64,000 nucleotides of DNA from Bacillota bacterium (lineage in GTDB: Bacteria; Bacillota_I; Bacilli_A; RFN20; CAG-826). How positions within the stretch are numbered: position 1 is the stretch's first letter; every line of letters starts with the position of its first letter. Location of the stretch: positions 54,378-118,377 of the forward strand of contig JAEWMX010000006.1 in the NCBI GenBank assembly GCA_023393065.1, given 5' to 3'. Below the pieces are notes generated by a model. That model saw only the letters and a list, made by a program, of their open reading frames with translations. It was not told the DNA's origin and made no database searches. A program made the translations under genes and the position numbers. Below are positions 1 through 64,000 of the stretch, piece by piece.

Positions 1-205
1 GTCCTGCGGCTATAATTTTGAGAATTGATTTGAACTTTGAATCTTGGGGAGTCGGCTTTAGGTTTCTTAGCAAAGCTAAACCAAGGCCGAGAAGAAGGCC
101 GATGCCTGTCCCGACAACCGCTAAGAGCAAGGTGACGCCGACGCCCTTTAAAAAGAGGTCACCGTATTTACCGAGCAAGTATCCTATTCGATCTGCCGTA
201 GACAT
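1..205 (-). CDS. amino acid ABC transporter permease, N-terminal fragment running off the window edge
   Basis: Minus-strand ATG at 205..203 lies 4 nt after the SBP stop. Reads MSTADRIGYLLGKYGDLFLKGVGVTLLLAVVGTGIGLLLGLGLALLRN, typical of polar amino acid ABC permease N-termini. Not in the ORF track because it is truncated by the window edge. Confidence 0.6.
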   Translation of the reverse strand, partial: MSTADRIGYLLGKYGDLFLKGVGVTLLLAVVGTGIGLLLGLGLALLRNLKPTPQDSKFKSILKIIAAG

Positions 206-209
206 GGCT

Positions 210-1025
210 TTATACTCCGGAACGGCTGATTGCGCCGTCCATCATCGCCTGCCGCATATCTTCGGTCAAAGAAGAAAGCCCATCATTGATAAGTCCGAGC
301 AATTCGCTGTTACCGTCAGCAACGGCGACGGAAACGCTTAACTCGTTTTCATCGATGCCGGTGAAACCCACTTCAAATTCGACGATAGCTAGAGTCGGAT
401 TAGCGTTGACGATTGCTCTCGCCACCGGATACTCGGCGATCATGGCGTCGCTATCACCAGCAATTACAGATAAGGCTGCGGTATTAAAAGTATCGGTGCC
501 CGGTTGGTGGATGACACCGACGATTTGGTCGATGACCGAATCTTGAATCGTACCAAGCTGGGTAACGACTTTATAACCGCTTAAGTCTTGAATCGAGTCG
601 ATGCCGACTAAATCGGAATCGCCGCGGACGACGGCGACGAGATCACTTACATAGTAAGCGCCGCTAAAATCGACGCTGACATCGCGTTCCTCGGTATAAC
701 TCATGCCAGCGATAATGGCGTTGATATCGCCGGTTTGAAGGGCGGGGATGAGCGCGCCCCACTCAATTTTCTTGATGACGACTTCTTTGCCCATCTCCAA
801 AGCGAGATGCTTGGCGATTTGAATGTCGTAGCCATCCGCGTATTGGCCGGCGATGCCATCGATGGGCAGGGAGTAGGCTGATGCCGTGGTCGCCGTCCAG
901 TTAAACGGCGCGTAGTCGCATTCGAGCCCGACAATAAGTTTTTGGTTATCAAAATTATTGCCGACGCAACTTGCGACCAGTAGCGATGATGCGAGTAGAA
1001 CGCTTTGTCCTAGTCTAGTCTTCAT
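210..1025 (-). CDS. amino acid ABC transporter substrate-binding lipoprotein (family 3 SBP)
   Basis: 271 aa. Signal peptide with lipobox LLVASC. SBP_bac_3-like pattern (GIDSIQDLSGYKV, AIIAGMSYTEER). RBS GGAGGG upstream at ~1031-1038 on the minus strand. Confidence 0.85.
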   Translation of the reverse strand: MKTRLGQSVLLASSLLVASCVGNNFDNQKLIVGLECDYAPFNWTATTASAYSLPIDGIAGQYADGYDIQIAKHLALEMGKEVVIKKIEWGALIPALQTGDINAIIAGMSYTEERDVSVDFSGAYYVSDLVAVVRGDSDLVGIDSIQDLSGYKVVTQLGTIQDSVIDQIVGVIHQPGTDTFNTAALSVIAGDSDAMIAEYPVARAIVNANPTLAIVEFEVGFTGIDENELSVSVAVADGNSELLGLINDGLSSLTEDMRQAMMDGAISRSGV

Positions 1026-1052
1026 TTTTATTCCCTCCTTAAGAAATAAAAT

Positions 1053-1076
1053 GCTGCGTCGCTAATGACGCAGCTC
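1053..1076 (-). promoter_or_regulatory. perfect 8-bp stem hairpin (GCTGCGTC-gctaat-GACGCAGC) just upstream of the SBP RBS, followed by a U-rich tract on the minus strand
   Basis: Read directly from the sequence. Could be a leader attenuator or terminator-like element in the 5' UTR of the SBP operon. Confidence 0.3.
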
Positions 1077-1429
1077 TTAAAGAAGAGATTCTGACATCAA
1101 TAGCGCCTCTGCCAGGTAGTTGGCAGGAGTCCATAGAAGTATTCCTTCATAGACCAACCACTCACTCCGCCGAATGAATGTTTCGGCGACTTTGCCTTTC
1201 CTTGCTTTCTTCGAATGCCTTCTCGAGCAAGTACTAATCGCAGTCGCGCCTCTATTAATTGATGGCGTTATATTAACACCGCATTTTTCGAATTAAAAGA
1301 ATTATTTTTATGATGCCGAAAAATATTTTTTTGAATGTGCAAAAACGCTCTTTAGCAAGCACCTTCAATGATTTATTTGTTTGTTTATTTTATACTGACA
1401 TCACAAGTATATTTCAGGAGGAAATAATC

Positions 1430-1987
1430 ATGAATACCATCAATGTCGCCGTCATCGTCGGCAGTTTACGCCAAGAATCTTTTTCAAAGAAAATCGCCCT
1501 AGCTCTTAAAGAGCTGAGTCCACAATCACTCAATCTCGAACTCATCGATATCAGCACCTTGCCCTTATACAATCAAGACCTCGAAGAGCAAGGCACAGAA
1601 CCGGAGACTTGGAAAGCCTTTCGCAAGAAAATAAAAGAATTCGACGCTTTCCTATTTGTCACCCCCGAATATAATCGCTCGATGTCGGCCGTCTTAAAAA
1701 ACGCCATCGATGTCGGCTCCCGCCCATATGGTTCAAGCGTTTGGAATGGCAAACCTGGGGCCGTCGTCAGCGTCTCACCGGGCGCGATTGGCGGTTTTGG
1801 TGCGAATCACCACCTGCGCCAAGTCCTCACTTTCTTAAATGTCGCGACTATGCAACAACCGGAAGCCTATATCGGAAATGTCCACAAATTATTGGATAAA
1901 GATGGCAGAGTCAGCAACGAAGATACCTTGAAGTTCTTGAGCCAATTTGCCAACGCCTTCTTAAAATGGATACAAGCCAACTCCTAA
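1430..1987 (+). CDS. NADPH-dependent FMN reductase family protein
   Basis: ATG at 1430 preceded by CAGGAGG. MNTINVAVIVGSLRQESFSKK and FVTPEYNRSMSAVLKNAIDV are characteristic of the FMN_red family. The ORF-track N-terminal extension from 1310 lacks an RBS. Confidence 0.85.
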   Translation: MNTINVAVIVGSLRQESFSKKIALALKELSPQSLNLELIDISTLPLYNQDLEEQGTEPETWKAFRKKIKEFDAFLFVTPEYNRSMSAVLKNAIDVGSRPYGSSVWNGKPGAVVSVSPGAIGGFGANHHLRQVLTFLNVATMQQPEAYIGNVHKLLDKDGRVSNEDTLKFLSQFANAFLKWIQANS

Positions 1988-2022
1988 GCAATAAAATATT
2001 ATTTTATTAATTCACCCAACTA

Positions 2023-2075
2023 GTCTTGTCGCTATTCACATCAAATTAAAATAGATGACAAGACTTTTGTTATAT
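2023..2075 (+). terminator. intrinsic terminator-like hairpin after the FMN reductase gene
   Basis: AGTCTTGTC ... GACAAGACT (9-bp perfect arms with a long loop) followed by TTTTGTT. Confidence 0.45.
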
Positions 2076-2113
2076 ATTAAGATAACGAGACCAAATGTTA
2101 TAAAGGAGAAAAA

Positions 2114-2989
2114 ATGAAACAGTATATACTGGCAACCGACGCTTGTTCCGATCTGCCTTTGGATGTCGTTAAACAGCATGACATCGCCATCGTCCCGATG
2201 CTTTTAGAGATCGAAGGCAAAAACTACAGCCACAACCTCGAAGAAAAACACTTAAAATTAAAAGATTTTTATGATCAGCTACGCGACAAAAAGGTTTCGC
2301 GTACCTCGCTTGTCAATGTCGGCGAATTCGTTCAATTTTTCACCGAACTGCTCAAACAAGGCAAAGACATTCTTTATATCGCCCTCTCATCGGCCCTCAG
2401 CGGAACCTACCAATCGGCGATGATGGCTATCGACATGCTCAAAGACGATTATCCCAATCAGCGCATTGTGGCCGTCGACACCCTCAGCGCCTCTTTGGGT
2501 GAAGGCTATCTCGTGTGGCGGGCCGCCCTTTTAAAAAAGGAAGGCAAACCACTAAACGAAGTCGTCGAATGGCTCGAGGCTAATAAATATCACCTGCGTC
2601 ATCTTTTTACCGTCGAAGAACTGGGTACTTTAAAGCGCGGTGGTCGCTTGAGCGGAACCGCGGCGTTCTTCGGCACTTTATTAGGCGTCAAGCCGATTCT
2701 CCACGTCACTCGCGAAGGCAAGCTCGATGTTCTTAAAAAGTCCGTAGGACGCAAAAAATCGCTGACCGAGATGATCGAAGTTATGAAAGATCAAATCGTT
2801 GTTCCTCAGGAGCAGACAATTTTCATCGCTCATGGCGATTGCCTCGAAGAAGCCAAAGAAGTCGGCGGCTTAATTAATGCCAGTATGAAAGTCAAAGATT
2901 TGTTTTATAGTTATATCGGCCCCGTCATCGGTTCGCACTCTGGTCCCGGAACGATTGCCGTCTTCTTCATGGGCAAAGAACGCGAATAG
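2114..2989 (+). CDS. DegV family fatty-acid-binding protein
   Basis: 291 aa. N-terminal MKQYILATDACSDLP...IAIVPM and overall length typical of DegV/DUF194. RBS AAAGGAG upstream. Confidence 0.85.
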   Translation: MKQYILATDACSDLPLDVVKQHDIAIVPMLLEIEGKNYSHNLEEKHLKLKDFYDQLRDKKVSRTSLVNVGEFVQFFTELLKQGKDILYIALSSALSGTYQSAMMAIDMLKDDYPNQRIVAVDTLSASLGEGYLVWRAALLKKEGKPLNEVVEWLEANKYHLRHLFTVEELGTLKRGGRLSGTAAFFGTLLGVKPILHVTREGKLDVLKKSVGRKKSLTEMIEVMKDQIVVPQEQTIFIAHGDCLEEAKEVGGLINASMKVKDLFYSYIGPVIGSHSGPGTIAVFFMGKERE

Positions 2990-3051
2990 CGAACGATACA
3001 TTAATTAGGTATTTCTCGATTCTTTTGAATCGAAACCTTTTCCTTTGCCGC

Positions 3052-3080
3052 TTGATAAGTAAGCGCTTTCAGTATAATAT
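3052..3080 (+). promoter_or_regulatory. sigma-A-like promoter TTGATA-17-TAATAT upstream of gdhA
   Basis: Hexamer match and spacing read from the sequence. Implies a ~100-nt 5' UTR. Confidence 0.4.
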
Positions 3081-3183
3081 ATTATGAGGTAATTTATAAT
3101 TACCAAGTCGCTTGACACTATTAATCGTGCGTTCTGGAAGGCGCGAATGTCCTCCCATGACAAACGGCAGGAGGAAACCACAA

Positions 3184-4530
3184 GTGTATCAGAGCAGTTA
3201 TCTCAACAAACTATTCGAAGATGTCAAAAAGAAATATTCCTCGGAACCTGAGTTTATCTCGGCGGTTGAGGAATTTTTTGATTCGATGGACTATTTGGTC
3301 GACGATGAACCAAACATCGAAAAATACGCTATTCTCGAACGCATTCTAATTCCCGAAAGAGTTATCTCATTTCGCGTAGCTTGGGTTGACGACAAAGGCA
3401 AAGTCCAAGTCAACAAGGGCTGGCGCGTCCAGTTCAATTCAGCGATTGGTCCATATAAAGGCGGTATTCGCTTTGACGGCTCCGTCAATCTTTCCATTCT
3501 TAAATTCTTGGCTTTTGAACAAACCTTCAAAAACAGTTTAACCGGCCTTCCCTTAGGTGGCGGAAAAGGCGGTGCGGACTTCTCGCCCCGCGGCCGTTCC
3601 GATGAAGAGATCATGAGATTCTGCCAAGCCTATGTCTCCGAATTATTCCGCCACATCGGCCCTGATACCGACGTTCCCGCCGGTGATTTCGGTGTCGGCG
3701 CTCGCGAGATTGGCTATATGTATGGCATGTATAAGAAGCTTTCCAACGATTTTGTCGGTACCTTTACCGGCAAAGGCATTTCTTACGGTGGCTCGCTCGG
3801 CCGCAAGGAAGCGACCGGCTACGGTCTTTTATACTTCGTCGCCGAAATGCTTAAAACTTTCCATAACGACACCTTGAAAGGTAAGCGCGTCATCGTCTCC
3901 GGCTCCGGCAAGGTCGGAAAGCACGCCGCCGTCAAAGCTCATGCTCTCGGAGCGAAAGTCGTCGCCATGTCCGACATCAACGGCTTCGTCTATGACGAAA
4001 ACGGGCTTGATGTGCCATTAATTGATAAATTATCCGAACCCAAAGGCGAGTATTCTCTCGAATACATGAAATCTTATCCAAACGCTAAATTTGTCCCGAC
4101 TCCGAAATTGATGTGGGGCATGCCTTGCGATATCGCCCTTCCGTGCGCGACACAAAATGAAATTGATTTGGAAGATGCAAAAAAGTTAAAAGCCAATGGC
4201 TGTTATATGCTCGTCGAAGGCGCGAATATGCCGACATCGGTCGAAGCCATTCGCTACTGCAACGATAACGACATTCTCTTTGCTCCTGGCAAAGCCAGCA
4301 ACGCCGGCGGTGTCGCCGTCTCCGGCTTAGAAATGAGTCAGAACGCCATGCACTTGTCTTGGACTTATGAAGAAGTCGATCAAAAACTCGAACAAATCAT
4401 GAAGAACATCTTCCGCAAATGTCACGAGACCGCGACCAAATACGGTCAGCCAAAGAACTTGGCGCTCGGTGCCAACATCGCCGGCTTTATCAAAGTTTAC
4501 GACGCGATGCTTCAAGAGGGCGTCATTTAA
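3184..4530 (+). CDS. gdhA: NADP-specific glutamate dehydrogenase
   Basis: GGGKGG nucleotide/substrate motif (LGGGKGGADFSPRGRSDEEI) and conserved GdhA N-terminus (EPEFISAVEEFF). Likely GTG start at 3184, 9 nt after GGAGGA; the in-frame ATG at 3157 has no RBS. Confidence 0.88.
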   Translation: MYQSSYLNKLFEDVKKKYSSEPEFISAVEEFFDSMDYLVDDEPNIEKYAILERILIPERVISFRVAWVDDKGKVQVNKGWRVQFNSAIGPYKGGIRFDGSVNLSILKFLAFEQTFKNSLTGLPLGGGKGGADFSPRGRSDEEIMRFCQAYVSELFRHIGPDTDVPAGDFGVGAREIGYMYGMYKKLSNDFVGTFTGKGISYGGSLGRKEATGYGLLYFVAEMLKTFHNDTLKGKRVIVSGSGKVGKHAAVKAHALGAKVVAMSDINGFVYDENGLDVPLIDKLSEPKGEYSLEYMKSYPNAKFVPTPKLMWGMPCDIALPCATQNEIDLEDAKKLKANGCYMLVEGANMPTSVEAIRYCNDNDILFAPGKASNAGGVAVSGLEMSQNAMHLSWTYEEVDQKLEQIMKNIFRKCHETATKYGQPKNLALGANIAGFIKVYDAMLQEGVI

Positions 4531-4532
4531 TA

Positions 4533-5753
4533 ATGAAAATCGTCAATCCGATTCGCGCTCCTCACATTTTGCTTCCGAAAGCCGGCGTTGATATGAACGC
4601 CTTTGCGGTTATCGCATGCGATCAATTCACTAGCCAGCGCGATTATTGGGATGGTTTAAAGAAGACGATTGGCAGCAAGCCATCGACTTTTCACATGATC
4701 TTTCCCGAAGCCTATTTGAACTCGGTCGACGAAAAAGAATATATCAAGAGTATCAATCAAAATATCGATCGCTATCTCAAGGAAGAGATTCTCAAAGATA
4801 TCGGGGCTTGCTTCGTTCTTGTCGAACGGGAAACGCCACACACCAAGCGGAGGCTCGGACTCGTCATCGCAATCGATGTCGAAGCCTATTCTTACAAGAA
4901 AGGCGCCAAAGCTTTGATTCGGGCGACGGAAGCCACCATCGTCGAGCGCATCCCGCCTCGTTTAAAAATCCGCGAGAATGCCCCCGTCGAATTAACTCAC
5001 ACGCTCTTTTTGTTTGATGATCCCAAGAAGTCAATTATTGAGAAATTGTATGAAAAACGTGCAGAAATGCCATTATTGTACGATTTTGACCTCAATCAAA
5101 ACGGAGGTCATCTGCGGGGATATCAAGTCAAAGACACGCAAATAGTTATCGATGCCTTTGCTAAACTCACCGAAGAAAACGGCAAAGGATTGATGTTTGT
5201 GGTCGGCGATGGAAACCACTCCTTAGCAACCGCGAAAGCCCATTGGGATCGCATCAAAAACAATCTATCAATAGAAGAAAGAAAAACACATCTAGCGCGC
5301 TTTGCTCTCGTGGAAGCGATCAATCTTTACGACGAAGGATTGGAATTTGAGCCGATTCACCGCGTCGTTTTTGAAGTAAAATCCGACTTTGTCCCCGGCC
5401 TAAGAAAAGTGGTAGAAGGAACTCGCGAAGTCCATGTCTACTGCAAGCCCAAGGGACAGGCGCCTTTATTTATTCCAGAAAATACCCCCCTCGCTTATCG
5501 CCTCATTCAAGACTATATCGATGACTATGTTAAAAAGAATCCCGGTTCATCGGTCGATTATATTCACGATGTCGCTCACGCTCACGAGGTGGCGGACAAG
5601 CACCCGACTTCGGTCGCCGTAGCGATGCCGGCCCTCAGTAAGAGCGATCTGTTCGCTTTTATCGCAAACGGCGATGTCTTGCCCCGCAAAACATTTTCGA
5701 TGGGGCACGCTGTTGAGAAGCGTTATTATCTCGAATGCAAGAGAATCAAATAG
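4533..5753 (+). CDS. DUF1015 family protein
   Basis: ATG at 4533 is 2 nt after the gdhA stop. ~406 aa. This family is typically found next to serC/serA. The N-terminal 38 aa in the ORF track overlap gdhA and are not coding. Confidence 0.75.
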   Translation: MKIVNPIRAPHILLPKAGVDMNAFAVIACDQFTSQRDYWDGLKKTIGSKPSTFHMIFPEAYLNSVDEKEYIKSINQNIDRYLKEEILKDIGACFVLVERETPHTKRRLGLVIAIDVEAYSYKKGAKALIRATEATIVERIPPRLKIRENAPVELTHTLFLFDDPKKSIIEKLYEKRAEMPLLYDFDLNQNGGHLRGYQVKDTQIVIDAFAKLTEENGKGLMFVVGDGNHSLATAKAHWDRIKNNLSIEERKTHLARFALVEAINLYDEGLEFEPIHRVVFEVKSDFVPGLRKVVEGTREVHVYCKPKGQAPLFIPENTPLAYRLIQDYIDDYVKKNPGSSVDYIHDVAHAHEVADKHPTSVAVAMPALSKSDLFAFIANGDVLPRKTFSMGHAVEKRYYLECKRIK

Positions 5754-5772
5754 ATAACGGAAGGAGAAACAT

Positions 5773-6858
5773 ATGAAACGTATCTACAACTTTTCTGCCG
5801 GACCTGCCGTCCTGCCCGAGGAGGTCTTGAAACAAGCCGCCGACGAAATGCTCGATTACAAAGGTTCGGGAATGTCGGTCATGGAAATGTCGCACCGCTC
5901 GAAAACCTATCAGACAATCATCGACGAGGCCGAAGCTGACTTGAGGAAAATCCTCAACATCCCTACCAACTACAAAGTGTTATTCGTCCAAGGTGGAGGC
6001 ACCATCCAATTTGCCATGGTTCCGATGAACCTATCAAAGAATAGAGTGTATGACTTCATCATGACTGGCCACTGGTCCAAAGCCGCCAAAAAAGAAGCGG
6101 AAATCTTTGGCAAGGTCAATGTCATCGCCTCTTCAGAAGACAAGAACTTCTCCTATATTCCAAATCTTGACAATGTTAAAGCCTCGCCTGATTCAGACTT
6201 TGTCTGCATGTGCGATAACAACACGATTTTCGGCACCAAATACAAAAAGTATCCTGAATTCCCCGGTAAAATTTTAGTTAACGATGCCTCCTCTTCGTTC
6301 CTCAGCGAACCGATGGATGTCACAAAGTTCGGCCTCATCTATGCCGGCGCGCAGAAAAATGTTGGACCAGCTGGCGTCGTCATCGTCATCATTCGTGAAG
6401 ACTTGCTCGAAAACGAGCCTCTCCCTGGCACGCCGACTTTATTAAAATACAAAGTGCTCGCCGACAATGGTTCGATGTATAATACCCCACCGACATACGG
6501 CATCTACATCTGCGGTCTCGTCTTTAAATGGATTCTCGCGCACGGCGGACTCGAAGCCATGAAAGAGAGAAACGAAAAGAAAGCCGCGATAATTTATGAT
6601 TACCTCGATAGCAGCAAAATTTTCAAAGGCACTGTCGATAAAGGTTCCCGTTCATTAATGAACGTCTGCTTTAGAACTGATAGCGAAGAGCTGAATGAAG
6701 CCTTCTTGGAAGGGGCTAAAAAAGCCGGCTTTGCTAACCTTAAAGGCCATCGTTCCGTCGGCGGAATGAGAGCTTCAATTTATAATGCTATGCCGCTCGC
6801 GGGCGTTGAGGCCCTAGTTAAATACATGCGTGAATTCGAAGCCGAGCATGTGAAATAG
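5773..6858 (+). CDS. serC: phosphoserine aminotransferase
   Basis: MKRIYNFSAGPAVLPEEVL N-terminus and 361 aa length typical of SerC. RBS GGAAGGAG upstream. Confidence 0.9.
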   Translation: MKRIYNFSAGPAVLPEEVLKQAADEMLDYKGSGMSVMEMSHRSKTYQTIIDEAEADLRKILNIPTNYKVLFVQGGGTIQFAMVPMNLSKNRVYDFIMTGHWSKAAKKEAEIFGKVNVIASSEDKNFSYIPNLDNVKASPDSDFVCMCDNNTIFGTKYKKYPEFPGKILVNDASSSFLSEPMDVTKFGLIYAGAQKNVGPAGVVIVIIREDLLENEPLPGTPTLLKYKVLADNGSMYNTPPTYGIYICGLVFKWILAHGGLEAMKERNEKKAAIIYDYLDSSKIFKGTVDKGSRSLMNVCFRTDSEELNEAFLEGAKKAGFANLKGHRSVGGMRASIYNAMPLAGVEALVKYMREFEAEHVK

Positions 6859-6866
6859 GTCGCACC

Positions 6867-8048
6867 ATGAGAAAAATACTTTGCTTAAATAAGATATCTC
6901 CGGTCGGATTAAAAACCTTACCAATAGACTATGAAGTAACGGCTGATATAAATGAGGCCGACGCTATCTTAGTCCGCTCTGCCGTCATGCACGAAATGGT
7001 TTTACCAGACAATGTCATGGCCGTCGCCAGAGCCGGAGCCGGCGTCAACAACATACCTCTTGATGTCTATGCGAAAGCCGGTGTCGTCGTCTTCAACACC
7101 CCTGGGGCCAACGCCAACGCTGTCAAAGAATTGACAATTGCCGGCATGCTTCTCGCCGCTCGCGATATTCACGGCGGAATGAAGTGGGTGGAAGCCAACA
7201 AACAGGATGCTGAAATCAATAAGAATATGGAAAAGGCTAAAGCCGCTTTTGCCGGAACTGAAATTCTCGGTAAAACGCTCGGTATTTTCGGATTAGGCGC
7301 AGTTGGTACTTTAGTCGCTCAAGGAGCATCGGGCATGGGCATGGATGTTGTCGCCTATGAGCCATCGCAAGCGACGATCGATCGCAATCGCGACCTGTTT
7401 CCCAAAGGGCTTCGCCTCCTGGCCAGTGCCGACGAATTATACGCCGCTGCCGATTATATTAGCCTCAATGTTCCGCTTCTACCAGCCACCAAAGGCATGA
7501 TCAATCGCGAAAGCATCGCTAAGATGAAAGATGGAGTGGTCATCGTTAATCTCGCCCGCGATGCCATCGTCAATGATGACGATATTCGCGAGGCACTAAA
7601 AGCCGGAAAAGTCCGTCGCTATGTTACCGATTTCCCAAACTATGCAACGGCGAATATGGAAGGCGTTATCGCCATCCCCCATTTAGGCGCATCGACCGAA
7701 GAAGCCGAAGATAACTGCGCGACGATGGCGATTAAGCAACTCGTCGACTTTATCGAAAATGGCAATATCGTCAATTCCGTCAACTTTCCAAACATCGAAT
7801 TAGGCCCGAAAACCGAAGCTCATCGCCTCGTTGTTTTGCACGATGCCACCGAGGGTCTATCAAGCCAAATCATCAAGACTGTCGGAACCCGCGGCGTCGT
7901 TAAGCAATTTGCGAGTAAAGTCAAGGGTTCCTTTGGCGTCACGATCGTCGATTTTGTCAAAGCGGAAGGCGAATGCGGACAAGGTGGTTGCCTCGGCGAC
8001 AAGCTTGCCGAACTTGCGGGCGTCATCGGTCTCAACGTCATTCACTAA
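6867..8048 (+). CDS. serA: D-3-phosphoglycerate dehydrogenase (2-hydroxyacid dehydrogenase family)
   Basis: 393 aa. NAD-binding GxGxxG (GIFGLGAVG). Context immediately after serC. Confidence 0.8.
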   Translation: MRKILCLNKISPVGLKTLPIDYEVTADINEADAILVRSAVMHEMVLPDNVMAVARAGAGVNNIPLDVYAKAGVVVFNTPGANANAVKELTIAGMLLAARDIHGGMKWVEANKQDAEINKNMEKAKAAFAGTEILGKTLGIFGLGAVGTLVAQGASGMGMDVVAYEPSQATIDRNRDLFPKGLRLLASADELYAAADYISLNVPLLPATKGMINRESIAKMKDGVVIVNLARDAIVNDDDIREALKAGKVRRYVTDFPNYATANMEGVIAIPHLGASTEEAEDNCATMAIKQLVDFIENGNIVNSVNFPNIELGPKTEAHRLVVLHDATEGLSSQIIKTVGTRGVVKQFASKVKGSFGVTIVDFVKAEGECGQGGCLGDKLAELAGVIGLNVIH

Positions 8049-8055
8049 ACAAAAT

Positions 8056-8105
8056 AAAAACACCGCAAAATCTGCATAAAACCAGCAATTACGGTGTTTT
8101 TTTGT
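8056..8105. terminator. bidirectional intrinsic terminator between convergent serA and arcC
   Basis: 10-bp perfect stem AAAAACACCG/CGGTGTTTTT flanked by an A-run and a T-run. Confidence 0.6.
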
Positions 8106-8115
8106 TATCAATTAG

Positions 8116-9036
8116 CTAAGATTTGATGATTGTGCCCGTTTTTTCCAAGAATGCTTCTTTGGCTTTTTCAAGGGAACTGATGATTGCTGTTTTACCCTTT
8201 TTGGCTTTTAAAAACATGAGACAGGCTTGGACTTTTGGATACATGCTGCCTTTTGCAAAATAGCCTTCATCGGAGTATTTTTCAATTTCCGTCATCGAGG
8301 TGACTTCAAGGCGTTTTTCACCAGGTTTTTTATAGTTGATGTAGGCGTTATCGACGGCTGTGAGAATGACTAAGTAATCGGCATCGACCAAGGCCGCAAC
8401 TTTGGCGCTGGCGTAATCTTTGTCGATGACGGCCGCAATTCCTTCGAGACGATTATTTTTAACGATGACGGGAATTCCGCCTCCCCCGGCACAGATGACG
8501 ACATGCTGGTCTTTGATTAGAGAGAGAATCATCTCTTTTTCGACGACATCGACAGGAATGGGCGAGGCGACGACGCGGCGATATCCGCGACCGCTGTCCT
8601 CTTTCATGACATAGCCTTTTTCCGCGGCGATGATTTCCGCTTCTTCTTTACTATAAAATGCCCCGACCGGTTTGGTTGGATTTTGAAAGAGTGGATCATG
8701 CTCGTCGACGACCACTTGAGTGACGATCGTGGCAACGTGTTTTTGAATGTTTTGCTTTGCAAGTTCATTGTTAATGGCATTTTGCAGATGGAATCCGATA
8801 TATCCTTGGCTCATCGCTCCGCATTCAGGGAAAGGCATATCGGGAGTGGATCTTGATTCGGCAAAGGCTAAATTGATCATTCCGACTTGCGGACCATTTC
8901 CGTGGACGATGACAACTTCGTGTCCGGCTTTGATTAAAGCGACGATTGGCTCAGCGACATTGACTAGTAATTTCTTCTGTTCTTCGGCATTGTTTCCGAG
9001 GGCATTTCCCCCCAGCGAGACGACGTATCTGCTCAT
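8116..9036 (-). CDS. arcC: carbamate kinase
   Basis: 306 aa. MSRYVVSLGGNALG N-terminus and amino acid kinase fold motifs. Counterpart of yqeA in the E. coli ygeW neighbourhood. Confidence 0.9.
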   Translation of the reverse strand: MSRYVVSLGGNALGNNAEEQKKLLVNVAEPIVALIKAGHEVVIVHGNGPQVGMINLAFAESRSTPDMPFPECGAMSQGYIGFHLQNAINNELAKQNIQKHVATIVTQVVVDEHDPLFQNPTKPVGAFYSKEEAEIIAAEKGYVMKEDSGRGYRRVVASPIPVDVVEKEMILSLIKDQHVVICAGGGGIPVIVKNNRLEGIAAVIDKDYASAKVAALVDADYLVILTAVDNAYINYKKPGEKRLEVTSMTEIEKYSDEGYFAKGSMYPKVQACLMFLKAKKGKTAIISSLEKAKEAFLEKTGTIIKS

Positions 9037-9077
9037 GTTATTTTTCCTCTATACGCTCAAAATTGCGCAACTTAAAT

Positions 9078-9106
9078 ATTATACAACCCCCATGAATTAT
9101 CAACAA
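9078..9106 (-). promoter_or_regulatory. putative arcC promoter (minus strand TTGTTG-17-TATAAT)
   Basis: Hexamers read on the minus strand ~45 nt upstream of the arcC start codon. Confidence 0.35.
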
Positions 9107-9120
9107 TGATTTACCTTAAT

Positions 9121-9136
9121 GTGCAATTTATTGCAC
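9121..9136. promoter_or_regulatory. perfect inverted repeat GTGCAAT-TT-ATTGCAC in the arcC / mocA-xdh divergent region
   Basis: 16-bp palindrome centred ~60 bp upstream of the predicted arcC promoter -10. Loosely resembles Crp/Fnr (TGTGA-N6-TCACA) or Rex (TTGTGAA-N4-TTCACAA) half-sites. Confidence 0.35.
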
Positions 9137-9198
9137 GGAAAGTGTCATCTCGGGCTCGCTGGTGAGCAAGCGACTGCTCGCCGAGCGCAAATACGCGT

Positions 9199-9227
9199 TT
9201 GCATTGAAAGTCCCCAACATTTATAAT
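9199..9227 (+). promoter_or_regulatory. sigma-A-like promoter TTGCAT-17-TATAAT for the mocA-xdh operon
   Basis: Hexamers and 17-nt spacer read from the sequence. Leaves a ~85-nt leader. Confidence 0.4.
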
Positions 9228-9318
9228 TTAGTTGTTGTAAACACATCACGAAGTCGTCGCGGTTTGTCATACTCCAAGTCGTTAATGACAGGCCGCTATC
9301 TAACAAGGAGCGAACTTA

Positions 9319-9897
9319 ATGATCCACGGGATTATTCTGGCGGCCGGTTACTCAAGCCGAGCTGAGACGAATAAGATGCTATTGATGCACAAGGGTAAGT
9401 TTTTACTATCCCACGCGATTGATGGCATGCTTCCCTTCGTCGACGAAGTCATTGTCGTCACCGGACATTATCACAAAGAAATTTCCGAAGTCTTAAATAC
9501 TTACCAAAAAGTTACCTGTGTCTATAACCCGCGCTACGCTGAAGGAATGTTCACCTCCGTGCAAGCCGGTGTGACGAAGACAAAAGGTGATTTTTTTATT
9601 CTGCCCGGCGATTGTCCGTTTGTCACCGCCGACACCTATCAAAAAATGCTGTCTGGCACGAAGGATTTACGCGTTCCGAGCTTTCATAATCACACTGGCC
9701 ATCCCCTTTTTCTTAAGCAATCTCTTAAGGATGAATTGCTTAACGAACCAGCGGAGTCAAACCTCAAAGTATTTCGAAATCGCCACGATTATGAAATAAT
9801 CAAGACAGAGGATTCTCAAATCTTGATGGACATCGACACACCATCTGACTATCAAGCTTTAGATAAATTAGGAAAGGAAACCAAACATGGAAGCTAA
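9319..9897 (+). CDS. mocA: molybdenum cofactor cytidylyltransferase (MocA/MobA-like nucleotidyltransferase)
   Basis: MIHGIILAAGYSSRAETNKMLL matches the MobA-like NTP-transferase N-terminus. Sits directly upstream of xanthine-dehydrogenase-family subunits, as ygfJ does in E. coli. RBS AAGGAG upstream. Confidence 0.75.
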   Translation: MIHGIILAAGYSSRAETNKMLLMHKGKFLLSHAIDGMLPFVDEVIVVTGHYHKEISEVLNTYQKVTCVYNPRYAEGMFTSVQAGVTKTKGDFFILPGDCPFVTADTYQKMLSGTKDLRVPSFHNHTGHPLFLKQSLKDELLNEPAESNLKVFRNRHDYEIIKTEDSQILMDIDTPSDYQALDKLGKETKHGS

Positions 9898-10684
9898 TCG
9901 CTATTTACGACCTGCGACCTTGGAAGAAGCATATCAACTGTTGCTTCAAGACCCCAAAAACATTTTGCTCGGCGGAGGCCTTTGGCTTAAAAAGTCCACC
10001 CCTTCAGCCAACGCTCTCGTCGATTTGAGTGCCCTCGGGCTCGACGCAATTAAAGATCTCGGTGATCGCCTTGAAATTGGGGCGATGGTCACTCTTCGCG
10101 ACTTTGAGTTAAGTCCTCTTATTAAAGAGATATGCGGCGGAGTCTTAACTGAAGCGACCAGCCAAATTATGGGCGTCGCTTTTCGCAACGGCGCGACGAT
10201 CGGTGGTTCGGTTGCCGGAAGATTCCCTTTCTCAGATATAATCACGCCGTTACTTGCCCTTGACGCGCAACTAGTTTTTTATCCCCACAAAGAAATGAGC
10301 CTCGCTGATTTTTTGGCTCTTAAAGGACGCCTTAGCGATATCCTCACTCATGTTGTTATCAAAAAAAGCAAAGGGCGCTCGTTTTTTAAGAAAGTCAAGA
10401 CGACAGCCCTTGATTTTGCCGTAATCAATGTTGCCATCGCATCTATTGATGGCAATTATCGCGTAGCGATAGGCAGCCGTCCTTCGGTTGCGTCTTTAGC
10501 GTTAAAGACCATGGATTCAGTCAACAATAAAAAGAAATTATCTAAGGAGGAAGTTCTTAAAGCCGCCGAGATAGCGTCTGAAGAACTATCCTATGCATCG
10601 ACTAACGCCGCGAGTGCCGAATATCGAAAAGCACTCGTCAAAGCCTATGTCAAGCGCGGTCTTGAGGAGGTCAGCAAAGAATGA
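9887..10684 (+). CDS. molybdenum hydroxylase FAD-binding subunit (XdhB/CoxM family), triad 1
   Basis: 265 aa. FAD-binding molybdopterin-dehydrogenase pattern (ILLGGGLWL, AFRNGATIGGSVAG). Confidence 0.85.
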   Translation: MEANRYLRPATLEEAYQLLLQDPKNILLGGGLWLKKSTPSANALVDLSALGLDAIKDLGDRLEIGAMVTLRDFELSPLIKEICGGVLTEATSQIMGVAFRNGATIGGSVAGRFPFSDIITPLLALDAQLVFYPHKEMSLADFLALKGRLSDILTHVVIKKSKGRSFFKKVKTTALDFAVINVAIASIDGNYRVAIGSRPSVASLALKTMDSVNNKKKLSKEEVLKAAEIASEELSYASTNAASAEYRKALVKAYVKRGLEEVSKE

Positions 10685-11133
10685 GAGTCAATTTTGTACT
10701 AAACGGACGAAACGTTATTTTTGATATCGCTCCCGGCGAATATCTGGCTGACACTTTGCGCGCCAATCACATTTTATCCGTCAAAAAAGCTTGTGATGAA
10801 TCCGCTTGCGGCGCCTGTACCGTCTTAGTTGACGGCCGCCCAATTCTATCTTGCTCTTATTTGTCCGCTCGCGTCGAAGGACGGAGCGTGACGACCGTCG
10901 AAACCATTCAAGACGAAGTCAATCAAATCAGCGACTTCTTTTCAGATGAAGGCGCTGATCAATGCGGCTTTTGCAACACCGGTCTCGCCTTGACGATTTA
11001 TGCTTTGCAAAAGGAAATGCCAAATGCCAGCGATGACGAGATACGACACTTTGTGGCCGGCAATCTCTGCCGCTGCTCGGGCTATCAGGCGCAATTCCTC
11101 GCCATCAAACACTATTTGGAGGCCCATAGATGA
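10681..11133 (+). CDS. molybdenum hydroxylase 2Fe-2S iron-sulfur subunit (XdhC/CoxS family), triad 1
   Basis: 150 aa. Two [2Fe-2S] cysteine clusters (CDESACGACTV; CGFCNTG...CRCSGY). Confidence 0.9.
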   Translation: MRVNFVLNGRNVIFDIAPGEYLADTLRANHILSVKKACDESACGACTVLVDGRPILSCSYLSARVEGRSVTTVETIQDEVNQISDFFSDEGADQCGFCNTGLALTIYALQKEMPNASDDEIRHFVAGNLCRCSGYQAQFLAIKHYLEAHR

Positions 11134-13433
11134 AAACGGTAAATCACAAGACTCCTTCCGTCGACGGCAAGGGCATCATGATGGGGCGGGCCGCCTTTAC
11201 CGATGACTTCGCCGAACCCAATTCCCTAATCGTCAAAATGCTACGGAGCCCCCACGCTTTTGCTCGCATCAAAAACATTGACACTTCCAAAGCTCGTGCC
11301 CTTCCCGGCGTCGAGATTGTCTTGACCCACCACGACGTCCCTCGCAAGTCGTTTACGAGGGCCGGACAAGGCTATCCCGAACCATCTCCACACGATAAGT
11401 TCATCTTAGATGAATATGTTCGCTATGTCGGCGATGAAGTCGCTTGCGTCGCGGCCATAAACGAAAGCGTTGCCGACCAAGCTTTGAAACTAATCGAAGT
11501 TGAATACGAGGTCCTTGAACCTGTGCTCGACTTTGAAAAAGCCTTTGAACACCAGAGCGTCATTCACCCCGAAGAAGGAATTTGCGAGATGTTTCCCATC
11601 GGTTTTGAACCGAAGAAAAATGTCGCTGCTTCTTATCACATGCATGTAGGAGATGTCGATGCTGTCATGGCTAAATGCGATGTGGTTGTCGAAGAAACTT
11701 ATTACACTCAAGCTCAAGCTCATGCGATGCTTGAACCGCATTCGACAAATGCCCGTTTGGATTATCATAATCGCCTCGTTATCTACTCTTCGACGCAAAC
11801 GCCTTATCACGTGCGTCGCATCTTGTCACAAACCCTTGATTTACCAATCAGCAAAATTCGCTTGATTAAGCCGCGTGTCGGCGGTGGATTCGGTGGCAAA
11901 CAGGCCCTGCATGGCGAGTTCTTTGTCTCTCTAGTGACTTTAAGAACCAAAAAACCATCCAAGATGGTGTATTCGCGACAAGAAGTATTTGAGTCCTCAT
12001 ACACTCGTCACCCGATGCGCATCACCATGCGTCTGGGAGCTATGAAAGACGGAACGATACGAGCGATCGACTGCTATAGTTTGTCCGATACCGGAGCTTA
12101 TGGCGAACACGCTTTAACCGTCTTTATGATTACCGGATCAAAAGTCTTGCCTTTATATAATAAAGTCGATGCTGTCCGCTTCGGCGGCCGCGTCGTCTAC
12201 ACCAACCACGTATCCGCTGGCGCTTATCGCGGTTACGGCGCGATTCAAGGTAATTTCGCCCTTGAATCAGTCATTGATGTCCTGGCGAAGAAGCTCAACA
12301 TGGATCCTTTGGAATTGAGACGCAAAAACATGATGGAAGAAGGCGAGACGAGCCCAATTTTTGAAATCATGGGCGAAGGCACCGAAGGCACGGCCATGAA
12401 TATGGATACGTGCAAACTCCGCTATTGTCTCGATCGCGGCGCCGAACTGATAGGGTGGAAAGACAAATATCCATTTGTTCGAGTCGGCCCCCACAAAGTC
12501 CGCTCGGTCGGCATGGCCATTGCTATGCAAGGTAGCGGCATTCCCTACATCGATATGGCAGCCGCCACTATCAAACTAAATGATGATGGCTTTTATAACC
12601 TGACCGTCGGGGCGACCGATATCGGTCAAGGCAGCGATACGATACTCACGCAAATTGCCGCTGAAACCCTGATGACAACCATGGATAAAGTCGTGATTTA
12701 CTCATCTGATACCGACTTGACGCCGTTTGATGTCGGTGCCTACGCATCTAGTACGACATATGTTTCTGGCAATGCCGTGCTTAAGGCCGCGAAGAGCATG
12801 AAGACCATGCTGATTGAAGAGGCGGCCCATTATCTGAAAGTCTCCGTAGATGAAGTGACATTCGATGGCGAAAAGTTCGTCGCCAAAGATAAGATCATCA
12901 CTTTATCGGATATGGCTAATAAACTCTACTACAACGAAAATCAACACCAACTGACAGCGACCGAAAGTTATGTCGGTCACAAGTCGCCGCCGCCTTTTAT
13001 GGCCGGTTTTGTCGAAATCGAAATGGATACTGAAACTTATGAGTACAAAATACTTCATTATGTCAGCGTCGTCGATTGCGGCACGACAATTAATCCGATG
13101 CTCGCCCGCGGTCAAGTCGAAGGCGGCATCGTCCAAGGACTGGGCATGGCTTGCTTTGAAGAAGTCAAATACAGCAATCGCGGAAAGCTTAACAGCAACA
13201 GCTTCTTGTATTACAAGATTCCGACGATGCTCGACATCGATAAGTTAACTACCGAGTTTGCGGAAAGCTATGAGGAAAGCGGTCCTTATGGGGCTAAGTC
13301 AGTCGGTGAAATCGGAATTGACACGCCGCCGGCAGCCATTGCCAACGCGGTCGCCAATGCCGTCAACATTCGCATTAATAAATTACCAATCACTCCTGAA
13401 AAGATTTTTCAGGGGGCAAATCAAGAAAAATAA
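11130..13433 (+). CDS. molybdenum hydroxylase molybdopterin-binding large subunit (xanthine dehydrogenase family), triad 1
   Basis: 767 aa. Aldehyde oxidase/xanthine dehydrogenase a/b-hammerhead and MoCo-binding domain pattern (GGGFGGK, GQGSDT, EIG). Confidence 0.9.
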   Translation: MKTVNHKTPSVDGKGIMMGRAAFTDDFAEPNSLIVKMLRSPHAFARIKNIDTSKARALPGVEIVLTHHDVPRKSFTRAGQGYPEPSPHDKFILDEYVRYVGDEVACVAAINESVADQALKLIEVEYEVLEPVLDFEKAFEHQSVIHPEEGICEMFPIGFEPKKNVAASYHMHVGDVDAVMAKCDVVVEETYYTQAQAHAMLEPHSTNARLDYHNRLVIYSSTQTPYHVRRILSQTLDLPISKIRLIKPRVGGGFGGKQALHGEFFVSLVTLRTKKPSKMVYSRQEVFESSYTRHPMRITMRLGAMKDGTIRAIDCYSLSDTGAYGEHALTVFMITGSKVLPLYNKVDAVRFGGRVVYTNHVSAGAYRGYGAIQGNFALESVIDVLAKKLNMDPLELRRKNMMEEGETSPIFEIMGEGTEGTAMNMDTCKLRYCLDRGAELIGWKDKYPFVRVGPHKVRSVGMAIAMQGSGIPYIDMAAATIKLNDDGFYNLTVGATDIGQGSDTILTQIAAETLMTTMDKVVIYSSDTDLTPFDVGAYASSTTYVSGNAVLKAAKSMKTMLIEEAAHYLKVSVDEVTFDGEKFVAKDKIITLSDMANKLYYNENQHQLTATESYVGHKSPPPFMAGFVEIEMDTETYEYKILHYVSVVDCGTTINPMLARGQVEGGIVQGLGMACFEEVKYSNRGKLNSNSFLYYKIPTMLDIDKLTTEFAESYEESGPYGAKSVGEIGIDTPPAAIANAVANAVNIRINKLPITPEKIFQGANQEK

Positions 13434-13445
13434 AGGAGTCTTGTT

Positions 13446-14138
13446 ATGAATAACAAAAAAAGTGTCTCAAACTCACTACTAGCCATTGTCTTTTTTGGAG
13501 CCGCTTGGGGCTTGCTAGAAGCCACGATGGGCTACCTCCTTCACTGGTTACCCGGCATGTGGTCGGGTCTGGTGATGTTTCCAATTGGGTCAGCTCTGAT
13601 GTATTGGGCCTATCAAAACACCGGACGTAGGAGCGCCATTCTCTATGTCGGTTTGCTAGCTGCTAGCATCAAGGCCATTAACTTCGCATTCCCAATTCAT
13701 TGGGAAGGATGGATGAGAGTGTATACGCCGATGATTTCGATCGTCTTAGAATCATTGACGGTTTTTGCCGTCAGTTACATCTTTGAGAAGAAAGCCTCGC
13801 CTATCAGACAGATTTTCATTCACCTCGGGGCGATGGTCCTAGCCATTGTTTCTTGGCGCCTTCTCTTCTTAGGCAATCAAGCCATTCAGTCGCTGATTAG
13901 CGGGAATCTCGCCAACCAACTTAGTTCTTTTGGAGCGGCGGCCAGCTTCGTTTTTGTTAATGGTGGCTATGAGTTGCTCGTCTTCGCCATCATTTACGGT
14001 ATTTATCGCCTCGTCCAATTCCTAATCTTGACGTTTAATAAGACAAATGTAAAAGCTCCGAATTGGCTGATGCCCGTTCTTTCGCCTCTAACTTTCGTCT
14101 TCGCTGTCTTGGCAGTTATTTTGCCAAAGCTTTTATAA
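13446..14138 (+). CDS. uncharacterised integral membrane protein (about six predicted TM helices, possibly ECF S-component-like)
   Basis: 230 aa, hydrophobic throughout. No recognisable catalytic motif. Embedded in the Mo-hydroxylase cluster. Confidence 0.55.
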   Translation: MNNKKSVSNSLLAIVFFGAAWGLLEATMGYLLHWLPGMWSGLVMFPIGSALMYWAYQNTGRRSAILYVGLLAASIKAINFAFPIHWEGWMRVYTPMISIVLESLTVFAVSYIFEKKASPIRQIFIHLGAMVLAIVSWRLLFLGNQAIQSLISGNLANQLSSFGAAASFVFVNGGYELLVFAIIYGIYRLVQFLILTFNKTNVKAPNWLMPVLSPLTFVFAVLAVILPKLL

Positions 14139-14192
14139 GGAAGATAGAAATCGCCACCATGTCAACAATCATCGTTCAAAGAAAGGCTCTCC

Positions 14193-14678
14193 GTGGTTAA
14201 GATAATCAGCGGGAAAGTCGATTCTGGAAAAACGACGGAGATGATTCGGCGCTACGAAGCCACGCGTTCAGGCGATGGCTTCGTAGCCCTTAAAAAAATG
14301 AAGGGGAACGATATTTACGGATATTGCATTCGACGCCTTGGCAACGATCGTTCGCTCATGTGGATGATTCATCAAAAACACTATCAGGACGACTTTAAGA
14401 ACCATAGTAAGTTCGGTCCTTATTACCTCAATCTCGACGTTTTGCATCTGATGGAATCCGATGTCGATGAGTTTATCGCAAAAAACATCGCCCCCATCTT
14501 CCTCGACGAAATTGGAATCCTCGAACTTAATGGCGGAGGCTATCACAACATTTTGAAGAAACTATTAGCAAGCGGTCTCAATCTCGTCATCGCCGTCCGC
14601 GAAGACCTCGTCAAACCCATCGCGAATTACTTCGCTATCAAAGACTATGAACTGATACAAGTTCAAAGAGAGGAGTAG
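14193..14678 (+). CDS. small P-loop NTPase (MobB-like; candidate molybdenum hydroxylase maturation accessory protein)
   Basis: GTG start. Walker A at residues 6-14 (ISGKVDSGKTT). 161 aa. Context similar to yqeC/mobB-type accessory genes. Family assignment is tentative. Confidence 0.5.
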   Translation: MVKIISGKVDSGKTTEMIRRYEATRSGDGFVALKKMKGNDIYGYCIRRLGNDRSLMWMIHQKHYQDDFKNHSKFGPYYLNLDVLHLMESDVDEFIAKNIAPIFLDEIGILELNGGGYHNILKKLLASGLNLVIAVREDLVKPIANYFAIKDYELIQVQREE

Positions 14679-14682
14679 AACC

Positions 14683-15990
14683 ATGTACGATTATGCAATC
14701 ATGAATGGCAAGCTCTACATCAACGGTCATTGGGAAAAGCACAACCTCTATATCGCAAAGAGCAAAATCGCCTTGATCAGCGATGACTTTTTGGATGCAT
14801 CGGAAGTGGTGGACGCCGACGGACTAGAAGTCTTGCCGGGCATCGTCGACCCGCATGTTCATTTCGAACTCGACTTAGGCAAATACAAATCCGTCGATGA
14901 TTTTTATCATGGCACGGTAGCAGCCGCCTACGGCGGAGTAACCTCCATCGTCGACTTTCTCGATCCGGTGAGCAATGCCGAAGAACTCCAAGTCGCCTTT
15001 GATAAGCGCATGGCGTTAGCTAAAAAATCCGTCGTCGATTTTCGCCTCCACGCCTGTTTAAAAAACCCGACGGGCGATCTCGAAGAATTCGTCAAAAAAA
15101 TGAAGAGCCTCGACATGCACACGCTCAAGATTTTTACGACTTACTCCGACTCTGGCCGCCGGACTTATGAAAAAGATATCATCAAGCTGCTCGAGCTGTC
15201 TGACAAGTATAAATTTTTGCTCCTCGTCCATGCCGAAAACGATGATTTGATCGTTCTAAAAAAAGATTTTACGTACCAGGATTTGCCGATTAGCCGTTCC
15301 TCGGAAGCGGAAAGAACCGAAGCCCTGCACCTAGCGAAACTCGTCCGGCATCACGGCGGGAAACTATATATGGTTCATCTAAGTGACGGCCACACGCTAG
15401 AAGCCCTTATTGAAAACTATAGCGATATTTTGAATAAGCATTTCTTTGTCGAAAGCTGCCCGCAGTATTTTACTTTTACCAACGACGACTTGCAGAGAGA
15501 AGATGGCTACTTGTATTCGTTTGCCCCACCTCTTCGGGATTTCGTCTCGCGTAAAATGCTTTTCGTCAATCAGAAACACATCGATACGATCGGTACCGAC
15601 CACTGCGCTTTCAACGTTGCCGACAAAAAAGGCAAGATGCTTTTTGAAATGCCATTAGGCATTGGAGGCATCGAGCACTCGTTTACGATTATGCGTCATC
15701 ATCTCGGTGATGCCGTCATTAATAAGATGACCGCCAATGTAGCCCGCATCCAAGGTCTCGAAGGCAAAGGCGAAATCAAAGTCGGAAACGATGCCGATCT
15801 GCTCATTTTCAAACCCGAACCACGCAGCCTGATTCTTGACAAGCACGGCCGCGCCGATTACTCCTTGTACATCGGTCAGCCCGCGCACGGTCAAGTTATC
15901 TCAACGATGATTCGCGGTCATTTTGTGATTCAAAACCGCGTCTATCAAGGCGGACAAGGACAGTGGATCAAAGGGCGGGATATCGCATGA
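14683..15990 (+). CDS. cyclic amidohydrolase of the hydantoinase/dihydropyrimidinase family (HyuA-like)
   Basis: 435 aa. N-terminal metal-binding DPHVHF motif and the family's GxxDxH pattern near the C-terminus. RBS AGAGGAG upstream. Confidence 0.8.
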   Translation: MYDYAIMNGKLYINGHWEKHNLYIAKSKIALISDDFLDASEVVDADGLEVLPGIVDPHVHFELDLGKYKSVDDFYHGTVAAAYGGVTSIVDFLDPVSNAEELQVAFDKRMALAKKSVVDFRLHACLKNPTGDLEEFVKKMKSLDMHTLKIFTTYSDSGRRTYEKDIIKLLELSDKYKFLLLVHAENDDLIVLKKDFTYQDLPISRSSEAERTEALHLAKLVRHHGGKLYMVHLSDGHTLEALIENYSDILNKHFFVESCPQYFTFTNDDLQREDGYLYSFAPPLRDFVSRKMLFVNQKHIDTIGTDHCAFNVADKKGKMLFEMPLGIGGIEHSFTIMRHHLGDAVINKMTANVARIQGLEGKGEIKVGNDADLLIFKPEPRSLILDKHGRADYSLYIGQPAHGQVISTMIRGHFVIQNRVYQGGQGQWIKGRDIA

Positions 15991-17291
15991 AAAAAGCCAT
16001 AATTAACATTAAAATTTATGATTTTGCGAAGTTTTCGAATGATAGCTTTGTTATCTTTGACCAGGCAATTTTGCATGTTGGCGCAATGTCTGACTTCGTC
16101 GATGAAGGTTTTGAAATCATCGATGGCCGGGGCGCATTGCTCATGCCCGGACTCGTATGTGCTCACACCCACATCTACTCGAAATTTGCTCGTGGCCTAG
16201 CCCTTCCTTTTAATCCTAAAAATTTCCAAGAAATTCTTGACCAGATGTGGTGGAAACTCGACCGCCACATCGATAATGAAACATCATACTACAGCGGCAT
16301 TGTCGCCGCCGCCGATTTTCTTCGCGACGGCGTGACGACAATTATCGATCACCACGCCAGCGGCCAAGAAATTAGCGGTTCGCTCGCCTCGCTTAAAAAA
16401 GCCGTTTGCGACGAAGCTTCGATGCGGGCTCTGTTCGCCTTCGAAGTCAGCGATCGTTTCAATATCGAAGAAGCGATTGAAGAAAATATTTCGTTTATCA
16501 GAAATTTCAAGACGCCACATACCGCCGGTCTCTTCGGTCTTCACGCCTCGATGAGCCTTTCGGAGGATACTCTCAATCAAGTTGGCGCTCGCCTTAAGGG
16601 GGCCCCTATTCACATTCATGTCGCTGAAAGCGAGATGGATGAAGAAGATGCTATTAACAAATATGGCGAACGAGTCGTAGAACGTCTTGATCGCCATGGT
16701 TTGATCAACGAAGATAGCCTTTTGATTCACTGCGTCCACGTCAATGACAAAGAGCTTGATATCATCAAAAGGCGTCAGGCCGCAATCGTCGTCAATGTCA
16801 CCTCTAATATGAACAACGCGGTCGGACTTCCAAACATTAATAAATTCCGCGAGAAGGAAATTCCCGTCATGATTGGAAACGACGGCCTTTCCAGCGGTAT
16901 CGCTAATGAGTATATAAATGTCTTGTATAGTGCACATCTGCTTAATAAGAAGCCGACAGCCTTTGATCTCGGCAATCTCTTAGAGATGATTAATCAAGGT
17001 TACGAATATGTCTCTCGCCATCTCGGCGTCAAACTCGGTCGCATCGAAGCTGGTTACGAAGCTGATTTGCTTCTCATGCCGTATGTTCCTCCGACCGCCC
17101 TTGACAAAAGCAACGCCCTCGGCCATCTTTTCTACGGCTTGATGCACGCCTTTAAACCGAGTGATGTTTTTGTCGCCGGCAATCATTTGCTTAAAAATTA
17201 CGAACTTGCAAATAAGAAATTAGTGTTGGAGTACGAAAAAAGCCAAGGAGTTGCCGATCGACTCTGGAATAGAATCAAAGGAGAAAAATGA
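15987..17291 (+). CDS. ssnA: SsnA-type amidohydrolase (chlorohydrolase/aminohydrolase family)
   Basis: ATG at 15987 overlaps the upstream stop (ATGA). ~434 aa. HTHIYS metal-binding motif. Conserved membership in the ygeW/xdh neighbourhood. Confidence 0.75.
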   Translation: MKKAIINIKIYDFAKFSNDSFVIFDQAILHVGAMSDFVDEGFEIIDGRGALLMPGLVCAHTHIYSKFARGLALPFNPKNFQEILDQMWWKLDRHIDNETSYYSGIVAAADFLRDGVTTIIDHHASGQEISGSLASLKKAVCDEASMRALFAFEVSDRFNIEEAIEENISFIRNFKTPHTAGLFGLHASMSLSEDTLNQVGARLKGAPIHIHVAESEMDEEDAINKYGERVVERLDRHGLINEDSLLIHCVHVNDKELDIIKRRQAAIVVNVTSNMNNAVGLPNINKFREKEIPVMIGNDGLSSGIANEYINVLYSAHLLNKKPTAFDLGNLLEMINQGYEYVSRHLGVKLGRIEAGYEADLLLMPYVPPTALDKSNALGHLFYGLMHAFKPSDVFVAGNHLLKNYELANKKLVLEYEKSQGVADRLWNRIKGEK

Positions 17292-18379
17292 TGGATTTAT
17301 CGACCAAGTTTGATGGATTAGTTCTCGCCAATCCGCTCATGCCCGCTGCCGGTCCTCTCGTCGGCGATACCGAACGCCTCGTTTTCATGAAAGACGCCGG
17401 CTGCGGCGCCATTGTCACTAAGACAATTTCCACCAAAGACGCCCATATTCCTCGCCCCTGCATTTACGGCGACCGCGAATATATCATGAACAGCGAATTG
17501 TGGAGCGAGTACAACAAAGAAAAGTGGATTGAAGAGTTCTTACCGGAATTCGTCGCTCAAAATGATGGCCGCCCCCTTATCGTAAGCGTCGGCTACACGA
17601 AGGAAGACATGGAAGTTCTCATCCCTCTGCTTGACCGTTTCGCCGATGCTTTTGAAGTATCGACTCACTATGTGGGCACAGATCATTCTGTCATCGCCGA
17701 AACCGTTCGTGCGATTCGCAAGCACACAAACAAGCCCCTCTATATGAAAATCAGCCCTCATATTCCTGATCCTTCAGGATTTGCCAAGGCCATCAAGGCC
17801 GCCGGAGCCAACGGCGTCGTCGCCGTCAACTCTTTGGGTCCGACGATGAAGATAGATATTAAAAAGCGTCGAATCATCTACGGAAACGAAAAAGGTTTCG
17901 TGTGGACGAGCGGACCAGTCATTAAAAATCTCGCATTCGCGACCGTCTATACGATCAAACGAGCCGAGCCATCCTTGACGGTCATCGGCGTCGGCGGCAT
18001 CGCCACCGCGGATGATGTCATCGAATTTTTGCTAGCCGGCGCGAGCGGCGTGCAAATGCTTTCGGCCGCCCTTTTAAAAGGCAAACAACTATACGCCAAG
18101 ATTATCGAAGACCTGCCCAAGGCTCTTGAAAGAAATGGCTTCTCCTCAGTTCAAGAAGTTATTGACACGCAACTAACTAACAAAGTTAGATATGAAGGCA
18201 ATACTCCATATCTCATTCCTGAAAAATGCATTCGCTGCATGTTATGCGTGAAGATTTGTCCATATTTTGCCATCGAGATGAAAGATGTCATCACCTTTGA
18301 TTCGACGAAGTGCTTTCAGTGCGGTCTTTGCCCTGTGAAGTGCCCGACTGGCGCGATTGTCATGGAAGAAAAGGAGTAA
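17288..18379 (+). CDS. dihydroorotate/dihydropyrimidine dehydrogenase-like flavoenzyme with C-terminal 2x[4Fe-4S] ferredoxin domain (PreA-like)
   Basis: 363 aa. DHOD-like TIM-barrel N-terminus. C-terminal CIRCMLCVKICP and CFQCGLCPVKCP motifs. Confidence 0.75.
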   Translation: MMDLSTKFDGLVLANPLMPAAGPLVGDTERLVFMKDAGCGAIVTKTISTKDAHIPRPCIYGDREYIMNSELWSEYNKEKWIEEFLPEFVAQNDGRPLIVSVGYTKEDMEVLIPLLDRFADAFEVSTHYVGTDHSVIAETVRAIRKHTNKPLYMKISPHIPDPSGFAKAIKAAGANGVVAVNSLGPTMKIDIKKRRIIYGNEKGFVWTSGPVIKNLAFATVYTIKRAEPSLTVIGVGGIATADDVIEFLLAGASGVQMLSAALLKGKQLYAKIIEDLPKALERNGFSSVQEVIDTQLTNKVRYEGNTPYLIPEKCIRCMLCVKICPYFAIEMKDVITFDSTKCFQCGLCPVKCPTGAIVMEEKE

Positions 18380-18382
18380 CGA

Positions 18383-20476
18383 ATGTTCGATCCGAAGAAA
18401 TCAACACCGAAAGTCGACCACGAAGAAAAGTGCTCCGGCCAAGCCCAATATGTCTCGGACATCGTTTTAGACGACATGCTCTATGCTAAGACGGTGCGCT
18501 CCACGATTGCTCGAGGATATATTCGCGCGATTGGCATTCCCACCCTTCCTCGCGGTTATCACATCGTCGACCACCGCGATGTCGTCAAAGAAAATTATGT
18601 CAAAATGATTTTTAATGACTGGCCCGTTTTTACCGTCGACCGCGTCAACTACATCGGCGAACCGATCATGCTCGTGGTCGGTCCCGACAAGCGCGTCATC
18701 GACGAAATCATCTCGGAAATTAAAATTGATTACGAAGAGGAGACGCCGGTTTTTGATTATTCAAAAAGCGTCGTTCACAAATCTTTCACCAAAGGTGATT
18801 TGAAAGCGACGAGCAAAGATGCCGTTCGCGTCATCAAAGAAACTTTTAATACTGGATATCAAGAGCAAGCGTACATTGAACCGCAAGGCATGCTCGCCTA
18901 TTTAGAAGAGGGCGGCAAAGTTACTTTAGTCGGTTCGATGCAGTGTCCCTATTATATAAAAAACGCCGTCATCAACACTCTGGGATATCCCGAGGATAAG
19001 GTGCGCGTCATTCAACCCGCCGTCGGAGGCGCTTTTGGCGGCAAAGAAGAATTTCCTTCGACGACCGCCTGCCAACTCGCGACGGCTGTCGTCAAAATCA
19101 AGAAGCCGATTAAGATGATTTTCGAACGCGAAGAGGATATGCTCGTCACGACGAAGCGCCATCCTTCGACGACGACCCTCGAAGTTCTCATCGATAAGAA
19201 CAATAAAGTGCTGGGGATTAAAGCCCATGTCAGCTTAGACGCGGGGGCCTACATCGGTTTAAGCGGTGTCGTCTTGTCGCGTTCGATGCTCGCTGTCACC
19301 AATGCCTATACCATCAATAATCTCGATGTCAGCGGTGATGTCTATATTACGAACACCGTTCCGACCGGAGCCTTTCGCGGCTTTGGTTCGCCGCAGATGA
19401 TCTTTGCCATCGAAATGTTTATGAATCACCTCGCCAAAGATTTAGGCCTTGATCCATTCGAGTTTCGTCTTAATCACTTAGTAAAACAAGGTGATCTAAC
19501 CTCGACATCCGGAATCTTCCGCGACCCGATCATCATGAAAGATATGATTGCTAAAGCCGCTGAGATTTCCGACTATCACAACAAGACTAAAGAATATGCC
19601 AAACCAGGCGTTTACAAAGGAATCGGCATGAGTTGGTTCTTACACGGGTGCGGTTTTACCGGCGATGGTGAGAGCACGCACATTAAGGCCAAAGTCCGAC
19701 TCGTCAAAGACGAGCAAGACTATGTTCGTTTGCATATCGCCGCCGTCGATATGGGGCAAGGCGCTAAAACCTCGCTTAAGCGCATCGTCGCCATGACCTT
19801 AGGTATCGACAACGAAAAAGTAATCTTTGATTATCCCGACACCGATTTGGCACCTGATTCGGGGCCGTCCGTCGCATCGCGCACGGTGATGATTGTCGGC
19901 GGTCTATTAGCCCGAGCCGCTCAAAATCTCAAAGACAACTGGAAGAAAGGCGAACGCCAGGAAATCATCGAGCACTACAAACAACCGGATTACATCGAAT
20001 GGGATGAAAGCAAACTGCGCGGAGACGCTTATCCGGCTTATTCGTGGGGTGTCAATGTCGTCGAAGTTGAAGTCTCTCCGATTTCTTACGAAGTCGAGCT
20101 CAAAGGTATTTGGAGCGTCTACGATGTCGGCAAAGCCATCGATGAAAGAATGCTCGTCGGACAAGCCGACGGAGGCATTACCCAAGGCGTAGCCTATGGC
20201 TATCTAGAAGTTATGCGCCACGAAAACGGCAAACTGAAACAGAAGAATTTAACTGATTACATCATACCGACATCGATGGATATGCCGCCGATGGAAACCG
20301 TGATAATGGATAATCCGTTTGCCTATGGTCCGTATGGCGCGAAAGGCGCTGGCGAACTGACCTTAGTCGGAGGGGCGCCGGCTGTCGCTTTAGCGATTGA
20401 AAATGCCATTAAACGCCGCATCAATCGCATTCCCGCCACCCCTGAACACATCATGGAGTTATTAAACAATGAATAA
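18383..20476 (+). CDS. molybdenum hydroxylase molybdopterin-binding large subunit, triad 2
   Basis: 697 aa. Paralogous to 11130..13433 (GGAFGGK, MGQGAKT, GELT motifs). Confidence 0.9.
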   Translation: MFDPKKSTPKVDHEEKCSGQAQYVSDIVLDDMLYAKTVRSTIARGYIRAIGIPTLPRGYHIVDHRDVVKENYVKMIFNDWPVFTVDRVNYIGEPIMLVVGPDKRVIDEIISEIKIDYEEETPVFDYSKSVVHKSFTKGDLKATSKDAVRVIKETFNTGYQEQAYIEPQGMLAYLEEGGKVTLVGSMQCPYYIKNAVINTLGYPEDKVRVIQPAVGGAFGGKEEFPSTTACQLATAVVKIKKPIKMIFEREEDMLVTTKRHPSTTTLEVLIDKNNKVLGIKAHVSLDAGAYIGLSGVVLSRSMLAVTNAYTINNLDVSGDVYITNTVPTGAFRGFGSPQMIFAIEMFMNHLAKDLGLDPFEFRLNHLVKQGDLTSTSGIFRDPIIMKDMIAKAAEISDYHNKTKEYAKPGVYKGIGMSWFLHGCGFTGDGESTHIKAKVRLVKDEQDYVRLHIAAVDMGQGAKTSLKRIVAMTLGIDNEKVIFDYPDTDLAPDSGPSVASRTVMIVGGLLARAAQNLKDNWKKGERQEIIEHYKQPDYIEWDESKLRGDAYPAYSWGVNVVEVEVSPISYEVELKGIWSVYDVGKAIDERMLVGQADGGITQGVAYGYLEVMRHENGKLKQKNLTDYIIPTSMDMPPMETVIMDNPFAYGPYGAKGAGELTLVGGAPAVALAIENAIKRRINRIPATPEHIMELLNNE

Positions 20477-20942
20477 GATTAGATTTAATTTAAATGGACA
20501 AGATGTCGCCGTCGAACTCAATCCGAGCTTGCGCTTGCTTGATGTTTTACGCGATCACTTCCATCTGACTGGCACCAAAGAAGGGTGCGGTGAAGGCGAA
20601 TGCGGAGCGTGTTCGGTTTTAATTAACGGTCGCGTCGTCAACAGTTGTTGCTTTCCACTGGCTAATGCCAATGGCAAAAAAATAATGACAATCGAAGGGC
20701 TTGCCGCCACCGAGCGCTACCAAGTGCTTAAAGATGCCTTTCACATCGAAGGTGGTTCGCAATGTGGCATTTGCACACCGGGGATGATCATGGCGGCCGA
20801 AAGCCTTCTTTCAATGAATCCTCATCCGACCGATGAAGAAATTCGAATCGGCCTCTCCGGCAATTTGTGCCGCTGCACCGGTTACAACATGATTATCAAG
20901 GCGGTTAAAGTCGCCGCCAAGTTAGGAGAAGGTTTATGGTAA
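20469..20942 (+). CDS. molybdenum hydroxylase 2Fe-2S subunit, triad 2
   Basis: 157 aa. CGEGECGACSV and CGICTPG...CRCTGY motifs. Confidence 0.9.
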   Translation: MNKIRFNLNGQDVAVELNPSLRLLDVLRDHFHLTGTKEGCGEGECGACSVLINGRVVNSCCFPLANANGKKIMTIEGLAATERYQVLKDAFHIEGGSQCGICTPGMIMAAESLLSMNPHPTDEEIRIGLSGNLCRCTGYNMIIKAVKVAAKLGEGLW

Positions 20943-21784
20943 GACACATTATTCCTAACAATCTCAAAGAAGCCCTTATTTATTTAACCGAGGGTCCTTT
21001 TCACATCATGGCCGGCGGTACGGATTTGATGATTCAAAGGCGCAGCTCGGCTGGCACACCACCGAAATTTGCCAAAGATGTGCTCTACATCGCAAATCTC
21101 GAAGAGCTTAATTACATCAAAAAAGACGAAGAGCACAATTGCTTGAGAATTGGCGCGGCGACTAAACTTGAAGATATCTGCCATCACGATGATGTTCCGG
21201 CCTTGCTTAAAGATGTCATCCGCGAGATTGGAAGCCCCGGCATTCGCCATAGTGGAACCTTGGGAGGAAACATCGCAAATGCATCTCCTGCGGGAGACAG
21301 TCTCGTCGCTTTATATCTCTTTGACGCCGAAGTCGTTTTGTTAAGCGTCGATGGCGAGCGCACCATGCTTCTTAAAAACTTTATCACCGGTGTTCGCCGC
21401 ATCGACCTTCACGCTAACGAGCTGATCAAAGAAATCATCATTCCAAATGTTTTAATGACTAATTATAAATGGTATAAAGTCGGAGGGCGACGCGCAGATT
21501 CGATCAGCAAAGTCTCTTTCGCCGGATTATATCTAGTCAATTTTGGATTAGTTGCCGATATCCGTTTTGCTTTCGGCTCCGTTTCAGCGACCGTGGCGCG
21601 CAGCCTCGAACTGGAAAATTCATTGAAAAACCGGCCTATCGAGCAAGTTATCGCTGAATTGCCGCGTATTTTAGAAGAGACAAATAAGTTGATTTCGCCG
21701 ATTGATGATCAGCGCTCAAACAAAATTTATCGTCGCAAAGTAGCAAACAATATCATGGAACGCTTTATTAAAAGCATGAAGTAA
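20936..21784 (+). CDS. molybdenum hydroxylase FAD-binding subunit, triad 2
   Basis: 282 aa. FAD_binding_5-like motifs (IMAGGTDLM, HSGTLGGNIANASPAGD). Confidence 0.85.
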   Translation: MVRHIIPNNLKEALIYLTEGPFHIMAGGTDLMIQRRSSAGTPPKFAKDVLYIANLEELNYIKKDEEHNCLRIGAATKLEDICHHDDVPALLKDVIREIGSPGIRHSGTLGGNIANASPAGDSLVALYLFDAEVVLLSVDGERTMLLKNFITGVRRIDLHANELIKEIIIPNVLMTNYKWYKVGGRRADSISKVSFAGLYLVNFGLVADIRFAFGSVSATVARSLELENSLKNRPIEQVIAELPRILEETNKLISPIDDQRSNKIYRRKVANNIMERFIKSMK

Positions 21785-21797
21785 AGAAGGTGTGATA

Positions 21798-23042
21798 ATG
21801 CATAAGTTCAAAGGTTATCGCTGCACATTATGCGGCAAGACTTATAGCCCTGATGAGGCGCTTTATACCTGTCCTTCTTGTGGCGAAAAAGGCATTTTGG
21901 ATGTCGAATACGATTATGAGAAATTAAAGAATACGATAACGCTTGATTACTTTAAAAATAATCGCGATTATTCGATGTGGCGCTACGCCCCGCTCATGAG
22001 CATGCCGGACGATCACATCAAGGAGATGCTCAGAATTGGCTGGACGCCACTATATAAATCAAAGCGCCTCGCCGAATATCTAGGTATCAAGGAGCTCTAC
22101 ATTAAAGATGAAGGTCTGAATCCCAGCGGTTCAACTAAAGACCGAGCCAGCGGCGTCGCCGTCTTAAAAGCCATCGAAGCGGGGGCGCAAACCATTTCCT
22201 GCTCATCGACAGGCAACGCTGCATCAAGCTGTGCATGCCAAGCCGCGCACATGGGCTTAAAGAGCGTTATTTTCGTGCCCAAAAGAGCGCCGATTGGCAA
22301 GTTGACGCAACTATCCATTTACGGAGCGACAGTCATCTGCGTCGACGGCGATTACAAAGACACGTATAACTTATCGCGTAAAGCGATTGAAACTTATCAT
22401 TGGTATAACCGCAATGCGGCGATTAACCCGCACATGGTCGAAGGCAAAAAAACCGTCGCTTTAGAAATTGCCGAGCAACTCGATTTCGCACCGACTGACT
22501 GGGTGGCGATTTCCGTGGGAGACGGCTGTAGCGTCGGTGGTGTTTACAAGGGTGTCTTCGATTTGTATCAATTAGGCCTCATCAAACGCATTCCCAAAAT
22601 TCTCGGAGTGCAGAGTTCAGGATGTGCGCCGTTCGTGACGGCGTTTGAAAATAACGAACCGCTTAAGGAAGCCGATGAAAACACTTTGGCCGACTCTATC
22701 GCCGTCGGCATTCCCCGCAACCCGAATAAAGGCTTAAATGCCATCAAAAAGAGCGGCGGGCACTTTATAAGTGTCAGCGATAAGCATATACTAGAGAGTA
22801 TGGCGCTTTTAGGGCGCCTGGAAGGCATCTTCGGAGAACCGGCTGGCGTGACTGCGCTAGCGGGCGTCGAAGAGGCTCTGCATAGAGGTGTAATCAGACC
22901 CGATGAGTCGGTGACATTCATTGTTACCGGCAACGGATTAAAAGACCCGACCAATGCGCAAAAAGCAATCAGTCCACCCATCCTTCTCAAGCCCGATATC
23001 GAGGCCCTAAACAAGTATTTAAAAGAAAAAGGAGTCAAATAA
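21798..23042 (+). CDS. fold-type II PLP-dependent enzyme, threonine-synthase-like, with N-terminal Cys4 zinc ribbon
   Basis: CTLCGK...CPSCGEKG zinc ribbon. PLP-lysine motif NPSGSTKDRAS plus SSTGNAASS, closely patterned on ThrC (NPTGSFKDRG...STGNTSAS). ATG 21798 chosen over GTG 21792, which lies inside the RBS AAGGTG. Confidence 0.75.
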   Translation: MHKFKGYRCTLCGKTYSPDEALYTCPSCGEKGILDVEYDYEKLKNTITLDYFKNNRDYSMWRYAPLMSMPDDHIKEMLRIGWTPLYKSKRLAEYLGIKELYIKDEGLNPSGSTKDRASGVAVLKAIEAGAQTISCSSTGNAASSCACQAAHMGLKSVIFVPKRAPIGKLTQLSIYGATVICVDGDYKDTYNLSRKAIETYHWYNRNAAINPHMVEGKKTVALEIAEQLDFAPTDWVAISVGDGCSVGGVYKGVFDLYQLGLIKRIPKILGVQSSGCAPFVTAFENNEPLKEADENTLADSIAVGIPRNPNKGLNAIKKSGGHFISVSDKHILESMALLGRLEGIFGEPAGVTALAGVEEALHRGVIRPDESVTFIVTGNGLKDPTNAQKAISPPILLKPDIEALNKYLKEKGVK

Positions 23043-23044
23043 AC

Positions 23045-24412
23045 ATGACAAAAATTCCCTTTGGACCGACCTATGATGAGATGCTTCATCCGGATCACAT
23101 CGACCCGGAAATTCGCGCGAAAGCCCTAAAGGCTAAATACGCCGATGAGCTCGATCCCATCAATCTTTTCAACATCAATTGGAAAGATGATAATGGCCAG
23201 GTCCGCAAAATTGTTCTCCCCAAAGCTCTGACCGGCGTCGAAGCCAACATCGTCGTGCTCTTAGGAAAGCAATTCCCCTCTGGTTCCCACAAAGTCGGAC
23301 CAGCTTATTCAACCCTGATTGAAGGATGCATCGATGGAGATATCATTCCAGGCAAACACACGATTTTAGGACCATCGACCGGTAACTTTGGCATCGGCGT
23401 TTCCTACATCGCCAACTTGATGAAATATCAAGCCATCGTCATCATGCCCGACAACATGTCGAAAGAGCGCTATGATCGCATTCAGCGCTATGGAGCCAAA
23501 CTCGATTTGACACCAGGTTCCGAATCCGATGTCATCTTGACTCTTGAAAGAACGTACGAACTTAAGAAAAATCCTAATTATCGCACTCTCGCCCAATTTG
23601 AATTGATGCCGAACTATCGCTTTCATCGCCACGTGACTGGCAACAGTTGTGTCGAAGCCGTTAAAGGCGTCGGCAATGGCCGTATCGCCTGCTTCGCCTC
23701 GGCGCCAGGAAGCGCGGGCACATTAGCAGCCGGCGACGGCATCAAAGCCGTCTTCCCCGAATGTAAAATTGCCGCCCTCGAACCTTATGAGTGCTCAACT
23801 CTTACCAATGGTGGACGCGGCCAGCATCGCATCGAAGGCATCGGCGATAAGATGTGCACCCTGATTCACAATATCATTACGACCGATTTCATCGCTTTAA
23901 TCAAAGATGACGATTCGGTTCGCGGTCTTAAAATTATCCATGACGCCCCACAGGTTTTAGTCCGCCACGGCGTCGACAAAAAGGTCGCCGAAGGCATGCG
24001 TGAATTATTTGGCGTATCCGGCATTTGCAACATCTTAGGCGCCATTAAAATGGCGAAGCACTTGAGACTAGGTCCTGGAGATAACGTTGTGACGATTGCC
24101 ACCGACGGCTACGATCGCTATGAGAGCGTCCTTGAACTGCTCGAAAAGCGCGAGCTCGAAACGGCCGACTATGTCTTGGAACGCTGGTATAAGGATATCT
24201 TCCTCGGCGCCGAAGACGCCTACATCGAAGATGCTCGCTTGCCGAAAGTCAAAGAGCGCCTCTTCAAGCAGAAGGAAAACGACTGGCTAAAATTTGGCTA
24301 TACGCAGCAATATCTCGATGCGATGAGACATCCCGAATTCTGGGAAGCCGAATATCACAAAGTCTTCGAATATGACGAGAAGATCAAAAAAATGAGAGGA
24401 AAAGCACTATGA
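23045..24412 (+). CDS. fold-type II PLP-dependent enzyme (CysK/TrpB-like core with ~100-aa C-terminal extension)
   Basis: 455 aa. [10 protein letters not shown] (PLP lysine) and [13 protein letters not shown] glycine loop. The region after ~330 aa has no CysK counterpart. Confidence 0.7.
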
Positions 24413-25626
24413 ACAAAAAAATCCCTTTTAGCGAAATCCTAAAAAAAGCCGAATCTTACAAAAAAGAGATGACGGCCTTTCTCCGCGACATGATTGCCCT
24501 ACCGAGCGAATCGTGCCAGGAAAAAGAAGTTATTCACCGCATCAAACAAGAGATGGAAAAAGTTGGTTTCGACCGTGTCGTCATCGATAAGATGGGTAAT
24601 GTCTTAGGCTACATCGGCCACGGCAAACACCTCATTGGCATGGACGCTCATATCGACACCGTCGGCATCGGTGACATTCGCAACTGGACTTTTGATCCAT
24701 ACAAGGGCTACGAAGACGATGTCCACATCGGCGGTCGTGGCGCCAGCGACCAAGAAGGCGGCATGGCCGCGATGGTCTACGCTGGGAAAATCATTAAGGA
24801 TTTAGGTCTTGAAGACGACTACACACTGGTTGTTACGGGCACCGTCCAAGAAGAAGACTGCGACGGACTCCCTTGGCAATATATCATTGAGGAAGACAAA
24901 GTTCGCCCCGAATTCGTCGTGATTACCGAACCGACCTCGTGCCGCATCTATCGCGGCCATCGCGGAAGGATGGAAATCAAAGTGACGACGCGCGGCATCT
25001 CTTGCCATGGCAGCGCCCCGGAAAGAGGCGACAATGCCATCTATAAGATGGGACCGATTATCGGCGAGATCAAACAACTCAATGAGCGGTTGAAATTCGA
25101 TCCGTTCCTCGGCAAAGGCACGATGACGATCAGCGAGATCTTTCACACCTCGCCATCGCGCTGCGCGGTTGCCGACAGCTGCTGGATCTCCATCGACCGC
25201 CGTTTGACGATGGGCGAGACGCATTTAGGCGCCCTTGACGAAATCAGAGCTTTACCCTCGGTTAAAGCTGCTGGTGCCACCGTCGAAATGTACATGTATG
25301 AACGTCCGTCATGGACGGGCTTAGTCTATCCTACCGAGTCCTATTTCCCGACGTGGGTTATTCCCGCCGACCATGTCATTTGTACGTCCTCGGTCGAAGC
25401 TTATAAAGGCTTATTTAGCAAAGACCCGGTCGTTGACAAATGGACCTTCTCGACGAATGGCGTAACCATCATGGGACGCTATGGCATTCCCTGCATCGGC
25501 TTTGGGCCCGGTGACGAAAAAGAGGCACATGCGCCAAACGAAAAGACGAGAAAAGAAGATCTCGTCATCGCCGCTGCGCTCTATGCCGCCATTCCTTTGA
25601 TGTATGTTAGTCAACTCAAAAAATAA
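24409..25626 (+). CDS. ygeY: M20 family metallopeptidase/amidohydrolase, YgeY-type
   Basis: 405 aa. Typical M20 metal-binding His/Asp/Glu pattern ([15 protein letters not shown]). Conserved context next to ygeW. Confidence 0.8.
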
Positions 25627-25637
25627 GGAGAAAATGA

Positions 25638-26648
25638 ATGAGTAAATTGTTCTACAAAAAAACGATGAAACCCCTCTTCAAAGGTCGTCACTTCATCACC
25701 CTTGAAGAATGGACCAAAGATGAAATCGACAAGCTGCTTGAAGTATCCTACGATTTAAAAAACAAATTCTATAAGAACATTCCGACCCCATATCTCGAGA
25801 ACAAAACCGGCTTCTTGATGTTCTTTGAACAATCGACGAGAACGAGAAACTCGATGGAATCAGGTCTCGCCCAGCTCGGCGGACACGCGACGTTCCTCGA
25901 CACGTCAATGATGCAGATTTCACACGGCGAAAGCGCGAAAGACACCGCCGTCATCCTCTCTTCTTTCGGACACGGCATCGCCTGCCGCTACTGCAATTAC
26001 GGCGTCGGCAATAAATACATTCGCGAGATGGCTGCGCATTCGACTGTGCCGGTCATGAATTTGCAATGCGACCTGTATCACCCGATGCAAGCCTTGGCCG
26101 ACTTGATGACCATTCAGGAAGTCTTTACGACGACCAAACATCTCAAAGTATCAATTATATGGGCCTACGCCGAAAGCCATAAAAAACCGATCAGCGTCCC
26201 TCTTTCACAAATTCTGCTCTTCCCTCGCTATGCGATGGATGTCACCCTCGCTTATCCGGAAGGCTATGACCTCCCAGACTGGGCGATTGAAAAAGCTAAG
26301 AAAAACGCTGAAGAAAATGGTGGCTCTTTCCGCATTACGCATGACATGAAAGAAGCCTTTAAAGACGCCGATGTCGTCATTCCGAAGAACTGGGGCAGCT
26401 GGGTTAAGAACCAGTCGACCGTCGTCGTCGATGATTACATCAAGACGCTAAAAGACTGGAAGTGCACCGAAGAGATGATTAAACTCGCCAGCCCGAATGT
26501 CAAATACATGCACGCTCTTCCGGCTGACCGCGGTAACGAAGTTGAAGACTCCGTCATCGACGGCCCGCACTCGATCGTCTATCAGGAAGCCGAAAATCGC
26601 TTGCACACCGCCAAAGCTGTTATGGCGATGACGATGGGCGACAAGTAA
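25638..26648 (+). CDS. ygeW: YgeW-type (knotted) carbamoyltransferase
   Basis: 336 aa. Carbamoyl-phosphate-binding STRTR motif (FEQSTRTRNSMESG) and HALP-like HxLP. RBS AAGGAG 8 nt upstream of ATG 25638. Confidence 0.85.
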   Translation: MSKLFYKKTMKPLFKGRHFITLEEWTKDEIDKLLEVSYDLKNKFYKNIPTPYLENKTGFLMFFEQSTRTRNSMESGLAQLGGHATFLDTSMMQISHGESAKDTAVILSSFGHGIACRYCNYGVGNKYIREMAAHSTVPVMNLQCDLYHPMQALADLMTIQEVFTTTKHLKVSIIWAYAESHKKPISVPLSQILLFPRYAMDVTLAYPEGYDLPDWAIEKAKKNAEENGGSFRITHDMKEAFKDADVVIPKNWGSWVKNQSTVVVDDYIKTLKDWKCTEEMIKLASPNVKYMHALPADRGNEVEDSVIDGPHSIVYQEAENRLHTAKAVMAMTMGDK

Positions 26649-26748
26649 AACCCCAAATCTCTGACGAGGATTGCCAAGAAATTGGCAGTCCTTTTTTATT
26701 TCTTTTGTTACAAATACTTGAGTATTACAATAAATACAGGGGAATTGC

Positions 26749-27126
26749 ATGGACATTTTTAATGATGAACGGCGATTGAAAAGTCGCGTCAATAACCTCA
26801 TGGCGGCGATGATCGTCGGCCGCCAACTCAGAAACAATATACGGCTGAGAACCGCCTCTTTTAGCGGAGTTAAGACCATTGGCTTTTTTTATGTTCGCGA
26901 AAACATATCGTGTCGCCTAGATATCGATTTTGAAGTCATGAGCGGTCGGGCCAAGGTCATTCTCGTTCACAAGGATACGATGGTCGATGTCGCCACCAGC
27001 ACAGGCAAGGAAGCCCGCATCGTTAAATTGGATAAAGGTTTTAATCGCTTGCGCCTCGTTGGTGAAAAAGCCGATGTCAAGCTCACTCTTGTTTTGACCA
27101 AAGGAATAACATATCTTGACGAGTAA
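26749..27126 (+). CDS. hypothetical protein, 125 aa
   Basis: RBS-like AGGGGA 6 nt upstream. No recognisable domain. Follows a weak hairpin and T-run after ygeW. Confidence 0.35.
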   Translation: MDIFNDERRLKSRVNNLMAAMIVGRQLRNNIRLRTASFSGVKTIGFFYVRENISCRLDIDFEVMSGRAKVILVHKDTMVDVATSTGKEARIVKLDKGFNRLRLVGEKADVKLTLVLTKGITYLDE

Positions 27127-27706
27127 ATTTTCTTTACGGGATATTACGATTAGAAGCGAAACGGAAAAGGATTTCTTATTGGTCGAAAAAATGATTCGCC
27201 AGTCCTTTTGGAATGTCTATAAGCCCAAGTGCGACGAGCATTATTTGACACACATTCTTCGCGTGCATGAAGACTTTTTACCCGAGCTGACGAGGATTGC
27301 GATATATCAAAGTCAAATCGTCGGAGCGATTTTTTACGCGAAGTCGCACATTGTTACAAAGGAAACGAGGCACGATGTCATCACCTTTGGGCCACTAGCC
27401 GTTCATCCCGAATTTCAACGCCAAGGCATCGGGGCGATACTCATGCGTGAAACTATTCATTTAGCTAAAAAGCTAGGTTATAAAGCTATCATCATTTATG
27501 GCGAACCTAATTACTATCCGAAGTATGGATTTAAACGAGCCAAAGATTTTGAAATCACACAGCCGGACGGGACTTATCTCGATGCCTTGATGACTTATGA
27601 GCTCGAAGATGGTTATCTACAAAACAAGAAAGGTTATTTTCTAGTCTCTGAGGTATACTTAAATATCGAAGCCGAAGATGTCGAGAAATACGACCGACAA
27701 TTTTAA
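27116..27706 (+). CDS. GNAT family N-acetyltransferase
   Basis: 196 aa. Acetyl-CoA binding pattern (QRQGIGAILM). Start codon uncertain (TTG 27116 or ATG 27191). Confidence 0.7.
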   Translation: MTSKFSLRDITIRSETEKDFLLVEKMIRQSFWNVYKPKCDEHYLTHILRVHEDFLPELTRIAIYQSQIVGAIFYAKSHIVTKETRHDVITFGPLAVHPEFQRQGIGAILMRETIHLAKKLGYKAIIIYGEPNYYPKYGFKRAKDFEITQPDGTYLDALMTYELEDGYLQNKKGYFLVSEVYLNIEAEDVEKYDRQF

Positions 27707-27718
27707 CAATAGGTGAAT

Positions 27719-28567
27719 ATGGATTATATCCTCGATGTAAAAAATCTAACGAAAAGATACGAAAACTTTACCTTAAATAAAGTATCTTTTTCTTTAGAAA
27801 AGGGCAAGATTACCGGCTTCATTGGTCGGAACGGTGCAGGAAAGACAACAACTTTTAAATCGCTCTTTAATTTTGTTCATCCCGACGCGGGAGATGTCGT
27901 TGTTTTTGGCAAGTCCTTTAAAGAATACGAATTAGATATTAAAAGCCGTATTGGCTTTGTCCTCGGTGGAGCCTCTTATTATCTGAATAAGAAGGTTAAA
28001 ACGATTACGGAAGCCGCAAAAACTTTTTATTCGCGATGGGATGATGACGAATATCGCTTTTATCTCGAGCGTTTCGGAATTGATGATAACAAAACGGTTT
28101 CGAAGCTCTCGTCGGGCACGAAAGTCAAATACGCTTTAGCATTAGCCCTTTCTCACCACGCTGAACTCTTGATACTCGACGAACCGACAAGCGGACTAGA
28201 TCCCGTTTCGCGCGATGAAATTTTGCAGATATTCCTCGATTTAGTCGAGCGCGGAATCACGATTCTCTTCTCGACTCACATCACCTCCGATTTAGACTAT
28301 TGCGCCGATAATATAATATATATTAAAAATGGTGAAATTATCGCCGAGAATAAACTATCCGTTTTTATCGATCAATACCAAATTTTGGAATTCAATAAAG
28401 AATATTTAAACGAAAATCTAATAACAAAAGCGCTTGGTCATCGACGCACAAAAAACGGCACCTCGCTGCTCTTTTTCAAAGACGCCGTTGTCCAAGAACC
28501 GCACAAGCGAATAAAAACCGACCTCGATGCGATTATGGTTCACCTCGAGCAGGAGAATCATCTATGA
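27719..28567 (+). CDS. ABC transporter ATP-binding protein
   Basis: Walker A GRNGAGKTT, signature LSSGTK, Walker B LILDEPTSGLD. Confidence 0.85.
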   Translation: MDYILDVKNLTKRYENFTLNKVSFSLEKGKITGFIGRNGAGKTTTFKSLFNFVHPDAGDVVVFGKSFKEYELDIKSRIGFVLGGASYYLNKKVKTITEAAKTFYSRWDDDEYRFYLERFGIDDNKTVSKLSSGTKVKYALALALSHHAELLILDEPTSGLDPVSRDEILQIFLDLVERGITILFSTHITSDLDYCADNIIYIKNGEIIAENKLSVFIDQYQILEFNKEYLNENLITKALGHRRTKNGTSLLFFKDAVVQEPHKRIKTDLDAIMVHLEQENHL

Positions 28568-29212
28568 TTAAACTCTTAAAAAAAGAGCTTTTGCTCTCCT
28601 TTCATCCGACCGCGGCCATTTTCGTTTTGATGGCGGCGATGGTGCTAATACCTAATTACCCGTATTATGTCGCCTTTTTCTATTCCGGTCTCGCCACTTT
28701 TTTCACGTGCGTAACGGGTCGTGAAAACAATGATGTATTCTTCTCGTTGATGCTTCCGATCAGCAAACGCGACATCGTCAAAGCTCGTTTCGGTTATGTT
28801 TTAATCCTCGAACTCGCGCAATTGATATTAGCGGTTGGTTTTGCCTTTCTTCGCAGCGCTCTTGGCTTTCCTTCAAACGAAGCCGGCATCGAAGCGAACG
28901 TCGCGATGTTTGGAATTTCCTCGTTTATGCTAAGCGTATTCAATCTTATCTTTTTTGCGATTTTTTATCGCAACATCAAAAAACCTGGGGTCGCCGCCAT
29001 TTTTGCCTCCGTAACTTATTTTTTATTGCTTGGGCTCTTTGAAATGCTCGTTTTTTTCGTTCCCTTTGCCCGCGATAAAATCGATACCGCCGATCCGCTT
29101 TTTTTGGGAATACAAACTCATAATTTTAGCTGTGGGAATCATTTCGTTTGTCATCATAAATGCCATCTCTTATTTGTCCTCGATTAAAAACTTCGAAAAA
29201 CAAGACATTTAA
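28564..29212 (+). pseudogene. ABC-2-type transporter permease, reading frame interrupted by an apparent +1 T in a T7 homopolymer (~29099-29105)
   Basis: Frame A (28564..29187) ends in non-membrane-like HFVCHHKCH. Removing one T gives ...ADPLFWEYKLIILAVGIISFVIINAISYLSSIKNFEKQDI, a canonical final TM helix that continues into ORF 29030..29212. Confidence 0.55.
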
Positions 29213-29326
29213 TTTTATTAACGAGCCTTGAGCATTATGCTGGAATATAGGTCTTTTCTCGCATAGAGTATTTGTAGATAAATAGTCTTTTGACCGCTAT
29301 ATATATAATCAATCGGAGGAATAATT

Positions 29327-29653
29327 ATGGAACAATTAATTTTTGGAAAAAATAAAGACCGCTTCTACATGGGAGAAAGCGAAGAGAAAGCCCTCGCTGA
29401 GGTCACTTTTAAAAAGCATAAAGACAATGTCATCATTCTCGACCACACTTATGTGAATCGCTCGCTGAGAGGACGCGGCATGGGCAAGATTCTCGTCGAC
29501 CGCGTCGTCGCCTACGCTCGCGAGAACAATTTGAAGATTATTCCGACTTGCCCCTTTGCCAAAGATATCATGGAAATGTCGAAGTCATATGCGGATGTTT
29601 TGCTCTCTGACCCCGTCGTTCAAGAAGTAAAAGACATGGCTTGCCCCCTTTAA
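29327..29653 (+). CDS. small GNAT-like acetyltransferase-domain protein
   Basis: 108 aa. RGRGMGKILVDRVVAYAREN resembles the GNAT acetyl-CoA motif. RBS GGAGGA upstream. Confidence 0.55.
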   Translation: MEQLIFGKNKDRFYMGESEEKALAEVTFKKHKDNVIILDHTYVNRSLRGRGMGKILVDRVVAYARENNLKIIPTCPFAKDIMEMSKSYADVLLSDPVVQEVKDMACPL

Positions 29654-29748
29654 GGCAAAAGCGAAAATAGAAATAAATAACTGCAAAAGCAGTATTTTTT
29701 GCTTAAAAAATGTCAAATTATTTAATATAATATCCGAGGGTATTTATT

Positions 29749-30318
29749 ATGTCATTATTTGAATTTAGAAGAATTGCTGATCAAAAACTGGATGGCAAGT
29801 GGAGCGAAGCCGCTCTCGTTCAGTTCCTCTATAGTCTTTTTGTCGGTTTTGTCACCTCGATCGGAGGCATCGGCATGTTTGTCTTGGGCGGACCAATTAA
29901 TATTGGTTACGCGATGTTTATCGATGAAGTGTATCGCGGAGAAAGACCGAATATCGCCACTTTAGTCAAAGGTTTTGACGACAAGCTCGGCGATCGCATT
30001 TTGCTCGGCCTCGTCAGTCAGCTCTATTTGATGCTGTGGTCCATGCTCTTCATCATTCCCGGCATCATCAAGTTCTTTTCTTATTCGATGATCTATTTCA
30101 TCCATCTCGAAAACCCCGACATGCATTACGAAGACATCATCATGAGAAGCCGCAAAATTATGAACGGCAACAAGTGGCGGCTCTTTTGCCTTTATCTCAG
30201 CCATATCGCTTGGTATATCCTCGTCTTTTTAACCTTTGGCATTCTGAGCTTCTGGGTCGAACCCAAAGTCAATCTCGCCAAATATGCGATGTATCAGGAA
30301 ATCAAACACAACTTCTAA
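29749..30318 (+). CDS. DUF975 family membrane protein
   Basis: 189 aa with four hydrophobic segments. N-terminus MSLFEFRRIADQKLDGKW typical of DUF975. Confidence 0.65.
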   Translation: MSLFEFRRIADQKLDGKWSEAALVQFLYSLFVGFVTSIGGIGMFVLGGPINIGYAMFIDEVYRGERPNIATLVKGFDDKLGDRILLGLVSQLYLMLWSMLFIIPGIIKFFSYSMIYFIHLENPDMHYEDIIMRSRKIMNGNKWRLFCLYLSHIAWYILVFLTFGILSFWVEPKVNLAKYAMYQEIKHNF

Positions 30319-30327
30319 AAAATAAAA

Positions 30328-30360
30328 GGTCGGTTCACAAAACAACCGGCCTTTTTGTTT
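30328..30360 (+). terminator. intrinsic terminator
   Basis: GGTCGGTT-cacaaaac-AACCGGCC stem (one G-U wobble) followed by TTTTTGTTT. Confidence 0.6.
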
Positions 30361-30427
30361 AGATGTTGTATAAATACAAGTAATCCTTTGTTAATATAAT
30401 AGTGTTCGCTTTTTTGGGGGTTATAAA

Positions 30428-31132
30428 ATGTTAGAAATCAAAAATGTCAGCAAATCATACGATAAGAAAAAGCTAGCCATCAATAATGTCACGATGACTC
30501 TTGAGCCAGGCGACCTGTATGGCTTTGTCGGCCCAAACGGCGCCGGCAAAACGACGCTTATCAAATCGATTGCCGGAATCATATCCTTTGACAGTGGTAC
30601 CATCACTTTTGATGGTCACACCATCGACAAAGAGCCAATCGCGTTTAAAAAGCAGCTCGCCTATATTCCCGATCACCCGGATTTATATGAGACTTTATCG
30701 GGCCGCCAATTCGTCGATTTTATCGCTGACGCGTTTGATGTCTCGCTCGAACGCCGCAATCAATTGATTGGCCAATATGCCGCCGAGTTTGAAATGCTCG
30801 ACGCCCTTGATAAGCCAATCTCCTCCTATTCACATGGTATGAAACAGAAGGCCGCTCTTATCGCCGCCCTCGTTCATGAGCCAAAACTTATTTTACTCGA
30901 TGAGCCATTTGTCGGTCTTGATCCTAAAGCCGCCTTTGCCCTTAAAAAGACATTTAAAGATATTACTGATTCCGGGACGATTATCCTCTTTTCCTCCCAT
31001 GTCCTCGAAGTCGTGGAAAAATTGTGTAACAAAATCGCCATCATCAAGCAAGGCGAAATCATCGCTGATGGAAAGACGCATGAAGTGCTAAAAGATCGTT
31101 CGCTCGAGAACTTCTTTATGGAGATTGCCTAG
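30428..31132 (+). CDS. ABC transporter ATP-binding protein
   Basis: Walker A GPNGAGKTT, signature YSHGMKQK, Walker B LILLDEPFVGLD. Confidence 0.85.
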   Translation: MLEIKNVSKSYDKKKLAINNVTMTLEPGDLYGFVGPNGAGKTTLIKSIAGIISFDSGTITFDGHTIDKEPIAFKKQLAYIPDHPDLYETLSGRQFVDFIADAFDVSLERRNQLIGQYAAEFEMLDALDKPISSYSHGMKQKAALIAALVHEPKLILLDEPFVGLDPKAAFALKKTFKDITDSGTIILFSSHVLEVVEKLCNKIAIIKQGEIIADGKTHEVLKDRSLENFFMEIA

Positions 31133-32702
31133 CGTGTTTTTGAAATTGCTTAGAATATTTCTTAAAGAAAATTTTGGCGCCCGTCGCCTTTTTGGCAGCA
31201 AAGCCGCCCAATCAAAAGGACGAAAGATAGCCCTGTCGTTTCTTTTCGTCTACTTATTCGCCAGCATTGGTTTTTCGACGGGCGCCATGTTTTATTTCTC
31301 GGGCCTCACTCGCGAATTGATGCTCTATGTCGCTTCTTATGCAACTGGCCTAGGTTTTTTGTTCGCGCTCCTTCAAGCTAGCGGCTTTCTCTTTCATTTT
31401 AAAGACTATGAAATAATCGGACCCCTTCCGATAAAACCCCTCTCCCTTCTTTTGGCTAAGCTGATGACGATGATGGTTTTTATCTATATCGTCTTGACGG
31501 CTTTGACGCTCCCCATCTTTATCGTCTATTACATATTCGTGCCTTTTGATATCCTCGGTTTTATCTTGTTGCTTCTTGGCTATTTCCTACTTCCCTTACC
31601 GGCGATTATCCTCGGATCTTTCTTGTCGTTGATTATCGCTCGAATTTCGAAGCACTTTGCAAAATCCAATCTCATCCAGACAATTCTCATGTTCGTCATC
31701 TTTCTAACCATCTTTGGCATCTCGTTAATCGGCGGCGCTTCTGGTGATCAAGGATCCATGATTCCGGTTTGGGTCATCGATGCCATCTCCGCTTTTTATT
31801 TGCCAAATGAATGGTATGCCTCTGCCGTCCACGAAAACAATCTGTTAAACTTTGTTTATTTATTGCTCAGTCACGCCTTGGTCTTCACCATATTTCTTCT
31901 CATAATTTCGAAGTTGAGCGTTAAGACGAATCAGAATCGAACCGCCAACAAGCAAGTCATCATCAAAAGCAACAAATTGCGGAAGACCCCAATTCTCACC
32001 GCTCTTATTAAAAAAGAGTGGCGGAAATTCGTCGGCACGCCCATCTACATCTTCAACTGCGGATTCGGTTTGATAATGTTGGTCATCATGGCGGTGGCGT
32101 CAGTCTTCTTGAAAGATGCGATTGCCGCCGAAGTCGGTTTCTTTTCACCCTTTATCTTGCTCATCGCCTATGGTTTTTGCGTCGTCACGGTGTATACACC
32201 GGCGATTAGCCTCTCGTTAGAGGGACGAAATTTTGGCTTGTTAAAAACCCTTCCGATTAAAGGCGAGACGATCATGAGCGCAAAGATTATCTTCAACTTG
32301 CTCTTGCTCCTTCCGGTGATAATCATCACCTTGCCCTTCGCATCGTACGGTCTCGGACTCGATATATGGACGGCGCTTTCGGGCTTTTTGGTCCTTGTTT
32401 CCTTTACCATACTAACCTCGATTTTCTTCGCTTGGCTCAATCTCTTTTTCCCGCGATTTGATTTCAAAACGGAAGCCGAAATTGTCAGGCAGAGCATGTC
32501 ATCATTTATCGCCGTCTTCGGCGGCATGGGTTTTATGGTTCTCGAGGGGGCGATGCTGGTCGGCATCATGTTCCTTCTATCCTCCCTCCACATCGCTTTC
32601 TCTTTGCTCGTTTTGGTGATTGTCAACGCTTTATTGTCTCTCGCAATCTATTGGCCGATGCACAAGAAAGCCGACAGGCGCTTGCAAAAGATGGAAGCTT
32701 AG
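31125..32702 (+). CDS. ABC transporter permease (large multi-TM, ABC-2/exporter type)
   Basis: 525 aa, ~12 hydrophobic segments. TTG start overlapping the ATPase stop. Confidence 0.7.
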   Translation: MPSVFLKLLRIFLKENFGARRLFGSKAAQSKGRKIALSFLFVYLFASIGFSTGAMFYFSGLTRELMLYVASYATGLGFLFALLQASGFLFHFKDYEIIGPLPIKPLSLLLAKLMTMMVFIYIVLTALTLPIFIVYYIFVPFDILGFILLLLGYFLLPLPAIILGSFLSLIIARISKHFAKSNLIQTILMFVIFLTIFGISLIGGASGDQGSMIPVWVIDAISAFYLPNEWYASAVHENNLLNFVYLLLSHALVFTIFLLIISKLSVKTNQNRTANKQVIIKSNKLRKTPILTALIKKEWRKFVGTPIYIFNCGFGLIMLVIMAVASVFLKDAIAAEVGFFSPFILLIAYGFCVVTVYTPAISLSLEGRNFGLLKTLPIKGETIMSAKIIFNLLLLLPVIIITLPFASYGLGLDIWTALSGFLVLVSFTILTSIFFAWLNLFFPRFDFKTEAEIVRQSMSSFIAVFGGMGFMVLEGAMLVGIMFLLSSLHIAFSLLVLVIVNALLSLAIYWPMHKKADRRLQKMEA

Positions 32703-32770
32703 CGATATTTGTTAATAAGAATTGTTTGTTTTTGATGTGCTAATATAAAATTAGAAAAAGAGGTGGATTT

Positions 32771-32902
32771 ATGGCAAAAGGTGTCAAAGCAAAAGTCCCG
32801 CCCTTCATGCAAGGGCCGAGTGGCAATCAGATTCGCCGCCAGAATATCAGAGTCAAACAGAAGCCGCAACGCTCGAATATCACAAGCCGGCGCGGCAGTT
32901 AG
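32771..32902 (+). CDS. putative small basic protein (43 aa) or leader peptide
   Basis: ATG 7 nt after AGAGGTGG. MAKGVKAKVPPFMQGPSGNQIRRQNIRVKQKPQRSNITSRRGS. Followed by a GC stem and a T6 tract before the next gene's RBS. Confidence 0.3.
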   Translation: MAKGVKAKVPPFMQGPSGNQIRRQNIRVKQKPQRSNITSRRGS

Positions 32903-32944
32903 TTTTTTACACTTCCGAACCGGAGGTGGCACAAGGGGGAGCAA

Positions 32945-34696
32945 ATGAATAAATTTGCGTTATTTTTAAAAGCATCGCTTCTCGATCCGTTTGTCCGCAG
33001 TTTTCAACGCTTTACCGATTCAATCGTTTTGAGCATCGTCCTCGTGATGCTCAGCATTATCAATCTCGAGACGAATGGGGGCCTCGCTATTTTTGGCGAG
33101 ATGCTGCCTTTTTTGTGGTTGACTCTTCCGCTATTGATTTTCAAAACCTTATTAGTGGAACGAATCAAGTTTAAAGGATACTGGAAATATGTATTTACCG
33201 GTGCCGCTCTTCTGATCACGATGTCGTTCTTTTTGATATCTCGCTTTTGGCTGACCACCACGGATCTCATCTTGCAGCTTAGAATGGCGGCGGCTTGGGT
33301 CCTCTTCGTCTTGCTCGCTCTCCTCGTTAATTATTATCCTAAACGGGAAAACTTCGCCTATTATCTCGTCTTTTTGTTGACGAAGTTTTTTGTGACCGTA
33401 TTTTACGCGGCCGTGCTCTATGGTGGCATCTTCGCCATCTTAGCTAGCATCGAAGCTCTATTCGGCATCAGCCTGAGCGAGTTCATCTTCATCGATTTGT
33501 TCTTTGCCGTCATCGGTTTGGTGGCCGTCCCGGTCTTTATCGGGTTTCTTCCGGGCCACGATGAGGAAAAGCAAGCTGGCGACTACCACGTTGTTTGGAA
33601 GACGGTTTTCGCCTTTATCGTCGTGCCTTTGATCATGGTTTTCTCGGTAATTTTAATAATTTATATTATTACTTCTTTCGCCAACGCCAACTATTATGGC
33701 TTCGTCTATCTAATTTCCGCTTTGGCGACCGCCTTTTTGACGCTGGCGATGATCTTTTTGCTCGAGAAATTCGAAGTGCATTATCCCCATGTTCGCTTTT
33801 TTAATAGATATTGGCCTTTCGTCTTGCTGGCGATTCTCGGCGGCTTTGTCTATGAACTCGTCATCGCTTTGCTCGCCAGCGGTTTTACCTTGACGACGAG
33901 CACTTATTTCTATCTCGGTATCGCGTTAATCGCTTTGACGATTGTTCGCTTAATCCGAAAACCTTTGCGGCTCGGATATGGGCAAATCATCGGTGTCACT
34001 TCAATCGTCAGCGCGTTGGCGATTGCCTTCGTTCCGTTTATCAATATTTTGAATTTGGCCACATATTCGGCAAATTCGCGCTTTGAAAAACTTCTCAGCG
34101 CTGCCGACATGCTCGTCGATGGTGAAGTCGTGCCCGCGGGACCGGAAGTCACCCGCGAACTGAAAGGCGAAATCTCGGTCTCCATCCTCTCTTTTCGCGA
34201 TCTAGGATATGACCGCATCCGCTGTTTACCCGATGACTTTGTCCTCGATGATTTTGAAGAAGTATTTGGTTTTGAGCTCTATGACTACTATACTGATGAC
34301 CGCATTCCATTAAATTACTACGCTTCATACGATGTAATTGATTTTTCAGAGATGAATGCTAATACATATACCGATTTTCTATACATGCCGTCCTTGCTCA
34401 CGTATGAAGAAAGCGAAGGGACATTTTCCTACACCTATGATTTAGATACCGGCCTATGGTCACTTTCAAAAAACGATGTCGACTATGTCGCAATCGATAT
34501 GGGACAAGTCATTAGCACTTTCTATGCGCGCTTTGATGTGGCCACCGATTTCTCGCTCGATTTGTATACGGATTTAAAATACACACCCCTTAGCAATGCC
34601 TATGATGTGTATTTTGTCGGTATTAGCGGCACTTACGATCCGAGCGAAGACACCTACTATGTTGCTGAAGCCCAATTCTATTTAGGCGTCTACTAG
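32945..34696 (+). CDS. large membrane protein with C-terminal extracytoplasmic domain (DUF4153-like)
   Basis: 583 aa. ~10 TM helices in the N-terminal 350 aa, then an acidic, Tyr/Asp-rich C-terminal domain. RBS GGGGGAG upstream. Confidence 0.6.
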   Translation: MNKFALFLKASLLDPFVRSFQRFTDSIVLSIVLVMLSIINLETNGGLAIFGEMLPFLWLTLPLLIFKTLLVERIKFKGYWKYVFTGAALLITMSFFLISRFWLTTTDLILQLRMAAAWVLFVLLALLVNYYPKRENFAYYLVFLLTKFFVTVFYAAVLYGGIFAILASIEALFGISLSEFIFIDLFFAVIGLVAVPVFIGFLPGHDEEKQAGDYHVVWKTVFAFIVVPLIMVFSVILIIYIITSFANANYYGFVYLISALATAFLTLAMIFLLEKFEVHYPHVRFFNRYWPFVLLAILGGFVYELVIALLASGFTLTTSTYFYLGIALIALTIVRLIRKPLRLGYGQIIGVTSIVSALAIAFVPFINILNLATYSANSRFEKLLSAADMLVDGEVVPAGPEVTRELKGEISVSILSFRDLGYDRIRCLPDDFVLDDFEEVFGFELYDYYTDDRIPLNYYASYDVIDFSEMNANTYTDFLYMPSLLTYEESEGTFSYTYDLDTGLWSLSKNDVDYVAIDMGQVISTFYARFDVATDFSLDLYTDLKYTPLSNAYDVYFVGISGTYDPSEDTYYVAEAQFYLGVY

Positions 34697-34697
34697 A

Positions 34698-35114
34698 TTA
34701 TTCGCCGATTATCTTGATTAAAACACGCTTTTTGCGCATGCCGTCAAATTCACCGTAGAAGATTTGCTCCCACGGCCCGAAATCGAGTTTTCCTTCGGTG
34801 ATGGCGACGACGACCTCACGACCCATAATCTGCCTTTTCAAGTGGGCGTCGGCATTGTCTTCGAAGCCGTTATGCTCGTACTGATTATATGGTTTTTCGG
34901 GAGCGAGTTTCTCTAAGAAACGCTCGAAATCATGATGGAGACCGACTTCGTCGTCATTGATGAAAACACTGGCGGTGATATGCATGGCGTTAACTAAGAC
35001 GATACCATCGCTGATCCCGCTTTTTTCAATCGCCCGTATGACGTCTGGCGTTATGTTGATAAATTCGCGTCGATTATCGGTTTTGATCCAAATCTCATCA
35101 CGGTACGTCTTCAT
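34698..35114 (-). CDS. YjbQ/UPF0047 family protein (secondary thiamine-phosphate synthase-like)
   Basis: ATG 35114 preceded by AGAGGAGG. ~138 aa. The upstream in-frame ATG 35147 has no RBS. Confidence 0.75.
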
Positions 35115-35206
35115 AACTACCTCCTCTTTTATCTTGGCAACATCCAAATATATTACAAGTGTTTGCGCAAAACCACGAGACGGGCGCAGTAGTTATAAAC
35201 ATAATT

Positions 35207-35235
35207 TTTGACACATGTTTTAAATCGTAATATAT
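35207..35235 (+). promoter_or_regulatory. sigma-A-like promoter TTGACA-17-TATATT
   Basis: Read from the sequence upstream of the 35261 gene. Confidence 0.4.
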
Positions 35236-35260
35236 TGAAAACGTAACGGAGGCTTTTTTA

Positions 35261-36721
35261 ATGGAGCGAAAAAAAGTATATGCTTTGGTTTTGGCCAGCG
35301 TTTTAGCGCTTGGTGGAATCCTTGTCTACAACTCCCTCAATCAGGACGGTATATTAGGCCGTGTCAACGCTGAACCGATTACCTATCAGCGCGAATTCGA
35401 CGAGAGCGTCGGACCCGCCTCAACCGCTAAGCACGGTTTCATACCGAATGTTAACATGTCACTGTTTTATCTCTCCGAATCAGCGCAGACAAGCAGTGAA
35501 TTTATTCGCCTAAAAGCTAAGGATGCGAACACACCGGCGATATTGATGAATTTTACGGTCGCTAATGGCCTCAAAGGCATCGCGGTCAATTATACGGGCG
35601 GAAATGCGCCTCTATATGCGCTGTATTCGCGTAGCGCTTTTGAAGATTACGCGCCGACTGTGGACGACATTATTCCGACAGGAGAAACCGGCTTGGCAGC
35701 GGAAGATTACACAGCATGTGGCTATTTTCTTTTGATGACTTATTCGACGACCGATATCATCATCGAGGATCTGACCGTTTACTATAGCTGCCAACGCGAA
35801 ATCGAATCACTCTTCTATTATCAGGGCAATTGGGAAGGGACTGAAACGCTCAATCATTATACCGGCGCTCGCTCGTGGGGCAATCTGATGGGCTATAAGC
35901 CCGCTCAAGACGGCTTTCAGTTTATGACCAATCCTACCTCAACCACCAATAATTATTCTTCAGGCCACACCCATTCTCCAACATATGATGATTCTTGGTA
36001 TCGATGGAACGGCGTCAGCATGAGAAACTATGTTGAGACAGAAGAAGAAGTAGAAGGGGAGATCGTCAAAGGAAAAGACTACTCAAATACTCCCCAAGGT
36101 GGATTTGCCAGCAATCATTTTGAGGTGACGACAACCGTCATGGTTGATCCCGATATCTTTTATGATGAAGATGCATGGTTTCACGTCTGTCCTTGGGTCA
36201 GTTTGGCTACGGCTGATCATCAAGCGCTACCTGATGCTGGTGGGCTTGTCTACATGCAGTCATACATCGGTAACGATAACTTTGATCCGATTGGCGGAAT
36301 CAAGACGCGGACCGATACGTACCGCGGCCGGTTTTTCACCAATTACGCCGCAAATGGCGGAGGCTATGCGTGGGGCTTTCAAGATCCTGACACCACAACG
36401 GTCATCGGCGATCCCGGCACGACGCTAAGAGAAGCTTATGAAGCTATCAATTTGCCGATTTTTAATGTTCGCTATGTCGTCTCTGGCAATTCGTATGATG
36501 TGTTTATTAACGGCTTTAATGTCTATCATGAAAATGAAGCTTTTTATCTCGATGAGAATTATGTCGATCAAGAATACAGCCTTGAGACCATCGAATTTCA
36601 TGGTGTGAACTATGGCGATGGTGTCGATAGCGACGGTGAGGGACCAGACACGATTGCCACACCGCTTGCCGGATATCTTGTATCATATACAAATCCGATT
36701 GTTAGAGAGATATTCTCCTAA
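35261..36721 (+). CDS. secreted or membrane-anchored hypothetical protein
   Basis: 486 aa. N-terminal signal/anchor (VYALVLASVLALGGILVY). Rich in Tyr/Asn/Gly/Asp. No recognisable catalytic motif. Confidence 0.55.
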   Translation: MERKKVYALVLASVLALGGILVYNSLNQDGILGRVNAEPITYQREFDESVGPASTAKHGFIPNVNMSLFYLSESAQTSSEFIRLKAKDANTPAILMNFTVANGLKGIAVNYTGGNAPLYALYSRSAFEDYAPTVDDIIPTGETGLAAEDYTACGYFLLMTYSTTDIIIEDLTVYYSCQREIESLFYYQGNWEGTETLNHYTGARSWGNLMGYKPAQDGFQFMTNPTSTTNNYSSGHTHSPTYDDSWYRWNGVSMRNYVETEEEVEGEIVKGKDYSNTPQGGFASNHFEVTTTVMVDPDIFYDEDAWFHVCPWVSLATADHQALPDAGGLVYMQSYIGNDNFDPIGGIKTRTDTYRGRFFTNYAANGGGYAWGFQDPDTTTVIGDPGTTLREAYEAINLPIFNVRYVVSGNSYDVFINGFNVYHENEAFYLDENYVDQEYSLETIEFHGVNYGDGVDSDGEGPDTIATPLAGYLVSYTNPIVREIFS

Positions 36722-36740
36722 TAGATAATCAAACGACTAT

Positions 36741-36765
36741 GGCCGCATTAACGCGGCCTTTTTAC
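36741..36765 (+). terminator. intrinsic terminator GGCCGC-attaac-GCGGCC followed by TTTTT
   Basis: Perfect 6-bp GC stem and a T-run, read directly from the sequence. Confidence 0.7.
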
Positions 36766-36788
36766 TATGATGCTGATATAATGTTCAT

Positions 36789-37304
36789 ATGTCGATAAAT
36801 AGAGCCAAAATCAGAATCCTTAATCATCCCTTTCCGCTTCTTTACGACGCAAACTCCAAGGTGCTTATCCTCGGTAGTTTTCCTTCGGTGAAGGCCGTCG
36901 AAGAAGGTTATTACTATGCGAATCCGCATAATCGCTTTTACAAGTTGATGAGCGCATTGTTCGACGAGGATTTTGTCGATGTTCCTTGGCCGAAGAAAAA
37001 AGAGTTGCTCTTAAAACACCACATCGCCTTACACGACGCGATTGGATACTGCCAAATTCTCGGTTCGAGCGACGCCAAAATCAGCGATGTCAAGCCTTCG
37101 GGCATTCGCGAGATTTTCGATAATGCCAAAATTAAGAAAGTAATATGCAATGGCGCGAAAGCCTATCAGGAATACATGCGCTTCTTTGCTGATATCGCCA
37201 TCCCCGTCGTGCAAGCGCCATCCACCAGCCCTGCCAATGCCAAGATGCGGTTGACCGATCTAATTGTCGCTTGGAAGGATGCTCTACAAGACATTTTCTC
37301 CTAG
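36789..37304 (+). CDS. uracil-DNA glycosylase superfamily protein (Mug/TDG-like or hypoxanthine-DNA glycosylase)
   Basis: 171 aa. ILGSFPS...ANPHNRFYKLM corresponds to Mug motifs (GINPGL...HPANRFWK). Confidence 0.65.
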   Translation: MSINRAKIRILNHPFPLLYDANSKVLILGSFPSVKAVEEGYYYANPHNRFYKLMSALFDEDFVDVPWPKKKELLLKHHIALHDAIGYCQILGSSDAKISDVKPSGIREIFDNAKIKKVICNGAKAYQEYMRFFADIAIPVVQAPSTSPANAKMRLTDLIVAWKDALQDIFS

Positions 37305-37338
37305 CTATTCGCCGTTAATCGATGATAGATTTGTAAAT

Positions 37339-37362
37339 AGACACTATGTGTCTGTTTTTTTG
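37339..37362 (+). terminator. intrinsic terminator AGACAC-tat-GTGTCT followed by GTTTTTTT
   Basis: Read directly from the sequence. Confidence 0.7.
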
Positions 37363-37387
37363 TTAGGAGGACCCAAATGATAATTCG

Positions 37388-37416
37388 TTGACTAAGTCAA
37401 TGAAAAATAATAAAAT
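37388..37416 (+). promoter_or_regulatory. promoter TTGACT-17-TAAAAT overlapping the palindrome TTGAC-TAA-GTCAA (candidate MarR autoregulatory operator)
   Basis: Hexamers and inverted repeat read from the sequence immediately upstream of the MarR gene. Confidence 0.4.
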
Positions 37417-37439
37417 GCGATAGTCATGGGGGAATCAGC

Positions 37440-37841
37440 ATGAATATGAAAGAATGGAACGCAAAGTTCATTATGTATCGCCGAACGATTAAACATCTAA
37501 AAGATGCCGTCAATCGCGATCTTAGCACGCAAGGCATCTCGCTACAGCATGCCACCTACTTACTCCTATTGGCGGACAAAGGTCAATTGCGAATAAAAGA
37601 TCTGAGCGCCTTATCTGATAATGACGGAGCCTTGACGACAAGGGCTTTAAAAGTACTTAAAGATAAGAATCTAATCGATCGCACTTGCGACAGCGTTCGA
37701 CGCTGCAAAATATTTTTGACGGATAAAGGTAAAGATGTCGTCAATTACATCGGCGAGGTTTTCGCCCGCCTTCGCGATGAGCTTGCCAAATCGGCGGCCG
37801 GAGAAGGTCAAGAAGCGCTTTTAAGCGCCATTTTAAGTTAA
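37440..37841 (+). CDS. MarR family transcriptional regulator
   Basis: 133 aa. Winged HTH pattern (ISLQHATYLLLLADKGQLRIKDLS). Confidence 0.8.
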   Translation: MNMKEWNAKFIMYRRTIKHLKDAVNRDLSTQGISLQHATYLLLLADKGQLRIKDLSALSDNDGALTTRALKVLKDKNLIDRTCDSVRRCKIFLTDKGKDVVNYIGEVFARLRDELAKSAAGEGQEALLSAILS

Positions 37842-37859
37842 TATCAAGGATTAAAAACG

Positions 37860-39146
37860 ATGGAAGTCATCATTGAAAACGCACTACGCATATATCTGTT
37901 ACTTTGTTTGTTACTCCTCATATTGTATATTCCGCGAATCGCTTATTATTTTGCGGCCTTTCGCAAACAGCCCAAATTGATTAACGATAAGAAGAATCGC
38001 CTCGCTGTCTTGGTTCCGGCTAAAAATGAGAGTAAATCCATTCAAGCTCTGTTTGATTCTATAAATAAGCAATCATACGACCGCGATTTTTTTGATGTCC
38101 ATGTCATCGTTGAGGATTTGCGAGATCCGACGGTGGCGATGGCCAGAGCGGCAGTTGATGCGACGGTTCACATCGTTCCCGATCAAACCCGTAAAGGCGA
38201 AGCACTCGATGGCGCGTTGAAAAAGATTCTAAAAGACAGCCCCGATAAATATGATGCTTTTGTTATCATCGATGCCGATAACCTCGCTCACGAAGACTTT
38301 CTTCTTGAGATGAACAATTCCTTAGCTAGCGACCGCCAGATCATCGTCGGCAAGAAGCGCATTAAGAACTGGGAATCCGTCAATCGTCGCGATCGTTCTT
38401 TAGTGAGTAATTGCACATCTCTCGTCTATTCGATGGTTGACGATTTAGGCAATCGCCATCGCACCAATCGCCACATTCCCGTCAGCATGTGCGGAACGGG
38501 CATGATGGTGCGCGCGGATGTGATTAAACAATTGGGAGGCTGGCCTTATCGCACGCTGACCGAAGACTACGAAGTGATGATGGATTGCCTGCTCCGCGGC
38601 TTTACATCAATGTACTATATGCATGCCATCGTCTACACCGAAGAAGCCGTCGAGCATCGCACCTCATTTAAGCGTCGCATGCGGTGGTTGACCGGTTACA
38701 CGCAGTGCAATAAAAAATACCGCAAAGCAGTCGTTAAAAAAACGTTTGGTGAAGGCAAGATCGTCTGGAAGAATTTTGACTTTCTCTACTCGCTTATTCC
38801 GGTTTATATCTTCGCGGCGGCCAGCTTGATTCTCGGCATCGTCTGCCTATTGGCGGCCGGAGCCTATGCTATTTTCTTTCAACCTTTATGGTGGCCGATT
38901 CTCCGCGTCGCCCTCATCGCCCTCGGCTTGGTGTATGGCGTCTTATCGCTATTTACGATTCTGACTCTCATCGTCGATCGCAAAAATATCAAGATGAGCG
39001 CTTTTGAAGTCATCTCGGTCATAATTTTTAATCCCCTCATCCTCGCTGAATTCATCTGGATTTTTATTCGTATTTTTACCGCGACTAACAATCTCGAATG
39101 GGATAATGTCGAACGCATTGCCTACACCCCTAAAAAGGATAAATAG
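37860..39146 (+). CDS. family 2 glycosyltransferase (membrane-associated, processive type)
   Basis: 428 aa. LAVLVPAKNES, the DxD-like IIDADN, and C-terminal TM helices. Confidence 0.8.
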   Translation: MEVIIENALRIYLLLCLLLLILYIPRIAYYFAAFRKQPKLINDKKNRLAVLVPAKNESKSIQALFDSINKQSYDRDFFDVHVIVEDLRDPTVAMARAAVDATVHIVPDQTRKGEALDGALKKILKDSPDKYDAFVIIDADNLAHEDFLLEMNNSLASDRQIIVGKKRIKNWESVNRRDRSLVSNCTSLVYSMVDDLGNRHRTNRHIPVSMCGTGMMVRADVIKQLGGWPYRTLTEDYEVMMDCLLRGFTSMYYMHAIVYTEEAVEHRTSFKRRMRWLTGYTQCNKKYRKAVVKKTFGEGKIVWKNFDFLYSLIPVYIFAAASLILGIVCLLAAGAYAIFFQPLWWPILRVALIALGLVYGVLSLFTILTLIVDRKNIKMSAFEVISVIIFNPLILAEFIWIFIRIFTATNNLEWDNVERIAYTPKKDK

Positions 39147-39148
39147 AC

Positions 39149-39994
39149 ATGGGTCTTCCAAAGGAAGAATTATTGCAAAGAATTCGCGAAGCCGAAGCGA
39201 GAGGCGATTTTCATTTTACGGCTGAACCCATCGATCCCGACAGCTTTGATCACGTCGACGAAAAATATGAGCATCTATGCACTGGCTTTTTCGAGTGCCT
39301 ATTTCACCTCTTTATGCGATTTATCGCCATGCTTGCCGGCGTTTTTATCAATGGTTTGGCTTTTGGCATGAAAGTAAAAGGACGGAAAAACCTTCGCCGA
39401 GTTAAGTCGGCTATCATCACCTGCAATCACGTTAATAACTTTGATAACCTTATGGTGCGAAACGCCCTTTTTGGTCATCGCCTCTATATTGTCGTCGGCG
39501 AATTCAATAACAAAAAAGGCTTTTTTGGCAAGTGTTTAAAAGCCGGTGGCACTCTCCCTTTAAGCGCTAATCTCAGAGCGATGGTCAATCTTCGCAAGGC
39601 GATTGAAAGATTGCTCAAAAAGCGCAACTATGTCCTATTTTATCCCGAGGAATCAGAGTGGTGGATGTATGAAAAACCCCGTCCCTTTCGCAACGGTGCC
39701 TTTCATTTCGCCGCGACGGCAAACGTGCCGATCATTCCAATCTTTTTAACCTTCTCTGATCCGAAAGGACTGCGCGCAAAAATCGTTAAGAGTAAAGTCG
39801 TCACCGTCCACATCATGCCCCCTATCTACCCGCAAGAACATCTGAGCGTCAAAGACAATGTCGATTATATGAGGGACGCCAACTACCAATTGTGCGTCAA
39901 TAAATACGAAGAATTCTACCAGAAAACCTTAGTTTATGACATCGTCGATTCTCGCGACGAAAATAGCGAAGACCAAGCCTCTGCCCGAGGATAA
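39149..39994 (+). CDS. lysophospholipid (1-acyl-glycerol-3-phosphate-type) acyltransferase
   Basis: 281 aa. HX4D motif CNHVNNFDNL and FYPEES(E) acceptor-binding motif. Confidence 0.75.
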   Translation: MGLPKEELLQRIREAEARGDFHFTAEPIDPDSFDHVDEKYEHLCTGFFECLFHLFMRFIAMLAGVFINGLAFGMKVKGRKNLRRVKSAIITCNHVNNFDNLMVRNALFGHRLYIVVGEFNNKKGFFGKCLKAGGTLPLSANLRAMVNLRKAIERLLKKRNYVLFYPEESEWWMYEKPRPFRNGAFHFAATANVPIIPIFLTFSDPKGLRAKIVKSKVVTVHIMPPIYPQEHLSVKDNVDYMRDANYQLCVNKYEEFYQKTLVYDIVDSRDENSEDQASARG

Positions 39995-40008
39995 AATGTT
40001 ATAATAAC

Positions 40009-40728
40009 GTGGTGAAAATTACGATGTCGGATAAAACCGCGACCATTATCAAAGTATTAGCTTTCGTCATCGTTTTCGGTACGTTACTTGGCCTCTTTAT
40101 CGCCTATTTTGACTTTTTCTATTCCCTTCTAAATGTCGCCAATAGACAAGCCCTTCGCGATTCGATGTTAGACATGGGGCTATGGGGCTATGGCCTAGCC
40201 TTTTTGATTCAATTCGCCCAAGTTGTCATCTCCTTTTTGCCGGGCGAGGTTGTTGAACTCTTTCTTGGTATGGCCTACGGTCCATTTATCGGTTTGATCA
40301 TCGCCATCGTCGGAGTGCTGACCGGCACGACGGTCGCCTATTATCTTGCGAAGTGGGTGGGCATACCCTTTGTTAAGTTATTTATTAAAAAGAACTACTT
40401 CGCGAAATACGCTTTTTTACAAGATGAGAAGAAAGTCGCTCTCGGCGTTTTTATCGTCTATTTGATCGTTGGTCTTCCGGTCGATACCGCCACCTATCTG
40501 GCGCCGAGCCTAAAAATCAAATTTTGGAAATTTCTTCTTCTTTCAACACTCGCCCGCATTCCTAAAATCATCTCCTCGACCATCGTTGGCCATTATCTGG
40601 TGGAAGATAATATCTGGGTATCCGCCAGCGTCTTTTTTGGGACCGCGCTATTAAGCCTGATCGCCGTGCTAATTTTTCACCTCGTCAATAAACATAAGCA
40701 ACAAAAAGCATCGAATAACAAAGCGTAA
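40009..40728 (+). CDS. TVP38/TMEM64 (DedA/SNARE-associated) family membrane protein
   Basis: 239 aa. LPGEVVELFLGMAYG motif. Start uncertain (GTG 40009 or ATG 40024). Confidence 0.65.
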   Translation: MVKITMSDKTATIIKVLAFVIVFGTLLGLFIAYFDFFYSLLNVANRQALRDSMLDMGLWGYGLAFLIQFAQVVISFLPGEVVELFLGMAYGPFIGLIIAIVGVLTGTTVAYYLAKWVGIPFVKLFIKKNYFAKYAFLQDEKKVALGVFIVYLIVGLPVDTATYLAPSLKIKFWKFLLLSTLARIPKIISSTIVGHYLVEDNIWVSASVFFGTALLSLIAVLIFHLVNKHKQQKASNNKA

Positions 40729-40785
40729 TCATTGTCTCTACTTGAGAAACCAGCTTGCTTTTGGTATGGTATTTGTTGTTGATAT

Positions 40786-40801
40786 CCATCATTAATGATG
40801 G
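40786..40801. promoter_or_regulatory. perfect 16-bp palindrome CCATCATTAATGATGG immediately upstream of the RBS of the first P-loop kinase gene
   Basis: Read directly from the sequence. Operator or RNA hairpin candidate. Confidence 0.3.
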
Positions 40802-40813
40802 CGAGGTAAGATC

Positions 40814-41299
40814 ATGAGTAAATTGATAATCCTATCCGGAATACCCGGATCGGGCAAAACCACATATGCTTTAGGTATTAAAAATATTTTGCCTCGCGTG
40901 GCGATAATTTCAAGTGATGAAGTTCGCAAAGATGTGACCGGAAACGCGTCAGATGGCTCGCAAGAGACACATGTTTGGCAAGAGTTTGAAAAGCGCGTCG
41001 TCGAAGCTAGCGTCGAACATGACATTGTCATCGCCGACTCGACCGCCCTCACTAATCTGTTGCGCATGAAATGGTATCGCGCCTTTCGCGAGGCTTTCGA
41101 AAAAATAGAACTAGTCTATCTCGACTTACCGTTTGCCGTGTGTTGGGAGCGCAACATCGCTCGCGAACGGAAAGTGCCGCTCAATCCGATGGCTGGCATG
41201 TTTAAACTCCTTGAAGAGCCCAATGAAGAAGTTAATAATAGTTTTGATTCGATTATCGTGATTAAAGAAGAAGATAAGGATACATGGAAAAGAAGCTGA
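40814..41299 (+). CDS. small P-loop kinase (AAA_33-like), copy 1
   Basis: 161 aa. Walker A GIPGSGKTTYA. RBS GAGGTAAG upstream. Confidence 0.7.
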   Translation: MSKLIILSGIPGSGKTTYALGIKNILPRVAIISSDEVRKDVTGNASDGSQETHVWQEFEKRVVEASVEHDIVIADSTALTNLLRMKWYRAFREAFEKIELVYLDLPFAVCWERNIARERKVPLNPMAGMFKLLEEPNEEVNNSFDSIIVIKEEDKDTWKRS

Positions 41300-41745
41300 T
41301 TGTTCTCTCAGGAATTCCCGGTTCGGGCAAGAGTACTTACGCCGCGAATTACGCAAGTAAAAACCCTGAGACATTTATCGTCGCAAGCGACGCGATTCGC
41401 CACGAACTTTTCGGACGCGTCGATGATTTCAGCCAAGAAGAAATCGTCTGGGCAAAATTTGAGAACTTGGTGCGTGAAAAAGCCAAGACTCACAAGACGA
41501 TCATCGCTGATTCATCGGCGACTACGAATGTTCGTCGCCTGCGGTGGGCGCAGATTTTTCGCGATCTTTTCGATAAAATCGAACTAGTGTATTTCGATAT
41601 TCCCTTTGACGTTTGCTTGGAGCGAAACGAAAAGCGCCATCTGACGATTCCGTATTCCGACATGGTGGTGATGCGCGACTCATTTGAAAAGCCTTCTCTA
41701 GAAGTCACCTTGGCATACGACGAAATTACTAGAATTAAAGAATGA
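41284..41745 (+). CDS. small P-loop kinase (AAA_33-like), copy 2 (tandem paralog)
   Basis: 153 aa. GIPGSGKSTYA. Aligns along its full length with copy 1 (shared ADS(T/S)A and KIELVY(L/F)D(L/I)PF motifs). Start overlaps the end of copy 1. Confidence 0.7.
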   Translation: MEKKLIVLSGIPGSGKSTYAANYASKNPETFIVASDAIRHELFGRVDDFSQEEIVWAKFENLVREKAKTHKTIIADSSATTNVRRLRWAQIFRDLFDKIELVYFDIPFDVCLERNEKRHLTIPYSDMVVMRDSFEKPSLEVTLAYDEITRIKE

Positions 41746-41760
41746 GGTAGCCCTCATTTT

Positions 41761-43074
41761 TTATAATAAGACGATAAAAAGACCGAATAGAGCGGCTCCC
41801 AAGGCGATGAGCGAAGGAAGGACGCCCAGCTTGAGAAAGCGCAAAAAAGTAAATTTTACTTCATGACTTTTTAATAAACCCATCCACATCATGCCTGCCA
41901 GGGCGCCGATCGGAGTTAAAAAAGCTCCGAGATTGCTGCCGATGATTGAAGCATATACGGCCGGAAGCGCGATTGTGTCAGACGCATACGAAGTCACAGA
42001 CGAGAAGAGGACGCTCATCGGTATATTATTGATGAAGTTCGACATCAAAAACGAGGAGAGGCCGTATTTTAAAATAGGCAGCGAGTCAGAGAAGACAGCT
42101 CCTAGATATTGAGTGACACCATGCTTATCAAGAGCCAAGACGATGACAAACATCGAAATGATAAACGGAATCAAATCCCACGGCAGGCGCCGAAGAGTTG
42201 TTTGTAACTCAGACGGCCGCGCCCTGTTTAGGGCTTTGTAAACGAGTACGACGACAATAAGCGCCAGCGCAAAGACGAGAGTAATCAAATACATTTCCAA
42301 CCCGATATAATTTGATATCGCCAGAAGAATCGTACACCCGCCAAGCGCTATTAAACCAACGATTAGCAGGAATTTATCCTTGATTTGCGCGGATTCTACC
42401 TCTTCGCCAAGGGGCGCCGATAACTTCTTGCGAAAGATTAAAAAGAGGATCCCAAATGAAGCGAATCCGGCTAAGATTGTGGGCAGGTACATGACTTGTA
42501 CATAGTCGATGAAATTAATTCCGTGGCTCGAAGCCAAGTAGATATTAGTCGGATTGCCGATGATAAACATCATGCTCCACGTATTGGCGGCGACAAAGCT
42601 GGCGAACAAATACGGGATGGGATCGATCTTGGCTCGTTTGGCGAAGTAACATATAAACGGCGTAAATGTCAAAATGATGATGTCGTTGCTCGTAAACATC
42701 GTCAAAAAGGACACGAGAGCATAGAGGATGACAAACATCGTGATTTGATTCGTCTTTGCCCTTTTTAATGCGATTGACGCCAGAAAGCGAAAGAGGCCCA
42801 CCTCATCAAGAAATATCGACATCAGCGTCATCGATAAAAAGAGAGCTAGAATCTTTAGAGGATTAATTGGGGTATCGGCGCTTAGACCCGCCAGCACCTC
42901 AGAGAATGCGATGAGGCCGGCCGCCAATAAAACAAGAGCTCCCGCAAGAGGAACAATCCAGTAAGTATTAATACTTAATTTCTTTATTTTTAAATCGGGC
43001 TTAAAGAGAGAAGCGCCAATCATGGTCAAGATTGTAAGAAGCGATAAGGCAATCGTCCATGCCATCATAAGCAC
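41761..43074 (-). CDS. ArsB/NhaD-superfamily anion permease-like membrane transporter
   Basis: 437 aa, ~12 TM helices. Repeated GNPTNI-like motifs typical of this ion transporter superfamily. Confidence 0.65.
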   Translation of the reverse strand: MLMMAWTIALSLLTILTMIGASLFKPDLKIKKLSINTYWIVPLAGALVLLAAGLIAFSEVLAGLSADTPINPLKILALFLSMTLMSIFLDEVGLFRFLASIALKRAKTNQITMFVILYALVSFLTMFTSNDIIILTFTPFICYFAKRAKIDPIPYLFASFVAANTWSMMFIIGNPTNIYLASSHGINFIDYVQVMYLPTILAGFASFGILFLIFRKKLSAPLGEEVESAQIKDKFLLIVGLIALGGCTILLAISNYIGLEMYLITLVFALALIVVVLVYKALNRARPSELQTTLRRLPWDLIPFIISMFVIVLALDKHGVTQYLGAVFSDSLPILKYGLSSFLMSNFINNIPMSVLFSSVTSYASDTIALPAVYASIIGSNLGAFLTPIGALAGMMWMGLLKSHEVKFTFLRFLKLGVLPSLIALGAALFGLFIVLL

Positions 43075-43222
43075 CTTCTTTTTTATACCGATTTCATTCT
43101 CGGTAAGATAAATCTTAATCTTTTTTAAATCTTTTTCAATATCTTTAATACGGATCGGTTTTTACCGCGCAAACATGCTAAAATAAGGGCACATTTCGCC
43201 GCGTCTAATCAAAGAGGAATTT

Positions 43223-44197
43223 ATGGCACTTATCGTATCCGAATCCTGGAAGAAGAAATATCAAATTTCCGAAGAACTAAAAGACTATGCTCGCTTGATT
43301 ACTTTAGGTTCGATAAAAATCACGCCTGCCAAAATAGCCTTGAGCAATACGGGAGCTGCGATTACGACGCGAGCTCCGGTTATCGACTTGCGCGTCAAAG
43401 TGATCAAAAAGCGCATTCGCACTTACGATGGAAAAAGTATTGGCTTAACAATCTATGAGCCGAAAAATATCAAAGAGCAAAAGGCGCCCGCCATCTTATA
43501 TTTACATGGTGGCGGTTTCATGATTCGCGAGGCTAGCCATCATCACAAGGTGAGTCGCGACTACGCGGTTGGGGCTAAGGCCAAACTCGTCTTTGTCCAT
43601 TATCGCCTCGCCCCTCGCTATTCTTTTCCCTATCCGGTCGAAGATTGCTATTCGGGATTGCTGTGGCTCTATCGAAACGCCAGCAGACTCGGCATCGATA
43701 AAAATCGGATTGCAGTTGCCGGCGATAGTGCGGGAGGCGGTCTTTCGGCAGCCCTCACCCACATGAGTCGCGATCGCGGGGGACCCAAAATCTGTTTTCA
43801 AATGTTGATATATCCCGCTCTTGACCATCGCCAGAAAACAACCTCGATCAAAGAGTATTACGACGCGCCTGGATGGAATTCGCTACTTAATAAGCAAATG
43901 TGGAAGATTTACTTGAAGAACGGGCACTTTGGCATGCTCTCATATGCTTCGCCGAGCGTCTCAACATGCTTTGAACAGATACCTCCTGCCTACATCGAGG
44001 TCGGTCAGTACGATTGCCTGCGCGATGAGGGAATCGAATATGCCCAAAAACTTGAGGAGCACGGCATCGAGGCCGAACTCAATTACATCGAAGGCGCCTT
44101 TCACGCCTATGATATTATGCAGAGTAAAAATATTGTGAAAAAAGCGATGGCGAGGCGTATCGCCGCCCTTAACCGCGCTTTGCACGCATCAAAATGA
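43223..44197 (+). CDS. alpha/beta hydrolase fold-3 esterase/lipase (HSL family)
   Basis: 324 aa. Oxyanion motif HGGGF and nucleophile elbow GDSAGG. Confidence 0.8.
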   Translation: MALIVSESWKKKYQISEELKDYARLITLGSIKITPAKIALSNTGAAITTRAPVIDLRVKVIKKRIRTYDGKSIGLTIYEPKNIKEQKAPAILYLHGGGFMIREASHHHKVSRDYAVGAKAKLVFVHYRLAPRYSFPYPVEDCYSGLLWLYRNASRLGIDKNRIAVAGDSAGGGLSAALTHMSRDRGGPKICFQMLIYPALDHRQKTTSIKEYYDAPGWNSLLNKQMWKIYLKNGHFGMLSYASPSVSTCFEQIPPAYIEVGQYDCLRDEGIEYAQKLEEHGIEAELNYIEGAFHAYDIMQSKNIVKKAMARRIAALNRALHASK

Positions 44198-44234
44198 TTT
44201 ACGAAATTACGACAATCACGTATAGTATGAGCAA

Positions 44235-44250
44235 GTCGTGTTAACACGAC
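44235..44250. promoter_or_regulatory. perfect 16-bp palindrome GTCGTGTTAACACGAC upstream of the acyltransferase gene, just downstream of a TATAGT -10-like hexamer
   Basis: Read directly from the sequence. Confidence 0.3.
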
Positions 44251-44264
44251 TAATTATTTAAAAG

Positions 44265-45560
44265 ATGAAGAAGAAAATAAATGGTATTAATCAAGATTGG
44301 TATCGCCTTGATAACGCCGCCAAAATTTATCCGGCTATGGTCAGCCGCCGCAACAGCTGCGTCTTTCGCTTTGCCATCAATCTAAAAGAAGAAGTCGACC
44401 CTTATGTTTTGCAAAGAGCTTTGCTTGATATGAGGAGTCGTTTTCCCGCGATGTTCGTCCGCGTTCGCCACGGCGTCTTTTGGTATTATCTTGAAGAAAA
44501 TAAGAAAATGCCTCGTGTTCGCCCAGAGGATAGCCGCATTAATAAAGCAATTGATTATTATAGTAATAATTATTTTCGCTTCACTGTTTTTTATTACGAA
44601 AACCGCATCAGCCTCGAAGTGTTTCACAGCTTGACCGACGGGACGGGCGCTGTCACCTTTTTGAAAGCCCTCGCCTATCGCTATCTTGAGCTTAAAGGCT
44701 ATCAGCTAAAGAGCGAAGGATTAGTGCTGACGGTCGATCAAGAGCCATCGATTGAAGAGCTCGAAGATAGTTTCTTTAAATATGCGACGATGAATCCGCA
44801 CAAGCGCTATGTCGTCCCCAAACCCTTCAATATAAACGACGAACGCTTTCCAAGCGGTCAGGGGCGAGGCGTCATCAACGCGCGCCTCGATTCGCAAGCC
44901 TTATACGCTTTGGCCAAGGAACACGACGCCACAATCACCGAATATTTATCGGCTCTTTTAACACAAGCCGTCTACCAAGTATACGGTGAAAGAATGATTA
45001 AAAATGATCGCGTCAACATATGTATTCCTATCAATCTCCGCCGTCTTTTTCCATCTGAATCACTGAGAAACTTCACCCTCTTTTTCCACACGACCGTCAA
45101 AGATAAAAAACATATTGAAATCAAAGATATCTTGCCGCAGGTGAAGAAGAGCTTCGCTGAAGGCTTAACCAAAGATAGCATCATCGAAAACATCAATGTC
45201 AACATGCAGGCTGAACGGAATATGGCGATGCGCCTCACCCCGTTATTCCTCAAGAAGCCGGCCATGACGATTGCCGGGACGATGTACGGTGGCAGGCTTA
45301 ACACTTTGACTATGTCAAACATCGGTATTATTCAGCTGCCGCAAAGCATGGCCGAACATGTCCAAGACTTTGAATTCAATCTTTCAAATGACATTAATTG
45401 CGCTTATGGTATCGGCATTATCACATTTAATAACATCATGACCATCAGCATCCTTCGCGAAGTGCGCGACACTTTGCTTCCGATGCAATTCCTGCGCAAT
45501 TTAGTGAGTCTAGGACTCAAAATAGAAGTAGAAAGTAATTATTGGGAGGAGGTTGCCTAA
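44265..45560 (+). CDS. HxxxD-motif acyltransferase (condensation-domain / WS-DGAT-like fold)
   Basis: 431 aa. FHSLTDGTG matches the HxxxDG catalytic motif of CAT/condensation/wax-ester-synthase-type acyltransferases. Confidence 0.55.
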   Translation: MKKKINGINQDWYRLDNAAKIYPAMVSRRNSCVFRFAINLKEEVDPYVLQRALLDMRSRFPAMFVRVRHGVFWYYLEENKKMPRVRPEDSRINKAIDYYSNNYFRFTVFYYENRISLEVFHSLTDGTGAVTFLKALAYRYLELKGYQLKSEGLVLTVDQEPSIEELEDSFFKYATMNPHKRYVVPKPFNINDERFPSGQGRGVINARLDSQALYALAKEHDATITEYLSALLTQAVYQVYGERMIKNDRVNICIPINLRRLFPSESLRNFTLFFHTTVKDKKHIEIKDILPQVKKSFAEGLTKDSIIENINVNMQAERNMAMRLTPLFLKKPAMTIAGTMYGGRLNTLTMSNIGIIQLPQSMAEHVQDFEFNLSNDINCAYGIGIITFNNIMTISILREVRDTLLPMQFLRNLVSLGLKIEVESNYWEEVA

Positions 45561-45561
45561 C

Positions 45562-46293
45562 ATGGATTATTGTCCATCTTGTAAAGTTCATGTCGTTTCA
45601 AGAGGCGAAAAGTGCCCTCTTTGCCAAGGTGAGCTCGAGCGCGGAGAAGTCGCCGCCGCCAAAAAGCCTTTCCCTTCATACATTAAGTTTATTAACTTGC
45701 GCAAAAGGTGGGCTCGCGGCATTTCGATTGCCGCGCCGGTCATCATCGGCCTCTGCGTATTGATAAACCTTTTGACGTGGAACGGATTTTTATGGTCGCT
45801 AATTGCCGGAGTGGCAATATTATACGCTTGGCTCGTCGGCCTTTATACGGTGCGTAGAACTGACCATCTCGGCCAAAAATTACTCCTGCACGCTATCGGC
45901 ATCTCGACTCTTTTAATCGTCATCAATTTTGTGACCGCTTCGCCATCGATGACTTCCTCGCTCTTTCTTAAAAACTTTTCCGAAATCGCCAGGTGGTCGC
46001 TCGATTATGCGATGCCGGCGACTTTGATGGCCTTCATCTTGGCGATTAATATCGCCACACTTTCGCAAAGGCATCGCTTTCGCGACTATATCATCGCTCA
46101 GTTTTCCCTTTCATTTATTGGCTTTATCCCTTTCGTTTTGATTATGATTGATGTCTTTTCGGGCATTGATATCTTAGGCTCTTTATTCATGTCGATTGCG
46201 GCCTCGTCCTTTTCTTTACTAACGCTTATCGTCTTCATCGTTTTCGCTCCGAAGCTCGTCTTAAAGGAATTTGGAAGAAGATTCCATATCTAG
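45562..46293 (+). CDS. membrane protein with N-terminal Cys4 zinc ribbon
   Basis: ATG 45562 is 9 nt after GGGAGGAGG. CPSCK...CPLCQ, then ~6 TM helices. Confidence 0.55.
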   Translation: MDYCPSCKVHVVSRGEKCPLCQGELERGEVAAAKKPFPSYIKFINLRKRWARGISIAAPVIIGLCVLINLLTWNGFLWSLIAGVAILYAWLVGLYTVRRTDHLGQKLLLHAIGISTLLIVINFVTASPSMTSSLFLKNFSEIARWSLDYAMPATLMAFILAINIATLSQRHRFRDYIIAQFSLSFIGFIPFVLIMIDVFSGIDILGSLFMSIAASSFSLLTLIVFIVFAPKLVLKEFGRRFHI

Positions 46294-46305
46294 TAAAATA
46301 GAAAT

Positions 46306-46641
46306 ATGAAATACCATCATCCCGAAACCGCACTGGTGACGATCATCGGCCCCGATCAGACGACTTGGATTGGCAATATCAAAGTCGAAATATTTTTCGA
46401 AGGCGAGCTCGTCGGCGTCATCAAGGGTCAAAAATCCGTTCAGTTCGAAATTAATGAAGATAGCCGTTTTGTGGTTCGCACGGCTAATGAAGATCTTCCG
46501 AGATCAGAAGTGACGGTCGCCGGCTTGTTGCGCTGCCCGACAACCATTAAATTGTTTTTGATTGGCGGCGCGATAGATAGCGCCAAGTTAGTTGCCAAAA
46601 CAACATACGGAGAAAACTATTCCAGCAGGAGAAATAAATGA
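46306..46641 (+). CDS. hypothetical protein, 111 aa
   Basis: No recognisable domain. Translationally coupled to the downstream nucleotidase gene (the ORF end overlaps its start). Confidence 0.4.
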   Translation: MKYHHPETALVTIIGPDQTTWIGNIKVEIFFEGELVGVIKGQKSVQFEINEDSRFVVRTANEDLPRSEVTVAGLLRCPTTIKLFLIGGAIDSAKLVAKTTYGENYSSRRNK

Positions 46642-48164
46642 AAAAATCGATTTTGTTCTTACCTCTTTTAGCCCTCGCTTTAGCGGGTTGTGATAATACA
46701 AACACTTCCACTTCGAGCGGCGATCCTCTTCCGGCCCCCTCGCTAGTCGATCCAAATCAAGAAGAAATAACTCATGCCCCTATGGATGGTGAGATTATCA
46801 AAGTGCTGCATCTTAATGATACGCACGGCTCGATTGAATATCTGCCGGAAAACAATGAACCGGGCATGGCTCGCATCGCTGGCTATGTGAATGGAAGGCG
46901 CTACGGAGCCAATACCAATGTCGTCCTTCTATCTTCTGGCGACATGTTTCAAGGCAGTCTAGATTCCAATATCAACAAAGGCCGATTGATGATCGACATT
47001 ATGAAAGAGATGCGCTTTGACGCCATGACGATTGGCAATCACGAATTTGACTGGGGCGTCAATGTTCTTTCGGATAACGCTTTGTATGCGATGAATAAAG
47101 AACAAGGAGATTGGTCCTTCCCCTTTCTCTCCGGAAATATTCTTAATCCTGAAAACGAATATGATTTTGGCTATCTTTCTACGACTTTTAATCGCGGTCC
47201 AGCCCGTGTCAGCATTATCGGTTCGACCGATAGTGGGGTTTACAGCTCGATTGATGCGACAATTGTCGAAGGCTATGATTTCGTCGGTGCGACCAACATG
47301 GTTATTGCCGAAGCGCAGAGGCTTCGCGCTGCTGGCTCCGACATTATCATCTACTCGACTCACGACGGAGATAAAACCGTCGATGTGGCAATCGCCGACT
47401 ATGTCGATGCCGTCTTCACTGGTCACAATCACCATAATTCCGTTTTGACGATGACATCTTCAAGTTCAAAAGTCGTACCCATCATCGAATCTTCATCTAA
47501 TGGTCGCGCTATCGGCGAAGTCGATTTTATCTACGATGCCGAAAGCGGCGATTATCAACTTAGCAATTACAAAAACTCCTATCCTTTGGATGCCACACCG
47601 TTAACCGAGGATGTCGGAGTGAAGGCCATCTATGATGCCTACCTTGATGCTCCCGCGCAAGATGGACCGGTCTCGGCATCGAGTCTTCGCGCTTTGAAAA
47701 CCGAGCCAGTCGGCGAGATCACGAATGATTCCACTTTTGCTTCATATGGTTCAATCAGCAAGAGCGGTGTTCGCAGAATGTTTCTTCTTGCCCAACTTGA
47801 AGCATATTCGTCGTATGACATCATCGCTTCTTCTTATAATGATGCTCGCTCAGAATGGAGCGTCGGGGAAATAACCTATTCCGACATTTATAAAGCTTTT
47901 CCCTTTGATAACGCCACTGTTATCGTCGAAGCGACAGGAGCTCAACTGCGCAACTGGAGCACGGCCACAGAGTACGCGGAAGGATATTCGAAATACACAT
48001 TAAGCAATACGACGACATACCGCATCGTGACATCGACATACATTATTAATAATAATGAAACCTACAACTATACGAGTGTTTATCACGCTGATGAAGATAT
48101 TTTCCAACGCCATGTCCTGTATCAAGAATTTCTAAAAGCCACCGAACCGAATCCTTGGGGCTAG
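46638..48164 (+). CDS. lipoprotein metallophosphoesterase / 5'-nucleotidase family
   Basis: 508 aa. Lipobox LALAGC. Calcineurin-like motifs HLNDTHG and GNHEFDWG. Confidence 0.8.
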   Translation: MKKSILFLPLLALALAGCDNTNTSTSSGDPLPAPSLVDPNQEEITHAPMDGEIIKVLHLNDTHGSIEYLPENNEPGMARIAGYVNGRRYGANTNVVLLSSGDMFQGSLDSNINKGRLMIDIMKEMRFDAMTIGNHEFDWGVNVLSDNALYAMNKEQGDWSFPFLSGNILNPENEYDFGYLSTTFNRGPARVSIIGSTDSGVYSSIDATIVEGYDFVGATNMVIAEAQRLRAAGSDIIIYSTHDGDKTVDVAIADYVDAVFTGHNHHNSVLTMTSSSSKVVPIIESSSNGRAIGEVDFIYDAESGDYQLSNYKNSYPLDATPLTEDVGVKAIYDAYLDAPAQDGPVSASSLRALKTEPVGEITNDSTFASYGSISKSGVRRMFLLAQLEAYSSYDIIASSYNDARSEWSVGEITYSDIYKAFPFDNATVIVEATGAQLRNWSTATEYAEGYSKYTLSNTTTYRIVTSTYIINNNETYNYTSVYHADEDIFQRHVLYQEFLKATEPNPWG

Positions 48165-48233
48165 TGTTATAAAATCATAATTTCTTGTTCATTTACTTGA
48201 TTTGTGCCACGATAATTGGCAAGAGGTTTTGGT

Positions 48234-48500
48234 ATGGTTAAACGCATCTTTGGAATCATTTTTGCCCTTGTAGGTCTCGCCGCGATAACCGTCGCCGTAA
48301 TATTCGGCATTCAAGCCGTTCAAGATTTATTGGCATATGTTGCCGGCGGTATCGATCCCTTAGCCCCAATTGCGTTTGTGATTTTTATTGTCATGGTCGC
48401 GGTGTGGGTCGCCCTTTTCATCATCGGCGTCGTCATTTTTATCCCGAGCCTCATCGTTGCGATCAAAGGTCCGAAAAAGAAAAAGTCAACCACAGCATAG
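48234..48500 (+). CDS. small membrane protein (two TM helices, Lys-rich C-terminus)
   Basis: ATG 48234 is 8 nt after AAGAGG. 88 aa. Confidence 0.45.
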   Translation: MVKRIFGIIFALVGLAAITVAVIFGIQAVQDLLAYVAGGIDPLAPIAFVIFIVMVAVWVALFIIGVVIFIPSLIVAIKGPKKKKSTTA

Positions 48501-48546
48501 AGTTCGTGGTTTGGCTAATTAAACCCATTCGGCTATAATTGAGTTA

Positions 48547-49209
48547 ATGATTGACAAAAACGAGAATAATCTCAAAGAAACGCAAGTTGATAGCGATCAA
48601 ATACAAGATATAAATAGCAAGAAAAAAGGGCGGTTGATTTCTTATCTGCCAGCCCTTTTTATCGCTTTGATAACGATTAGCCTGCTTCTTTTGATTATTC
48701 TTGGAACGATTTTTGGCGGAGGCGCGAATCCAGAAAATCAGGAGCGGGCCTTACACAGCATTGAATTCACTGGAGAAATCGCCGCTTTTGATGAGAATTA
48801 CACTTATGTCGCGACCGTCGATGAAGAACCCGTTTTTGTCATCGAACAAGGCTTTCGTTGGGATAGTTTGAAATCAGAAGTACATATTAATATACCATCC
48901 TATGAAGAGAGTGTGAGCGTCGATATTGATTTTGGATTGTTCAATCTCAAAACATATGGCGATTCGGCATCCAATGGCGAGAACTATGTTTTTAAAGCCT
49001 ATGATTCCACGAATAGTCTTTTGAACTCCAAGGCGTTAACGAATGCTCAAAACGACAGCCAAGGCCAAGTGGTATTTGAATACGAAAATATCAATTACAT
49101 TTCAATTGTCTTCAATGAGCCGATCACGACAATCGGCGAAGACACGACAAGCGGATACTTGTACTTAAAGAGTATATCTGTTCACGAAATTTTGAATTAT
49201 TCAAAGTAG
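48547..49209 (+). CDS. membrane-anchored hypothetical protein
   Basis: 220 aa. Single TM helix (LPALFIALITISLLLLIILGTIF), then a soluble domain. Confidence 0.5.
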   Translation: MIDKNENNLKETQVDSDQIQDINSKKKGRLISYLPALFIALITISLLLLIILGTIFGGGANPENQERALHSIEFTGEIAAFDENYTYVATVDEEPVFVIEQGFRWDSLKSEVHINIPSYEESVSVDIDFGLFNLKTYGDSASNGENYVFKAYDSTNSLLNSKALTNAQNDSQGQVVFEYENINYISIVFNEPITTIGEDTTSGYLYLKSISVHEILNYSK

Positions 49210-50348
49210 ATTGAAAAATATAGTTTTTGAAATGGCGAATACTCGCTGATGTAATAGACGGTATCGCCGGTTTCGGGATCGGTTGTTTCGCCGATATCGG
49301 GATTGTCGACATAAGAGGACACGCCTTCATTTCCGACGATCATGAGATAGAGGTTATTAAACCAAGTCGCTAAATCGTCGAGAAAATTATATTGTTTCCA
49401 GTAGTTGCGAGAATACTGGTAATCGCCTTTGATCTCAGGACGTAGCGAATTCGATAATTCAGCGTATTTATCGTCATCTCCAACATAGTTGGCCAATGAG
49501 ATGAGGCTATAAAAAGTCGTGAAGTAGCCCGAATAGCGAAGATAAGGGTTTTCACTGTTTAGAAGCACGCAAGCGGCAACCAAATTTGCATCTTGTTCGC
49601 GCATCGCACCCTTGGAGTGGGCAATTTCGTGTGCCATCGTCGAGACGAGTTGCGAGTCCGGTGTGAGATAGTTGATGTTTGGCTCCGTCGTCGGAGCAAA
49701 CGAAATACCTGTAATGTTAAATTCGCGAAATAAGAAAGAGAGAAACATCGGTTTGACATTTGGTGTGAAGTCCGTGAAGTAATCGGATTCCAGGCGGTCG
49801 AATTCAATCTTAAGCAGAACGCTCAATTCACGAATTGTATAAGGTTTTATAACACTTCCGCTCTCATTGAATTCAAGTTCGTCCGCACACGAATTAAAGT
49901 CGTTTAGAAAGTGCTCGATAATAGGGACGTAATCGGTATTTTCAACATCTTCTTGATACTGGGGAATGTCAACCGGATAACGGCCATAAGCAACACCGGC
50001 CGTTGAAAAATAATAAGCAAATGTCGAAGCGACAACAAGGATTAGAACAAGTGCTTTATTTAGTCCTAACAAACCTCTTTTTTTGCTTAAATCGATAATT
50101 ATAAAAACGATGAGAACTATTATCGTGACGCCGAAAAGAATAAAGAAAGCCTCGGCAATAGAAAACGGAATGAGGCTGATAAGAGGACCAATAGCTGATT
50201 GGATAAATCGATAGTAGGTCCGCGTCCAAAATTCAGAAGAAGAGGGAAACAAGCGAATAATAATCAGCGCAATAAACGCCAAAATAATGGCGATTAGAGC
50301 ATAAATCTTCGCAAAAATGGCTTTTTTTAGCTGATCTTTTTCTATCAT
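49197..50348 (-). CDS. DUF3810-like membrane protein with HExxH zinc-metalloprotease motif
   Basis: 383 aa. N-terminal TM helices. STMAHEIAHSKG. Confidence 0.65.
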   Translation of the reverse strand: MIEKDQLKKAIFAKIYALIAIILAFIALIIIRLFPSSSEFWTRTYYRFIQSAIGPLISLIPFSIAEAFFILFGVTIIVLIVFIIIDLSKKRGLLGLNKALVLILVVASTFAYYFSTAGVAYGRYPVDIPQYQEDVENTDYVPIIEHFLNDFNSCADELEFNESGSVIKPYTIRELSVLLKIEFDRLESDYFTDFTPNVKPMFLSFLFREFNITGISFAPTTEPNINYLTPDSQLVSTMAHEIAHSKGAMREQDANLVAACVLLNSENPYLRYSGYFTTFYSLISLANYVGDDDKYAELSNSLRPEIKGDYQYSRNYWKQYNFLDDLATWFNNLYLMIVGNEGVSSYVDNPDIGETTDPETGDTVYYISEYSPFQKLYFSIYFE

Positions 50349-50380
50349 GTGCTTATTATATAATGACTTAGATAGATTAT

Positions 50381-51427
50381 CTATTTTCTCTTTTTCCCAT
50401 CGCTTTTTGCCGTTTTTTCTTTTCTAGACATCAAATCGCGAACGGTGTCTTCAATCGTATTATAAAAAGGTCGGACTCGAAATCCCAATTCTCGAACGGC
50501 TAAAGCGTTTGAAAAGTTTGAATTAGACACCAGCGTATCCATCGAGTAGGCGGTGAAAATAGGCGGCTGCCTTTTAATTTTCGACCATAGAGCGGCGAGG
50601 GGCGCAAACATTTTGACAAACCAGATTGGAAGAACGCTGCGAATTTTTCTTCGCCGCGATACGCGGCTGGCAATCTCGATAATCTCGTAAACCGTGTGAT
50701 ATTGTCCGGATAAGAGATAGCATCTTCCTTCAACGCCACGGTCAGCTGCTTTTATTATTCCATCTGCGACATCGCGGACATCGACGATGTTATAGCCTCC
50801 TTTAACAACTGAAGTCAAAGAGCCGTCAAGATAATTATTTAAGACAGCCGTGAAGTGTCCATTCATCTCATCGTTGGGGCCAATGATTCCCGAAGGATGG
50901 ACGATAATCCCTCTGAGACCTTCTTTGACCGCATCCAATACATATTGGCTCGCTTCGGCTTTTGTCTTTGCGTAAAAGCCATTGACTTCTTCGGGACTAA
51001 AATGGTCCTGTTCGGTAATCACTTTTTTCTTTGATAATTCCTTAAGGGCGTGGACGCTGGAGACATAGATAAATTTCTCAACATTGCGCTTTTTTGCAAT
51101 GTCGGTGATGTTTTTCGTACCGGTGACATTCACATCATAGACGAGTTGATTAAACGAGCTTTCGACCGTGATGATTCCCGCGCAATGAATGACTATTTGC
51201 GTCGCCTCTTCAGATTTAAAAGATAAGAAATTTTCGACATCCTCGTATTTGCGGATATCTCCTTCGACAAAGTATATTTCGCCTTGTTTTTGGTTTTCAA
51301 ACTCACGTTTTTTATCGTGAGGTAAAATGAAGGCGACGATCGTTTTCTTAAGCCCCAGCAAAAGGTTGACGATCGTGCGGCCGAGGTGCCCGGTCGCACC
51401 GGTGATATAGTAAATAATATTTTTCAT
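50381..51427 (-). CDS. NAD(P)-dependent epimerase/dehydratase (extended SDR, 3-beta-HSD-like)
   Basis: ATG 51427 preceded by GGAGGTG. Rossmann TGATGHLG and YxxxK (YAKTK). The ORF-track N-terminal 23 aa are not coding. Confidence 0.8.
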   Translation of the reverse strand: MKNIIYYITGATGHLGRTIVNLLLGLKKTIVAFILPHDKKREFENQKQGEIYFVEGDIRKYEDVENFLSFKSEEATQIVIHCAGIITVESSFNQLVYDVNVTGTKNITDIAKKRNVEKFIYVSSVHALKELSKKKVITEQDHFSPEEVNGFYAKTKAEASQYVLDAVKEGLRGIIVHPSGIIGPNDEMNGHFTAVLNNYLDGSLTSVVKGGYNIVDVRDVADGIIKAADRGVEGRCYLLSGQYHTVYEIIEIASRVSRRRKIRSVLPIWFVKMFAPLAALWSKIKRQPPIFTAYSMDTLVSNSNFSNALAVRELGFRVRPFYNTIEDTVRDLMSRKEKTAKSDGKKRK

Positions 51428-51550
51428 AAATACACCTCCTTCTTTATTATGGAATAAAAAAGAAATAATATGCAAATAATCGAAGTTGCGCGCCAAGAAA
51501 AAATAGTATTGTTATTAACTAACAACTGTCGAGTATGTTAATATATTGAT

Positions 51551-52039
51551 ATGATTAAAAAAGCAATTTATCCTGGTTCGTTTGACCCCGTGTCTAACGG
51601 CCACATCGATATTATCGAGCGCATCTCGCGGCTTTTTGAGCGCGTGTTCGTGGTCGTGGCAGTCAATCCCAATAAGAACTATATATTTACGGCCGATGAA
51701 CGCGTAGAAATGCTGCAAAAAGCGACGCGCCACCTCTTAAATGTGAGCGTTGAAAAAAGCGATCAGATCCTCGTCGATTATGTTCGTCAAAAAGGCGAAG
51801 GCGTCATTATTCGCGGCGTGCGCAACGTCAACGACTATCAAAACGAAATTACGATGTATCAATTCAATCACACGAGCGATCCAAATATCGAGACGCTGAT
51901 CATGTTCCCTTCTAGTCACAATCTCTTTATCTCCGCTTCTTACATAAAAGAATTAGCTCTTTTTAATGCCGATATTTCGCCATATGTCCCAAAGGGACTC
52001 GCTGATTTTATCTCTCAAAAAATTCGCGAAAGAAAATAA
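51551..52039 (+). CDS. coaD: phosphopantetheine adenylyltransferase
   Basis: 162 aa. YPGSFDPVSNGHIDII with the (T/H)xGH nucleotidyltransferase motif. Confidence 0.9.
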   Translation: MIKKAIYPGSFDPVSNGHIDIIERISRLFERVFVVVAVNPNKNYIFTADERVEMLQKATRHLLNVSVEKSDQILVDYVRQKGEGVIIRGVRNVNDYQNEITMYQFNHTSDPNIETLIMFPSSHNLFISASYIKELALFNADISPYVPKGLADFISQKIRERK

Positions 52040-52115
52040 GAATAAACTTGAGCTCTAATCATTTTTTTAGCATTTTTAATAATTCGATTTATAAATAGGA
52101 AAAGGGGGTGTTGAT

Positions 52116-53030
52116 ATGTTCATCTTTCGACCATCGCTAAAAATCTTTAAGCGCAGTCTTGACTTATACGAATATAAACGGATACGCAAGACCAAACCTT
52201 TTGCCGAAATAAGCGGATGGAAAGACATTCCTTATATCGCCGATAATAATGTCGAACACCTCCTCGATATTTATCATCCTGTCGGCCCGCGAAACAATCA
52301 CCTCATCCTCGATATTCACGGAGGCTCTTATGCCTTTGGCTTCAAAGGTCTAAATTACATCTTCAATTCGTATTTCGTCGCCAAAGGCTTCTCTGTTGTC
52401 GCAATCAATTACACCCTCGTCAAAAAAGGTACGAGCATCTACGAGCAAGTTCTCGACATTTTCGCGGCTCTTAATTTTCTTGAAGCGAACAAGGAAAAAT
52501 ACGACTTGCCCTTAGATAACTTTATCCTCTTGGGCGATTCGGCGGGTGGTCATCTAGCTCTCTTGACTGATTTGATATTTAAATCAAAAGAAGCGCAGGA
52601 TTACTACGGCATCAAACGCCTTCCCGACATTAAAATCAAATGTGTTGCCACTAATTGTGGAGTCTATGATTTTGAGGAAGTCGTCGAATATGCCAAGCGC
52701 GTTATTCACAAGTCGGCTATGCCGTATTTATTCTCAAATAGATACCTCGAAAGAGACTTTTTGAAAATGAACAATCCGGCTTATTACATAAGAAAAGTTA
52801 AACCTGATCCCGTTTTTGTCTCTTCTTGCCATTACGACTTTCTTAAGAAGCACAGCTTTATGCTTCGCGATGAGCTTCTGAGGCAGGCGTTGACCCACCA
52901 TTATGAATTTGAACCTTCTCTCGATATCAAAATCGGCCATGTTTACAATCTCGTCTTGCCGGATAGCAAACAAGGCAAGCGCACCAACGATGCGATGGCC
53001 GAATTTTTCCTTCGCGATTTCTCGAAATAA
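52116..53030 (+). CDS. alpha/beta hydrolase (esterase/lipase family)
   Basis: 304 aa. HGGSYAFG and GDSAGGHLAL motifs. Confidence 0.75.
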   Translation: MFIFRPSLKIFKRSLDLYEYKRIRKTKPFAEISGWKDIPYIADNNVEHLLDIYHPVGPRNNHLILDIHGGSYAFGFKGLNYIFNSYFVAKGFSVVAINYTLVKKGTSIYEQVLDIFAALNFLEANKEKYDLPLDNFILLGDSAGGHLALLTDLIFKSKEAQDYYGIKRLPDIKIKCVATNCGVYDFEEVVEYAKRVIHKSAMPYLFSNRYLERDFLKMNNPAYYIRKVKPDPVFVSSCHYDFLKKHSFMLRDELLRQALTHHYEFEPSLDIKIGHVYNLVLPDSKQGKRTNDAMAEFFLRDFSK

Positions 53031-53104
53031 TTACGTTTTATAATTTTCATTGAAAATTACTTTTGGTTGCGCGCATAACGAAGATAATATAAGATTTATG
53101 TGCT

Positions 53105-55714
53105 ATGAAATTAAACCAAAACCAAACGCCGTTTCTCGATGCCTTAGTCAAATACGTCAATGAAAATATATCCCCTTTTGATGTTCCCGGACACCATATG
53201 GGCAATGTCGAAAATCGCTTAAAAGATTTTTTAGGCACGAAAACTTTTCGTAGCGACGTCAATGCCCCTATCGGTCTCGATTCCCTTCAACATCCGACTG
53301 GGGTCATCGCTCAAGCCCAAGAGTTGATGGCTGATTTTACAGGCGCTGACCACAGTTACTTTTTAGTTAATGGCACGACCAGCGGCATCATCGCGATGAT
53401 TATGTCGGTTTGCAAAGCCGACGACAAAATTATCTTACCGCGCAATGTCCACAAATCGATTATCAGCGCTTTGGTGTTATCGGGTTCGATTCCGATTTAT
53501 GTAATGCCAAAAATTGATCGGCAATTAGAAATCGCCAACCAGCCGAGTCTCGAGGACTACAAGCGAGCGATTCTCCGCTATCCGAGCGCCAAGGCCATAT
53601 TGGTAATCAACCCCACTTATTTTGGTGCGGTGAGCGATCTTCGCGAAATAACCGCTTTTGCCCACGCCCACAACGTGACTGTCTTAGTTGACGAAGCTCA
53701 CGGGGCGCATTATTACTTTAGTAAAAACGGACCACTCTCGGCGATGGCCTGCGGTGCCGATCTCGCCAGCGTCTCCTTTCACAAAACGGGCGGATCCTTG
53801 ACTCAATCAAGCGTTCTTCTTTTAAAAGGCGATCGCGTTTCGCCCAGCGAAGTTCAAAAATCATTGAGTATCATCAACACGACATCGCCATCGAATATTC
53901 TAATCGCCAGCATCGATGCCGCTCGCCACTTCGCCGCGACCAAAGGCCAAGAAGCGATGGATCAAGTTCTTGAATTAGCGCAACATGCCCGCGAGCAAAT
54001 TTCGAAAATTAAAGGATTTATTCCCCGCGGCCGTGAGCACTTTTTACAAAAAGGCTGTTTTGATTATGACGAGACCAAGTTGGTAATTGAACTTGATCAT
54101 CTCGATTTGAGCGGCTTTGACCTCTACTATCTCCTTAAGGAGAAGTATCAGATTCAAGTCGAATTGGCCGAGACATATGTCGTTCTTGGAATTTTGGCCA
54201 TCGGCACCAAAAAAGAACACCTCAAGCATTTATTCTCCGCTCTAAAAGATATTAGTCGCGAGCATTATAATCGCAAAATTACTTATCCTCGCCACTCTTT
54301 TAGCGTCGGGTTCCCCTATCTTCTCGTTCGCCCTCGCTCGGCGTTTTACGCACCGAGCAAGCGAATCCCAATTATTGATGCCGCCAACGAAATATCAAAG
54401 GAATCAATCATGATTTATCCACCCGGAATCCCCTTAATTATTCCCGGTGAGATTTTTACCAACGACCTGATTGAGAGAATCAAAACATATAAGCAGACAG
54501 GAATCACGATGATCAGCGATTATAGCGACGGCACCGTAAATGTGATTGATAAAGAGCATTGGAATCGCTTCTCTTCTTATCAGAAAGCATATCAAGACTA
54601 TTCCACAAAACGCATCACGACACCACATAACGACGGCTATTCCATGCCTTTTGAGGGCGATGCCCATCAGGCGACATTCGTCCTTCTTCCTTTCCGCAAA
54701 GATACATGGCGCGAGGGAGCCAAACCTGCTCGCGAAGCATATAAAGATGTGATTCGCGCTATCGCTCATTTCGAGCCGGTCATCGTCGGTATTCATCCAA
54801 CTATTTACGATGTCGCTGCGGGTGAATTTTCGAATATTGACAATGTGAATATCATCAAAATTAAATACAACGATGCCTGGGCTCGCGACAACGCGCCAAT
54901 CTTTGTCAAGAAAGGCGCGAAAGTTCGCTCCGTTGATTTCCGTTTTAATGCCTGGAGCGGCGATGAAGGCGGACTATATTCCAATTACTTCGACGACGAT
55001 CGGCTCGCTAGCGTCTTGTCAAAGAAGCTGAACATCAGCAGTTATTATATCGAGGATTTTGTTCTGGAGGGCGGAAGCATCCATGTCGATGGTCAAGGCA
55101 CATGTCTTGTCACGGAAGCATGCCTTCTTTCCAAAGGCAGGAATCCCCACCTTAGCAAACAAGAAATTGAAGAGACGCTAAAAACCAATCTCGGCATCGG
55201 CAAAGTCATATGGCTTAAAAATGGCATTTATCAAGATGAGACGAGCGAACACGTCGATAACATGGCTTGTTTTGTCCGCCCGGGCGTGATTGCGCTAGCG
55301 TGGACCACGGATCGCAGCGACCCCCAATACAAGTATTCGCAAGATGCATATCGAGTTCTCAAGAATGAAACGGATGCCAATGGAAATCCGCTCACCATCG
55401 TCAAAGTTCGCTTGCCCAAACCAATGTACATGAGCAAGGACGAAGCAAAAGGTATTCGCGGTTCTCGATCAAACGCCAAAAAGCGCGAGCCAAACATGCG
55501 CTTGGCAGCATCTTACATCAATTACTATCAAGGCAAAGATTTTGTCATCCTTCCCGCCTTTGGCGTCAAGGAAGACAAGGCGGCTTACGACCAATTCGTG
55601 GAGCTTTATCCTGACAAAAAAGTTGTGCAAGTCAATTCTCGCGAGATACTTCTCGGGGGCGGTAACATCCACTGCATAACAATGCAAATACCTGAAGCGA
55701 AAAAAGGAGAATGA
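53105..55714 (+). CDS. bifunctional fusion: Orn/Lys/Arg decarboxylase-family arginine decarboxylase (SpeA-like, N-terminal ~500 aa) fused to agmatine deiminase (AguA, C-terminal ~365 aa)
   Basis: Single 869-aa ORF. N-terminal half colinear with Bacillus-type SpeA (PGHHMG, SFHKTGGSLTQSS PLP-lysine region). C-terminal half has AguA motifs (YSMPFEGDAHQATFV, GGGNIHCITMQ catalytic Cys). Confidence 0.85.
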   Translation: MKLNQNQTPFLDALVKYVNENISPFDVPGHHMGNVENRLKDFLGTKTFRSDVNAPIGLDSLQHPTGVIAQAQELMADFTGADHSYFLVNGTTSGIIAMIMSVCKADDKIILPRNVHKSIISALVLSGSIPIYVMPKIDRQLEIANQPSLEDYKRAILRYPSAKAILVINPTYFGAVSDLREITAFAHAHNVTVLVDEAHGAHYYFSKNGPLSAMACGADLASVSFHKTGGSLTQSSVLLLKGDRVSPSEVQKSLSIINTTSPSNILIASIDAARHFAATKGQEAMDQVLELAQHAREQISKIKGFIPRGREHFLQKGCFDYDETKLVIELDHLDLSGFDLYYLLKEKYQIQVELAETYVVLGILAIGTKKEHLKHLFSALKDISREHYNRKITYPRHSFSVGFPYLLVRPRSAFYAPSKRIPIIDAANEISKESIMIYPPGIPLIIPGEIFTNDLIERIKTYKQTGITMISDYSDGTVNVIDKEHWNRFSSYQKAYQDYSTKRITTPHNDGYSMPFEGDAHQATFVLLPFRKDTWREGAKPAREAYKDVIRAIAHFEPVIVGIHPTIYDVAAGEFSNIDNVNIIKIKYNDAWARDNAPIFVKKGAKVRSVDFRFNAWSGDEGGLYSNYFDDDRLASVLSKKLNISSYYIEDFVLEGGSIHVDGQGTCLVTEACLLSKGRNPHLSKQEIEETLKTNLGIGKVIWLKNGIYQDETSEHVDNMACFVRPGVIALAWTTDRSDPQYKYSQDAYRVLKNETDANGNPLTIVKVRLPKPMYMSKDEAKGIRGSRSNAKKREPNMRLAASYINYYQGKDFVILPAFGVKEDKAAYDQFVELYPDKKVVQVNSREILLGGGNIHCITMQIPEAKKGE

Positions 55715-56580
55715 CGAATATGAAAGTTGCCATAACCCAGTTTAAAATGTCGTGGAATATTGAAGAAAACCTCTCAAAAGCTGAACAAATGGTTCGAAAA
55801 GCAGCACAAAAAGGCGCGCAAATAATTCTTCTTCCTGAACTTTTCAAAACTCCGTATTTTTGCCAAAAGGAAAATTATGACTACTTCGACTTAGCGGAAG
55901 AAAGCGAATCCTCACCGACGATTTCGCGCTTTCAGAAATTGGCCGCAGAACTGAATGTCGTCTTGCCAATATCCTTTTTTGAAAAATCCGGCAATGTCCA
56001 TTTTAACTCTTTAGTCATGATTGATTCCGACGGCAAGAATCTAGGCTTATATCGCAAGTCGCACATTCCGACTGGAGAATGTTATGAGGAAAAATTTTAT
56101 TTTTCGCCAGGCGACACCGGCTTCAAAGTATTTAAAACAAAATGCGGGCGAATCGGAGTCGGCATTTGCTGGGACCAATGGTTTCCGGAAGTGGCGCGAA
56201 GCCTCGCCTTGCTCGGAGCCCAACTTATCGTCTATCCAACCGCAATCGGAAGCGAGCCGGTTCTCCCTAAAGATTCCAAAGATCACTGGCAGAATACTAT
56301 GCGTGGGCATGCAGCGGCCAATATCATTCCGGTCTTAGCTTCAAACCGCATCGGAACCGAATCTGATAAGGACTCGGCCATGACCTTTTTTGGCAGTAGT
56401 TTTATCGCTGATGAAGATGGCAATATCGCCGTCGAGTTGTCGCGCGATGAAGAAAATATTGCCATTGCCGAATTCGATTTGAAGAGCATTGACAAAAAGC
56501 GTATCTCTTGGGGCGTCTTTCGCGATCGCCGCCCGGATTTATATGGAAGCATCATCAATTTTGATGATTCAAAGAAGTAA
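55711..56580 (+). CDS. aguB: N-carbamoylputrescine amidohydrolase (nitrilase/CN-hydrolase family)
   Basis: 289 aa. Catalytic triad context (LPELF, RKSH, GICWDQWFPE). Overlaps the stop of the fusion gene. Confidence 0.85.
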   Translation: MTNMKVAITQFKMSWNIEENLSKAEQMVRKAAQKGAQIILLPELFKTPYFCQKENYDYFDLAEESESSPTISRFQKLAAELNVVLPISFFEKSGNVHFNSLVMIDSDGKNLGLYRKSHIPTGECYEEKFYFSPGDTGFKVFKTKCGRIGVGICWDQWFPEVARSLALLGAQLIVYPTAIGSEPVLPKDSKDHWQNTMRGHAAANIIPVLASNRIGTESDKDSAMTFFGSSFIADEDGNIAVELSRDEENIAIAEFDLKSIDKKRISWGVFRDRRPDLYGSIINFDDSKK

Positions 56581-56585
56581 CTGAC

Positions 56586-57029
56586 ATGGGCATTCACGCC
56601 TTTTTAGCCGGTGCAAATGCCGTCTGCTTTCTTAAAAACAAACATAAGTACGCGATGATTTGCGCATGGGCGACAATGATTGATTACGATGTTGTGGGAC
56701 TCCTGATTGGCGAGCAGAGCGTCACTGGCAAAAACTTGGAAGTAGGAATGATGATTGGCGTATCTGCCCTCAGCAAAGAACAAAAAGACATCGCCATCAC
56801 TTTCGGCAATAATCACAGCGATGAAGTAGATAAATTTGCGAATGTTCCTCATGAAATCGATGAGAGCGCCATTCTTATTAAAAACGCCAAAAACAATCTC
56901 GTGTGCAAAATTGAAAATATTATGCGTTTGAACGCCGAAAACGACGATTTATTTGTCGTCGCTAAATTCGTGAGAACGAAAGAGGATAAAGCAAAAGATT
57001 TTCTTGAGGCTGAAGAAGTTTTTCGCTAA
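56586..57029 (+). CDS. flavin reductase-like (FMN-binding split-barrel) domain protein
   Basis: 147 aa. MICAWATMIDYD... pattern typical of Flavin_Reduct family proteins. Confidence 0.55.
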   Translation: MGIHAFLAGANAVCFLKNKHKYAMICAWATMIDYDVVGLLIGEQSVTGKNLEVGMMIGVSALSKEQKDIAITFGNNHSDEVDKFANVPHEIDESAILIKNAKNNLVCKIENIMRLNAENDDLFVVAKFVRTKEDKAKDFLEAEEVFR

Positions 57030-57400
57030 TGGTTTTTGTCTTTAATCAGGGCTTCGATTTTTTTAAAGGTTTCTTCTGACAATACATGCTCGATCAAGCA
57101 GCAGTCGCGATCGGCATTTTTTTCTGAGACGCCAAGACTAAGCAAATATTTCTTTAAAGTCGTGTGGCGGTGGTAGACCCTTTTGGCGATCCTTTTCCCT
57201 GCCGGAGTGAATTCGATTTCTGAATAGGGCGTCTTGTTGATGAAACCTAAACGCAGGAGTTCGTGTGTGGCTTTGTTGACGGCGGGACGAGAGACATTGA
57301 GCAAGCGTGAAACACGAGCAGATTCCAAGGGTTCTTTATTTTTATAAAGAATATAGAATGCCTCCAAGTAATCTTCGATTGCTTTGCTCGTTTTTTTCAT
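57026..57400 (-). CDS. DtxR/MntR family metal-dependent transcriptional regulator
   Basis: 124 aa. N-terminal HTH (ARVSRLLNVSRPAVNKATHELLRLGF) and metal-binding dimerisation region. Divergent from feoAB. Confidence 0.8.
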   Translation of the reverse strand: MKKTSKAIEDYLEAFYILYKNKEPLESARVSRLLNVSRPAVNKATHELLRLGFINKTPYSEIEFTPAGKRIAKRVYHRHTTLKKYLLSLGVSEKNADRDCCLIEHVLSEETFKKIEALIKDKNH

Positions 57401-57484
57401 ATGAGAATTCCTATGTAAACGCTACCATTATAGCACTAGTAAAAAGCGAATACAAAAAAAGTTAACCAAGGTTTACAATTCAGG

Positions 57485-57513
57485 TTGACTTAGCCATTTT
57501 GGCAACTTAATAT
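57485..57513 (+). promoter_or_regulatory. sigma-A-like promoter TTGACT-17-TAATAT upstream of feoA
   Basis: Read from the sequence. Confidence 0.45.
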
Positions 57514-57546
57514 ATATGCAGCCATTAATCATGGTCGAGAAATCCA

Positions 57547-57837
57547 ATGCAAGCACAAAATAGACATCGTCACGGACAGAGAATGCGCCTCCAAGTTGGT
57601 CAGGAAGGTCATTTAAGCGACCTTGAGCGAGGCCAAAAAGCGATTGTTCTCGACTTTCATAACGACAACGCCGTCTTGCGTCGGCGTTTGCTTGATATGG
57701 GAATTACCAAAGGCGTTGAAATCGAAATCAAAAAGATTGCTCCTCTTGGTGATCCTGTCGACATTCGCCTCCGTGGCTACGAGTTGTGCATACGCCGTAA
57801 GGACATGCGCTCAATCGATATAAAGGTAGTGGAATAG
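57547..57837 (+). CDS. feoA: FeoA family protein (with N-terminal His/Arg/Gln-rich extension)
   Basis: SH3-like FeoA core (LSDLERGQKAIVLDF...). The start may be the later ATG at 57583. Confidence 0.75.
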   Translation: MQAQNRHRHGQRMRLQVGQEGHLSDLERGQKAIVLDFHNDNAVLRRRLLDMGITKGVEIEIKKIAPLGDPVDIRLRGYELCIRRKDMRSIDIKVVE

Positions 57838-57839
57838 CA

Positions 57840-59870
57840 ATGAAAGTAGCATTGGTAGGAAACCAAAACTCAGGTAAGACTACCCTGTTTAATACATTGA
57901 CGGGATCTAATCAAAAAGTTGGCAACTGGCCGGGTGTCACGATTGAGCGAAAAGAAGGCACGATAATCGATACTAATATCGAAATTATCGATTTACCTGG
58001 CGTTTATTCTCTCTCGCCTTATTCGTCGGAAGAGGAAATATCTCGCCAATTTGTCATGGAAGAAAAGCCCGATCTCATCATCAACATCATCGATGCCACC
58101 AGCCTTGAAAGAAGCCTCTATCTAACCACTCAACTCTTAGAACTCGATATTGATGTCGTCATCGCATTAAATATGGCCGATGTTTTAGAAAAAAGCGGCA
58201 TAACCGTCGATGTCGAGAAACTGTCAAAGCGCCTAAACACGACCATTGTCTCAATCTCGGCGAAAAAGAATCTCGGAATTAAACAATTGATTTCCGTCGT
58301 CAAGTCCGGAGAATATAAAAAGAATCACCAAGATTATATCTATGATGAAGAAATTGAAAATGTAATCTCAAATATAGCGAGGTTAATCAGTGTCGGTCAT
58401 AAACGATTTGCGGCCGTCAAGATCATTGAACGAGACCGCGATTATCGCCCTCTTTTAACTGACGAAATAAATGCGCAAATCGAGATATTGGAATATAACT
58501 ACAATATGGATAGCGAACAGCTGATTGCCGATCAGCGCTATCGGCACATCGTCCGCATTAAAAAGGAATGTTCGACTCAAGAAGAAAAAGGCGATACGAT
58601 CACTGATAAATTAGATCGCATCTTTTTGCACAAAATTTTTGGTCTCCCAATCTTCGCTTTAATCATGGGCATTGTCTATTTTCTTTCGGTTGGCCTTATC
58701 GGAGGCTTGACCGTCGACTTTGTCGGAGCCTTATTTGATGGTTCAGAAACAATAAATGTTTTGGGGCGCGAGATGACGTTTGTCATAGCCGGTCTTGGTC
58801 CGACGCTGAGTGGTTGGTTGACGAGCATTGGTGCAAGTCCGTGGTCCGTTTCGCTCGTCGTCGACGGAATTATCGCCGGGTTTGGAGCGGTGAGCAGCTT
58901 TCTCCCACAACTCATCATTTTATTTCTGTGTCTCGCCCTGCTTGAAACGACAGGCTACATGTCGCGCATCTCTTTCTTTCTCGATCGCATCTTTAAGCGC
59001 TTCGGATTAAGTGGAAAATCACTCATCCCCTTTATCGTCGGAAGCGGGTGTAGCGTTCCGGGTATCATGGCTTCTCGAACCGTAGAAAGCGAAGAAGAGC
59101 GGAAGATGACGGTCATGCTCACACCATTTGTGCCTTGCTCAGCAAAACTTCCCATCATCGCTCTTTTCGCCGGATATTTCTTTTCCTCTCTTGCTTGGCT
59201 CGTGACTCTGACCCTCTATTTTATGGCGATTGCCGTCATTCTCCTTTCAGCGCTTATCTTAAAAAAATTCATCTATAAAGGGGCCACTTCTTCATATTTG
59301 TCGGAACTGCCAAATTACCACGCGCCGAGCGCCTTATATGTTTTTCGCGATGTCTTTGATAAAACTTGGTCGTTTATTAAAAGGGCCGGAACGGTTATTG
59401 TGCTCTGCTCGGTGGCTGTCTGGTTTTTAGCCTCTTTCACCTGGTCGTTCAATTACATCGATGGTGTCAATTATCATATCGAAAATAGCATTTTAGCTGG
59501 AATCGGTAATGCTTTTGCTTGGATTTTCTATCCGATGCTCGGCGGAACTTGGTCGTGGGGCGCTACCGTATCGGCCATTCAAGGACTGATTGCCAAGGAA
59601 CAAGTTGTCAGCTCGCTTGAGGTTATTGCCGGTCTCGAAGGTGGAGGCTCAACGGTTTTTGAAAGCGGCATCTTCTCCTTCTTTAATAGCTGGAATGCCT
59701 ATGCTTATATGATTTTTAATTTATTCAGCGCACCTTGTTTCGCGGCAATCGGCGCGATGCGCAAAGAACTAGGATCGACCAAAGGCATGTTCAAAGCCGT
59801 CTTCTTTCAGACTGGCATCGCCTGGGTTCTCGCCACTTTCGTCGGTATGATCGGATGGCTTATCGTATGA
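57840..59870 (+). CDS. feoB: ferrous iron transporter B
   Basis: 676 aa. N-terminal G-domain (GNQNSGKTTLFN, DLPG) plus C-terminal multi-TM nucleoside-recognition-type domains. Confidence 0.9.
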   Translation: MKVALVGNQNSGKTTLFNTLTGSNQKVGNWPGVTIERKEGTIIDTNIEIIDLPGVYSLSPYSSEEEISRQFVMEEKPDLIINIIDATSLERSLYLTTQLLELDIDVVIALNMADVLEKSGITVDVEKLSKRLNTTIVSISAKKNLGIKQLISVVKSGEYKKNHQDYIYDEEIENVISNIARLISVGHKRFAAVKIIERDRDYRPLLTDEINAQIEILEYNYNMDSEQLIADQRYRHIVRIKKECSTQEEKGDTITDKLDRIFLHKIFGLPIFALIMGIVYFLSVGLIGGLTVDFVGALFDGSETINVLGREMTFVIAGLGPTLSGWLTSIGASPWSVSLVVDGIIAGFGAVSSFLPQLIILFLCLALLETTGYMSRISFFLDRIFKRFGLSGKSLIPFIVGSGCSVPGIMASRTVESEEERKMTVMLTPFVPCSAKLPIIALFAGYFFSSLAWLVTLTLYFMAIAVILLSALILKKFIYKGATSSYLSELPNYHAPSALYVFRDVFDKTWSFIKRAGTVIVLCSVAVWFLASFTWSFNYIDGVNYHIENSILAGIGNAFAWIFYPMLGGTWSWGATVSAIQGLIAKEQVVSSLEVIAGLEGGGSTVFESGIFSFFNSWNAYAYMIFNLFSAPCFAAIGAMRKELGSTKGMFKAVFFQTGIAWVLATFVGMIGWLIV

Positions 59871-60049
59871 CCTGGGTAGATGGTGTCATCCTTGGAATAG
59901 TTGTCATCCTGATAGGCTTGATAATCTATTTCGGCTTTGTCAGAAATCGCGAAAAGGGCGGATGTCGCAACTGCCCTGAGGCTAACGGTGTCAAGGCGAA
60001 TCGCTTGCTTAAAGATTACAAAAGAAAATTTGACAAGAAAAGAAAATAA
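59867..60049 (+). CDS. FeoB-associated Cys-rich small membrane protein
   Basis: ATG overlaps the feoB stop (ATGA). 60 aa. One TM helix, then CRNCPEA and a Lys-rich tail. Confidence 0.55.
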   Translation: MTWVDGVILGIVVILIGLIIYFGFVRNREKGGCRNCPEANGVKANRLLKDYKRKFDKKRK

Positions 60050-60058
60050 CGAGAACGG

Positions 60059-60082
60059 ATGGAGATATTCTCCATTTTTCTT
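60059..60082 (+). terminator. intrinsic terminator ATGGAGA-tat-TCTCCAT followed by TTTTTC
   Basis: Read directly from the sequence after the feo operon. Confidence 0.6.
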
Positions 60083-60115
60083 TATGGTCTCGATGTAATA
60101 CAATGATAGAGAAAT

Positions 60116-60979
60116 ATGAAAATTAACAGTGTTGCATTAGTCTTACAAGGTGGCGCCGTGCGCGGAGCTTTTACCGCCGGCGTCCTCGATGTTTTTATGG
60201 AAAACGACATCTATTTTCAATATGTTGTCGGCGTATCTGCGGGCGCTTTAATCTCGCTAAGTTATCTCTCAAAGCAAATCGGTCGTTCTCGCGCGGTCGT
60301 CGTCGACTATATGTCCGATAAAAAATTTGTCAATCCACGCTTTCTTCTGACCAAAAAATCACTTTTCGATTTTGATTATTTGTTTGGCGAGATGGCCACG
60401 AAAATTTTGCCTTTCGACCGCGAAACATATAACAATAGTTCGATTAGATTTATCGTCGGAACGACTTCTTGCTTGACCGGTCGCCCCCTCTACTATGAAA
60501 AGGGTATATCGTCAGACTTTTTTAAAGCGATTGCCGCTTCATCCTCACTCCCGTTCTTTAGCGCCCCGGTAATGGTGGGAGATGAACCATGTCTCGATGG
60601 GGGAATTGCCACACCAATCCCCTTTCAAAAGGCCCTTGATGACGGCTATCAAAAGATGATTGTCATTACCACTCGCGATAAAGAATATCGCAAAGATCTC
60701 AACAAGCCGCAGCACAAAAATGGTTTAAAAGCTCTCTATGGCAAATATCCAAACTTTATTCAAACGGCCCTCGACTATCCTCGCCGCTATAACGAAGACG
60801 CAGCAAAACTCGAAGACTTAGAAAATAGAGGGCTGGCCTTTATAATCAGGCCCAGAAACCCCATCACTCTCAAGCGAACGGAAAAAGACAAAGCAGAGTT
60901 GCAAAAAGTGTATGAACGCGGGCGAGCCGCCGCCACCGAACTCCTCCCGAAAATGATGGAATATATAAAAAATGAATAA
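60116..60979 (+). CDS. patatin-like phospholipase
   Basis: 287 aa. GGAVRG oxyanion motif and GVSAG nucleophile elbow. DGG catalytic Asp. Confidence 0.8.
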   Translation: MKINSVALVLQGGAVRGAFTAGVLDVFMENDIYFQYVVGVSAGALISLSYLSKQIGRSRAVVVDYMSDKKFVNPRFLLTKKSLFDFDYLFGEMATKILPFDRETYNNSSIRFIVGTTSCLTGRPLYYEKGISSDFFKAIAASSSLPFFSAPVMVGDEPCLDGGIATPIPFQKALDDGYQKMIVITTRDKEYRKDLNKPQHKNGLKALYGKYPNFIQTALDYPRRYNEDAAKLEDLENRGLAFIIRPRNPITLKRTEKDKAELQKVYERGRAAATELLPKMMEYIKNE

Positions 60980-61907
60980 AAACGATAAGAGCCGCCCGTT
61001 GACAAAGCGACATGAAGTCGACCCCAAAAACATCAAAGAGTTTGTAGTGAAAGAACCTTGTGAACTCTTATCTTTTCTTTTAGAAAAACTGCCGGCGCTT
61101 TCGCGAAATAATGTCAAGAGGCTGTTGGCTAATCATCAAGTTGCTGTCGACGGCGCCCCAATCAGCCAATTTAATTTTCTCTTAGCCAAAGAAGATATTG
61201 TCATCGTTTCTAACAATCGCATCGCCGCAAAAAAAAGAGAAAATCTCCCGATTATTTTTGAAGATGAAGAGTTCATCGTCATCGATAAGCCATCAGGCCT
61301 TTTAAGCGTTGCTAGCGATAAGATCAAAGGTCGTACTGCTTATCGCATGCTCATGGATTACGTTCAGCAAAAAGATAAGCACAACCGCATCTATGTCGTT
61401 CATCGGCTCGACGAAGACACTTCGGGTGTGATGATGGTGGCCAAAAACAGTATGATTCGCGATGCTTTGCAAAAGAGTTGGTCTAACATCGTTACCTCGC
61501 GCGGTTACTACGCGATAGTCGAAGGCGCTCTTGAAAAGAAAGAAGACACCCTCCATCACTATCTAGCCGAAAACAACCTGAATCTCATGTATGTGACACC
61601 GAATAAAAAAATGGGCAAGGAGTGTATTACTCGCTATAAAGTCATTTCCGAAAATAAAGACTATTCACTGCTTGATGTTCATATATCTTCCGGCCGCAAA
61701 AATCAAATTCGCGTTCAACTTGGCCACATCGGCCATCATGTTATCGGCGACGATAAATACGGTGAACCAGCCGACCCTTTAAAACGCTTAGGATTGCATG
61801 CCTATGAACTGGCGTTTATTCATCCGGTTAAGAAAAAGGAATTCAAATTCGTCTCGCAAATGCCTAGCGAATTCAAGGCTCTGTTTTTTGCAAAGAAAAT
61901 TAAATAA
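60972..61907 (+). CDS. RluA-family pseudouridine synthase with N-terminal S4-like domain
   Basis: 311 aa. Catalytic HRLDEDTSG motif. Confidence 0.85.
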   Translation: MNKNDKSRPLTKRHEVDPKNIKEFVVKEPCELLSFLLEKLPALSRNNVKRLLANHQVAVDGAPISQFNFLLAKEDIVIVSNNRIAAKKRENLPIIFEDEEFIVIDKPSGLLSVASDKIKGRTAYRMLMDYVQQKDKHNRIYVVHRLDEDTSGVMMVAKNSMIRDALQKSWSNIVTSRGYYAIVEGALEKKEDTLHHYLAENNLNLMYVTPNKKMGKECITRYKVISENKDYSLLDVHISSGRKNQIRVQLGHIGHHVIGDDKYGEPADPLKRLGLHAYELAFIHPVKKKEFKFVSQMPSEFKALFFAKKIK

Positions 61908-62007
61908 CGAACTTTTGCAGTGTTATTTTATGCTATTCTCGATATCGTTTGACCTTAAATAGTTATCAAGTTAAGATAAATACTTAAGGGAAGATAAATA
62001 TATATTT

Positions 62008-63555
62008 ATGTCTTTTAGTTGGCTCAACAAATTTAAATCGGCGCTGATTTCGACTATGCCCATGGTCGCGATTGTTTTGATCATCCATTTCTCGGGTTTG
62101 GCAACAATTGATGACACCAAAGATATTGTTATTTTCTCCGTTTCCGCCTTTTTAATTGCCATTGGAATGGGCCTTTTTACGATTGGGACTGATTTGGCAA
62201 TGTCGCCGATTGGCGAATATATCGGTGCATCCATCACGAGCCAAAGAAAAATAGGCTTGATGGTTTTTCTCTTCTTTTTGCTCGGCGCCTTCATCGTGAT
62301 CGCCGAACCTGATTTGCGCGTTCTCGTCGGGCAAGTTCCTCTCGGTCCTCAATGGCTTCCCTTTATAAGCAACGAATGGCTCGTAATAGTTATGATTGGT
62401 GTCGGCTTTGGGGCCTTGATGGTCATTGGAATTATCCGTATTCTCTTTCAAAAAAGCCTCGTTATCTGGCTCGCTATTTTCTATGGACTATTATTTGCTC
62501 TCGCCATTGGCATTAACTATGTTAACCCCTCTTTCATCCCTTTCGCCTTTGATAGCGGCGGAGCCTCGGCGGGCACAATTACCGTTCCCTTCATCTTGGC
62601 CCTCGGCATCGGTATTGCGACGACGCGTTCCGGCAAAAAAACTGATGAAGACTCATTTGGCCTAATTGCTATCACATCTATCGGCCCCGTCTTAATTGTG
62701 ATGATCATGTCATTTTTTGTTGATGATATTCCCTTTACCTACGTGCCTGAAGCAAATCAGTCTTTGGCTGCGATTCTCGGTACGAGCGCTTTAAACGTCG
62801 CCATCGCCATTTTGCCAATTACGGCCTTCTTCTTCATCTATCAAGCGATTGCGATTCGTCTGCCGATGAAGGTTCTAATTCGTATTATCTCGGGCTTAGT
62901 CTACACATATGTGGGCTTGGTTGTTTTCCTAACGGCTGTAAATATCGGCTTTTTACCAATCAGTCGTATCATCGGCAGTAAAATTGCCTCTGAAGGCTCA
63001 GGTCTAGTCATCGTCTTTGGTGCGATTATCGGCATGGCCGCCGTTCTTCTTGAGCCGGCCATTCACGTGTTGGTTTCACAAGTTGAAAACATTACGGAAG
63101 GCACAATCGGAAAGGGCGCGGTTTTGGCGGCAATTGCGATTGGCGCGGGAATCGCTATGTCTCTTGCGATGATGCGGCTTGTTCTCGGCATCACGATTTT
63201 GTGGTTTGTAATCGGGGGGTATGTTATCGCCCTCCTGCTAGCTTTTTTCGTCCCGAAGATTTATTCGGCGATGGCATTTGATGCTGGTCGCATCACGAGC
63301 GGACCAATGAATTCATCGTTTGTCTTGCCCTTTGCTATCGGAGCCGCCATCACCTTTTATCAAAGTGATGGACAAGATATAATGACATATGCCTTTGGCG
63401 TAAATGCTCTAGTGACGATGGTGCCGATCATCACAATTCAAGCTCTTGGCCTCTATGTGACCTATCAGGAGCAGCGACGCATCAAACTCGCAGGCGTTCG
63501 CTTTGTTGAAGAAAACGACGATCAAATTATATATTTGCTAGAGGATGAGCAATGA
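62008..63555 (+). CDS. DUF1538 family membrane protein (duplicated domain)
   Basis: 515 aa, ~12 TM helices. Internal repeat of a ~230-aa unit. Confidence 0.65.
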   Translation: MSFSWLNKFKSALISTMPMVAIVLIIHFSGLATIDDTKDIVIFSVSAFLIAIGMGLFTIGTDLAMSPIGEYIGASITSQRKIGLMVFLFFLLGAFIVIAEPDLRVLVGQVPLGPQWLPFISNEWLVIVMIGVGFGALMVIGIIRILFQKSLVIWLAIFYGLLFALAIGINYVNPSFIPFAFDSGGASAGTITVPFILALGIGIATTRSGKKTDEDSFGLIAITSIGPVLIVMIMSFFVDDIPFTYVPEANQSLAAILGTSALNVAIAILPITAFFFIYQAIAIRLPMKVLIRIISGLVYTYVGLVVFLTAVNIGFLPISRIIGSKIASEGSGLVIVFGAIIGMAAVLLEPAIHVLVSQVENITEGTIGKGAVLAAIAIGAGIAMSLAMMRLVLGITILWFVIGGYVIALLLAFFVPKIYSAMAFDAGRITSGPMNSSFVLPFAIGAAITFYQSDGQDIMTYAFGVNALVTMVPIITIQALGLYVTYQEQRRIKLAGVRFVEENDDQIIYLLEDEQ

Positions 63556-63962
63556 AAATGGCGAAAGTAGAAACAAGCGCTACCGCAGTAGAAAAGCAAA
63601 TGGCAGAAACAAAAGCCCCAAGTCAGCCCAATCCCGTCTCGCGGCTTAAGTTTTTTGTGACGATTGTCGATCACAATCACCACAAAGAAGTGCTTAAAAT
63701 TTTGAGAACCCACGAGAGCGGATTGGGATTTATTACTCATGGAAGAGGAACCGGCACCAAAGAAATTTATGATCTTTTAGGCTTGAGCGATGTGCGCAAA
63801 GATATAATCTTTGCTGTCATTAGATCCGATCAGATCGATAATGTCAAAAAAGAAGTCGCTTCTTATTTTAAAAAAGAAAGCCGAGGGATTGCCTTTGCCA
63901 TCGATATCTCCTCGGTAATCGGAACATCGATTTATAAATATTTATCAAATACGCGAGTCTAA
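63552..63962 (+). CDS. P-II-like (nitrogen regulatory protein fold) small protein partnered with DUF1538
   Basis: 136 aa. FFVTIVDHNHHKEVLKILRTHESGLGFITHGRGTGT resembles the P-II fold. Overlaps the stop of the DUF1538 gene. Confidence 0.55.
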   Translation: MKMAKVETSATAVEKQMAETKAPSQPNPVSRLKFFVTIVDHNHHKEVLKILRTHESGLGFITHGRGTGTKEIYDLLGLSDVRKDIIFAVIRSDQIDNVKKEVASYFKKESRGIAFAIDISSVIGTSIYKYLSNTRV

Positions 63963-63973
63963 GGAGAAATGTC

Positions 63974-64000
63974 ATGGAAAAACACGAACTAATCATCTGC
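63974..64000 (+). CDS. start of a downstream gene (partial, runs off the window)
   Basis: ATG 7 nt after AAGGAG. Only 9 codons visible (MEKHELIIC). Confidence 0.3.

Follow-up and report, generated by a model that had tools for sequence, protein, structure and literature searches.

A block of 17 genes at positions 8116-26648 of the window (the whole stretch of DNA that was analysed, 64,000 nucleotides in length) probably encodes the fermentation of purine bases by way of the 2,8-dioxopurine pathway, with YgeX (diaminopropionate ammonia-lyase) displaced by a threonine-synthase-derived enzyme, designated ThrC*, and a long CysK-like enzyme. Judged from sequence, a probability of about 60% is attached to this reading. 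The reductive uric-acid (2,8-dioxopurine) pathway was reconstituted in vitro by two groups in 2025 (Liu et al. 2025; Li et al. 2025), and the view taken in the initial annotation, that such biochemistry is only partially resolved in any organism, is outdated. Since the cluster matches the reconstituted pathway, its core is of a known kind; the new part would be the replacement of YgeX by ThrC*, in which the last enzyme appears to have been displaced by a non-orthologous one.

Organization of the gene cluster

The block is real and consists of one minus-strand carbamate kinase gene and a 16-gene plus-strand operon (9319-26648) that is delimited by a promoter-like site on its 5' side and a strong terminator on its 3' side (Table 1). 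No match to an Rfam family was obtained in the divergent intergenic region, even at E<=1. The flanking genes are unrelated to the block, being serC/serA-like upstream and GNAT and ABC genes downstream. As the same gene order was found again in dozens of independent MAGs, the arrangement is not due to chance. The host is an uncultured Bacilli bacterium of gut- or digester-type.

Families were assigned by comparing scores with curated-model cut-offs and by percent identity to the E. coli enzymes. All of the gene types listed in the initial annotation were found, with qualifications arising from these scores and identities, and its reading of the block as a variant anaerobic urate/purine cluster, of the ygeW-xdhD type known from E. 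coli, is supported. Four genes within the block were absent from that list: those of the membrane protein, the P-loop NTPase, and the ThrC-like and CysK-like enzymes. The SsnA-like, hydantoinase-like and MocA-like proteins, both Mo subunits and the carbamoyltransferase all score below the curated family cut-offs.

Table 1. Features of the gene cluster and its boundaries (positions in the window).
Feature	Position	Strand	Evidence
Carbamate kinase, ArcC/YqeA type, divergent	8116..9036	-	TIGR00746 383 bits, above 358 cut-off; 53% identity to EcYqeA
Divergent intergenic control region	9037..9318	.	holds promoter-like site
Best promoter-like site	9198-9227	+	within 9037..9318
MocA-like molybdenum-cofactor cytidylyltransferase	9319..9897	+	TIGR03310 143 bits, below 186 cut-off; 32% identity to EcMocA
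Triad 1 FAD subunit, YgfM-like	9887..10684	+	31% identity to EcYgfM (best E. coli match)
Triad 1 2Fe-2S subunit	10681..11133	+	XdhC_XDHase model 135 bits; 41% identity to EcXdhC
Triad 1 Mo subunit (Mo1), XdhD type	11130..13433	+	37% identity to EcXdhD (485 bits), above XdhA
Orphan 7-helix membrane protein, 230 aa	13446..14138	+	predicted model
P-loop NTPase	14193..14678	+	PF03266
Hydantoinase/dihydropyrimidinase-like cyclic amidohydrolase	14683..15990	+	TIGR02033 214 bits vs 393 cut-off; 29% identity to EcHyuA
Divergent SsnA-type amidohydrolase	15963..17291	+	365 bits vs 444 cut-off; 31% identity to EcSsnA
PydA/PreA-like FMN reductase (DHO_dh), two [4Fe-4S] motifs	17288..18379	+	PF01180 and Fer4 domains
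Triad 2 Mo subunit (Mo2)	18383..20476	+	25% identity to EcXdhA
Triad 2 2Fe-2S subunit	20469..20942	+	pucE model 177 bits
Triad 2 FAD subunit	20936..21784	+	XdhB-type models 147-148 bits
ThrC* (thrC416), PLP enzyme	21792..23042	+	N-terminal Zn ribbon; phosphate site absent
Long CysK-like PLP enzyme, 455 aa	23045..24412	+	predicted beta-substituted-alanine-synthase fold
YgeY M20 hydrolase	24409..25626	+	TIGR03526 692 bits vs 321 cut-off; 73% identity to EcYgeY
Shortened YgeW-type carbamoyltransferase (mini-YgeW)	25638..26648	+	39% identity to EcYgeW
Terminator-like hairpin, 12-bp stem and T run, operon end	26666-26693	+	strongest; directly 3' of last gene

Proposed pathway

The assignment of steps draws on homology (25-73% identity) to enzymes characterised elsewhere. 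Hypoxanthine or xanthine would be oxidised to urate by triad 2, and urate reduced to 2,8-dioxopurine by triad 1, which is of the XdhD/YgfM type. A PydA-like reductase of the UacX type would then dearomatise 2,8-dioxopurine, after which the SsnA-like and hydantoinase-like amidohydrolases would open both rings to give 2,3-diureidopropionate. One ureido group would be phosphorolysed by mini-YgeW and the resulting carbamoyl phosphate used by carbamate kinase to form ATP, while YgeY would hydrolyse the other ureido group to leave 2,3-diaminopropionate (DAP). Hypoxanthine gives up four electrons on its way to urate and the pathway's two reductions take up as many, a balance that may explain why both Mo enzymes are encoded in one operon. 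The assignment is also favoured by an adenine deaminase gene that is embedded in the homologous cluster of 30 related loci, and by a CDA-fold deaminase adjoining that cluster in 24. In Hujiaoplasma zrk29, DNA plus RNA induces a similar cluster.

Molybdenum enzymes

Neither Mo1 nor Mo2 reaches any curated family cut-off. Both large subunits have their top scores in purine hydroxylase families and not with CO dehydrogenase, which supports the initial annotation. The triad 1 FAD subunit is likewise matched by XDH-family FAD-subunit models at scores below their cut-offs. Mo1 and EcXdhD have two XdhD-specific insertions in common, one of which is a loop with a Glu aligned to EcXdhD E606 that is invariant in all 18 relatives; triad 1 may thus be the urate reductase. 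Mo2 retains the equivalents of the bovine XDH active-site residues E802, R880, F1009, T1010 and E1261; they are kept throughout the 66 relatives, one of which has a gap at E1261. This canonical active site suggests that triad 2 is the xanthine dehydrogenase proper. Since L053 and other loci of the Clostridia type have no Mo enzyme in view but the Mo2 type, the assignment of urate reduction to triad 1 is tentative. The Mo enzymes of the pathway are selenium-dependent in C. sporogenes. The selenium link drawn in the initial annotation is not visible here, as yqeB, yqeC and selD are all missing from the 64-kb window.

Ring reduction and ring opening

The C. difficile uricolytic cluster holds a PydA/PreA-like enzyme of the same architecture as the reductase described here, named UacX (Li et al. 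2025). The reductase would stand in for YgfK, which occupies this slot in some related loci. The earlier expectation that ring reduction is carried out by a non-orthologous enzyme thus stands, in a variant already described. The same expectation for ring opening was not borne out, since the two enzymes are divergent homologues of SsnA and HyuA. SsnA models rank first for the former (365 and 340 bits, both below their cut-offs) with the next family at 160 bits, and the protein is a candidate for opening the ring of reduced 2,8-dioxopurine. The hydantoinase-like protein falls below every curated cut-off and is assigned the HyuA role provisionally.

Predicted removal of the ureido groups and ATP formation

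The carbamoyltransferase earlier named YgeW is indeed a YgeW relative, but it is shortened and misses the YgeW cut-offs as well as those of OTC. It is about 60 residues shorter than EcYgeW and lacks several of the YgeW insertions, while the YgeW-specific motifs are present; unlike OTC, it has no SMG loop. PGAP labels the protein as OTC. From these features, mini-YgeW is predicted to phosphorolyse a ureido group to carbamoyl phosphate. Experiments have since demonstrated (Liu et al. 2025) that carbamoyl phosphate yields ATP through carbamate kinase in this pathway, as stated initially.

Proposed displacement of YgeX

The search for YgeX covered the window, where it was not found, and the surroundings of anchor genes out to 10 kb. 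ThrC* accompanies the CysK-like gene in 76 of 80 genome loci, and YgeX lies within 10 kb in none of the 80; the pattern spans four cluster architectures, some with canonical YgeW, HyuA and YgfK. When canonical YgeW served as the anchor, the 80 metagenome loci comprised 37 with YgeX, nine with ThrC* and none with both. Altogether, ThrC* and YgeX never occur together among approximately 120 informative related loci. In two of these (L122 and L124), ThrC* is directly upstream of ygeY-ygeW-yqeA, which is the position of ygeX in canonical loci. The initial annotation was correct in that the fate of the C3 fragment differs from the known route, but it did not identify the two PLP genes that would be responsible.

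ThrC* retains the PLP lysine and, at 203 bits, exceeds the cut-off of the generic thrC model TIGR00260 (167 bits). At three positions, which are presumably the O-phosphohomoserine phosphate-site residues of threonine synthase, all 76 relatives have A, A and M/L where three of three solved threonine synthases have T, S and R. ThrC* would deaminate DAP in the place of YgeX. The pathway is thought to give D-configured DAP, and YgeX accepts the D form. If the enzyme derived from ThrC is L-specific, a partner able to racemise or convert the D isomer would be required, and such a division of labour would be attractive.

The CysK-like enzyme is the most conserved protein in the cluster. In addition to its predicted fold, it retains the PLP lysine, the phosphate loop and most of the Asn loop (Thr is replaced by Phe at the last position), and it has conserved extensions at both termini. 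Its score of 130 bits is far from the cut-offs for cysKM (344) and cysK (351). JGI labels the protein 'cysteine synthase'. The gene is separated from that of ThrC* by 2 nt and overlaps ygeY by 4 nt. DAP and albizziin are both beta-substituted alanines, and the CysK-like enzyme would act with ThrC* on such a compound of the pathway, either DAP or a ureido-alanine, with pyruvate as the end product, formed in a direct reaction or by way of L-serine and its dehydratase. Genes for L-serine dehydratase are found inside the cluster or adjacent to it in L063, in 14 further genome loci (15 in all) and in L173, a metagenome locus. The two named loci have them immediately adjacent to the CysK-like gene, and L063 also has an SHMT gene. 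As both serine dehydratase and SHMT take part in the classical clostridial fermentation of purines (glycine-serine-pyruvate) as well, their presence is no proof that serine is made from DAP. A related long CysK-like subfamily is found together with YgeX in three loci, which argues that the CysK-like enzyme is not simply a component of the YgeX substitute. In Caldilineaceae, the genes for ThrC* and the CysK-like enzyme also form a stand-alone pair in surroundings that lack purine genes, arguing for a substrate more general than pathway-derived DAP.

Alternative explanations

That stand-alone pair would also suit a general role as maturation factors for the Mo hydroxylases, with the C3 fragment passed to a distant YgeX or excreted. 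The pair might, for example, make or mobilise a sulfur or selenium donor derived from cysteine or selenocysteine. Sulfur nucleophiles are used by CysK-family enzymes, the pair flanks yqeC-mocA-yqeB in L063, thiosulfate induced the cluster of Xianfuyuplasma zrk13, a cultured carrier, and the selenium dependence in C. sporogenes is in line with such a function. This explanation is nonetheless unlikely, as E. coli and C. sporogenes both carry out the pathway without the pair, ThrC* strictly alternates with YgeX and is able to hold its slot, the pair is mostly found among catabolic genes and not with mocA or XdhC-like genes, and the window has none of the three selenium markers. It is quite improbable that the two genes are ordinary threonine and cysteine synthases that are in the operon by happenstance, with DAP as the product or a distant ygeX used. 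The thrC416 score, the JGI name and the zrk13 authors, who placed the 'threonine synthase' and 'cysteine synthase' genes of their cluster under amino-acid metabolism, all favour this; the replaced phosphate-site residues, the low CysK score, the conserved extensions and the retention of the pair in four purine-cluster architectures, packed tightly with ygeY, do not.

The least probable alternative is that the substrate of all or part of the operon is not urate but a pyrimidine or another N-heterocycle, degraded by a reductive Pyd-type route in which the PydA-like reductase is joined by the dihydropyrimidinase-like and M20 hydrolases. The best models for 14683-15990 (dihydropyrimidinase/D-hydantoinase) and 17288-18379 (dihydroorotate/dihydropyrimidine dehydrogenase) are compatible with it, clostridial PydA shares the reductase architecture, and the Mo subunits fall short of the curated cut-offs. 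Purines are favoured by the close identity of YgeY to its E. coli counterpart, by SsnA being clearly the best family for 15963-17291, by the XdhD-specific indels in Mo1, by the occurrence of this type of PydA-like enzyme in the uricolytic cluster of C. difficile, and by the adenine deaminase embedded in homologous clusters.

Membrane protein and P-loop NTPase

The predicted model of the membrane protein resembles the S components of ECF transporters. The P-loop NTPase probably has an accessory or maturation role; its gene comes just after an XdhC/CoxI gene, absent from the window, in the related locus L100.

Organization of the cluster

Seventeen genes were identified at positions 8116-26648 of the window by ORF listing and family scans. 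The boundaries proposed in the initial annotation are correct since a promoter-like site, a terminator-like hairpin and unrelated flanks frame the block. Directly upstream (3112-8048, plus strand) are genes for glutamate dehydrogenase, a DUF1015 protein, a serC-like class-V aminotransferase and a serA-like 2-hydroxyacid dehydrogenase, and downstream are GNAT and ABC-transporter genes. Every gene type named in that annotation is present, but the list was incomplete. Four genes were omitted, namely those for a membrane protein of 230 aa, a P-loop NTPase, a PLP enzyme derived from threonine synthase (ThrC-like) and a 455-aa PLP enzyme resembling cysteine synthase (long CysK-like).

Features of the cluster and identities to proteins of the E. 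coli K-12 ygeW-xdhD region
Feature	Position	Strand	Identity to E. coli protein	Remarks
Carbamate kinase	8116-9036	-	53% (YqeA)	Lone minus-strand gene of the block
Divergent intergenic region	9037-9318			282 nt between carbamate kinase and the plus-strand genes
Best plus-strand promoter-like site of the intergenic region	9198-9227	+		
Sixteen plus-strand genes	9319-26648	+		Packed tightly or overlapping
MocA-like protein		+	32% (MocA)	
Triad 1, FAD subunit	9887-10684	+	31% (YgfM)	
Triad 1, 2Fe-2S subunit	10681-11133	+		
Triad 1, Mo subunit (Mo1)	11130-13433	+	37% (XdhD)	485 bits, above XdhA
Membrane protein	13446-14138	+		
P-loop NTPase	14193-14678	+		
Hydantoinase-like protein	14683-15990	+	29% (HyuA)	
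SsnA-like protein	15963-17291	+	31% (SsnA)	
PydA-like reductase	17288-18379	+		
Triad 2, Mo subunit (Mo2)	18383-20476	+	25% (XdhA)	
Triad 2, 2Fe-2S subunit	20469-20942	+		
Triad 2, FAD subunit	20936-21784	+		
ThrC-like protein	21792-23042	+		
Long CysK-like protein	23045-24412	+		
YgeY	24409-25626	+	73% (YgeY)	
Carbamoyltransferase	25638-26648	+	39% (YgeW)	
Terminator-like hairpin	26666-26693	+		Strongest in the scanned stretch; directly 3' of the last gene

At gathering thresholds no Rfam family matched in the cluster, and 9030-9330 gave no hit even at E ≤ 1; riboswitch or leader control was rejected as a result. The intergenic region does contain a GC-rich imperfect hairpin (about 9150-9190) between two promoters, which no Rfam family matches. 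The operon includes no gene for a regulator; a TetR gene separates ygeW from the CysK-like gene in Clostridia-type relatives.

Correspondence with the 2,8-dioxopurine pathway

The initial annotation interpreted the cluster as a variant of anaerobic urate/purine degradation, and this outline is retained. Its statement that the biochemistry is only partially resolved in any organism is outdated, as two 2025 preprints have reconstituted the route in vitro (Li et al., bioRxiv 10.1101/2025.05.19.654654; Liu et al., bioRxiv 10.1101/2025.04.24.650524). The first step, reduction of urate to 2,8-dioxopurine, is carried out by XdhD or, in C. sporogenes, by DOPDH (Li et al. 2025; Liu et al. 2025). 2,8-Dioxopurine is in turn the substrate of a second reductase, YgfK or, in C. 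difficile, the PydA-like UacX (Li et al. 2025). In these reconstitutions, SsnA and HyuA open the rings to give 2,3-diureidopropionate, YgeW removes one ureido group as carbamoyl phosphate from which YqeA makes ATP, YgeY removes the second to give 2,3-diaminopropionate (DAP), and YgeX converts DAP to pyruvate.

We consider it very probable (roughly 85%) that the cluster encodes this reductive uric acid pathway. Two other readings, that the operon belongs to a pyrimidine pathway or that biosynthetic genes are co-located by chance, were also weighed and ranked low. The core would be of an already known kind, the 2,8-dioxopurine pathway plus a xanthine dehydrogenase (XDH), with its final enzyme apparently displaced by two uncharacterised PLP families.

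The E. coli cluster (ygeW-ygeX-ygeY-hyuA-yqeA...ygfK-ssnA-ygfM-xdhD) shares the inferred chemistry and the way in which ATP is made from carbamoyl phosphate. In contrast to E. coli, the window lacks YgeX and YgfK, has a separate Fe-S subunit where that of E. coli XdhD is fused, has a shortened YgeW, places an XDH triad inside the operon, and adds genes for the ThrC-like protein, the long CysK-like protein, an ECF-S-like membrane protein and an NTPase. The selenium markers proposed in the initial annotation (yqeB, yqeC and selD) were not found anywhere in the 64-kb window by tblastn with the E. coli proteins. The C. difficile uricolytic cluster has a reductase like that of the window, with a PF01180 FMN domain and Fe-S clusters but no FAD/NADPH domain (Li et al. 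2025). However, C. difficile uses the hydrolase UacY in place of YgeW and YqeA and has no YgfM, whereas in the window a carbamoyltransferase, carbamate kinase and FAD subunits have all been retained. Unlike the window, C. difficile presumably keeps YgeX, since YgfK and YgeW/YqeA are the only points at which it is described as differing from E. coli.

The two molybdenum enzymes

Both Mo subunits were aligned with E. coli XdhA and XdhD. Mo1 has two XdhD-specific insertions, one of which is the loop carrying a glutamate aligned to E606 of E. coli XdhD, a residue proposed to orient urate (Li et al. 2025). This glutamate is invariant in 18/18 Mo1 relatives. Mo1 scores below the TIGR03313 cut-off and its FAD subunit is closest to YgfM. 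In Mo2, the residues that we take to correspond to E802 (in GGKEE), R880 (in FRGFG), F1009-T1010 (in GFT) and E1261 of bovine XDH are kept in 66/66 relatives, the E1261 position being gapped in one. In Mo1 and E. coli XdhD, the E802 position is instead occupied by glutamine and F1009-T1010 by Gly-Ile. Given the XdhD insertions and E606 equivalent of Mo1 and the XDH residues of Mo2, triad 1 is assigned a predicted role in urate reduction and triad 2 in xanthine/hypoxanthine oxidation. The assignment is further supported by an adenine deaminase gene between the triad 2 FAD gene and the ThrC-like gene in 30 related loci, and by a CDA-fold deaminase gene just downstream in a further 24. A caveat on the assignment is that Clostridia-type loci such as L053 (L numbers denote related genome or metagenome loci) show only the Mo2 type within 21 kb.

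The signature of DOPDH is given as F1009V and A1078T/S (Liu et al., bioRxiv 10.1101/2025.04.24.650524). Neither Mo subunit of the window has threonine or serine at the position aligned to A1078; for this reason the signature was dropped as a marker here, and the C. sporogenes enzyme looks like a third lineage.

With respect to cofactor genes, only a short XdhC/CoxI gene was seen in the related loci L015, L085 and L100, upstream of the NTPase gene. The order in L100 is Mo1, membrane protein, XdhC/CoxI (10635-11471 of that locus), NTPase and hydantoinase. At the equivalent position the window has only a 54-nt spacer (14139-14192), and therefore it lacks the XdhC-like cofactor-insertion chaperone that its relatives carry. 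Together the membrane protein and NTPase resemble a putative uptake or maturation sub-block, the former being an orphan whose model resembles ECF-transporter S components and which is tied to molybdoenzyme operons.

Ring reduction, ring opening and the carbamoyltransferase

The reductase combines PF01180 with two [4Fe-4S] motifs, an architecture of the UacX type. The initial annotation had listed a PreA-like Fe-S flavoenzyme and had supposed that ring reduction is carried out by a non-orthologous enzyme. The variant is already described as UacX from C. difficile. YgfK occupies the reductase slot in four related loci (L068, L076, L083 and L086).

Family profiles proposed for the remaining steps were only partly matched. 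YgeY (692 bits, cut-off 321) and carbamate kinase pass their curated cut-offs. SsnA models are the best hits for the SsnA-like protein by more than 200 bits, yet at 365 and 340 bits they fall below cut-offs of 444 and 455, and the hydantoinase-like protein is a generic cyclic amidohydrolase below all curated cut-offs. The carbamoyltransferase scores 214 and 198 bits against YgeW models with cut-offs of 453 and 500, and 266 bits against an ornithine carbamoyltransferase (OTC) model with a cut-off of 281.

OTC is nevertheless the name that PGAP and JGI give to this protein. In an alignment of the window sequence with E. coli YgeW, the canonical L053 YgeW, E. coli ArgI and an Izemoplasma homologue, the YgeW-specific motifs NLQCD..HP.Q, WAY..S..KP.SVP and PK.W are present and several YgeW insertions are absent. 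The ornithine-binding SMG loop is also absent, with PKNWGSW in the window where ArgI has DVWVSMG. From these features the protein is predicted to be a shortened YgeW, and the OTC name, rejected here, is probably a systematic misannotation. The JGI name "cysteine synthase" for the 455-aa protein and "threonine synthase" from the generic thrC model (as in the Xianfuyuplasma genome discussed below) are probably misannotations as well.

The ThrC-like and long CysK-like proteins

The ThrC-like protein (416 aa) is a clear threonine synthase homologue with an E-value of 1e-66 to PDB 2zsj. It has the PLP lysine and S-T-G-N loop of solved enzymes of the Thermus, Aquifex, Mycobacterium and Bacillus type (PDB: 1uim, 2zsj, 2d1f, 6cgq), from which it differs by an added N-terminal CxxC...CxxC domain and by replacements at three positions. 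T88, S155 and R160 (T. thermophilus numbering), which we take to form the O-phosphohomoserine phosphate site, are Thr, Ser and Arg in 3/3 solved threonine synthases aligned but Ala, Ala and Met/Leu in 76/76 relatives from related loci. Threonine synthase was rejected as an identity on this basis. The Zn ribbon formed by the CxxC...CxxC motif and the PLP lysine are conserved in the family. YgeX (DpaL) is likewise a fold-type II PLP enzyme, with only ~25% identity to the ThrC-like protein. Unlike YgeX, the ThrC-like protein descends from threonine synthase, bears the Zn ribbon and is accompanied by the long CysK-like protein.

The long CysK-like protein retains the PLP lysine, glutamine and phosphate loop of CysK, and its Asn loop reads STGNF. 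An AlphaFold model (pLDDT = 88.5) searched with Foldseek gave generic matches only, to CysK, O-ureido-serine synthase and beta-cyanoalanine synthase (TM ≤ ~0.84 normalised to the target). While the fold is shared with the beta-substituted alanine synthase family (CysK, beta-cyanoalanine synthase, DcsD), identity in structural alignments is 25-30%, and the protein has conserved helical extensions of ~55 N-terminal and ~90 C-terminal residues and a 12-residue insertion after the HRIEGIGD motif. A score of 130 bits against cysteine synthase cut-offs of 344-351, together with a length of 455 aa against a ~300-aa architecture, led to rejection of CysK/CysM. No curated family covers the protein, nor does NCBIfam cover any of ten full-length relatives at 28-45% identity. 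Rosetta-stone fusions were uninformative: apart from an ABC-ATPase fusion, the longer homologues resulted from duplicated or merged gene calls. The long CysK-like protein is the most conserved of the cluster at 75-76% identity between this Bacilli MAG and Clostridia-type clusters, compared with 32-70% for the other pathway proteins.

Proposed replacement of YgeX

A scan of species-representative genomes with the long CysK-like protein matched 599 stretches, of which 584 encode relatives, and 80 loci were compared. These came from Izemoplasmatales, Acholeplasmatales, rumen and gut Erysipelotrichaceae/Bacilli MAGs and some other Bacillota. The order hyd-ssnA-reductase-Mo2-FeS2-FAD2-ThrC-like-CysK-like-ygeY-carbamoyltransferase is kept in most loci with enough flanking sequence. 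The ThrC-like gene is present in 76/80, the remaining four being cut by contig ends, and YgeX was found in none of the 80 within 10 kb. The pair persists where YgfK replaces the PydA-like reductase, and in differently ordered Clostridia-type clusters with a canonical YgeW (66% identity to E. coli), HyuA (40%) and YgfK.

A metagenome scan used the canonical L053 YgeW as the query so that clusters were not selected by way of the pair. Among 80 loci, YgeX was present in 37, the ThrC-like protein with its A/A/(L,M,T) signature and Zn ribbon in nine, and both in none; by hand calculation, this absence of overlap has a chance of ~0.002 if the loci are treated as independent, which they are not. In L122 and L124, the ThrC-like gene lies directly upstream of ygeY-ygeW-yqeA, the position of ygeX in canonical loci. 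A long CysK-like gene (486-498 aa, 36-38% identity to that of the window) accompanies the ThrC-like gene in all six metagenome loci with enough sequence. This subfamily also accompanies YgeX in three loci (L116, L130 and L173); in these and in L162 it sits in YgeX-bearing canonical uric acid clusters.

Since the ThrC-like protein is never found with YgeX and can occupy its slot, it would be an alternative to YgeX, and we lean slightly towards its being a functional substitute. The long CysK-like protein would be a separate recurrent component, obligatory with the ThrC-like protein and occasional with YgeX. In Caldilineaceae the pair (33-41% and 43-54% identity to the window proteins) is a stand-alone two-gene unit among housekeeping genes, which counts against a role confined to the pathway. 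The CysK-like gene of Litorilinea adjoins a gene of the luciferase family, proposed to supply the F420-dependent reductase of Chloroflexota clusters (Li et al., bioRxiv 10.1101/2025.05.19.654654).

The stand-alone pair was seen in Chloroflexota-type contigs (L089, L090, L092-L094 and L096-L099) with no purine genes nearby and no Rfam match upstream. In two syntenic groups it is a few kb from cysS-rlmB, and the purine cluster of L036 also ends next to cysS-rlmB.

Product of the last step

Fe-S L-serine dehydratase genes are directly beside the CysK-like gene in L063, which also carries SHMT, and in L173, where the CysK-like gene directly follows the beta and alpha subunit genes. They directly follow the carbamoyltransferase gene in 14 Bacilli loci. 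A glycine-cleavage system lies a few kb downstream in four or five Izemoplasma loci. These neighbours would fit formation of L-serine from a beta-substituted alanine of the pathway; equally compatible is that dehydratase and SHMT represent the classical glycine-serine-pyruvate branch of purine fermentation. The pathway intermediates are argued to be D-configured and YgeX accepts both DAP isomers (Li et al. 2025). The ThrC-derived enzyme may need a partner for D-DAP, which would explain the obligatory pairing.

A more speculative proposal, which we regard as doubtful in its entirety, is that the two proteins constitute an undescribed two-enzyme PLP module that would turn (D-)DAP or a ureido-alanine into pyruvate or L-serine through racemisation, hydrolytic beta-replacement or both, and would feed the recurrently adjacent L-serine dehydratase. 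Such a module would have taken the place of YgeX in hundreds of species, and would also work as a unit of its own in Chloroflexota. If true, this would be new chemistry on a threonine synthase scaffold without its phosphate site.

In L037, L056 and L059 (Izemoplasma-type, ~15.5-21 kb), lipoate-protein ligase and the glycine-cleavage system are 2-6 kb downstream; the T, PA and PB proteins were confirmed by Pfam, and an ORF of ~127 aa that lies between T and PA may encode the H protein. The genes directly upstream of the cluster in the window look like a serine biosynthesis operon, and the adjacency of serC- and serA-like genes to a cluster with a suspected serine link may or may not be meaningful.

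Published relatives and implications

Clusters with the same gene inventory, judged by annotation names only, are present in the wall-less Bacilli lineages that carry the window type of cluster: G4Z02_01105-01195 in Xianfuyuplasma coldseepsis zrk13 (Zheng et al. 2021, PMC8397711) and HF295_00920-01005 in Hujiaoplasma nucleasis zrk29 (PMC10470597). The names comprise XDH-related proteins, Fe-S protein, NTPase, nucleotidyltransferase, aminohydrolase, OTC, cysteine synthase and threonine synthase. In zrk13 the genes of one cluster rose together in expression with thiosulfate and in situ, and in zrk29 a similar cluster was induced by DNA plus RNA. The authors interpreted these as generic nucleotide and amino acid metabolism, and Wasmund et al. 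noted XDH and deaminase loci in Izemoplasmatales; none of these publications connects the cluster with the 2,8-dioxopurine pathway. In four papers on the urate pathway, Kasahara et al. and Liu et al. among them, no threonine synthase- or cysteine synthase-like genes are mentioned.

Kasahara et al. required five genes, ygeX among them, in their survey of gut and environmental urate degraders, and Liu et al. used seven query proteins including YgeX (bioRxiv 10.1101/2025.04.24.650524). With YgeX as a required marker, such surveys would miss or mis-score lineages with the ThrC-like/CysK-like variant, which include Izemoplasmatales, Acholeplasmatales, rumen and gut Bacilli and some Clostridia, with at least 584 matching stretches in the species-representative set. 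Apart from flagging "ornithine carbamoyltransferase" and "threonine synthase" as two likely misannotations, the analysis places two abundant PLP enzyme families without an assigned reaction at a defined point of a pathway that matters both medically (hyperuricaemia) and ecologically (turnover of extracellular DNA and purines). The candidate substrates are on sale and hence the hypothesis is directly testable.

Other features of the window

Positions 53105-55714 (plus strand) encode an 869-aa protein in which an Orn/Lys/Arg decarboxylase domain is fused to an agmatine deiminase (PAD_porph) domain. It may provide a one-protein route from arginine to N-carbamoylputrescine, a potential further source of carbamoyl phosphate for carbamate kinase. 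A lysine riboswitch (Rfam RF00168, 85.8 bits) is present at 1093-1262 (minus strand) upstream of a family-3 solute-binding protein gene (210-1025, minus strand), and two small AAA_33/KTI12-like P-loop kinase genes are arranged in tandem at 40814-41745 (plus strand).

Follow-up and report, generated by a model that had tools for sequence, protein, structure and literature searches.

Accessory genes for the uptake or insertion of the cofactors of molybdenum (Mo) enzymes are already known as a kind of system, and several described arrangements resemble the locus reported here. MobB is the GTP-binding partner of MobA in bis-MGD synthesis, while HupE/UreJ and HypB/UreG form pairs of a metal permease and a P-loop metallochaperone in metalloenzyme operons. 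The YqeB/YqeC/MocA set that accompanies selenium-dependent Mo hydroxylases (Haft & Self 2008, PMC2276186) likewise consists of operon-embedded maturation genes in a purine/urate cluster, as do the two genes considered below.

The window, i.e., the whole stretch of 64,000 nucleotides of Bacillota DNA that was analysed, contains an operon of the reductive uric-acid/2,8-dioxopurine pathway, and all of its features given below are on the plus strand. A promoter-like site (TTTGCA-18-TATAAT, 9198..9227, 10/12 matches) lies 5' of the operon's first gene, which is a consensus match only, and the region has no more such sites than shuffled sequences do. A MocA-like molybdenum cofactor cytidylyltransferase is encoded as an accessory gene at 9319..9897 (PF12804, E 1.4e-29; 142.6 bits for TIGR03310 MocA/YgfJ, less than the cut-off of 186.45), followed by the three subunits of a first XO-family Mo hydroxylase (9887..13433). 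The putative FAD subunit (9887-10684) and the putative 2Fe-2S subunit (10681-11133) take their labels from homologous genes in loci L001 and L004 that carry PF00941 and PF00111/PF01799, respectively. The Mo subunit (11130-13433) matches PF01315, PF02738, and PF20256, with XdhA-like NCBIfam models at 658.6 bits, below cut-off. Downstream of the two genes under study, the same operon continues with further pathway genes, namely a hydantoinase-like gene (14683-15990), SsnA (15963-17291), a PreA/DHODH-like Fe-S flavoprotein (17288-18379), and a second Mo subunit (18383-20476), all identified by Pfam/NCBIfam matches. This downstream gene order (14683..20476) is kept in about 80 species.

Between the two parts lie a gene for a 230-aa membrane protein (13446..14138, ATG start) and a gene for a 161-aa P-loop NTPase (14193..14678, GTG start), exactly where the original prediction had placed them. 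The membrane gene starts 12 nt past the stop of the Mo subunit, with AGGAG 9 nt upstream of its start. The NTPase starts 54 nt past the membrane gene, and 4 nt separate its end from the hydantoinase-like gene. The spacer between them (14139..14192) holds the ribosome-binding site of the NTPase (AGAAAGG), and relatives align at the GTG start with ATG at the same codon. Terminator-like signals between the genes show no excess over shuffled sequences, and together with these short gaps this supports a single operon. In transcriptomes of cultured relatives, the XDH cluster including a gene annotated as 'NTPase' or 'nucleoside-triphosphatase' is induced together (PMC8397711, PMC10470597). Both genes are probably accessory genes co-transcribed with the Mo-hydroxylase operon, in agreement with their predicted embedding and co-expression.

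Judged by its sequence, the NTPase is a divergent member of the THEP1/NTPCR family (PF03266) with intact motifs and putative hydrolytic activity. Its Pfam score is 36.6 bits (gathering score 23.9), with residues 4-160 aligned to model positions 3-158 of 168, and PF03266 is carried by all 120 homologues listed among the 397 found. The best matches among PDB sequences are 1ye8 (THEP1, 2.6e-7) and 2i3b (NTPCR). Besides the predicted N-terminal Walker A (GKVDSGKT, G7..K13-T14), the Walker B (D105-E106) is also intact; among 16 diverse members, G7, K13, D105, and E106 never vary and 90% or more have G12 and T14. The score for the NCBIfam THEP1 equivalog PRK13695 is only 34.6 bits, far below the cut-off of 156, and the NTPase thus represents a separate THEP1/NTPCR subfamily. 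The resemblance to MobB that had been proposed holds at the generic P-loop level, but no MobB (PF03205) was matched at E<=0.1 in Pfam/NCBIfam and no MobB chain at E<=1 in a profile search of PDB sequences. The genomic context also speaks against MobB, since the NTPase is present in none of the 27 DmsA/MobA-like (DMSO-reductase) contexts with room for it and its partners are instead MocA-like proteins and XdhC. The suggested affiliation with YqeC (TIGR03172/PF19842) was not borne out either, as there is no TIGR03172 match, the E value to E. coli YqeC in BLASTP is 15, and the NTPase coexists with a true YqeC in Vallitalea longa. The C-terminal half of the MocA-fusion family DVU_1551 was considered as an NTPase_1 'Rosetta stone' and rejected, as its NCBIfam model is not matched by the NTPase.

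The membrane protein belongs to a widespread family without Pfam/NCBIfam curation, which comprises 666 clusters at 50% identity in a profile search. Consistent with the polytopic protein that had been predicted, it has seven predicted helices (AF2 pLDDT 87.9, pTM 0.84) with an N-in/C-out topology by the positive-inside rule, and matches no Pfam family at E<=0.1 and no NCBIfam model, which includes those for membership in Tup, Wtp, or ModABC. The membrane profile has no match among PDB sequences other than a spurious superoxide dismutase. The family shows a conserved signature in TM1 (G18-x2-W21-G22-x2-E25-A26-x2-G29) and four conserved charged residues in predicted helices (E25, K76, E102, and R138).

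To place both families in context, about 180 related loci were surveyed, which are not fully independent because related metagenome contigs are included in the counts. XO-family genes are present within 6 kb of the membrane gene in 79 of 80 GTDB species loci, where it lies directly 3' of the Mo subunit wherever the upstream flank is present. Among 80 metagenome loci of a distant clade, 43 have the membrane gene immediately 5' of DmsA/YnfE (TIGR02166, 888-916 bits versus a cut-off of 777.7); DmsB and DmsC come next, and a MobA-like gene is often present. In a further 8 loci it occurs with MES/EgtD-like genes (MES, metallopterin ergothioneine synthase; architecture from PMC9516567), and 22 have XO-family neighbours; clustered at 70% identity, the three groups correspond to at least 14 DmsA/YnfE, 4 MES, and 12 XO clusters. 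The partner nucleotidyltransferase is MocA-like with XO-family enzymes and MobA-like with DmsA/YnfE and MES. In addition, the membrane gene (MEMB) is found in accessory-only modules, either without the NTPase (MocA-MEMB in L092 and MEMB-XdhC in L073) or with it (MEMB-NTPase in L094 and L167, and MocA-MEMB-NTPase in L171). Carriers of the membrane gene with complete genomes include CP134495.1, NZ_CP168077.1, Xianfuyuplasma coldseepsis zrk13, and Hujiaoplasma nucleasis zrk29, and the cluster MoL-FAD-FeS-MEMB-MocA-NTPase occurs in Clostridium. The DmsA/YnfE, MES, and accessory-only contexts indicate that the membrane family follows Mo/W-pterin enzymes of two unrelated superfamilies in general rather than purines.

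The distribution of the NTPase is narrower. Of the 98 XO-context loci that have room for it, 97 carry it, and in the census it is confined to XO-family/MocA contexts, including XO clusters without recognisable purine-pathway genes. In V. longa it is part of an xdhC-NTPase-yqeC-mocA-yqeB operon, in which YqeC (160 bits versus a cut-off of 73), MocA, and YqeB are above their NCBIfam cut-offs and no membrane homologue was found within 10 kb. Among five contexts reached from the NTPase side, a membrane homologue upstream was confirmed in three (L094-L096) and is adjacent in two; in L180, a 213-aa protein is a tentative candidate. Homologues of both genes occur overwhelmingly with Mo-enzyme and Moco-tailoring genes, and the maturation or insertion role that had been proposed for the NTPase fits its context, including its translational coupling to xdhC.

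The usual arrangement of the two genes was missed in the original prediction: a gene for XdhC (about 280 aa) generally lies between them. The order MEMB-XdhC-NTPase is observed in 60 loci and MEMB-NTPase in at least 15, and in 41 of 61 loci the 3' end of xdhC and the start of the NTPase overlap by about 25 nt. In the window, this site is occupied by the 54-nt spacer, which is conserved in close relatives and holds no recognisable remnant of XdhC, and tblastn with three XdhC proteins (PF02625/PF13478) from relatives gave nothing better than E = 0.036 in the window. The xdhC gene has been deleted in the window's lineage, and the predicted lack of an XdhC/YqeB chaperone in the window was borne out.

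Taken together, we somewhat favour the possibility that the membrane protein transports Mo/W or a Moco precursor and that the NTPase is an XO-family-specific factor for cofactor maturation, all function being read from genomic context. Both proteins and the MocA-like protein encoded at 9319 would form a cofactor-provision kit of the hydroxylase. The membrane protein would transport what all its partner enzymes share, and gene context makes transport the most likely role, with molybdate/tungstate as the likeliest cargo and Mo-MPT or a pterin precursor as the alternative. The NTPase would work with XdhC and MocA and most likely spend NTP in a late step specific to the cofactor of the XO family (MCD-type, sulfurated), for instance its hand-over or insertion. 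Of the roles in the original prediction, the capture of a cofactor precursor stands and gains in strength, and its interpretation as a whole is partly supported. Some observations do not favour our reading: the translational coupling of the membrane gene to Mo subunit or DmsA genes would be consistent with a structural or assembly function as well, and a Moco riboswitch 5' of the membrane gene was found neither in the window nor in 10 Dms-type and 4 XO-type loci.

Rather unlikely, in our estimate, is that the membrane protein is a salvage importer of molybdopterin, Moco, or a pterin precursor, possibly ECF-S-like, in reduced genomes that are auxotrophic for Moco, which together with MocA or MobA would constitute a minimal salvage route. 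Imported Mo-MPT would need just MocA or MobA before insertion, and nucleotidyltransferases of these types, which act on Mo-MPT, persistently adjoin the gene, although such genes cluster with their enzymes anyway. No homologues of moa, moe, modAB, or yqeC were detected in the window and about 95 loci (1.28 Mb, flanks only), in which YqeB matches span only the XdhC-like half; nor did Pfam reveal Moco or Mo-transport genes among the window genes up to 51.5 kb, and no molybdopterin or mod genes were found in the supplements of the Izemoplasma and Hujiaoplasma papers. The hosts are Izemoplasmatales/Acholeplasmatales-type bacteria, which have been placed at an intermediate stage of reductive genome evolution (PMC8397711). 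Moreover, 305 bacteria are reported to have 'orphan' XO/DMSOR molybdoproteins and no complete Moco pathway (PMC6147048). Structural comparison of two membrane-protein models with the PDB by Foldseek gave nothing significant; the only matches of one model at probability >0.8 were the ECF S-components RibU and 5edl (TM 0.51/0.65), but their E values are about 1-2 and they were absent with the second model. Sequence comparison did not point to S-components either: the window protein matches no Pfam family at E<=0.1, 48 members of its family match no S-component family at E<=0.01, and PDB sequences gave no hit. The predicted 7-TM N-in/C-out topology differs from that of canonical 6-TM S-components. 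Free Moco is labile, which further counts against such import.

It is quite improbable that the two proteins form a two-component NTP-driven importer energised by the NTPase. Their adjacency in nearly all XO-context loci, the membrane homologues upstream of the NTPase in three of the five contexts above, the stand-alone MEMB-NTPase pairs, and the near-adjacent or overlapping ORFs in L091 and L095 would be expected for such a system. However, the membrane gene lacks the NTPase in all 27 DMSO-reductase contexts with room for it, the NTPase of V. longa belongs to a pure maturation operon, and most loci have xdhC or mocA as an intervening gene, with the NTPase being coupled to xdhC. THEP1-type NTPases are not known to serve as transporter ATPases.

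We also consider it doubtful, with a low probability, that the membrane protein is a non-transporting anchor or scaffold that tethers the Mo enzyme or its maturation. Its gene is indeed only 4 to 20 nt from, or overlaps, the catalytic subunit gene (Mo subunit in XO and DmsA in Dms clusters), and no homology to any transporter family was detected. On the other hand, the five accessory-only modules contain no enzyme genes, DmsABC operons already have the DmsC anchor, and the four charged residues of the predicted helices fit a role in handling a ligand or ion. The family also has no strongly conserved Cys or Met column, and at its sole His column (H33, 91%) some members have K or Q instead. Finally, the remaining part of the original prediction, namely that the membrane protein captures purine/urate and that the NTPase is a MobB/YqeC-type factor or a general nucleotide-catabolic NTPase, is highly improbable and largely refuted by the context census, since, although both genes are inside a purine/urate catabolic operon and papers on Izemoplasma-type isolates place the NTPase under nucleotide metabolism, the membrane family adjoins DmsA/YnfE and MES and also occurs in accessory-only modules and in XO-family clusters without SsnA and hydantoinase (L090, L096, and L180), and the NTPase has no similarity to MobB or YqeC and is found beyond purine-pathway clusters.

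Neither family has previously been tied to molybdenum in Pfam, NCBIfam, or the literature searched, where we found no link of THEP1, PF03266, DUF2478, or the membrane protein to Mo enzymes. Should the membrane family transport Mo/W or a Moco precursor, it would bear on a stated open problem, since hundreds of bacteria with XO- or DMSOR-family enzymes are reported to lack a known Mo transporter or a complete Moco pathway (PMC6147048). As a new non-ABC class of molybdate/tungstate permease, it would fill a gap in the 278 Mo-using bacteria without a known Mo transporter; if it imports molybdopterin, Moco, or a Moco precursor, it would explain the cofactor source of bacteria with orphan molybdoproteins, possibly including Izemoplasma-type bacteria. 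An XO-family maturation role of the NTPase would provide a missing component of the MocA/XdhC (and YqeB/YqeC) scheme as well as a first biological role for the THEP1/NTPCR family. In addition, efforts are under way to engineer anaerobic urate degradation by the 2,8-dioxopurine pathway into probiotics, and active hydroxylases may need both helpers when produced heterologously.

Compared with known systems, the NTPase is closest to THEP1 (Aquifex aq_1292) and human NTPCR, with which it shares full-length PF03266 (about 160-180 aa) and the Walker motifs GxxxxGK[ST] (A) and hhhhDE(I/V)G (B); however, its subfamily has its own conserved G-D-G-F and K34 motifs and an XO-family/MocA/XdhC neighbourhood, the latter being described for THEP1/NTPCR nowhere in the literature searched. 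MobB is similarly a small P-loop protein beside a Moco nucleotidyltransferase and may share the logic of an NTPase adaptor at the last step, although no sequence relationship was found and the NTPase goes with MocA, XdhC, and XO-family enzymes. YqeC is unrelated in sequence and absent from the window and about 95 loci, whereas the N-terminal half of E. coli YqeB is homologous to the XdhC of relatives (27% identity, E 5e-30). The membrane protein resembles ECF S-components (RibU 3p5n, 5edl) in being small, all-helical, and encoded beside a pathway that uses the putative cargo, but has seven rather than six predicted helices and no Pfam match. ModABC/TupABC/WtpABC may be its functional equivalent in Mo/W supply to Mo/W enzymes, but it is not an ABC transporter, no binding protein or ABC ATPase is associated with it, and there is no sequence similarity. 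Although neither protein is homologous to the HupE/UreJ or HypB/UreG proteins and the metal or cofactor concerned would be Mo/W-pterin, the pair has by analogy the same architecture, in which the operon of a metalloenzyme also encodes a small NTPase and a polytopic membrane protein of small size that serve it.

Both genes were recovered at exactly the positions given in the original prediction, namely a membrane protein gene of 230 aa (13446-14138, forward strand, ATG start) and an NTPase gene of 161 aa (14193-14678, forward strand, GTG start). The membrane gene starts 12 nt past the stop codon of the XdhA-like Mo subunit (the catalytic subunit of the xanthine-oxidase (XO) family) and is preceded, at 9 nt, by an AGGAG box; 54 nt separate it from the NTPase gene, which in turn stops 4 nt short of the hydantoinase-like gene. 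The GTG start is backed by homology, as the sequences of close relatives align with it codon by codon and show ATG at this position. No terminator-like signal above shuffled expectation was detected between the genes, and both are members of one operon. In transcriptomes of cultured Izemoplasma-type isolates, the XDH cluster is induced on organic nutrients or nucleic acids and includes an 'NTPase' and a nucleotidyltransferase in Xianfuyuplasma coldseepsis zrk13 and a 'nucleoside-triphosphatase' in Hujiaoplasma nucleasis zrk29 (PMC8397711, PMC10470597). Further along, the SsnA ORF as listed, with its GTG at 15963, shares 28 nt (15963-15990) with the hydantoinase-like gene; its family alignment begins at residue 26, and the ATG at 15987 (MKKAII...), with a 4-nt ATGA overlap, is the likelier start. 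The first of two PALP enzymes (21792-23042) has a weak N-terminal match to a rubredoxin-like zinc ribbon (PF21349, 21.8 bits, below the cut-off). Elsewhere in the window, a lysine riboswitch (RF00168, 1093-1262, reverse strand; 85.8 bits, gathering score 30) precedes a solute-binding protein gene (SBP_bac_3, 210-1025, reverse strand), suggesting a lysine-regulated amino-acid uptake component. No Pfam family matches three large consecutive ORFs at 31125-36721 (525, 583, and 486 aa), and 40814-41745 holds two tandem, overlapping small AAA_33/KTI12-like kinase genes.

The NTPase belongs over its full length to PF03266 (NTPase_1, THEP1/NTPCR family; 36.6 bits versus a gathering score of 23.9), with a sub-threshold touch of DUF2478 in the same Pfam search. 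Its sole NCBIfam match is the THEP1-type PRK13695, which at 34.6 is far below the equivalog cut-off of 156, and the best solved structures for a profile built from 16 diverse members are Aquifex THEP1 (1ye8, E 2.6e-7) and human NTPCR (2i3b). The N-terminal Walker A noticed previously is present (GKVDSGKT) and is accompanied by an invariant Walker B (D105-E106), and the catalytic motifs are intact. The resemblance to MobB was not borne out, since Pfam assigns PF03266 and the structure profile search returned no MobB chain. YqeC, which had been offered for comparison, was likewise ruled out: TIGR03172 is matched by E. coli YqeC and not by the window NTPase, and BLASTP between the two gives E = 15.

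A word-indexed search returned 25 membrane-protein and 21 NTPase homologues, and every named one is from a MAG of Bacilli or Acholeplasmatales. By mapping genes with tblastn in one genome per GTDB species (80 loci), together with the homologues' contigs, a conserved order was found: MocA, FAD, 2Fe2S, Mo subunit, membrane protein, XdhC (where present), and NTPase, followed by hydantoinase, SsnA, PreA-like protein, second Mo subunit, 2Fe2S, FAD, and PALP. In 60 loci the membrane and NTPase genes flank an xdhC gene (about 280 aa; PF02625 and PF13478; e.g., 10691-11533 of the related locus L007), and in 41 of 61 loci the XdhC match runs about 25 nt past the NTPase start, which suggests that the two genes are translationally coupled. 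XdhC is missing from at least 15 loci, namely those of the window's clade (at least 80% identity) and of a small number of further lineages. The original prediction correctly stated that no XdhC is visible; none was found anywhere in the 64-kb window, where a spacer (14139-14192) occupies the relatives' xdhC position, because of a lineage-specific deletion at exactly this junction. XdhC of the relatives shows homology to E. coli YqeB over the latter's N-terminal half (27% identity, E 5e-30) and does not have the selenium-associated TIGR03309 domain. Across the window and about 95 loci (1.28 Mb), YqeC was not found and YqeB matches were confined to the XdhC-like half. Four Izemoplasma-type loci (L041, 12640-15633; L049, L053, and L060) encode a YgfK homologue of full length (41-42% identical to the E. 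coli protein) at the position where other loci carry a 363-aa PreA/DHODH-like Fe-S flavoprotein, which looks like a swap of the dearomatising reductase inside one conserved operon.

Of 98 XO-context loci whose downstream sequence was long enough, 97 carry the NTPase gene; of the 27 DMSO-reductase-context loci with room for it, none does. A profile search from the NTPase side gave 397 homologues, and the 120 listed all contain PF03266. Five of these contexts were looked up, and in four (L094, L095, L096, and L180) a membrane-type gene lies just upstream, confirmed by HMM in the first three (E 1e-54 to 1e-56) and assigned in L180 by position and size only. The fifth, from cultured Vallitalea longa SH1V18 (BRLB01000007.1, 9136-12634; locus L179), reads xdhC, NTPase, yqeC, mocA, and yqeB (C-domain) opposite XdhD- and YgfK-like genes, with YqeC, MocA, and YqeB each above the curated NCBIfam cut-off. 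YqeB is split there into separate XdhC-like and TIGR03309 genes. This operon firmly groups the NTPase with the genes for Mo-hydroxylase maturation, and the predicted maturation or cofactor role holds by context. The NTPase would spend NTP at a late stage that only the XO-family cofactor passes through (MCD formation, insertion, or sulfuration hand-over), with XdhC and MocA as putative partners; since lineages that lost XdhC have kept the NTPase, it could be the more fundamental of the two there.

The membrane protein has no Pfam or NCBIfam match, in agreement with the earlier observation of no recognisable motif. An exhaustive profile search collected 666 clusters at 50% identity with E<=1e-3 (497 of them with E<=1e-10). 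Among 48 diverse members the only Pfam hit was one marginal match to DUF7521 (E 0.0082), and the profile matched no PDB sequence; the protein belongs to a large uncurated family. An AlphaFold2 model from a 19-sequence alignment predicts seven helices with confidence (pLDDT 87.9, pTM 0.84), and the alternation of K/R-rich and K/R-free loops implies an N-in/C-out 7-TM topology. The signature derived across 164 members comprises G18-x2-W21-G22-x2-E25-A26-x2-G29-x2-L-H in TM1, F45-P46 in TM2, A72 and K76 in TM3, then P83, N/T94-P95, I99, and E102 in TM4, W137-R138 in TM5, and F168 in TM6, and includes four charged residues (E25, K76, E102, and R138) that are conserved within the predicted transmembrane helices.

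More distant relatives of the membrane gene still have Mo-related genes as neighbours, although the operons differ; gene labels in the censuses were assigned through BLAST or HMM matches to a limited set of references. In spore-forming Firmicutes (L090, L096, and L180) the order is Mo subunit, FAD, FeS, membrane gene, MocA, and NTPase, with no SsnA or hydantoinase genes. Other arrangements are membrane gene-NTPase (L091), MocA-like and then membrane gene (L092), MocA-membrane gene-NTPase (L171), membrane gene-XdhC with enzyme genes absent (L073), and stand-alone membrane gene-NTPase pairs (L094 and L167). In L028 (7033-8630), a close family member (E 6.6e-63 to the profile) directly follows pdxS (SOR_SNZ), and no gene related to Mo lies within 8 kb; of the 80 species loci, this is the only clear exception. 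A metagenome scan seeded with a separate clade of the family added 80 loci, which are partly redundant: the membrane gene lies directly 5' of the gene for a catalytic subunit of the DMSO-reductase family, with DmsB- and DmsC-like genes next in line, in 43 (at least 14 clusters at 70% identity), beside a DMSOR-module/NifS fusion and an EgtD-like methyltransferase in eight (at least four clusters), in XO-family clusters in 22 (at least 12 clusters), and without an identified partner, mostly on short contigs, in seven. The DMSO-reductase subunits are genuine DmsA/YnfE (TIGR02166 at 916 and 889 bits versus a cut-off of 777.7), the gap to dmsA/ynfE is often only 4 nt or an overlap, and a MobA-like guanylyltransferase is frequently encoded on the opposite strand. 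A short form of about 149 aa (L156, 1396-4131; also L144, L149, L158, L160, L161, L164, and L173) matches approximately the first 110 query residues, likely TM1-TM4, and in L156 and similar loci shares its frame with the next dmsA/ynfE-like gene, a single stop codon lying between them. Some XO-type clusters (L148, 7647-8375; L150, L163, and L170) have a DUF364 and DUF4213 gene between the membrane gene and xdhC; these domains are reportedly annotated as 'putative heavy-metal chelation', with a structure paper said to suggest synthesis of a flavin or pterin derivative, and the protein may be a further Moco-related accessory factor.

Members of the membrane family occur beside metallopterin enzymes from two unrelated superfamilies, and the metabolic settings, of which there are at least three, are unrelated too; each time the family is paired with the matching nucleotidyltransferase (MocA-like with MCD enzymes, MobA-like with bis-MGD enzymes). 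The common denominator is the Mo/W-pterin cofactor together with its metal, which argues for supply of Mo/W or a cofactor precursor, and we infer from context and sequence that the membrane protein may be a transporter serving this system, just as the NTPase function is read. Molybdate or tungstate is tentatively the likeliest cargo because oxyanion uptake genes commonly adjoin Mo/W enzyme genes and an oxyanion might be bound by the conserved K76/R138; the second candidate, and a doubtful one, is import of Mo-MPT or a pterin precursor. A scaffold or anchor role is still alive given the tight coupling to catalytic-subunit genes, but accessory-only modules exist, Dms operons already carry the DmsC anchor, and the family has no strongly conserved Cys or Met columns, H33 (91%) being its sole conserved His. 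An ECF S-component-like fold was suggested by one model, which matched RibU (TM 0.51/0.65, probability 0.85, E 1.9), but a second, equally confident model (pLDDT 89.1) did not repeat this match. That the two proteins form an NTP-driven two-component importer is unlikely, as Dms contexts are without the NTPase and the Vallitalea longa NTPase has no membrane homologue within 10 kb, so that the two are not obligate partners. Of the roles proposed originally, the capture of a cofactor precursor gains support, whereas purine or urate capture is largely refuted by the DMSO-reductase, NifS-fusion/EgtD-type, and SsnA/hydantoinase-free XO contexts.

The operon is a variant of the reductive uric-acid/2,8-dioxopurine pathway (bioRxiv 10.1101/2025.05.19.654654, 10.1101/2025.04.24.650524). 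YqeB, YqeC, and MocA are mentioned in these pathway papers and in the founding description of accessory genes for selenium-dependent hydroxylases (PMC2276186); neither the THEP1-type NTPase nor the membrane protein is mentioned in any of them, and the latter is also not mentioned in the paper on metallopterin ergothioneine synthase (PMC9516567; relevant loci L105, 2559-8257, and L107, L108, and L132). No paper tying PF03266 or DUF2478 to Mo enzymes was found in the searchable literature. The NTPase is unrelated in sequence to YqeC, yet both are encoded in the same Vallitalea longa operon, and it is thus not a YqeC substitute. We read the two genes as a module that supplies cofactor to Mo enzymes and draws on two families without an earlier link to molybdenum. 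A comparative-genomics survey reported 278 Mo-using bacteria without ModABC, Wtp, or Tup and 305 bacteria with 'orphan' XO- or DMSOR-family proteins and no complete Moco pathway (PMC6147048), a gap that a new transporter family would fill.

Follow-up and report, generated by a model that had tools for sequence, protein, structure and literature searches.

Two PLP enzymes related to threonine synthase and cysteine synthase hold the YgeX position in an operon that matches the reductive uric-acid pathway

Which proteins complete the breakdown of uric acid in a bacterium whose purine-catabolic operon has no YgeX? This question is raised by an operon of ~17 kb in a 64,000-nucleotide stretch of DNA from a Bacillota bacterium, the whole of which is referred to here as the window. 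A preliminary description had recognized two fold-type II PLP enzymes where E. coli-type clusters have YgeX, a diaminopropionate ammonia-lyase (DAPAL). Both are real open reading frames, here called P1 and P2. They encode fold-type II PLP proteins with PALP domains and are flanked by the gene for a Mo-hydroxylase FAD subunit (20936..21784) and by ygeY (24409..25626). The operon and its surroundings have the following features.

8116..9036, minus strand: carbamate kinase, YqeA-like, divergent (AA_kinase domain; 53% with E. coli YqeA)
9198..9227: promoter-like site ahead of the MobA/MocA-like gene
9319..9897, plus strand: MobA/MocA-like nucleotidyltransferase, first gene of the operon
9887..13433, plus strand: first Mo-hydroxylase set, with FAD, 2Fe-2S, and Mo (767 aa) subunits; nearest XdhD/YgfM counterpart
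13446..14678, plus strand: 230-aa protein with a hydrophobic N-terminus, plus an NTPase_1 protein (both kept in the closest loci)
14683..15990, plus strand: HyuA-like hydantoinase/dihydropyrimidinase (Amidohydro_1; D-hydantoinase model 214 bits, below cut-off; 29% with E. coli HyuA)
15987..17291, plus strand: SsnA-like aminohydrolase (NF005540 365 bits, cut-off 444; 31% with E. coli SsnA)
17288..18379, plus strand: UacX-type (PydA-like) flavin reductase with 4Fe-4S domains (DHO_dh and Fer4 domains)
18383..21784, plus strand: second Mo-hydroxylase set, with Mo (697 aa), 2Fe-2S, and FAD subunits
21798..23042, plus strand: P1, 414 aa, ThrC-derived PLP enzyme with an N-terminal Cys4 Zn ribbon; database name "threonine synthase"
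23045..24412, plus strand: P2, 455 aa, CysK-fold PLP enzyme; database names "cysteine synthase" and "PLP-dependent enzyme"
24409..25626, plus strand: YgeY, M20 ureido-group hydrolase (TIGR03526 692 bits, cut-off 321; 73% identity with E. coli YgeY)
25638..26648, plus strand: OTC-like carbamoyltransferase, functional counterpart of YgeW (336 aa; OTCace_N and OTCace domains)
26666..26693, plus strand: terminator-like hairpin at the operon end (12-bp stem, then a T run)

Homologs of SsnA, HyuA, the UacX-type reductase, the XdhD-type Mo enzyme, YgeY, the carbamoyltransferase, and carbamate kinase, all seven, are clustered here. Judged by its predicted gene products, the operon corresponds to the reductive uric-acid (2,8-dioxopurine) pathway, a description of which appeared in 2025 (Li et al. 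2025; Liu et al. 2025). The Mo subunit of the first Mo-hydroxylase set has 37% identity with E. coli XdhD, and the flavin reductase shows the same architecture as UacX from C. difficile in Li et al. 2025. The carbamoyltransferase is 39% identical to E. coli YgeW and scores 198 bits against the YgeW model (cut-off 500) and 265.6 bits against the ornithine carbamoyltransferase model (cut-off 280.85). YgeY lies above its equivalog cut-off; SsnA, HyuA, and the carbamoyltransferase lie below theirs and are therefore regarded as divergent members. The 230-aa protein and the NTPase_1 protein are possibly accessories for cofactor maturation or transport. A search with Rfam gave a lysine riboswitch at 1093..1262 as its sole match, with no riboswitch close to the operon.

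Neither the window nor any of 160 related loci (~20 kb per locus) contains a YgeX-like gene, and a query with E. coli YgeX matched only P1 itself, at 21 to 28% identity. Both proteins missed the DAPAL models NF006058, TIGR03528, and TIGR01747 (P1, 61.9 against a cut-off of 276; P2, 31.4 against 276 and 24.6 against 532). The catalytic pair of DAPAL is Lys77 and Asp120, with a D-G-N loop (PMC4000059). The lysine is kept in P1 and P2, and the position of Asp120 is taken by T138 in P1 and by T112, within an S-T-G-N loop, in P2. P1 and P2 hold the position of the YgeX-type gene in the window, and the same is true of all related loci whose flanks are long enough. These comparisons support the view that the YgeX slot is occupied by two fold-type II PLP enzymes that are not YgeX, in what appears to be a clean case of non-orthologous displacement of one PLP enzyme by two. 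The replacement of YgeX is conserved across loci, and other proteins therefore take care of the C3 end of the pathway, as the preliminary description had suggested.

P1 had been described as ThrC-like with an N-terminal Cys4 ribbon, and both features are evident. The gene starts with the ATG at 21798, which is preceded by the ribosome-binding site GAAGGTG. The ribbon, CxxC-x12-CxxC, occupies residues 9 to 28, and the PALP domain extends from residue 79 to 378 (E 1.6e-75). The PLP-lysine motif is LNPSGSTKDRAS, with Lys114; this lysine is invariant in 76/76 orthologs, and the fold-type II PLP domain has the G-S-x-K-D-R lysine motif. P1 is 41% identical to Aquifex ThrC (PDB 2zsj) and exceeds the cut-off of the TIGR00260 thrC model (203.6; cut-off 167.1). 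It misses the ThrC models NF006050 (277; cut-off 303), NF004170, NF004996, NF006205, and NF005035, as well as the cysteate synthase model (92.4 bits; cut-off 324.9). The further claim that a Zn ribbon is atypical of bacterial ThrC holds for the four solved bacterial ThrCs, all of which are without an N-terminal ribbon, but several curated models of the ThrC superfamily, for "threonine synthase" and cysteate synthase, align from P1 residue 6 to 8. Thus, the Zn ribbon is not diagnostic.

More telling positions lie within the ThrC active site. T88, S155, R160, and N188 (Thermus numbering) are invariant in the four solved ThrCs, and in 76/76 P1 orthologs their counterparts are A141, A208, L/M213, and D242. 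We take these four ThrC residues to be the phosphate site for O-phosphohomoserine, a phosphate-binding role that Omi et al. reportedly described in 2003 from Thermus ThrC structures. The substitutions at the four positions are largely the same in P1-type proteins of the sister clade. In a neighbor-joining tree, which was read as unrooted splits because the root obtained with YgeX was unreliable, a split that has 99% bootstrap support separates the solved ThrCs and two other ThrC-like proteins from all cluster-linked P1-type proteins. The P1 orthologs are in purine-catabolic clusters in 76/76 cases. The conclusion that P1 is not an ordinary ThrC is thus supported at the level of sequence.

The preliminary description had also proposed chemistry on O-phospho or O-acetyl amino acids, fed by serA and serC. 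This proposal was not supported. The presumed phosphate-site residues are replaced in every P1 ortholog, and serA and serC belong to a separate upstream gene group that is parted from the operon by the divergent carbamate kinase gene and the promoter-like site. Among the cluster genes of rearranged or sister loci, serA and serC were never found. Supply of O-phosphoserine by serA and serC was consequently rejected.

The P2 gene starts 2 nt past the P1 stop. The description of P2 as a CysK-like core with a C-terminal extension of about 100 residues was accurate: the PALP domain covers residues 76 to 354 (E 2e-23), the CysK-like alignment stops near residue 361, and 94 aa follow. P2 also has an N-terminal extension of ~55 aa, which had gone unmentioned. 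K83, S111-T-G-N114, Q184, G222-S-A-G-T226, and S325 are invariant in 79/79 orthologs. P2 misses all curated cut-offs: cysK (130.1; cut-off 350.95), cysKM (130.2; 344.15), cysM (84.4; 394.2), and SbnA (56.1; 349.95). An AF2 model of P2, built from a 41-sequence alignment, has a pLDDT of 94 and resembles CysK and beta-cyanoalanine synthase cores (TMt 0.82 to 0.88), with ~310 to 325 columns aligning to CysK structures (TMq ~0.6). None of the PDB chains among the structure-search matches covers the extensions, which are conserved down to 26% identity. Sequence and predicted structure together support the conclusion that P2 is not an ordinary CysK.

Both genes are present in 76 of 80 species-level related loci, and the remaining four contigs (L004, L046, L055, and L069) are short or end beside P2. 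Wherever these 80 loci have enough flank, the pair is accompanied by HyuA, SsnA, the reductase, YgeY, and the carbamoyltransferase; YgeY (71/80) and the carbamoyltransferase (69/80) are kept nearly wherever downstream flank exists. P1 and P2 are 0 to 4 nt apart or overlap by at most 20 nt in most loci. Five rearranged loci have kept both genes in nonadjacent positions, four of them in the order HyuA-YgeW-P2-CK-P1-YgeY. The highest median identities in the cluster are those of the carbamoyltransferase (77%), P2 (76%), YgeY (75%), UacX (70%), and P1 (69%), and those of HyuA and SsnA are 51 to 54%. The synteny of both PLP proteins is purine catabolic, with no hom, thrB, or cysE found in the 64-kb window, and not the synteny with thr or cys genes that ThrC and CysK orthologs might show. 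Gene content, conservation, co-occurrence, and active-site composition are in this sense direct observations. Candidates for a P1-P2 fusion ("Rosetta stone") were rejected. P0284 is a duplicated plant-type CysK, taken for an assembly artifact; P0354 and P0313 are P2-like proteins running into ThrC-like sequence, and P0354 looks like a frameshifted read-through. Read in this way, P0354 and P0313 would support adjacency of P1 and P2, not fusion.

The pair is also found in a sister lineage with ~44% identity to P2 and 41% to P1. The F420-type clusters that enclose it there also have carbamoyltransferase, carbamate kinase, SsnA, and in some cases YgeY, and they match a "luciferase-family" variant in Chloroflexota noted by Li et al. 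2025. Some sister loci have P1, P2, YgeY, and YgeW beside ABC-transporter ATPase genes, with no Mo-enzyme gene recognized. In the sister family a P2-like gene is without an adjacent P1-like gene in 25 of the 43 loci having at least 3 kb of upstream sequence, and 44 of 80 loci are without any purine-cluster marker. Therefore, P2-like proteins are not restricted to this pathway. The ThrC-like neighbors of two distant P2-like genes (L083 and L084) fall on the ThrC side of the tree, outside the P1 clade, and so represent only a looser association of ThrC-like with P2-like proteins. Uncultured bacteria of gut, rumen, and sediment carry the pair in their hundreds, and databases list it under the wrong names of threonine synthase and cysteine synthase. 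Carriers include Izemoplasmatales, Acholeplasmatales, rumen and gut Bacilli, and F420-type clusters.

Published expression data on similar clusters bear indirectly on the anaerobic use of urate or purines through these genes. In the cultured Izemoplasma strain zrk13, also named Xianfuyuplasma coldseepsis, one gene cluster was up-regulated as a block that comprises xanthine-dehydrogenase-related genes and genes for an NTPase, a nucleotidyltransferase, an aminohydrolase, an "ornithine carbamoyltransferase," a "cysteine synthase," and a "threonine synthase." The inducer was 100 mM thiosulfate, which also promoted growth. A similar cluster in Hujiaoplasma zrk29 was induced by DNA/RNA. The "threonine synthase" and "cysteine synthase" genes of zrk13, which lie within G4Z02_01105-01195, correspond to P1 and P2 by gene names, not by sequence. 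The survey of Li et al. 2025 counts any PF00291 protein as YgeX, and the P1/P2 pair is mentioned in neither of the 2025 pathway papers (Li et al. 2025; Liu et al. 2025). The pair is a variant of the known urate pathway that is so far undescribed in both papers and is misannotated by databases.

We consider it probable that P1 and P2 are a conserved two-protein PLP module that replaces YgeX in the last stage of the reductive uric-acid pathway. The Mo hydroxylase would reduce urate, the UacX-type reductase would dearomatize the ring, SsnA and HyuA would open the rings, and YgeY and the carbamoyltransferase with carbamate kinase would strip both ureido groups. The product at that point would be 2,3-diaminopropionate, possibly the D-isomer. 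The 73% identity of YgeY with its E. coli counterpart leads us to expect the same step from the mono-ureido compound to diaminopropionate, which P1 and P2 would convert to pyruvate and ammonia. Substrate, products, and the formation of a complex between P1 and P2 are what we infer.

The division of labor that we favor would make P1 the beta-eliminating enzyme. The change at its presumed phosphate site from Arg/Asn/Ser/Thr to Leu-Met/Asp/Ala/Ala would accord with a cationic beta-ammonium leaving group. P2, with its complete CysK-type aminoacrylate machinery, would be the obligate partner of P1; it might act on the other enantiomer or on the mono-ureido precursor, or pass on aminoacrylate by beta-replacement. 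Several points count against a two-protein module. A single YgeX suffices elsewhere for diaminopropionate deamination, the catalytic Asp120 of DAPAL appears as Thr in both P1 and P2, and CysK-type enzymes usually carry out beta-replacement, not net elimination. A more far-reaching reading, which we put forward only tentatively, is that P1 and P2 each represent a new enzyme family and together form an obligate two-component PLP system with chemistry unlike that of DAPAL. Such chemistry might, for example, couple a racemase with a lyase for D-diaminopropionate or hand aminoacrylate on with a sulfur nucleophile. Since Bacilli and F420-type clusters have it in common, the system would be ancient, and its systematic mislabeling as threonine and cysteine synthase would extend to at least 584 species-representative genomes.

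One alternative, which we judge unlikely, is a relay in which P2 makes aminoacrylate from diaminopropionate or albizziin and adds a nucleophile and P1 processes the product. The nucleophile could be sulfide, thiosulfate, or water, yielding cysteine, S-sulfocysteine, or serine, with partial assimilation of the C3 unit or a catalytic role for the nucleophile. Such a relay is consistent with the CysK beta-replacement site of P2, intact in 79/79 orthologs, and with the response of the zrk13 cluster, matched by gene names, to thiosulfate, which CysM-type enzymes accept. However, the operon has no sulfur-handling genes, thiosulfate may act via Fe-S or Mo-cofactor supply instead, and a catabolic, ATP-yielding operon would be expected to finish at pyruvate. 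We give somewhat less credence to the idea that the substrate of one or both enzymes is the preceding mono-ureido amino acid, albizziin, which has a free alpha-amino group and would lose urea or carbamate to give pyruvate with no free diaminopropionate. The order of ureido cleavage in the urate pathway is still disputed, ureido nucleophiles are handled in the CysK family, and an O-ureidoserine synthase is among the PDB matches. Yet nearly every locus with downstream flank keeps YgeY and the carbamoyltransferase, which together already remove both ureido groups; YgeY is close to the E. coli enzyme, and no urease gene was found in the 64-kb window.

A role outside carbon flux is highly improbable. 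Under that explanation P1 and P2 would serve the maturation of Se- or S-dependent Mo hydroxylases; a seleno- or thio-amino acid that they produce or cleave might, for example, donate the labile ligand. CysK-type enzymes can make selenocysteine, and the names of the YgeY and SsnA models mark these clusters as of the "selenium metabolism-linked" type. The rearranged loci, however, keep P1 and P2 with YgeW, carbamate kinase, and YgeY, not among the Mo-hydroxylase subunit genes, and the sister loci with P1, P2, YgeY, and YgeW but no recognized Mo-enzyme gene are difficult to accommodate. Diaminopropionate would also be left without a consuming enzyme. It is hardly credible that P1 and P2 are the usual threonine synthase and cysteine synthase of housekeeping metabolism, placed in the operon by chance, as their database names, the TIGR00260 score of P1, and its 41% identity to Aquifex ThrC might suggest. 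The four ThrC positions are replaced in every P1 ortholog, P1 is set apart from the solved ThrCs by the 99% bootstrap split, and P2, with its two conserved extensions, reaches 130 bits where the cut-off is 351. Strict synteny of both with purine-catabolic genes is maintained across orders and through rearrangements, and the 64 kb are without hom, thrB, and cysE.

A two-protein module in place of YgeX would matter beyond this locus. The reductive urate pathway is being considered for gout/hyperuricemia probiotics and for microbiome profiling. Surveys based on ygeX, or on PF00291 proteins taken for YgeX without distinction, will either miss or mislabel many purine degraders. The P1/P2 pair inflates the apparent capacity for threonine and cysteine biosynthesis in metabolic reconstructions of these reduced genomes, and it bears on the stereochemistry of the C3 intermediates of the pathway.

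Comparison with known systems places P1 and P2 near familiar enzymes and apart from them. P1 is 36 to 41% identical to short bacterial ThrCs (PDB 2zsj, 1uim, 2d1f, and 6cgq) over the full catalytic domain and has the S-x-K-D-R lysine motif, the STGN loop, and the C-terminal TGNGLKD motif. Unlike these ThrCs, it has an N-terminal Zn ribbon, forms a clade of its own, has S, L, or T in place of F60, and is found in the context of purine catabolism instead of thr genes. Cysteate synthase, the substrate of which is O-phosphoserine, is likewise ThrC derived, and its model aligns from the Zn-ribbon region of P1, but P1 is without the presumed phosphate-binding set and scores far below the cut-off of that model. 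P2 has its fold in common with CysK/CysM, beta-cyanoalanine synthase, the O-ureidoserine synthase DcsD, and SbnA, and like CysK it has the PLP lysine, the S-T-G-N carboxylate loop, the Gln, the G-S-A-G-T phosphate loop, and the Ser at N1. In contrast to the single-domain CysK proteins of ~300 to 320 aa (~310), P2 has 455 aa, a lysine motif HKVG in place of KDR, and a conserved N-Y-R-F-H segment, and it is 26 to 30% identical to its best-matching PDB chains. YgeX/DpaL is likewise a fold-type II PLP enzyme, with the same position in an SsnA-containing cluster beside ygeY and ygeW and a metabolic role, from the C3 diamino acid to pyruvate and ammonia, that is presumed to be the same. Identity between P1 and YgeX is only 25%, and P2 aligns with YgeX just locally, over 70 residues; the uricolytic clusters of E. 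coli and C. sporogenes have one protein in this position, whereas two are found here.

The preliminary description placed two fold-type II PLP proteins other than YgeX, the 2,3-diaminopropionate ammonia-lyase (DAPAL), at the YgeX position, and both open reading frames proved to be real. P1, a ThrC-like protein, has an ATG start with a GAAGGTG ribosome-binding site ahead of it. P2, a protein with a CysK fold, begins 2 nt past the P1 stop, and its 3' end shares 4 nt with the start of the YgeY gene that follows. Both belong to an operon (9319..26648) with all genes on the plus strand and with short gaps or overlaps between genes, in the order MobA-like protein, Mo hydroxylase 1, unknown 230-aa protein, NTPase, HyuA-like protein, SsnA-like protein, UacX-type flavin reductase (DHO_dh plus Fer4), Mo hydroxylase 2, P1, P2, YgeY, and OTC-like carbamoyltransferase.

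Divergent, upstream of the operon: carbamate kinase (53% identity to YqeA)
9198..9227: promoter-like site
9887..13433, plus strand: Mo hydroxylase 1 (FAD, 2Fe-2S, then 767-aa Mo subunit, 37% identical to E. coli XdhD)
13446..14678, plus strand: 230-aa protein and 161-aa NTPase_1 protein, between Mo hydroxylase 1 and HyuA
18383..21784, plus strand: Mo hydroxylase 2 (Mo, 2Fe-2S, FAD order; 697-aa Mo subunit only 22% identical to E. coli XdhD)
21798..23042, plus strand: P1 (414 aa)
23045..24412, plus strand: P2 (455 aa)
24409..25626, plus strand: YgeY (692 bits; 73% identity to E. coli YgeY)
25638..26648, plus strand: OTC-like carbamoyltransferase (336 aa; ornithine carbamoyltransferase model 265.6 bits, slightly below the 280.85 cut-off)
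26666..26693: terminator-like hairpin, 12-bp stem

Judged from sequence, these genes correspond to the set for the reductive uric-acid (2,8-dioxopurine) pathway reported in 2025, in which 2,3-diureidopropionate loses both ureido groups via YgeY and YgeW, and YgeX converts 2,3-diaminopropionate to pyruvate (Li et al. 2025; Liu et al. 2025). No YgeX-like gene was found across the window. The two Mo-hydroxylase sets of the operon are both complete, with three subunits each, and their Mo subunits differ in identity to XdhD, which suggests that one may serve urate/2,8-dioxopurine and the other another purine. The 230-aa protein, whose N-terminus is hydrophobic and which matched no Pfam family, and the NTPase_1 protein are both kept in the closest loci (L002, L003, and L008).

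The cluster carbamoyltransferase is not YgeW, a knotted enzyme of 396 aa (198 bits against a 500 cut-off; 39% identity). Because albizziin is the C3 homologue of citrulline, the OTC-like enzyme may, by analogy, act by phosphorolysis of the 3-ureido group on a free alpha-amino acid, a proposal that touches the disputed order of ureido cleavage. In five related loci, a true YgeW (68% identical to E. coli) replaces the OTC-like enzyme.

A CxxC-x12-CxxC zinc ribbon occupies residues 9-28 of P1, which also carries the motif LNPSGSTKDRAS and a PALP domain (E 1.6e-75). Among solved structures, P1 is closest to short bacterial threonine synthases (2zsj, 228 bits; 1uim; 2d1f; 6cgq), with 41% identity to Aquifex ThrC across 322 positions. 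P1 passed the cut-off of the permissive model TIGR00260, which is probably why databases label it 'threonine synthase', and failed all other ThrC equivalog models. Thermus residues T88, S155, R160, and N188 do not vary among the four solved ThrCs; we take them to be the O-phosphohomoserine phosphate site, reportedly seen in the Thermus ThrC analogue complex of Omi et al. in 2003. The corresponding residues are A141, A208, L/M213, and D242 in 76/76 P1 orthologues, and F60, which precedes the lysine in ThrC, is replaced by S, L, or T. This complete replacement of the presumed phosphate site argues against the O-phospho/O-acetyl chemistry proposed earlier. An unrooted neighbour-joining tree, a simple distance method, split the solved ThrCs from all cluster-linked P1-type proteins with 99% bootstrap. 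The zinc ribbon that was thought to set P1 apart is present and kept in 74/76 orthologues; it is not diagnostic, because several ThrC-family and cysteate-synthase models align starting at P1 residue 6-8. P1 is likewise distinct from YgeX, with only 25% identity and Thr in place of the DAPAL catalytic Asp120.

P2 has a weaker PALP match than P1 (E 2e-23) and is a remote CysK relative (130 bits versus a 351-bit cut-off; 26-30% identity to the best-matching solved structures). Its AlphaFold model is confident (pLDDT 94.2) and aligns structurally with CysK and beta-cyanoalanine synthase along ~310-325 columns (TMt 0.82-0.88), consistent with the CysK/TrpB-like core and C-terminal extension of ~100 residues first described; 94 residues lie beyond the core, as do ~55 at the N-terminus. 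Neither extension matched PDB chains. The CysK catalytic elements (K83, S-T-G-N 111-114, Q184, G-S-A-G-T 222-226, and S325) are invariant in 79/79 P2 orthologues. The architecture, with tryptophans conserved in both extensions, is kept in relatives down to 26% identity, and none of the curated NCBIfam models claims it.

Scanning one genome per species yielded 584 P2 relatives, the best 80 of which were all at least 75% identical. The window belongs to a metagenome scaffold of 381 kb, and its nearest relatives are MAGs that carry the labels Bacilli, Bacillota, or Erysipelotrichia; labels among the best 80 include Izemoplasmatales, Acholeplasmataceae, Erysipelotrichaceae (rumen MAGs), and cultured Mycoplasmatota strains. 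All loci with enough flank have HyuA-SsnA-(UacX or YgfK)-Mo-FeS-FAD-P1-P2-YgeY-carbamoyltransferase. P1 and P2 occur together in 76 of the 80 loci, the remaining four contigs being short or ending beside P2, and in most loci either 0-4 nt lie between the two genes or they overlap by at most 20 nt. Five loci are rearranged, with P1 and P2 apart and neither lost; four of them share the order HyuA-YgeW (68% identical to E. coli)-P2-carbamate kinase-P1-YgeY. A search of related loci with E. coli YgeX matched solely P1 itself (21-28% identity). By median identity, P2 (76%), YgeY (75%), and the carbamoyltransferase (77%) are the most conserved cluster genes; P1 is at 69%, and HyuA and SsnA are at 51-54%.

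The suggested link to serA and serC did not hold. These genes belong to a separate upstream group, split from the operon by the divergent carbamate kinase and the promoter-like site, that never travels with the P1-P2 pair in related or sister loci:

3112..8048, plus strand: glutamate dehydrogenase, DUF1015, SerC-like aminotransferase, and SerA-like dehydrogenase, forming their own gene group

The adjacency of DUF1015 to SerC and SerA may be informative about DUF1015 function. Other features of the window were as follows:

210..1025, minus strand: family-3 solute-binding protein gene
1093..1262, minus strand: lysine riboswitch RF00168 (85.8 bits), upstream of that gene
53105..56580: 869-aa ORF, Orn/Lys/Arg decarboxylase domain (residues 8-322) fused to agmatine deiminase domain (residues 514-863), then CN-hydrolase gene

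The CN-hydrolase is presumably N-carbamoylputrescine amidase-like, and the arrangement resembles a pathway from arginine to putrescine in which a single polypeptide carries the first two enzymes.

A sister family of P2 (~44% identity) occurs in 80 metagenome loci (L088-L167), often within a conserved operon (e.g., L153, L159, and L162). The 5' part of this operon encodes carbamoyltransferase (one or two copies, often a tandem pair), carbamate kinase, a P1-like protein, a family-2 glycosyltransferase, and the P2-like protein; the 3' part encodes an unknown 226-aa protein, SsnA, an F420-dependent oxidoreductase, CofE, CofD, CofC, and a luciferase-like protein. YgeY is present in some of these operons, and no YgeX was found in sister loci. 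A pathway role for the glycosyltransferase and the 226-aa protein is not obvious. The P1-like proteins (41% identity to P1) retain the zinc ribbon and have Ala at T88 (22/22), Asp at N188 (18/22), and no Arg at R160. Some loci hold just ABC-transporter ATPases-P1-P2-YgeY-YgeW, apparently a 'lower pathway' module that stands alone. The association of P2-like proteins with the pathway is not universal: a purine marker is absent from 44/80 sister loci, and of the 43 whose upstream sequence spans 3 kb or more, 25 have no adjacent P1-like gene. In five loci (L117, L120, L121, L146, and L156) a Peptidase_M55 D-aminopeptidase gene (316 bits) adjoins the P2-like gene, lying between it and the P1-like gene in L156; this adjacency hints that P2-type enzymes may act on D-configured amino-acid substrates. 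More distant P2-like genes also adjoin ThrC-superfamily or carbamoyltransferase genes, and their ThrC-like partners fall outside the P1 clade in the neighbour-joining tree.

Expression data are available for two strains. In the cultured Izemoplasma strain zrk13, genes G4Z02_01105-01195 were up-regulated as a block under thiosulfate and again in situ; the cluster includes xanthine-dehydrogenase-related genes, guanine and adenine deaminases, an aminohydrolase, an NTPase, a nucleotidyltransferase, and an 'ornithine carbamoyltransferase', 'cysteine synthase', and 'threonine synthase', the last three classed by the authors as amino-acid metabolism (PMC8397711). The name 'NTPase' recurs there. A similar cluster in Hujiaoplasma zrk29 was induced by DNA/RNA. 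From gene names and gene content, not sequence, we infer that these clusters contain P1 and P2 counterparts.

P1 and P2 probably replace YgeX jointly, by non-orthologous displacement, converting a diaminopropionate-type product to pyruvate and ammonia. YgeY and the carbamoyltransferase would supply this product; diaminopropionate is the likely substrate because the cluster YgeY is so close to the E. coli enzyme. P1 is favoured as the eliminating enzyme because its presumed phosphate site went from cationic/polar to neutral/acidic, which would suit beta-ammonium as the leaving group. P2 might act on the other enantiomer, since the associations with D-hydantoinase, D-aminoacylase, and D-aminopeptidase are a hint that intermediates may be D-configured; alternatively, it might act on a mono-ureido precursor or in a nucleophile-dependent relay. 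The lead for such a relay is that 100 mM thiosulfate promoted zrk13 growth and induced the whole purine cluster, which its authors left without explanation (PMC8397711); thiosulfate may have served cofactor supply or as a sulfur nucleophile for the CysK-like enzyme.

A sulfur or water relay, or assimilation, is an unlikely role for the pair as a whole. Action of P1 and P2 on albizziin is decidedly doubtful, Se/S maturation of the Mo cofactor is very improbable, and it is scarcely credible that the two are an ordinary ThrC and CysK.

Threonine- or cysteine-synthase-like genes go unmentioned in both 2025 pathway papers (Li et al. 2025; Liu et al. 2025), every PF00291 protein was scored as 'YgeX' in the neighbourhood analysis of Li et al. 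(2025), and a literature search for ssnA, ygeY, and 'threonine synthase' together returned no paper. The sister operon matches the F420/'luciferase-family' uricolytic variant in Chloroflexota (Li et al. 2025). The cluster described here is a new version of a known pathway, with two uncharacterised, misannotated PLP subfamilies: whereas the E. coli cluster is ordered ygeW-ygeX-ygeY, P1 and P2 fill the YgeX slot in the window.
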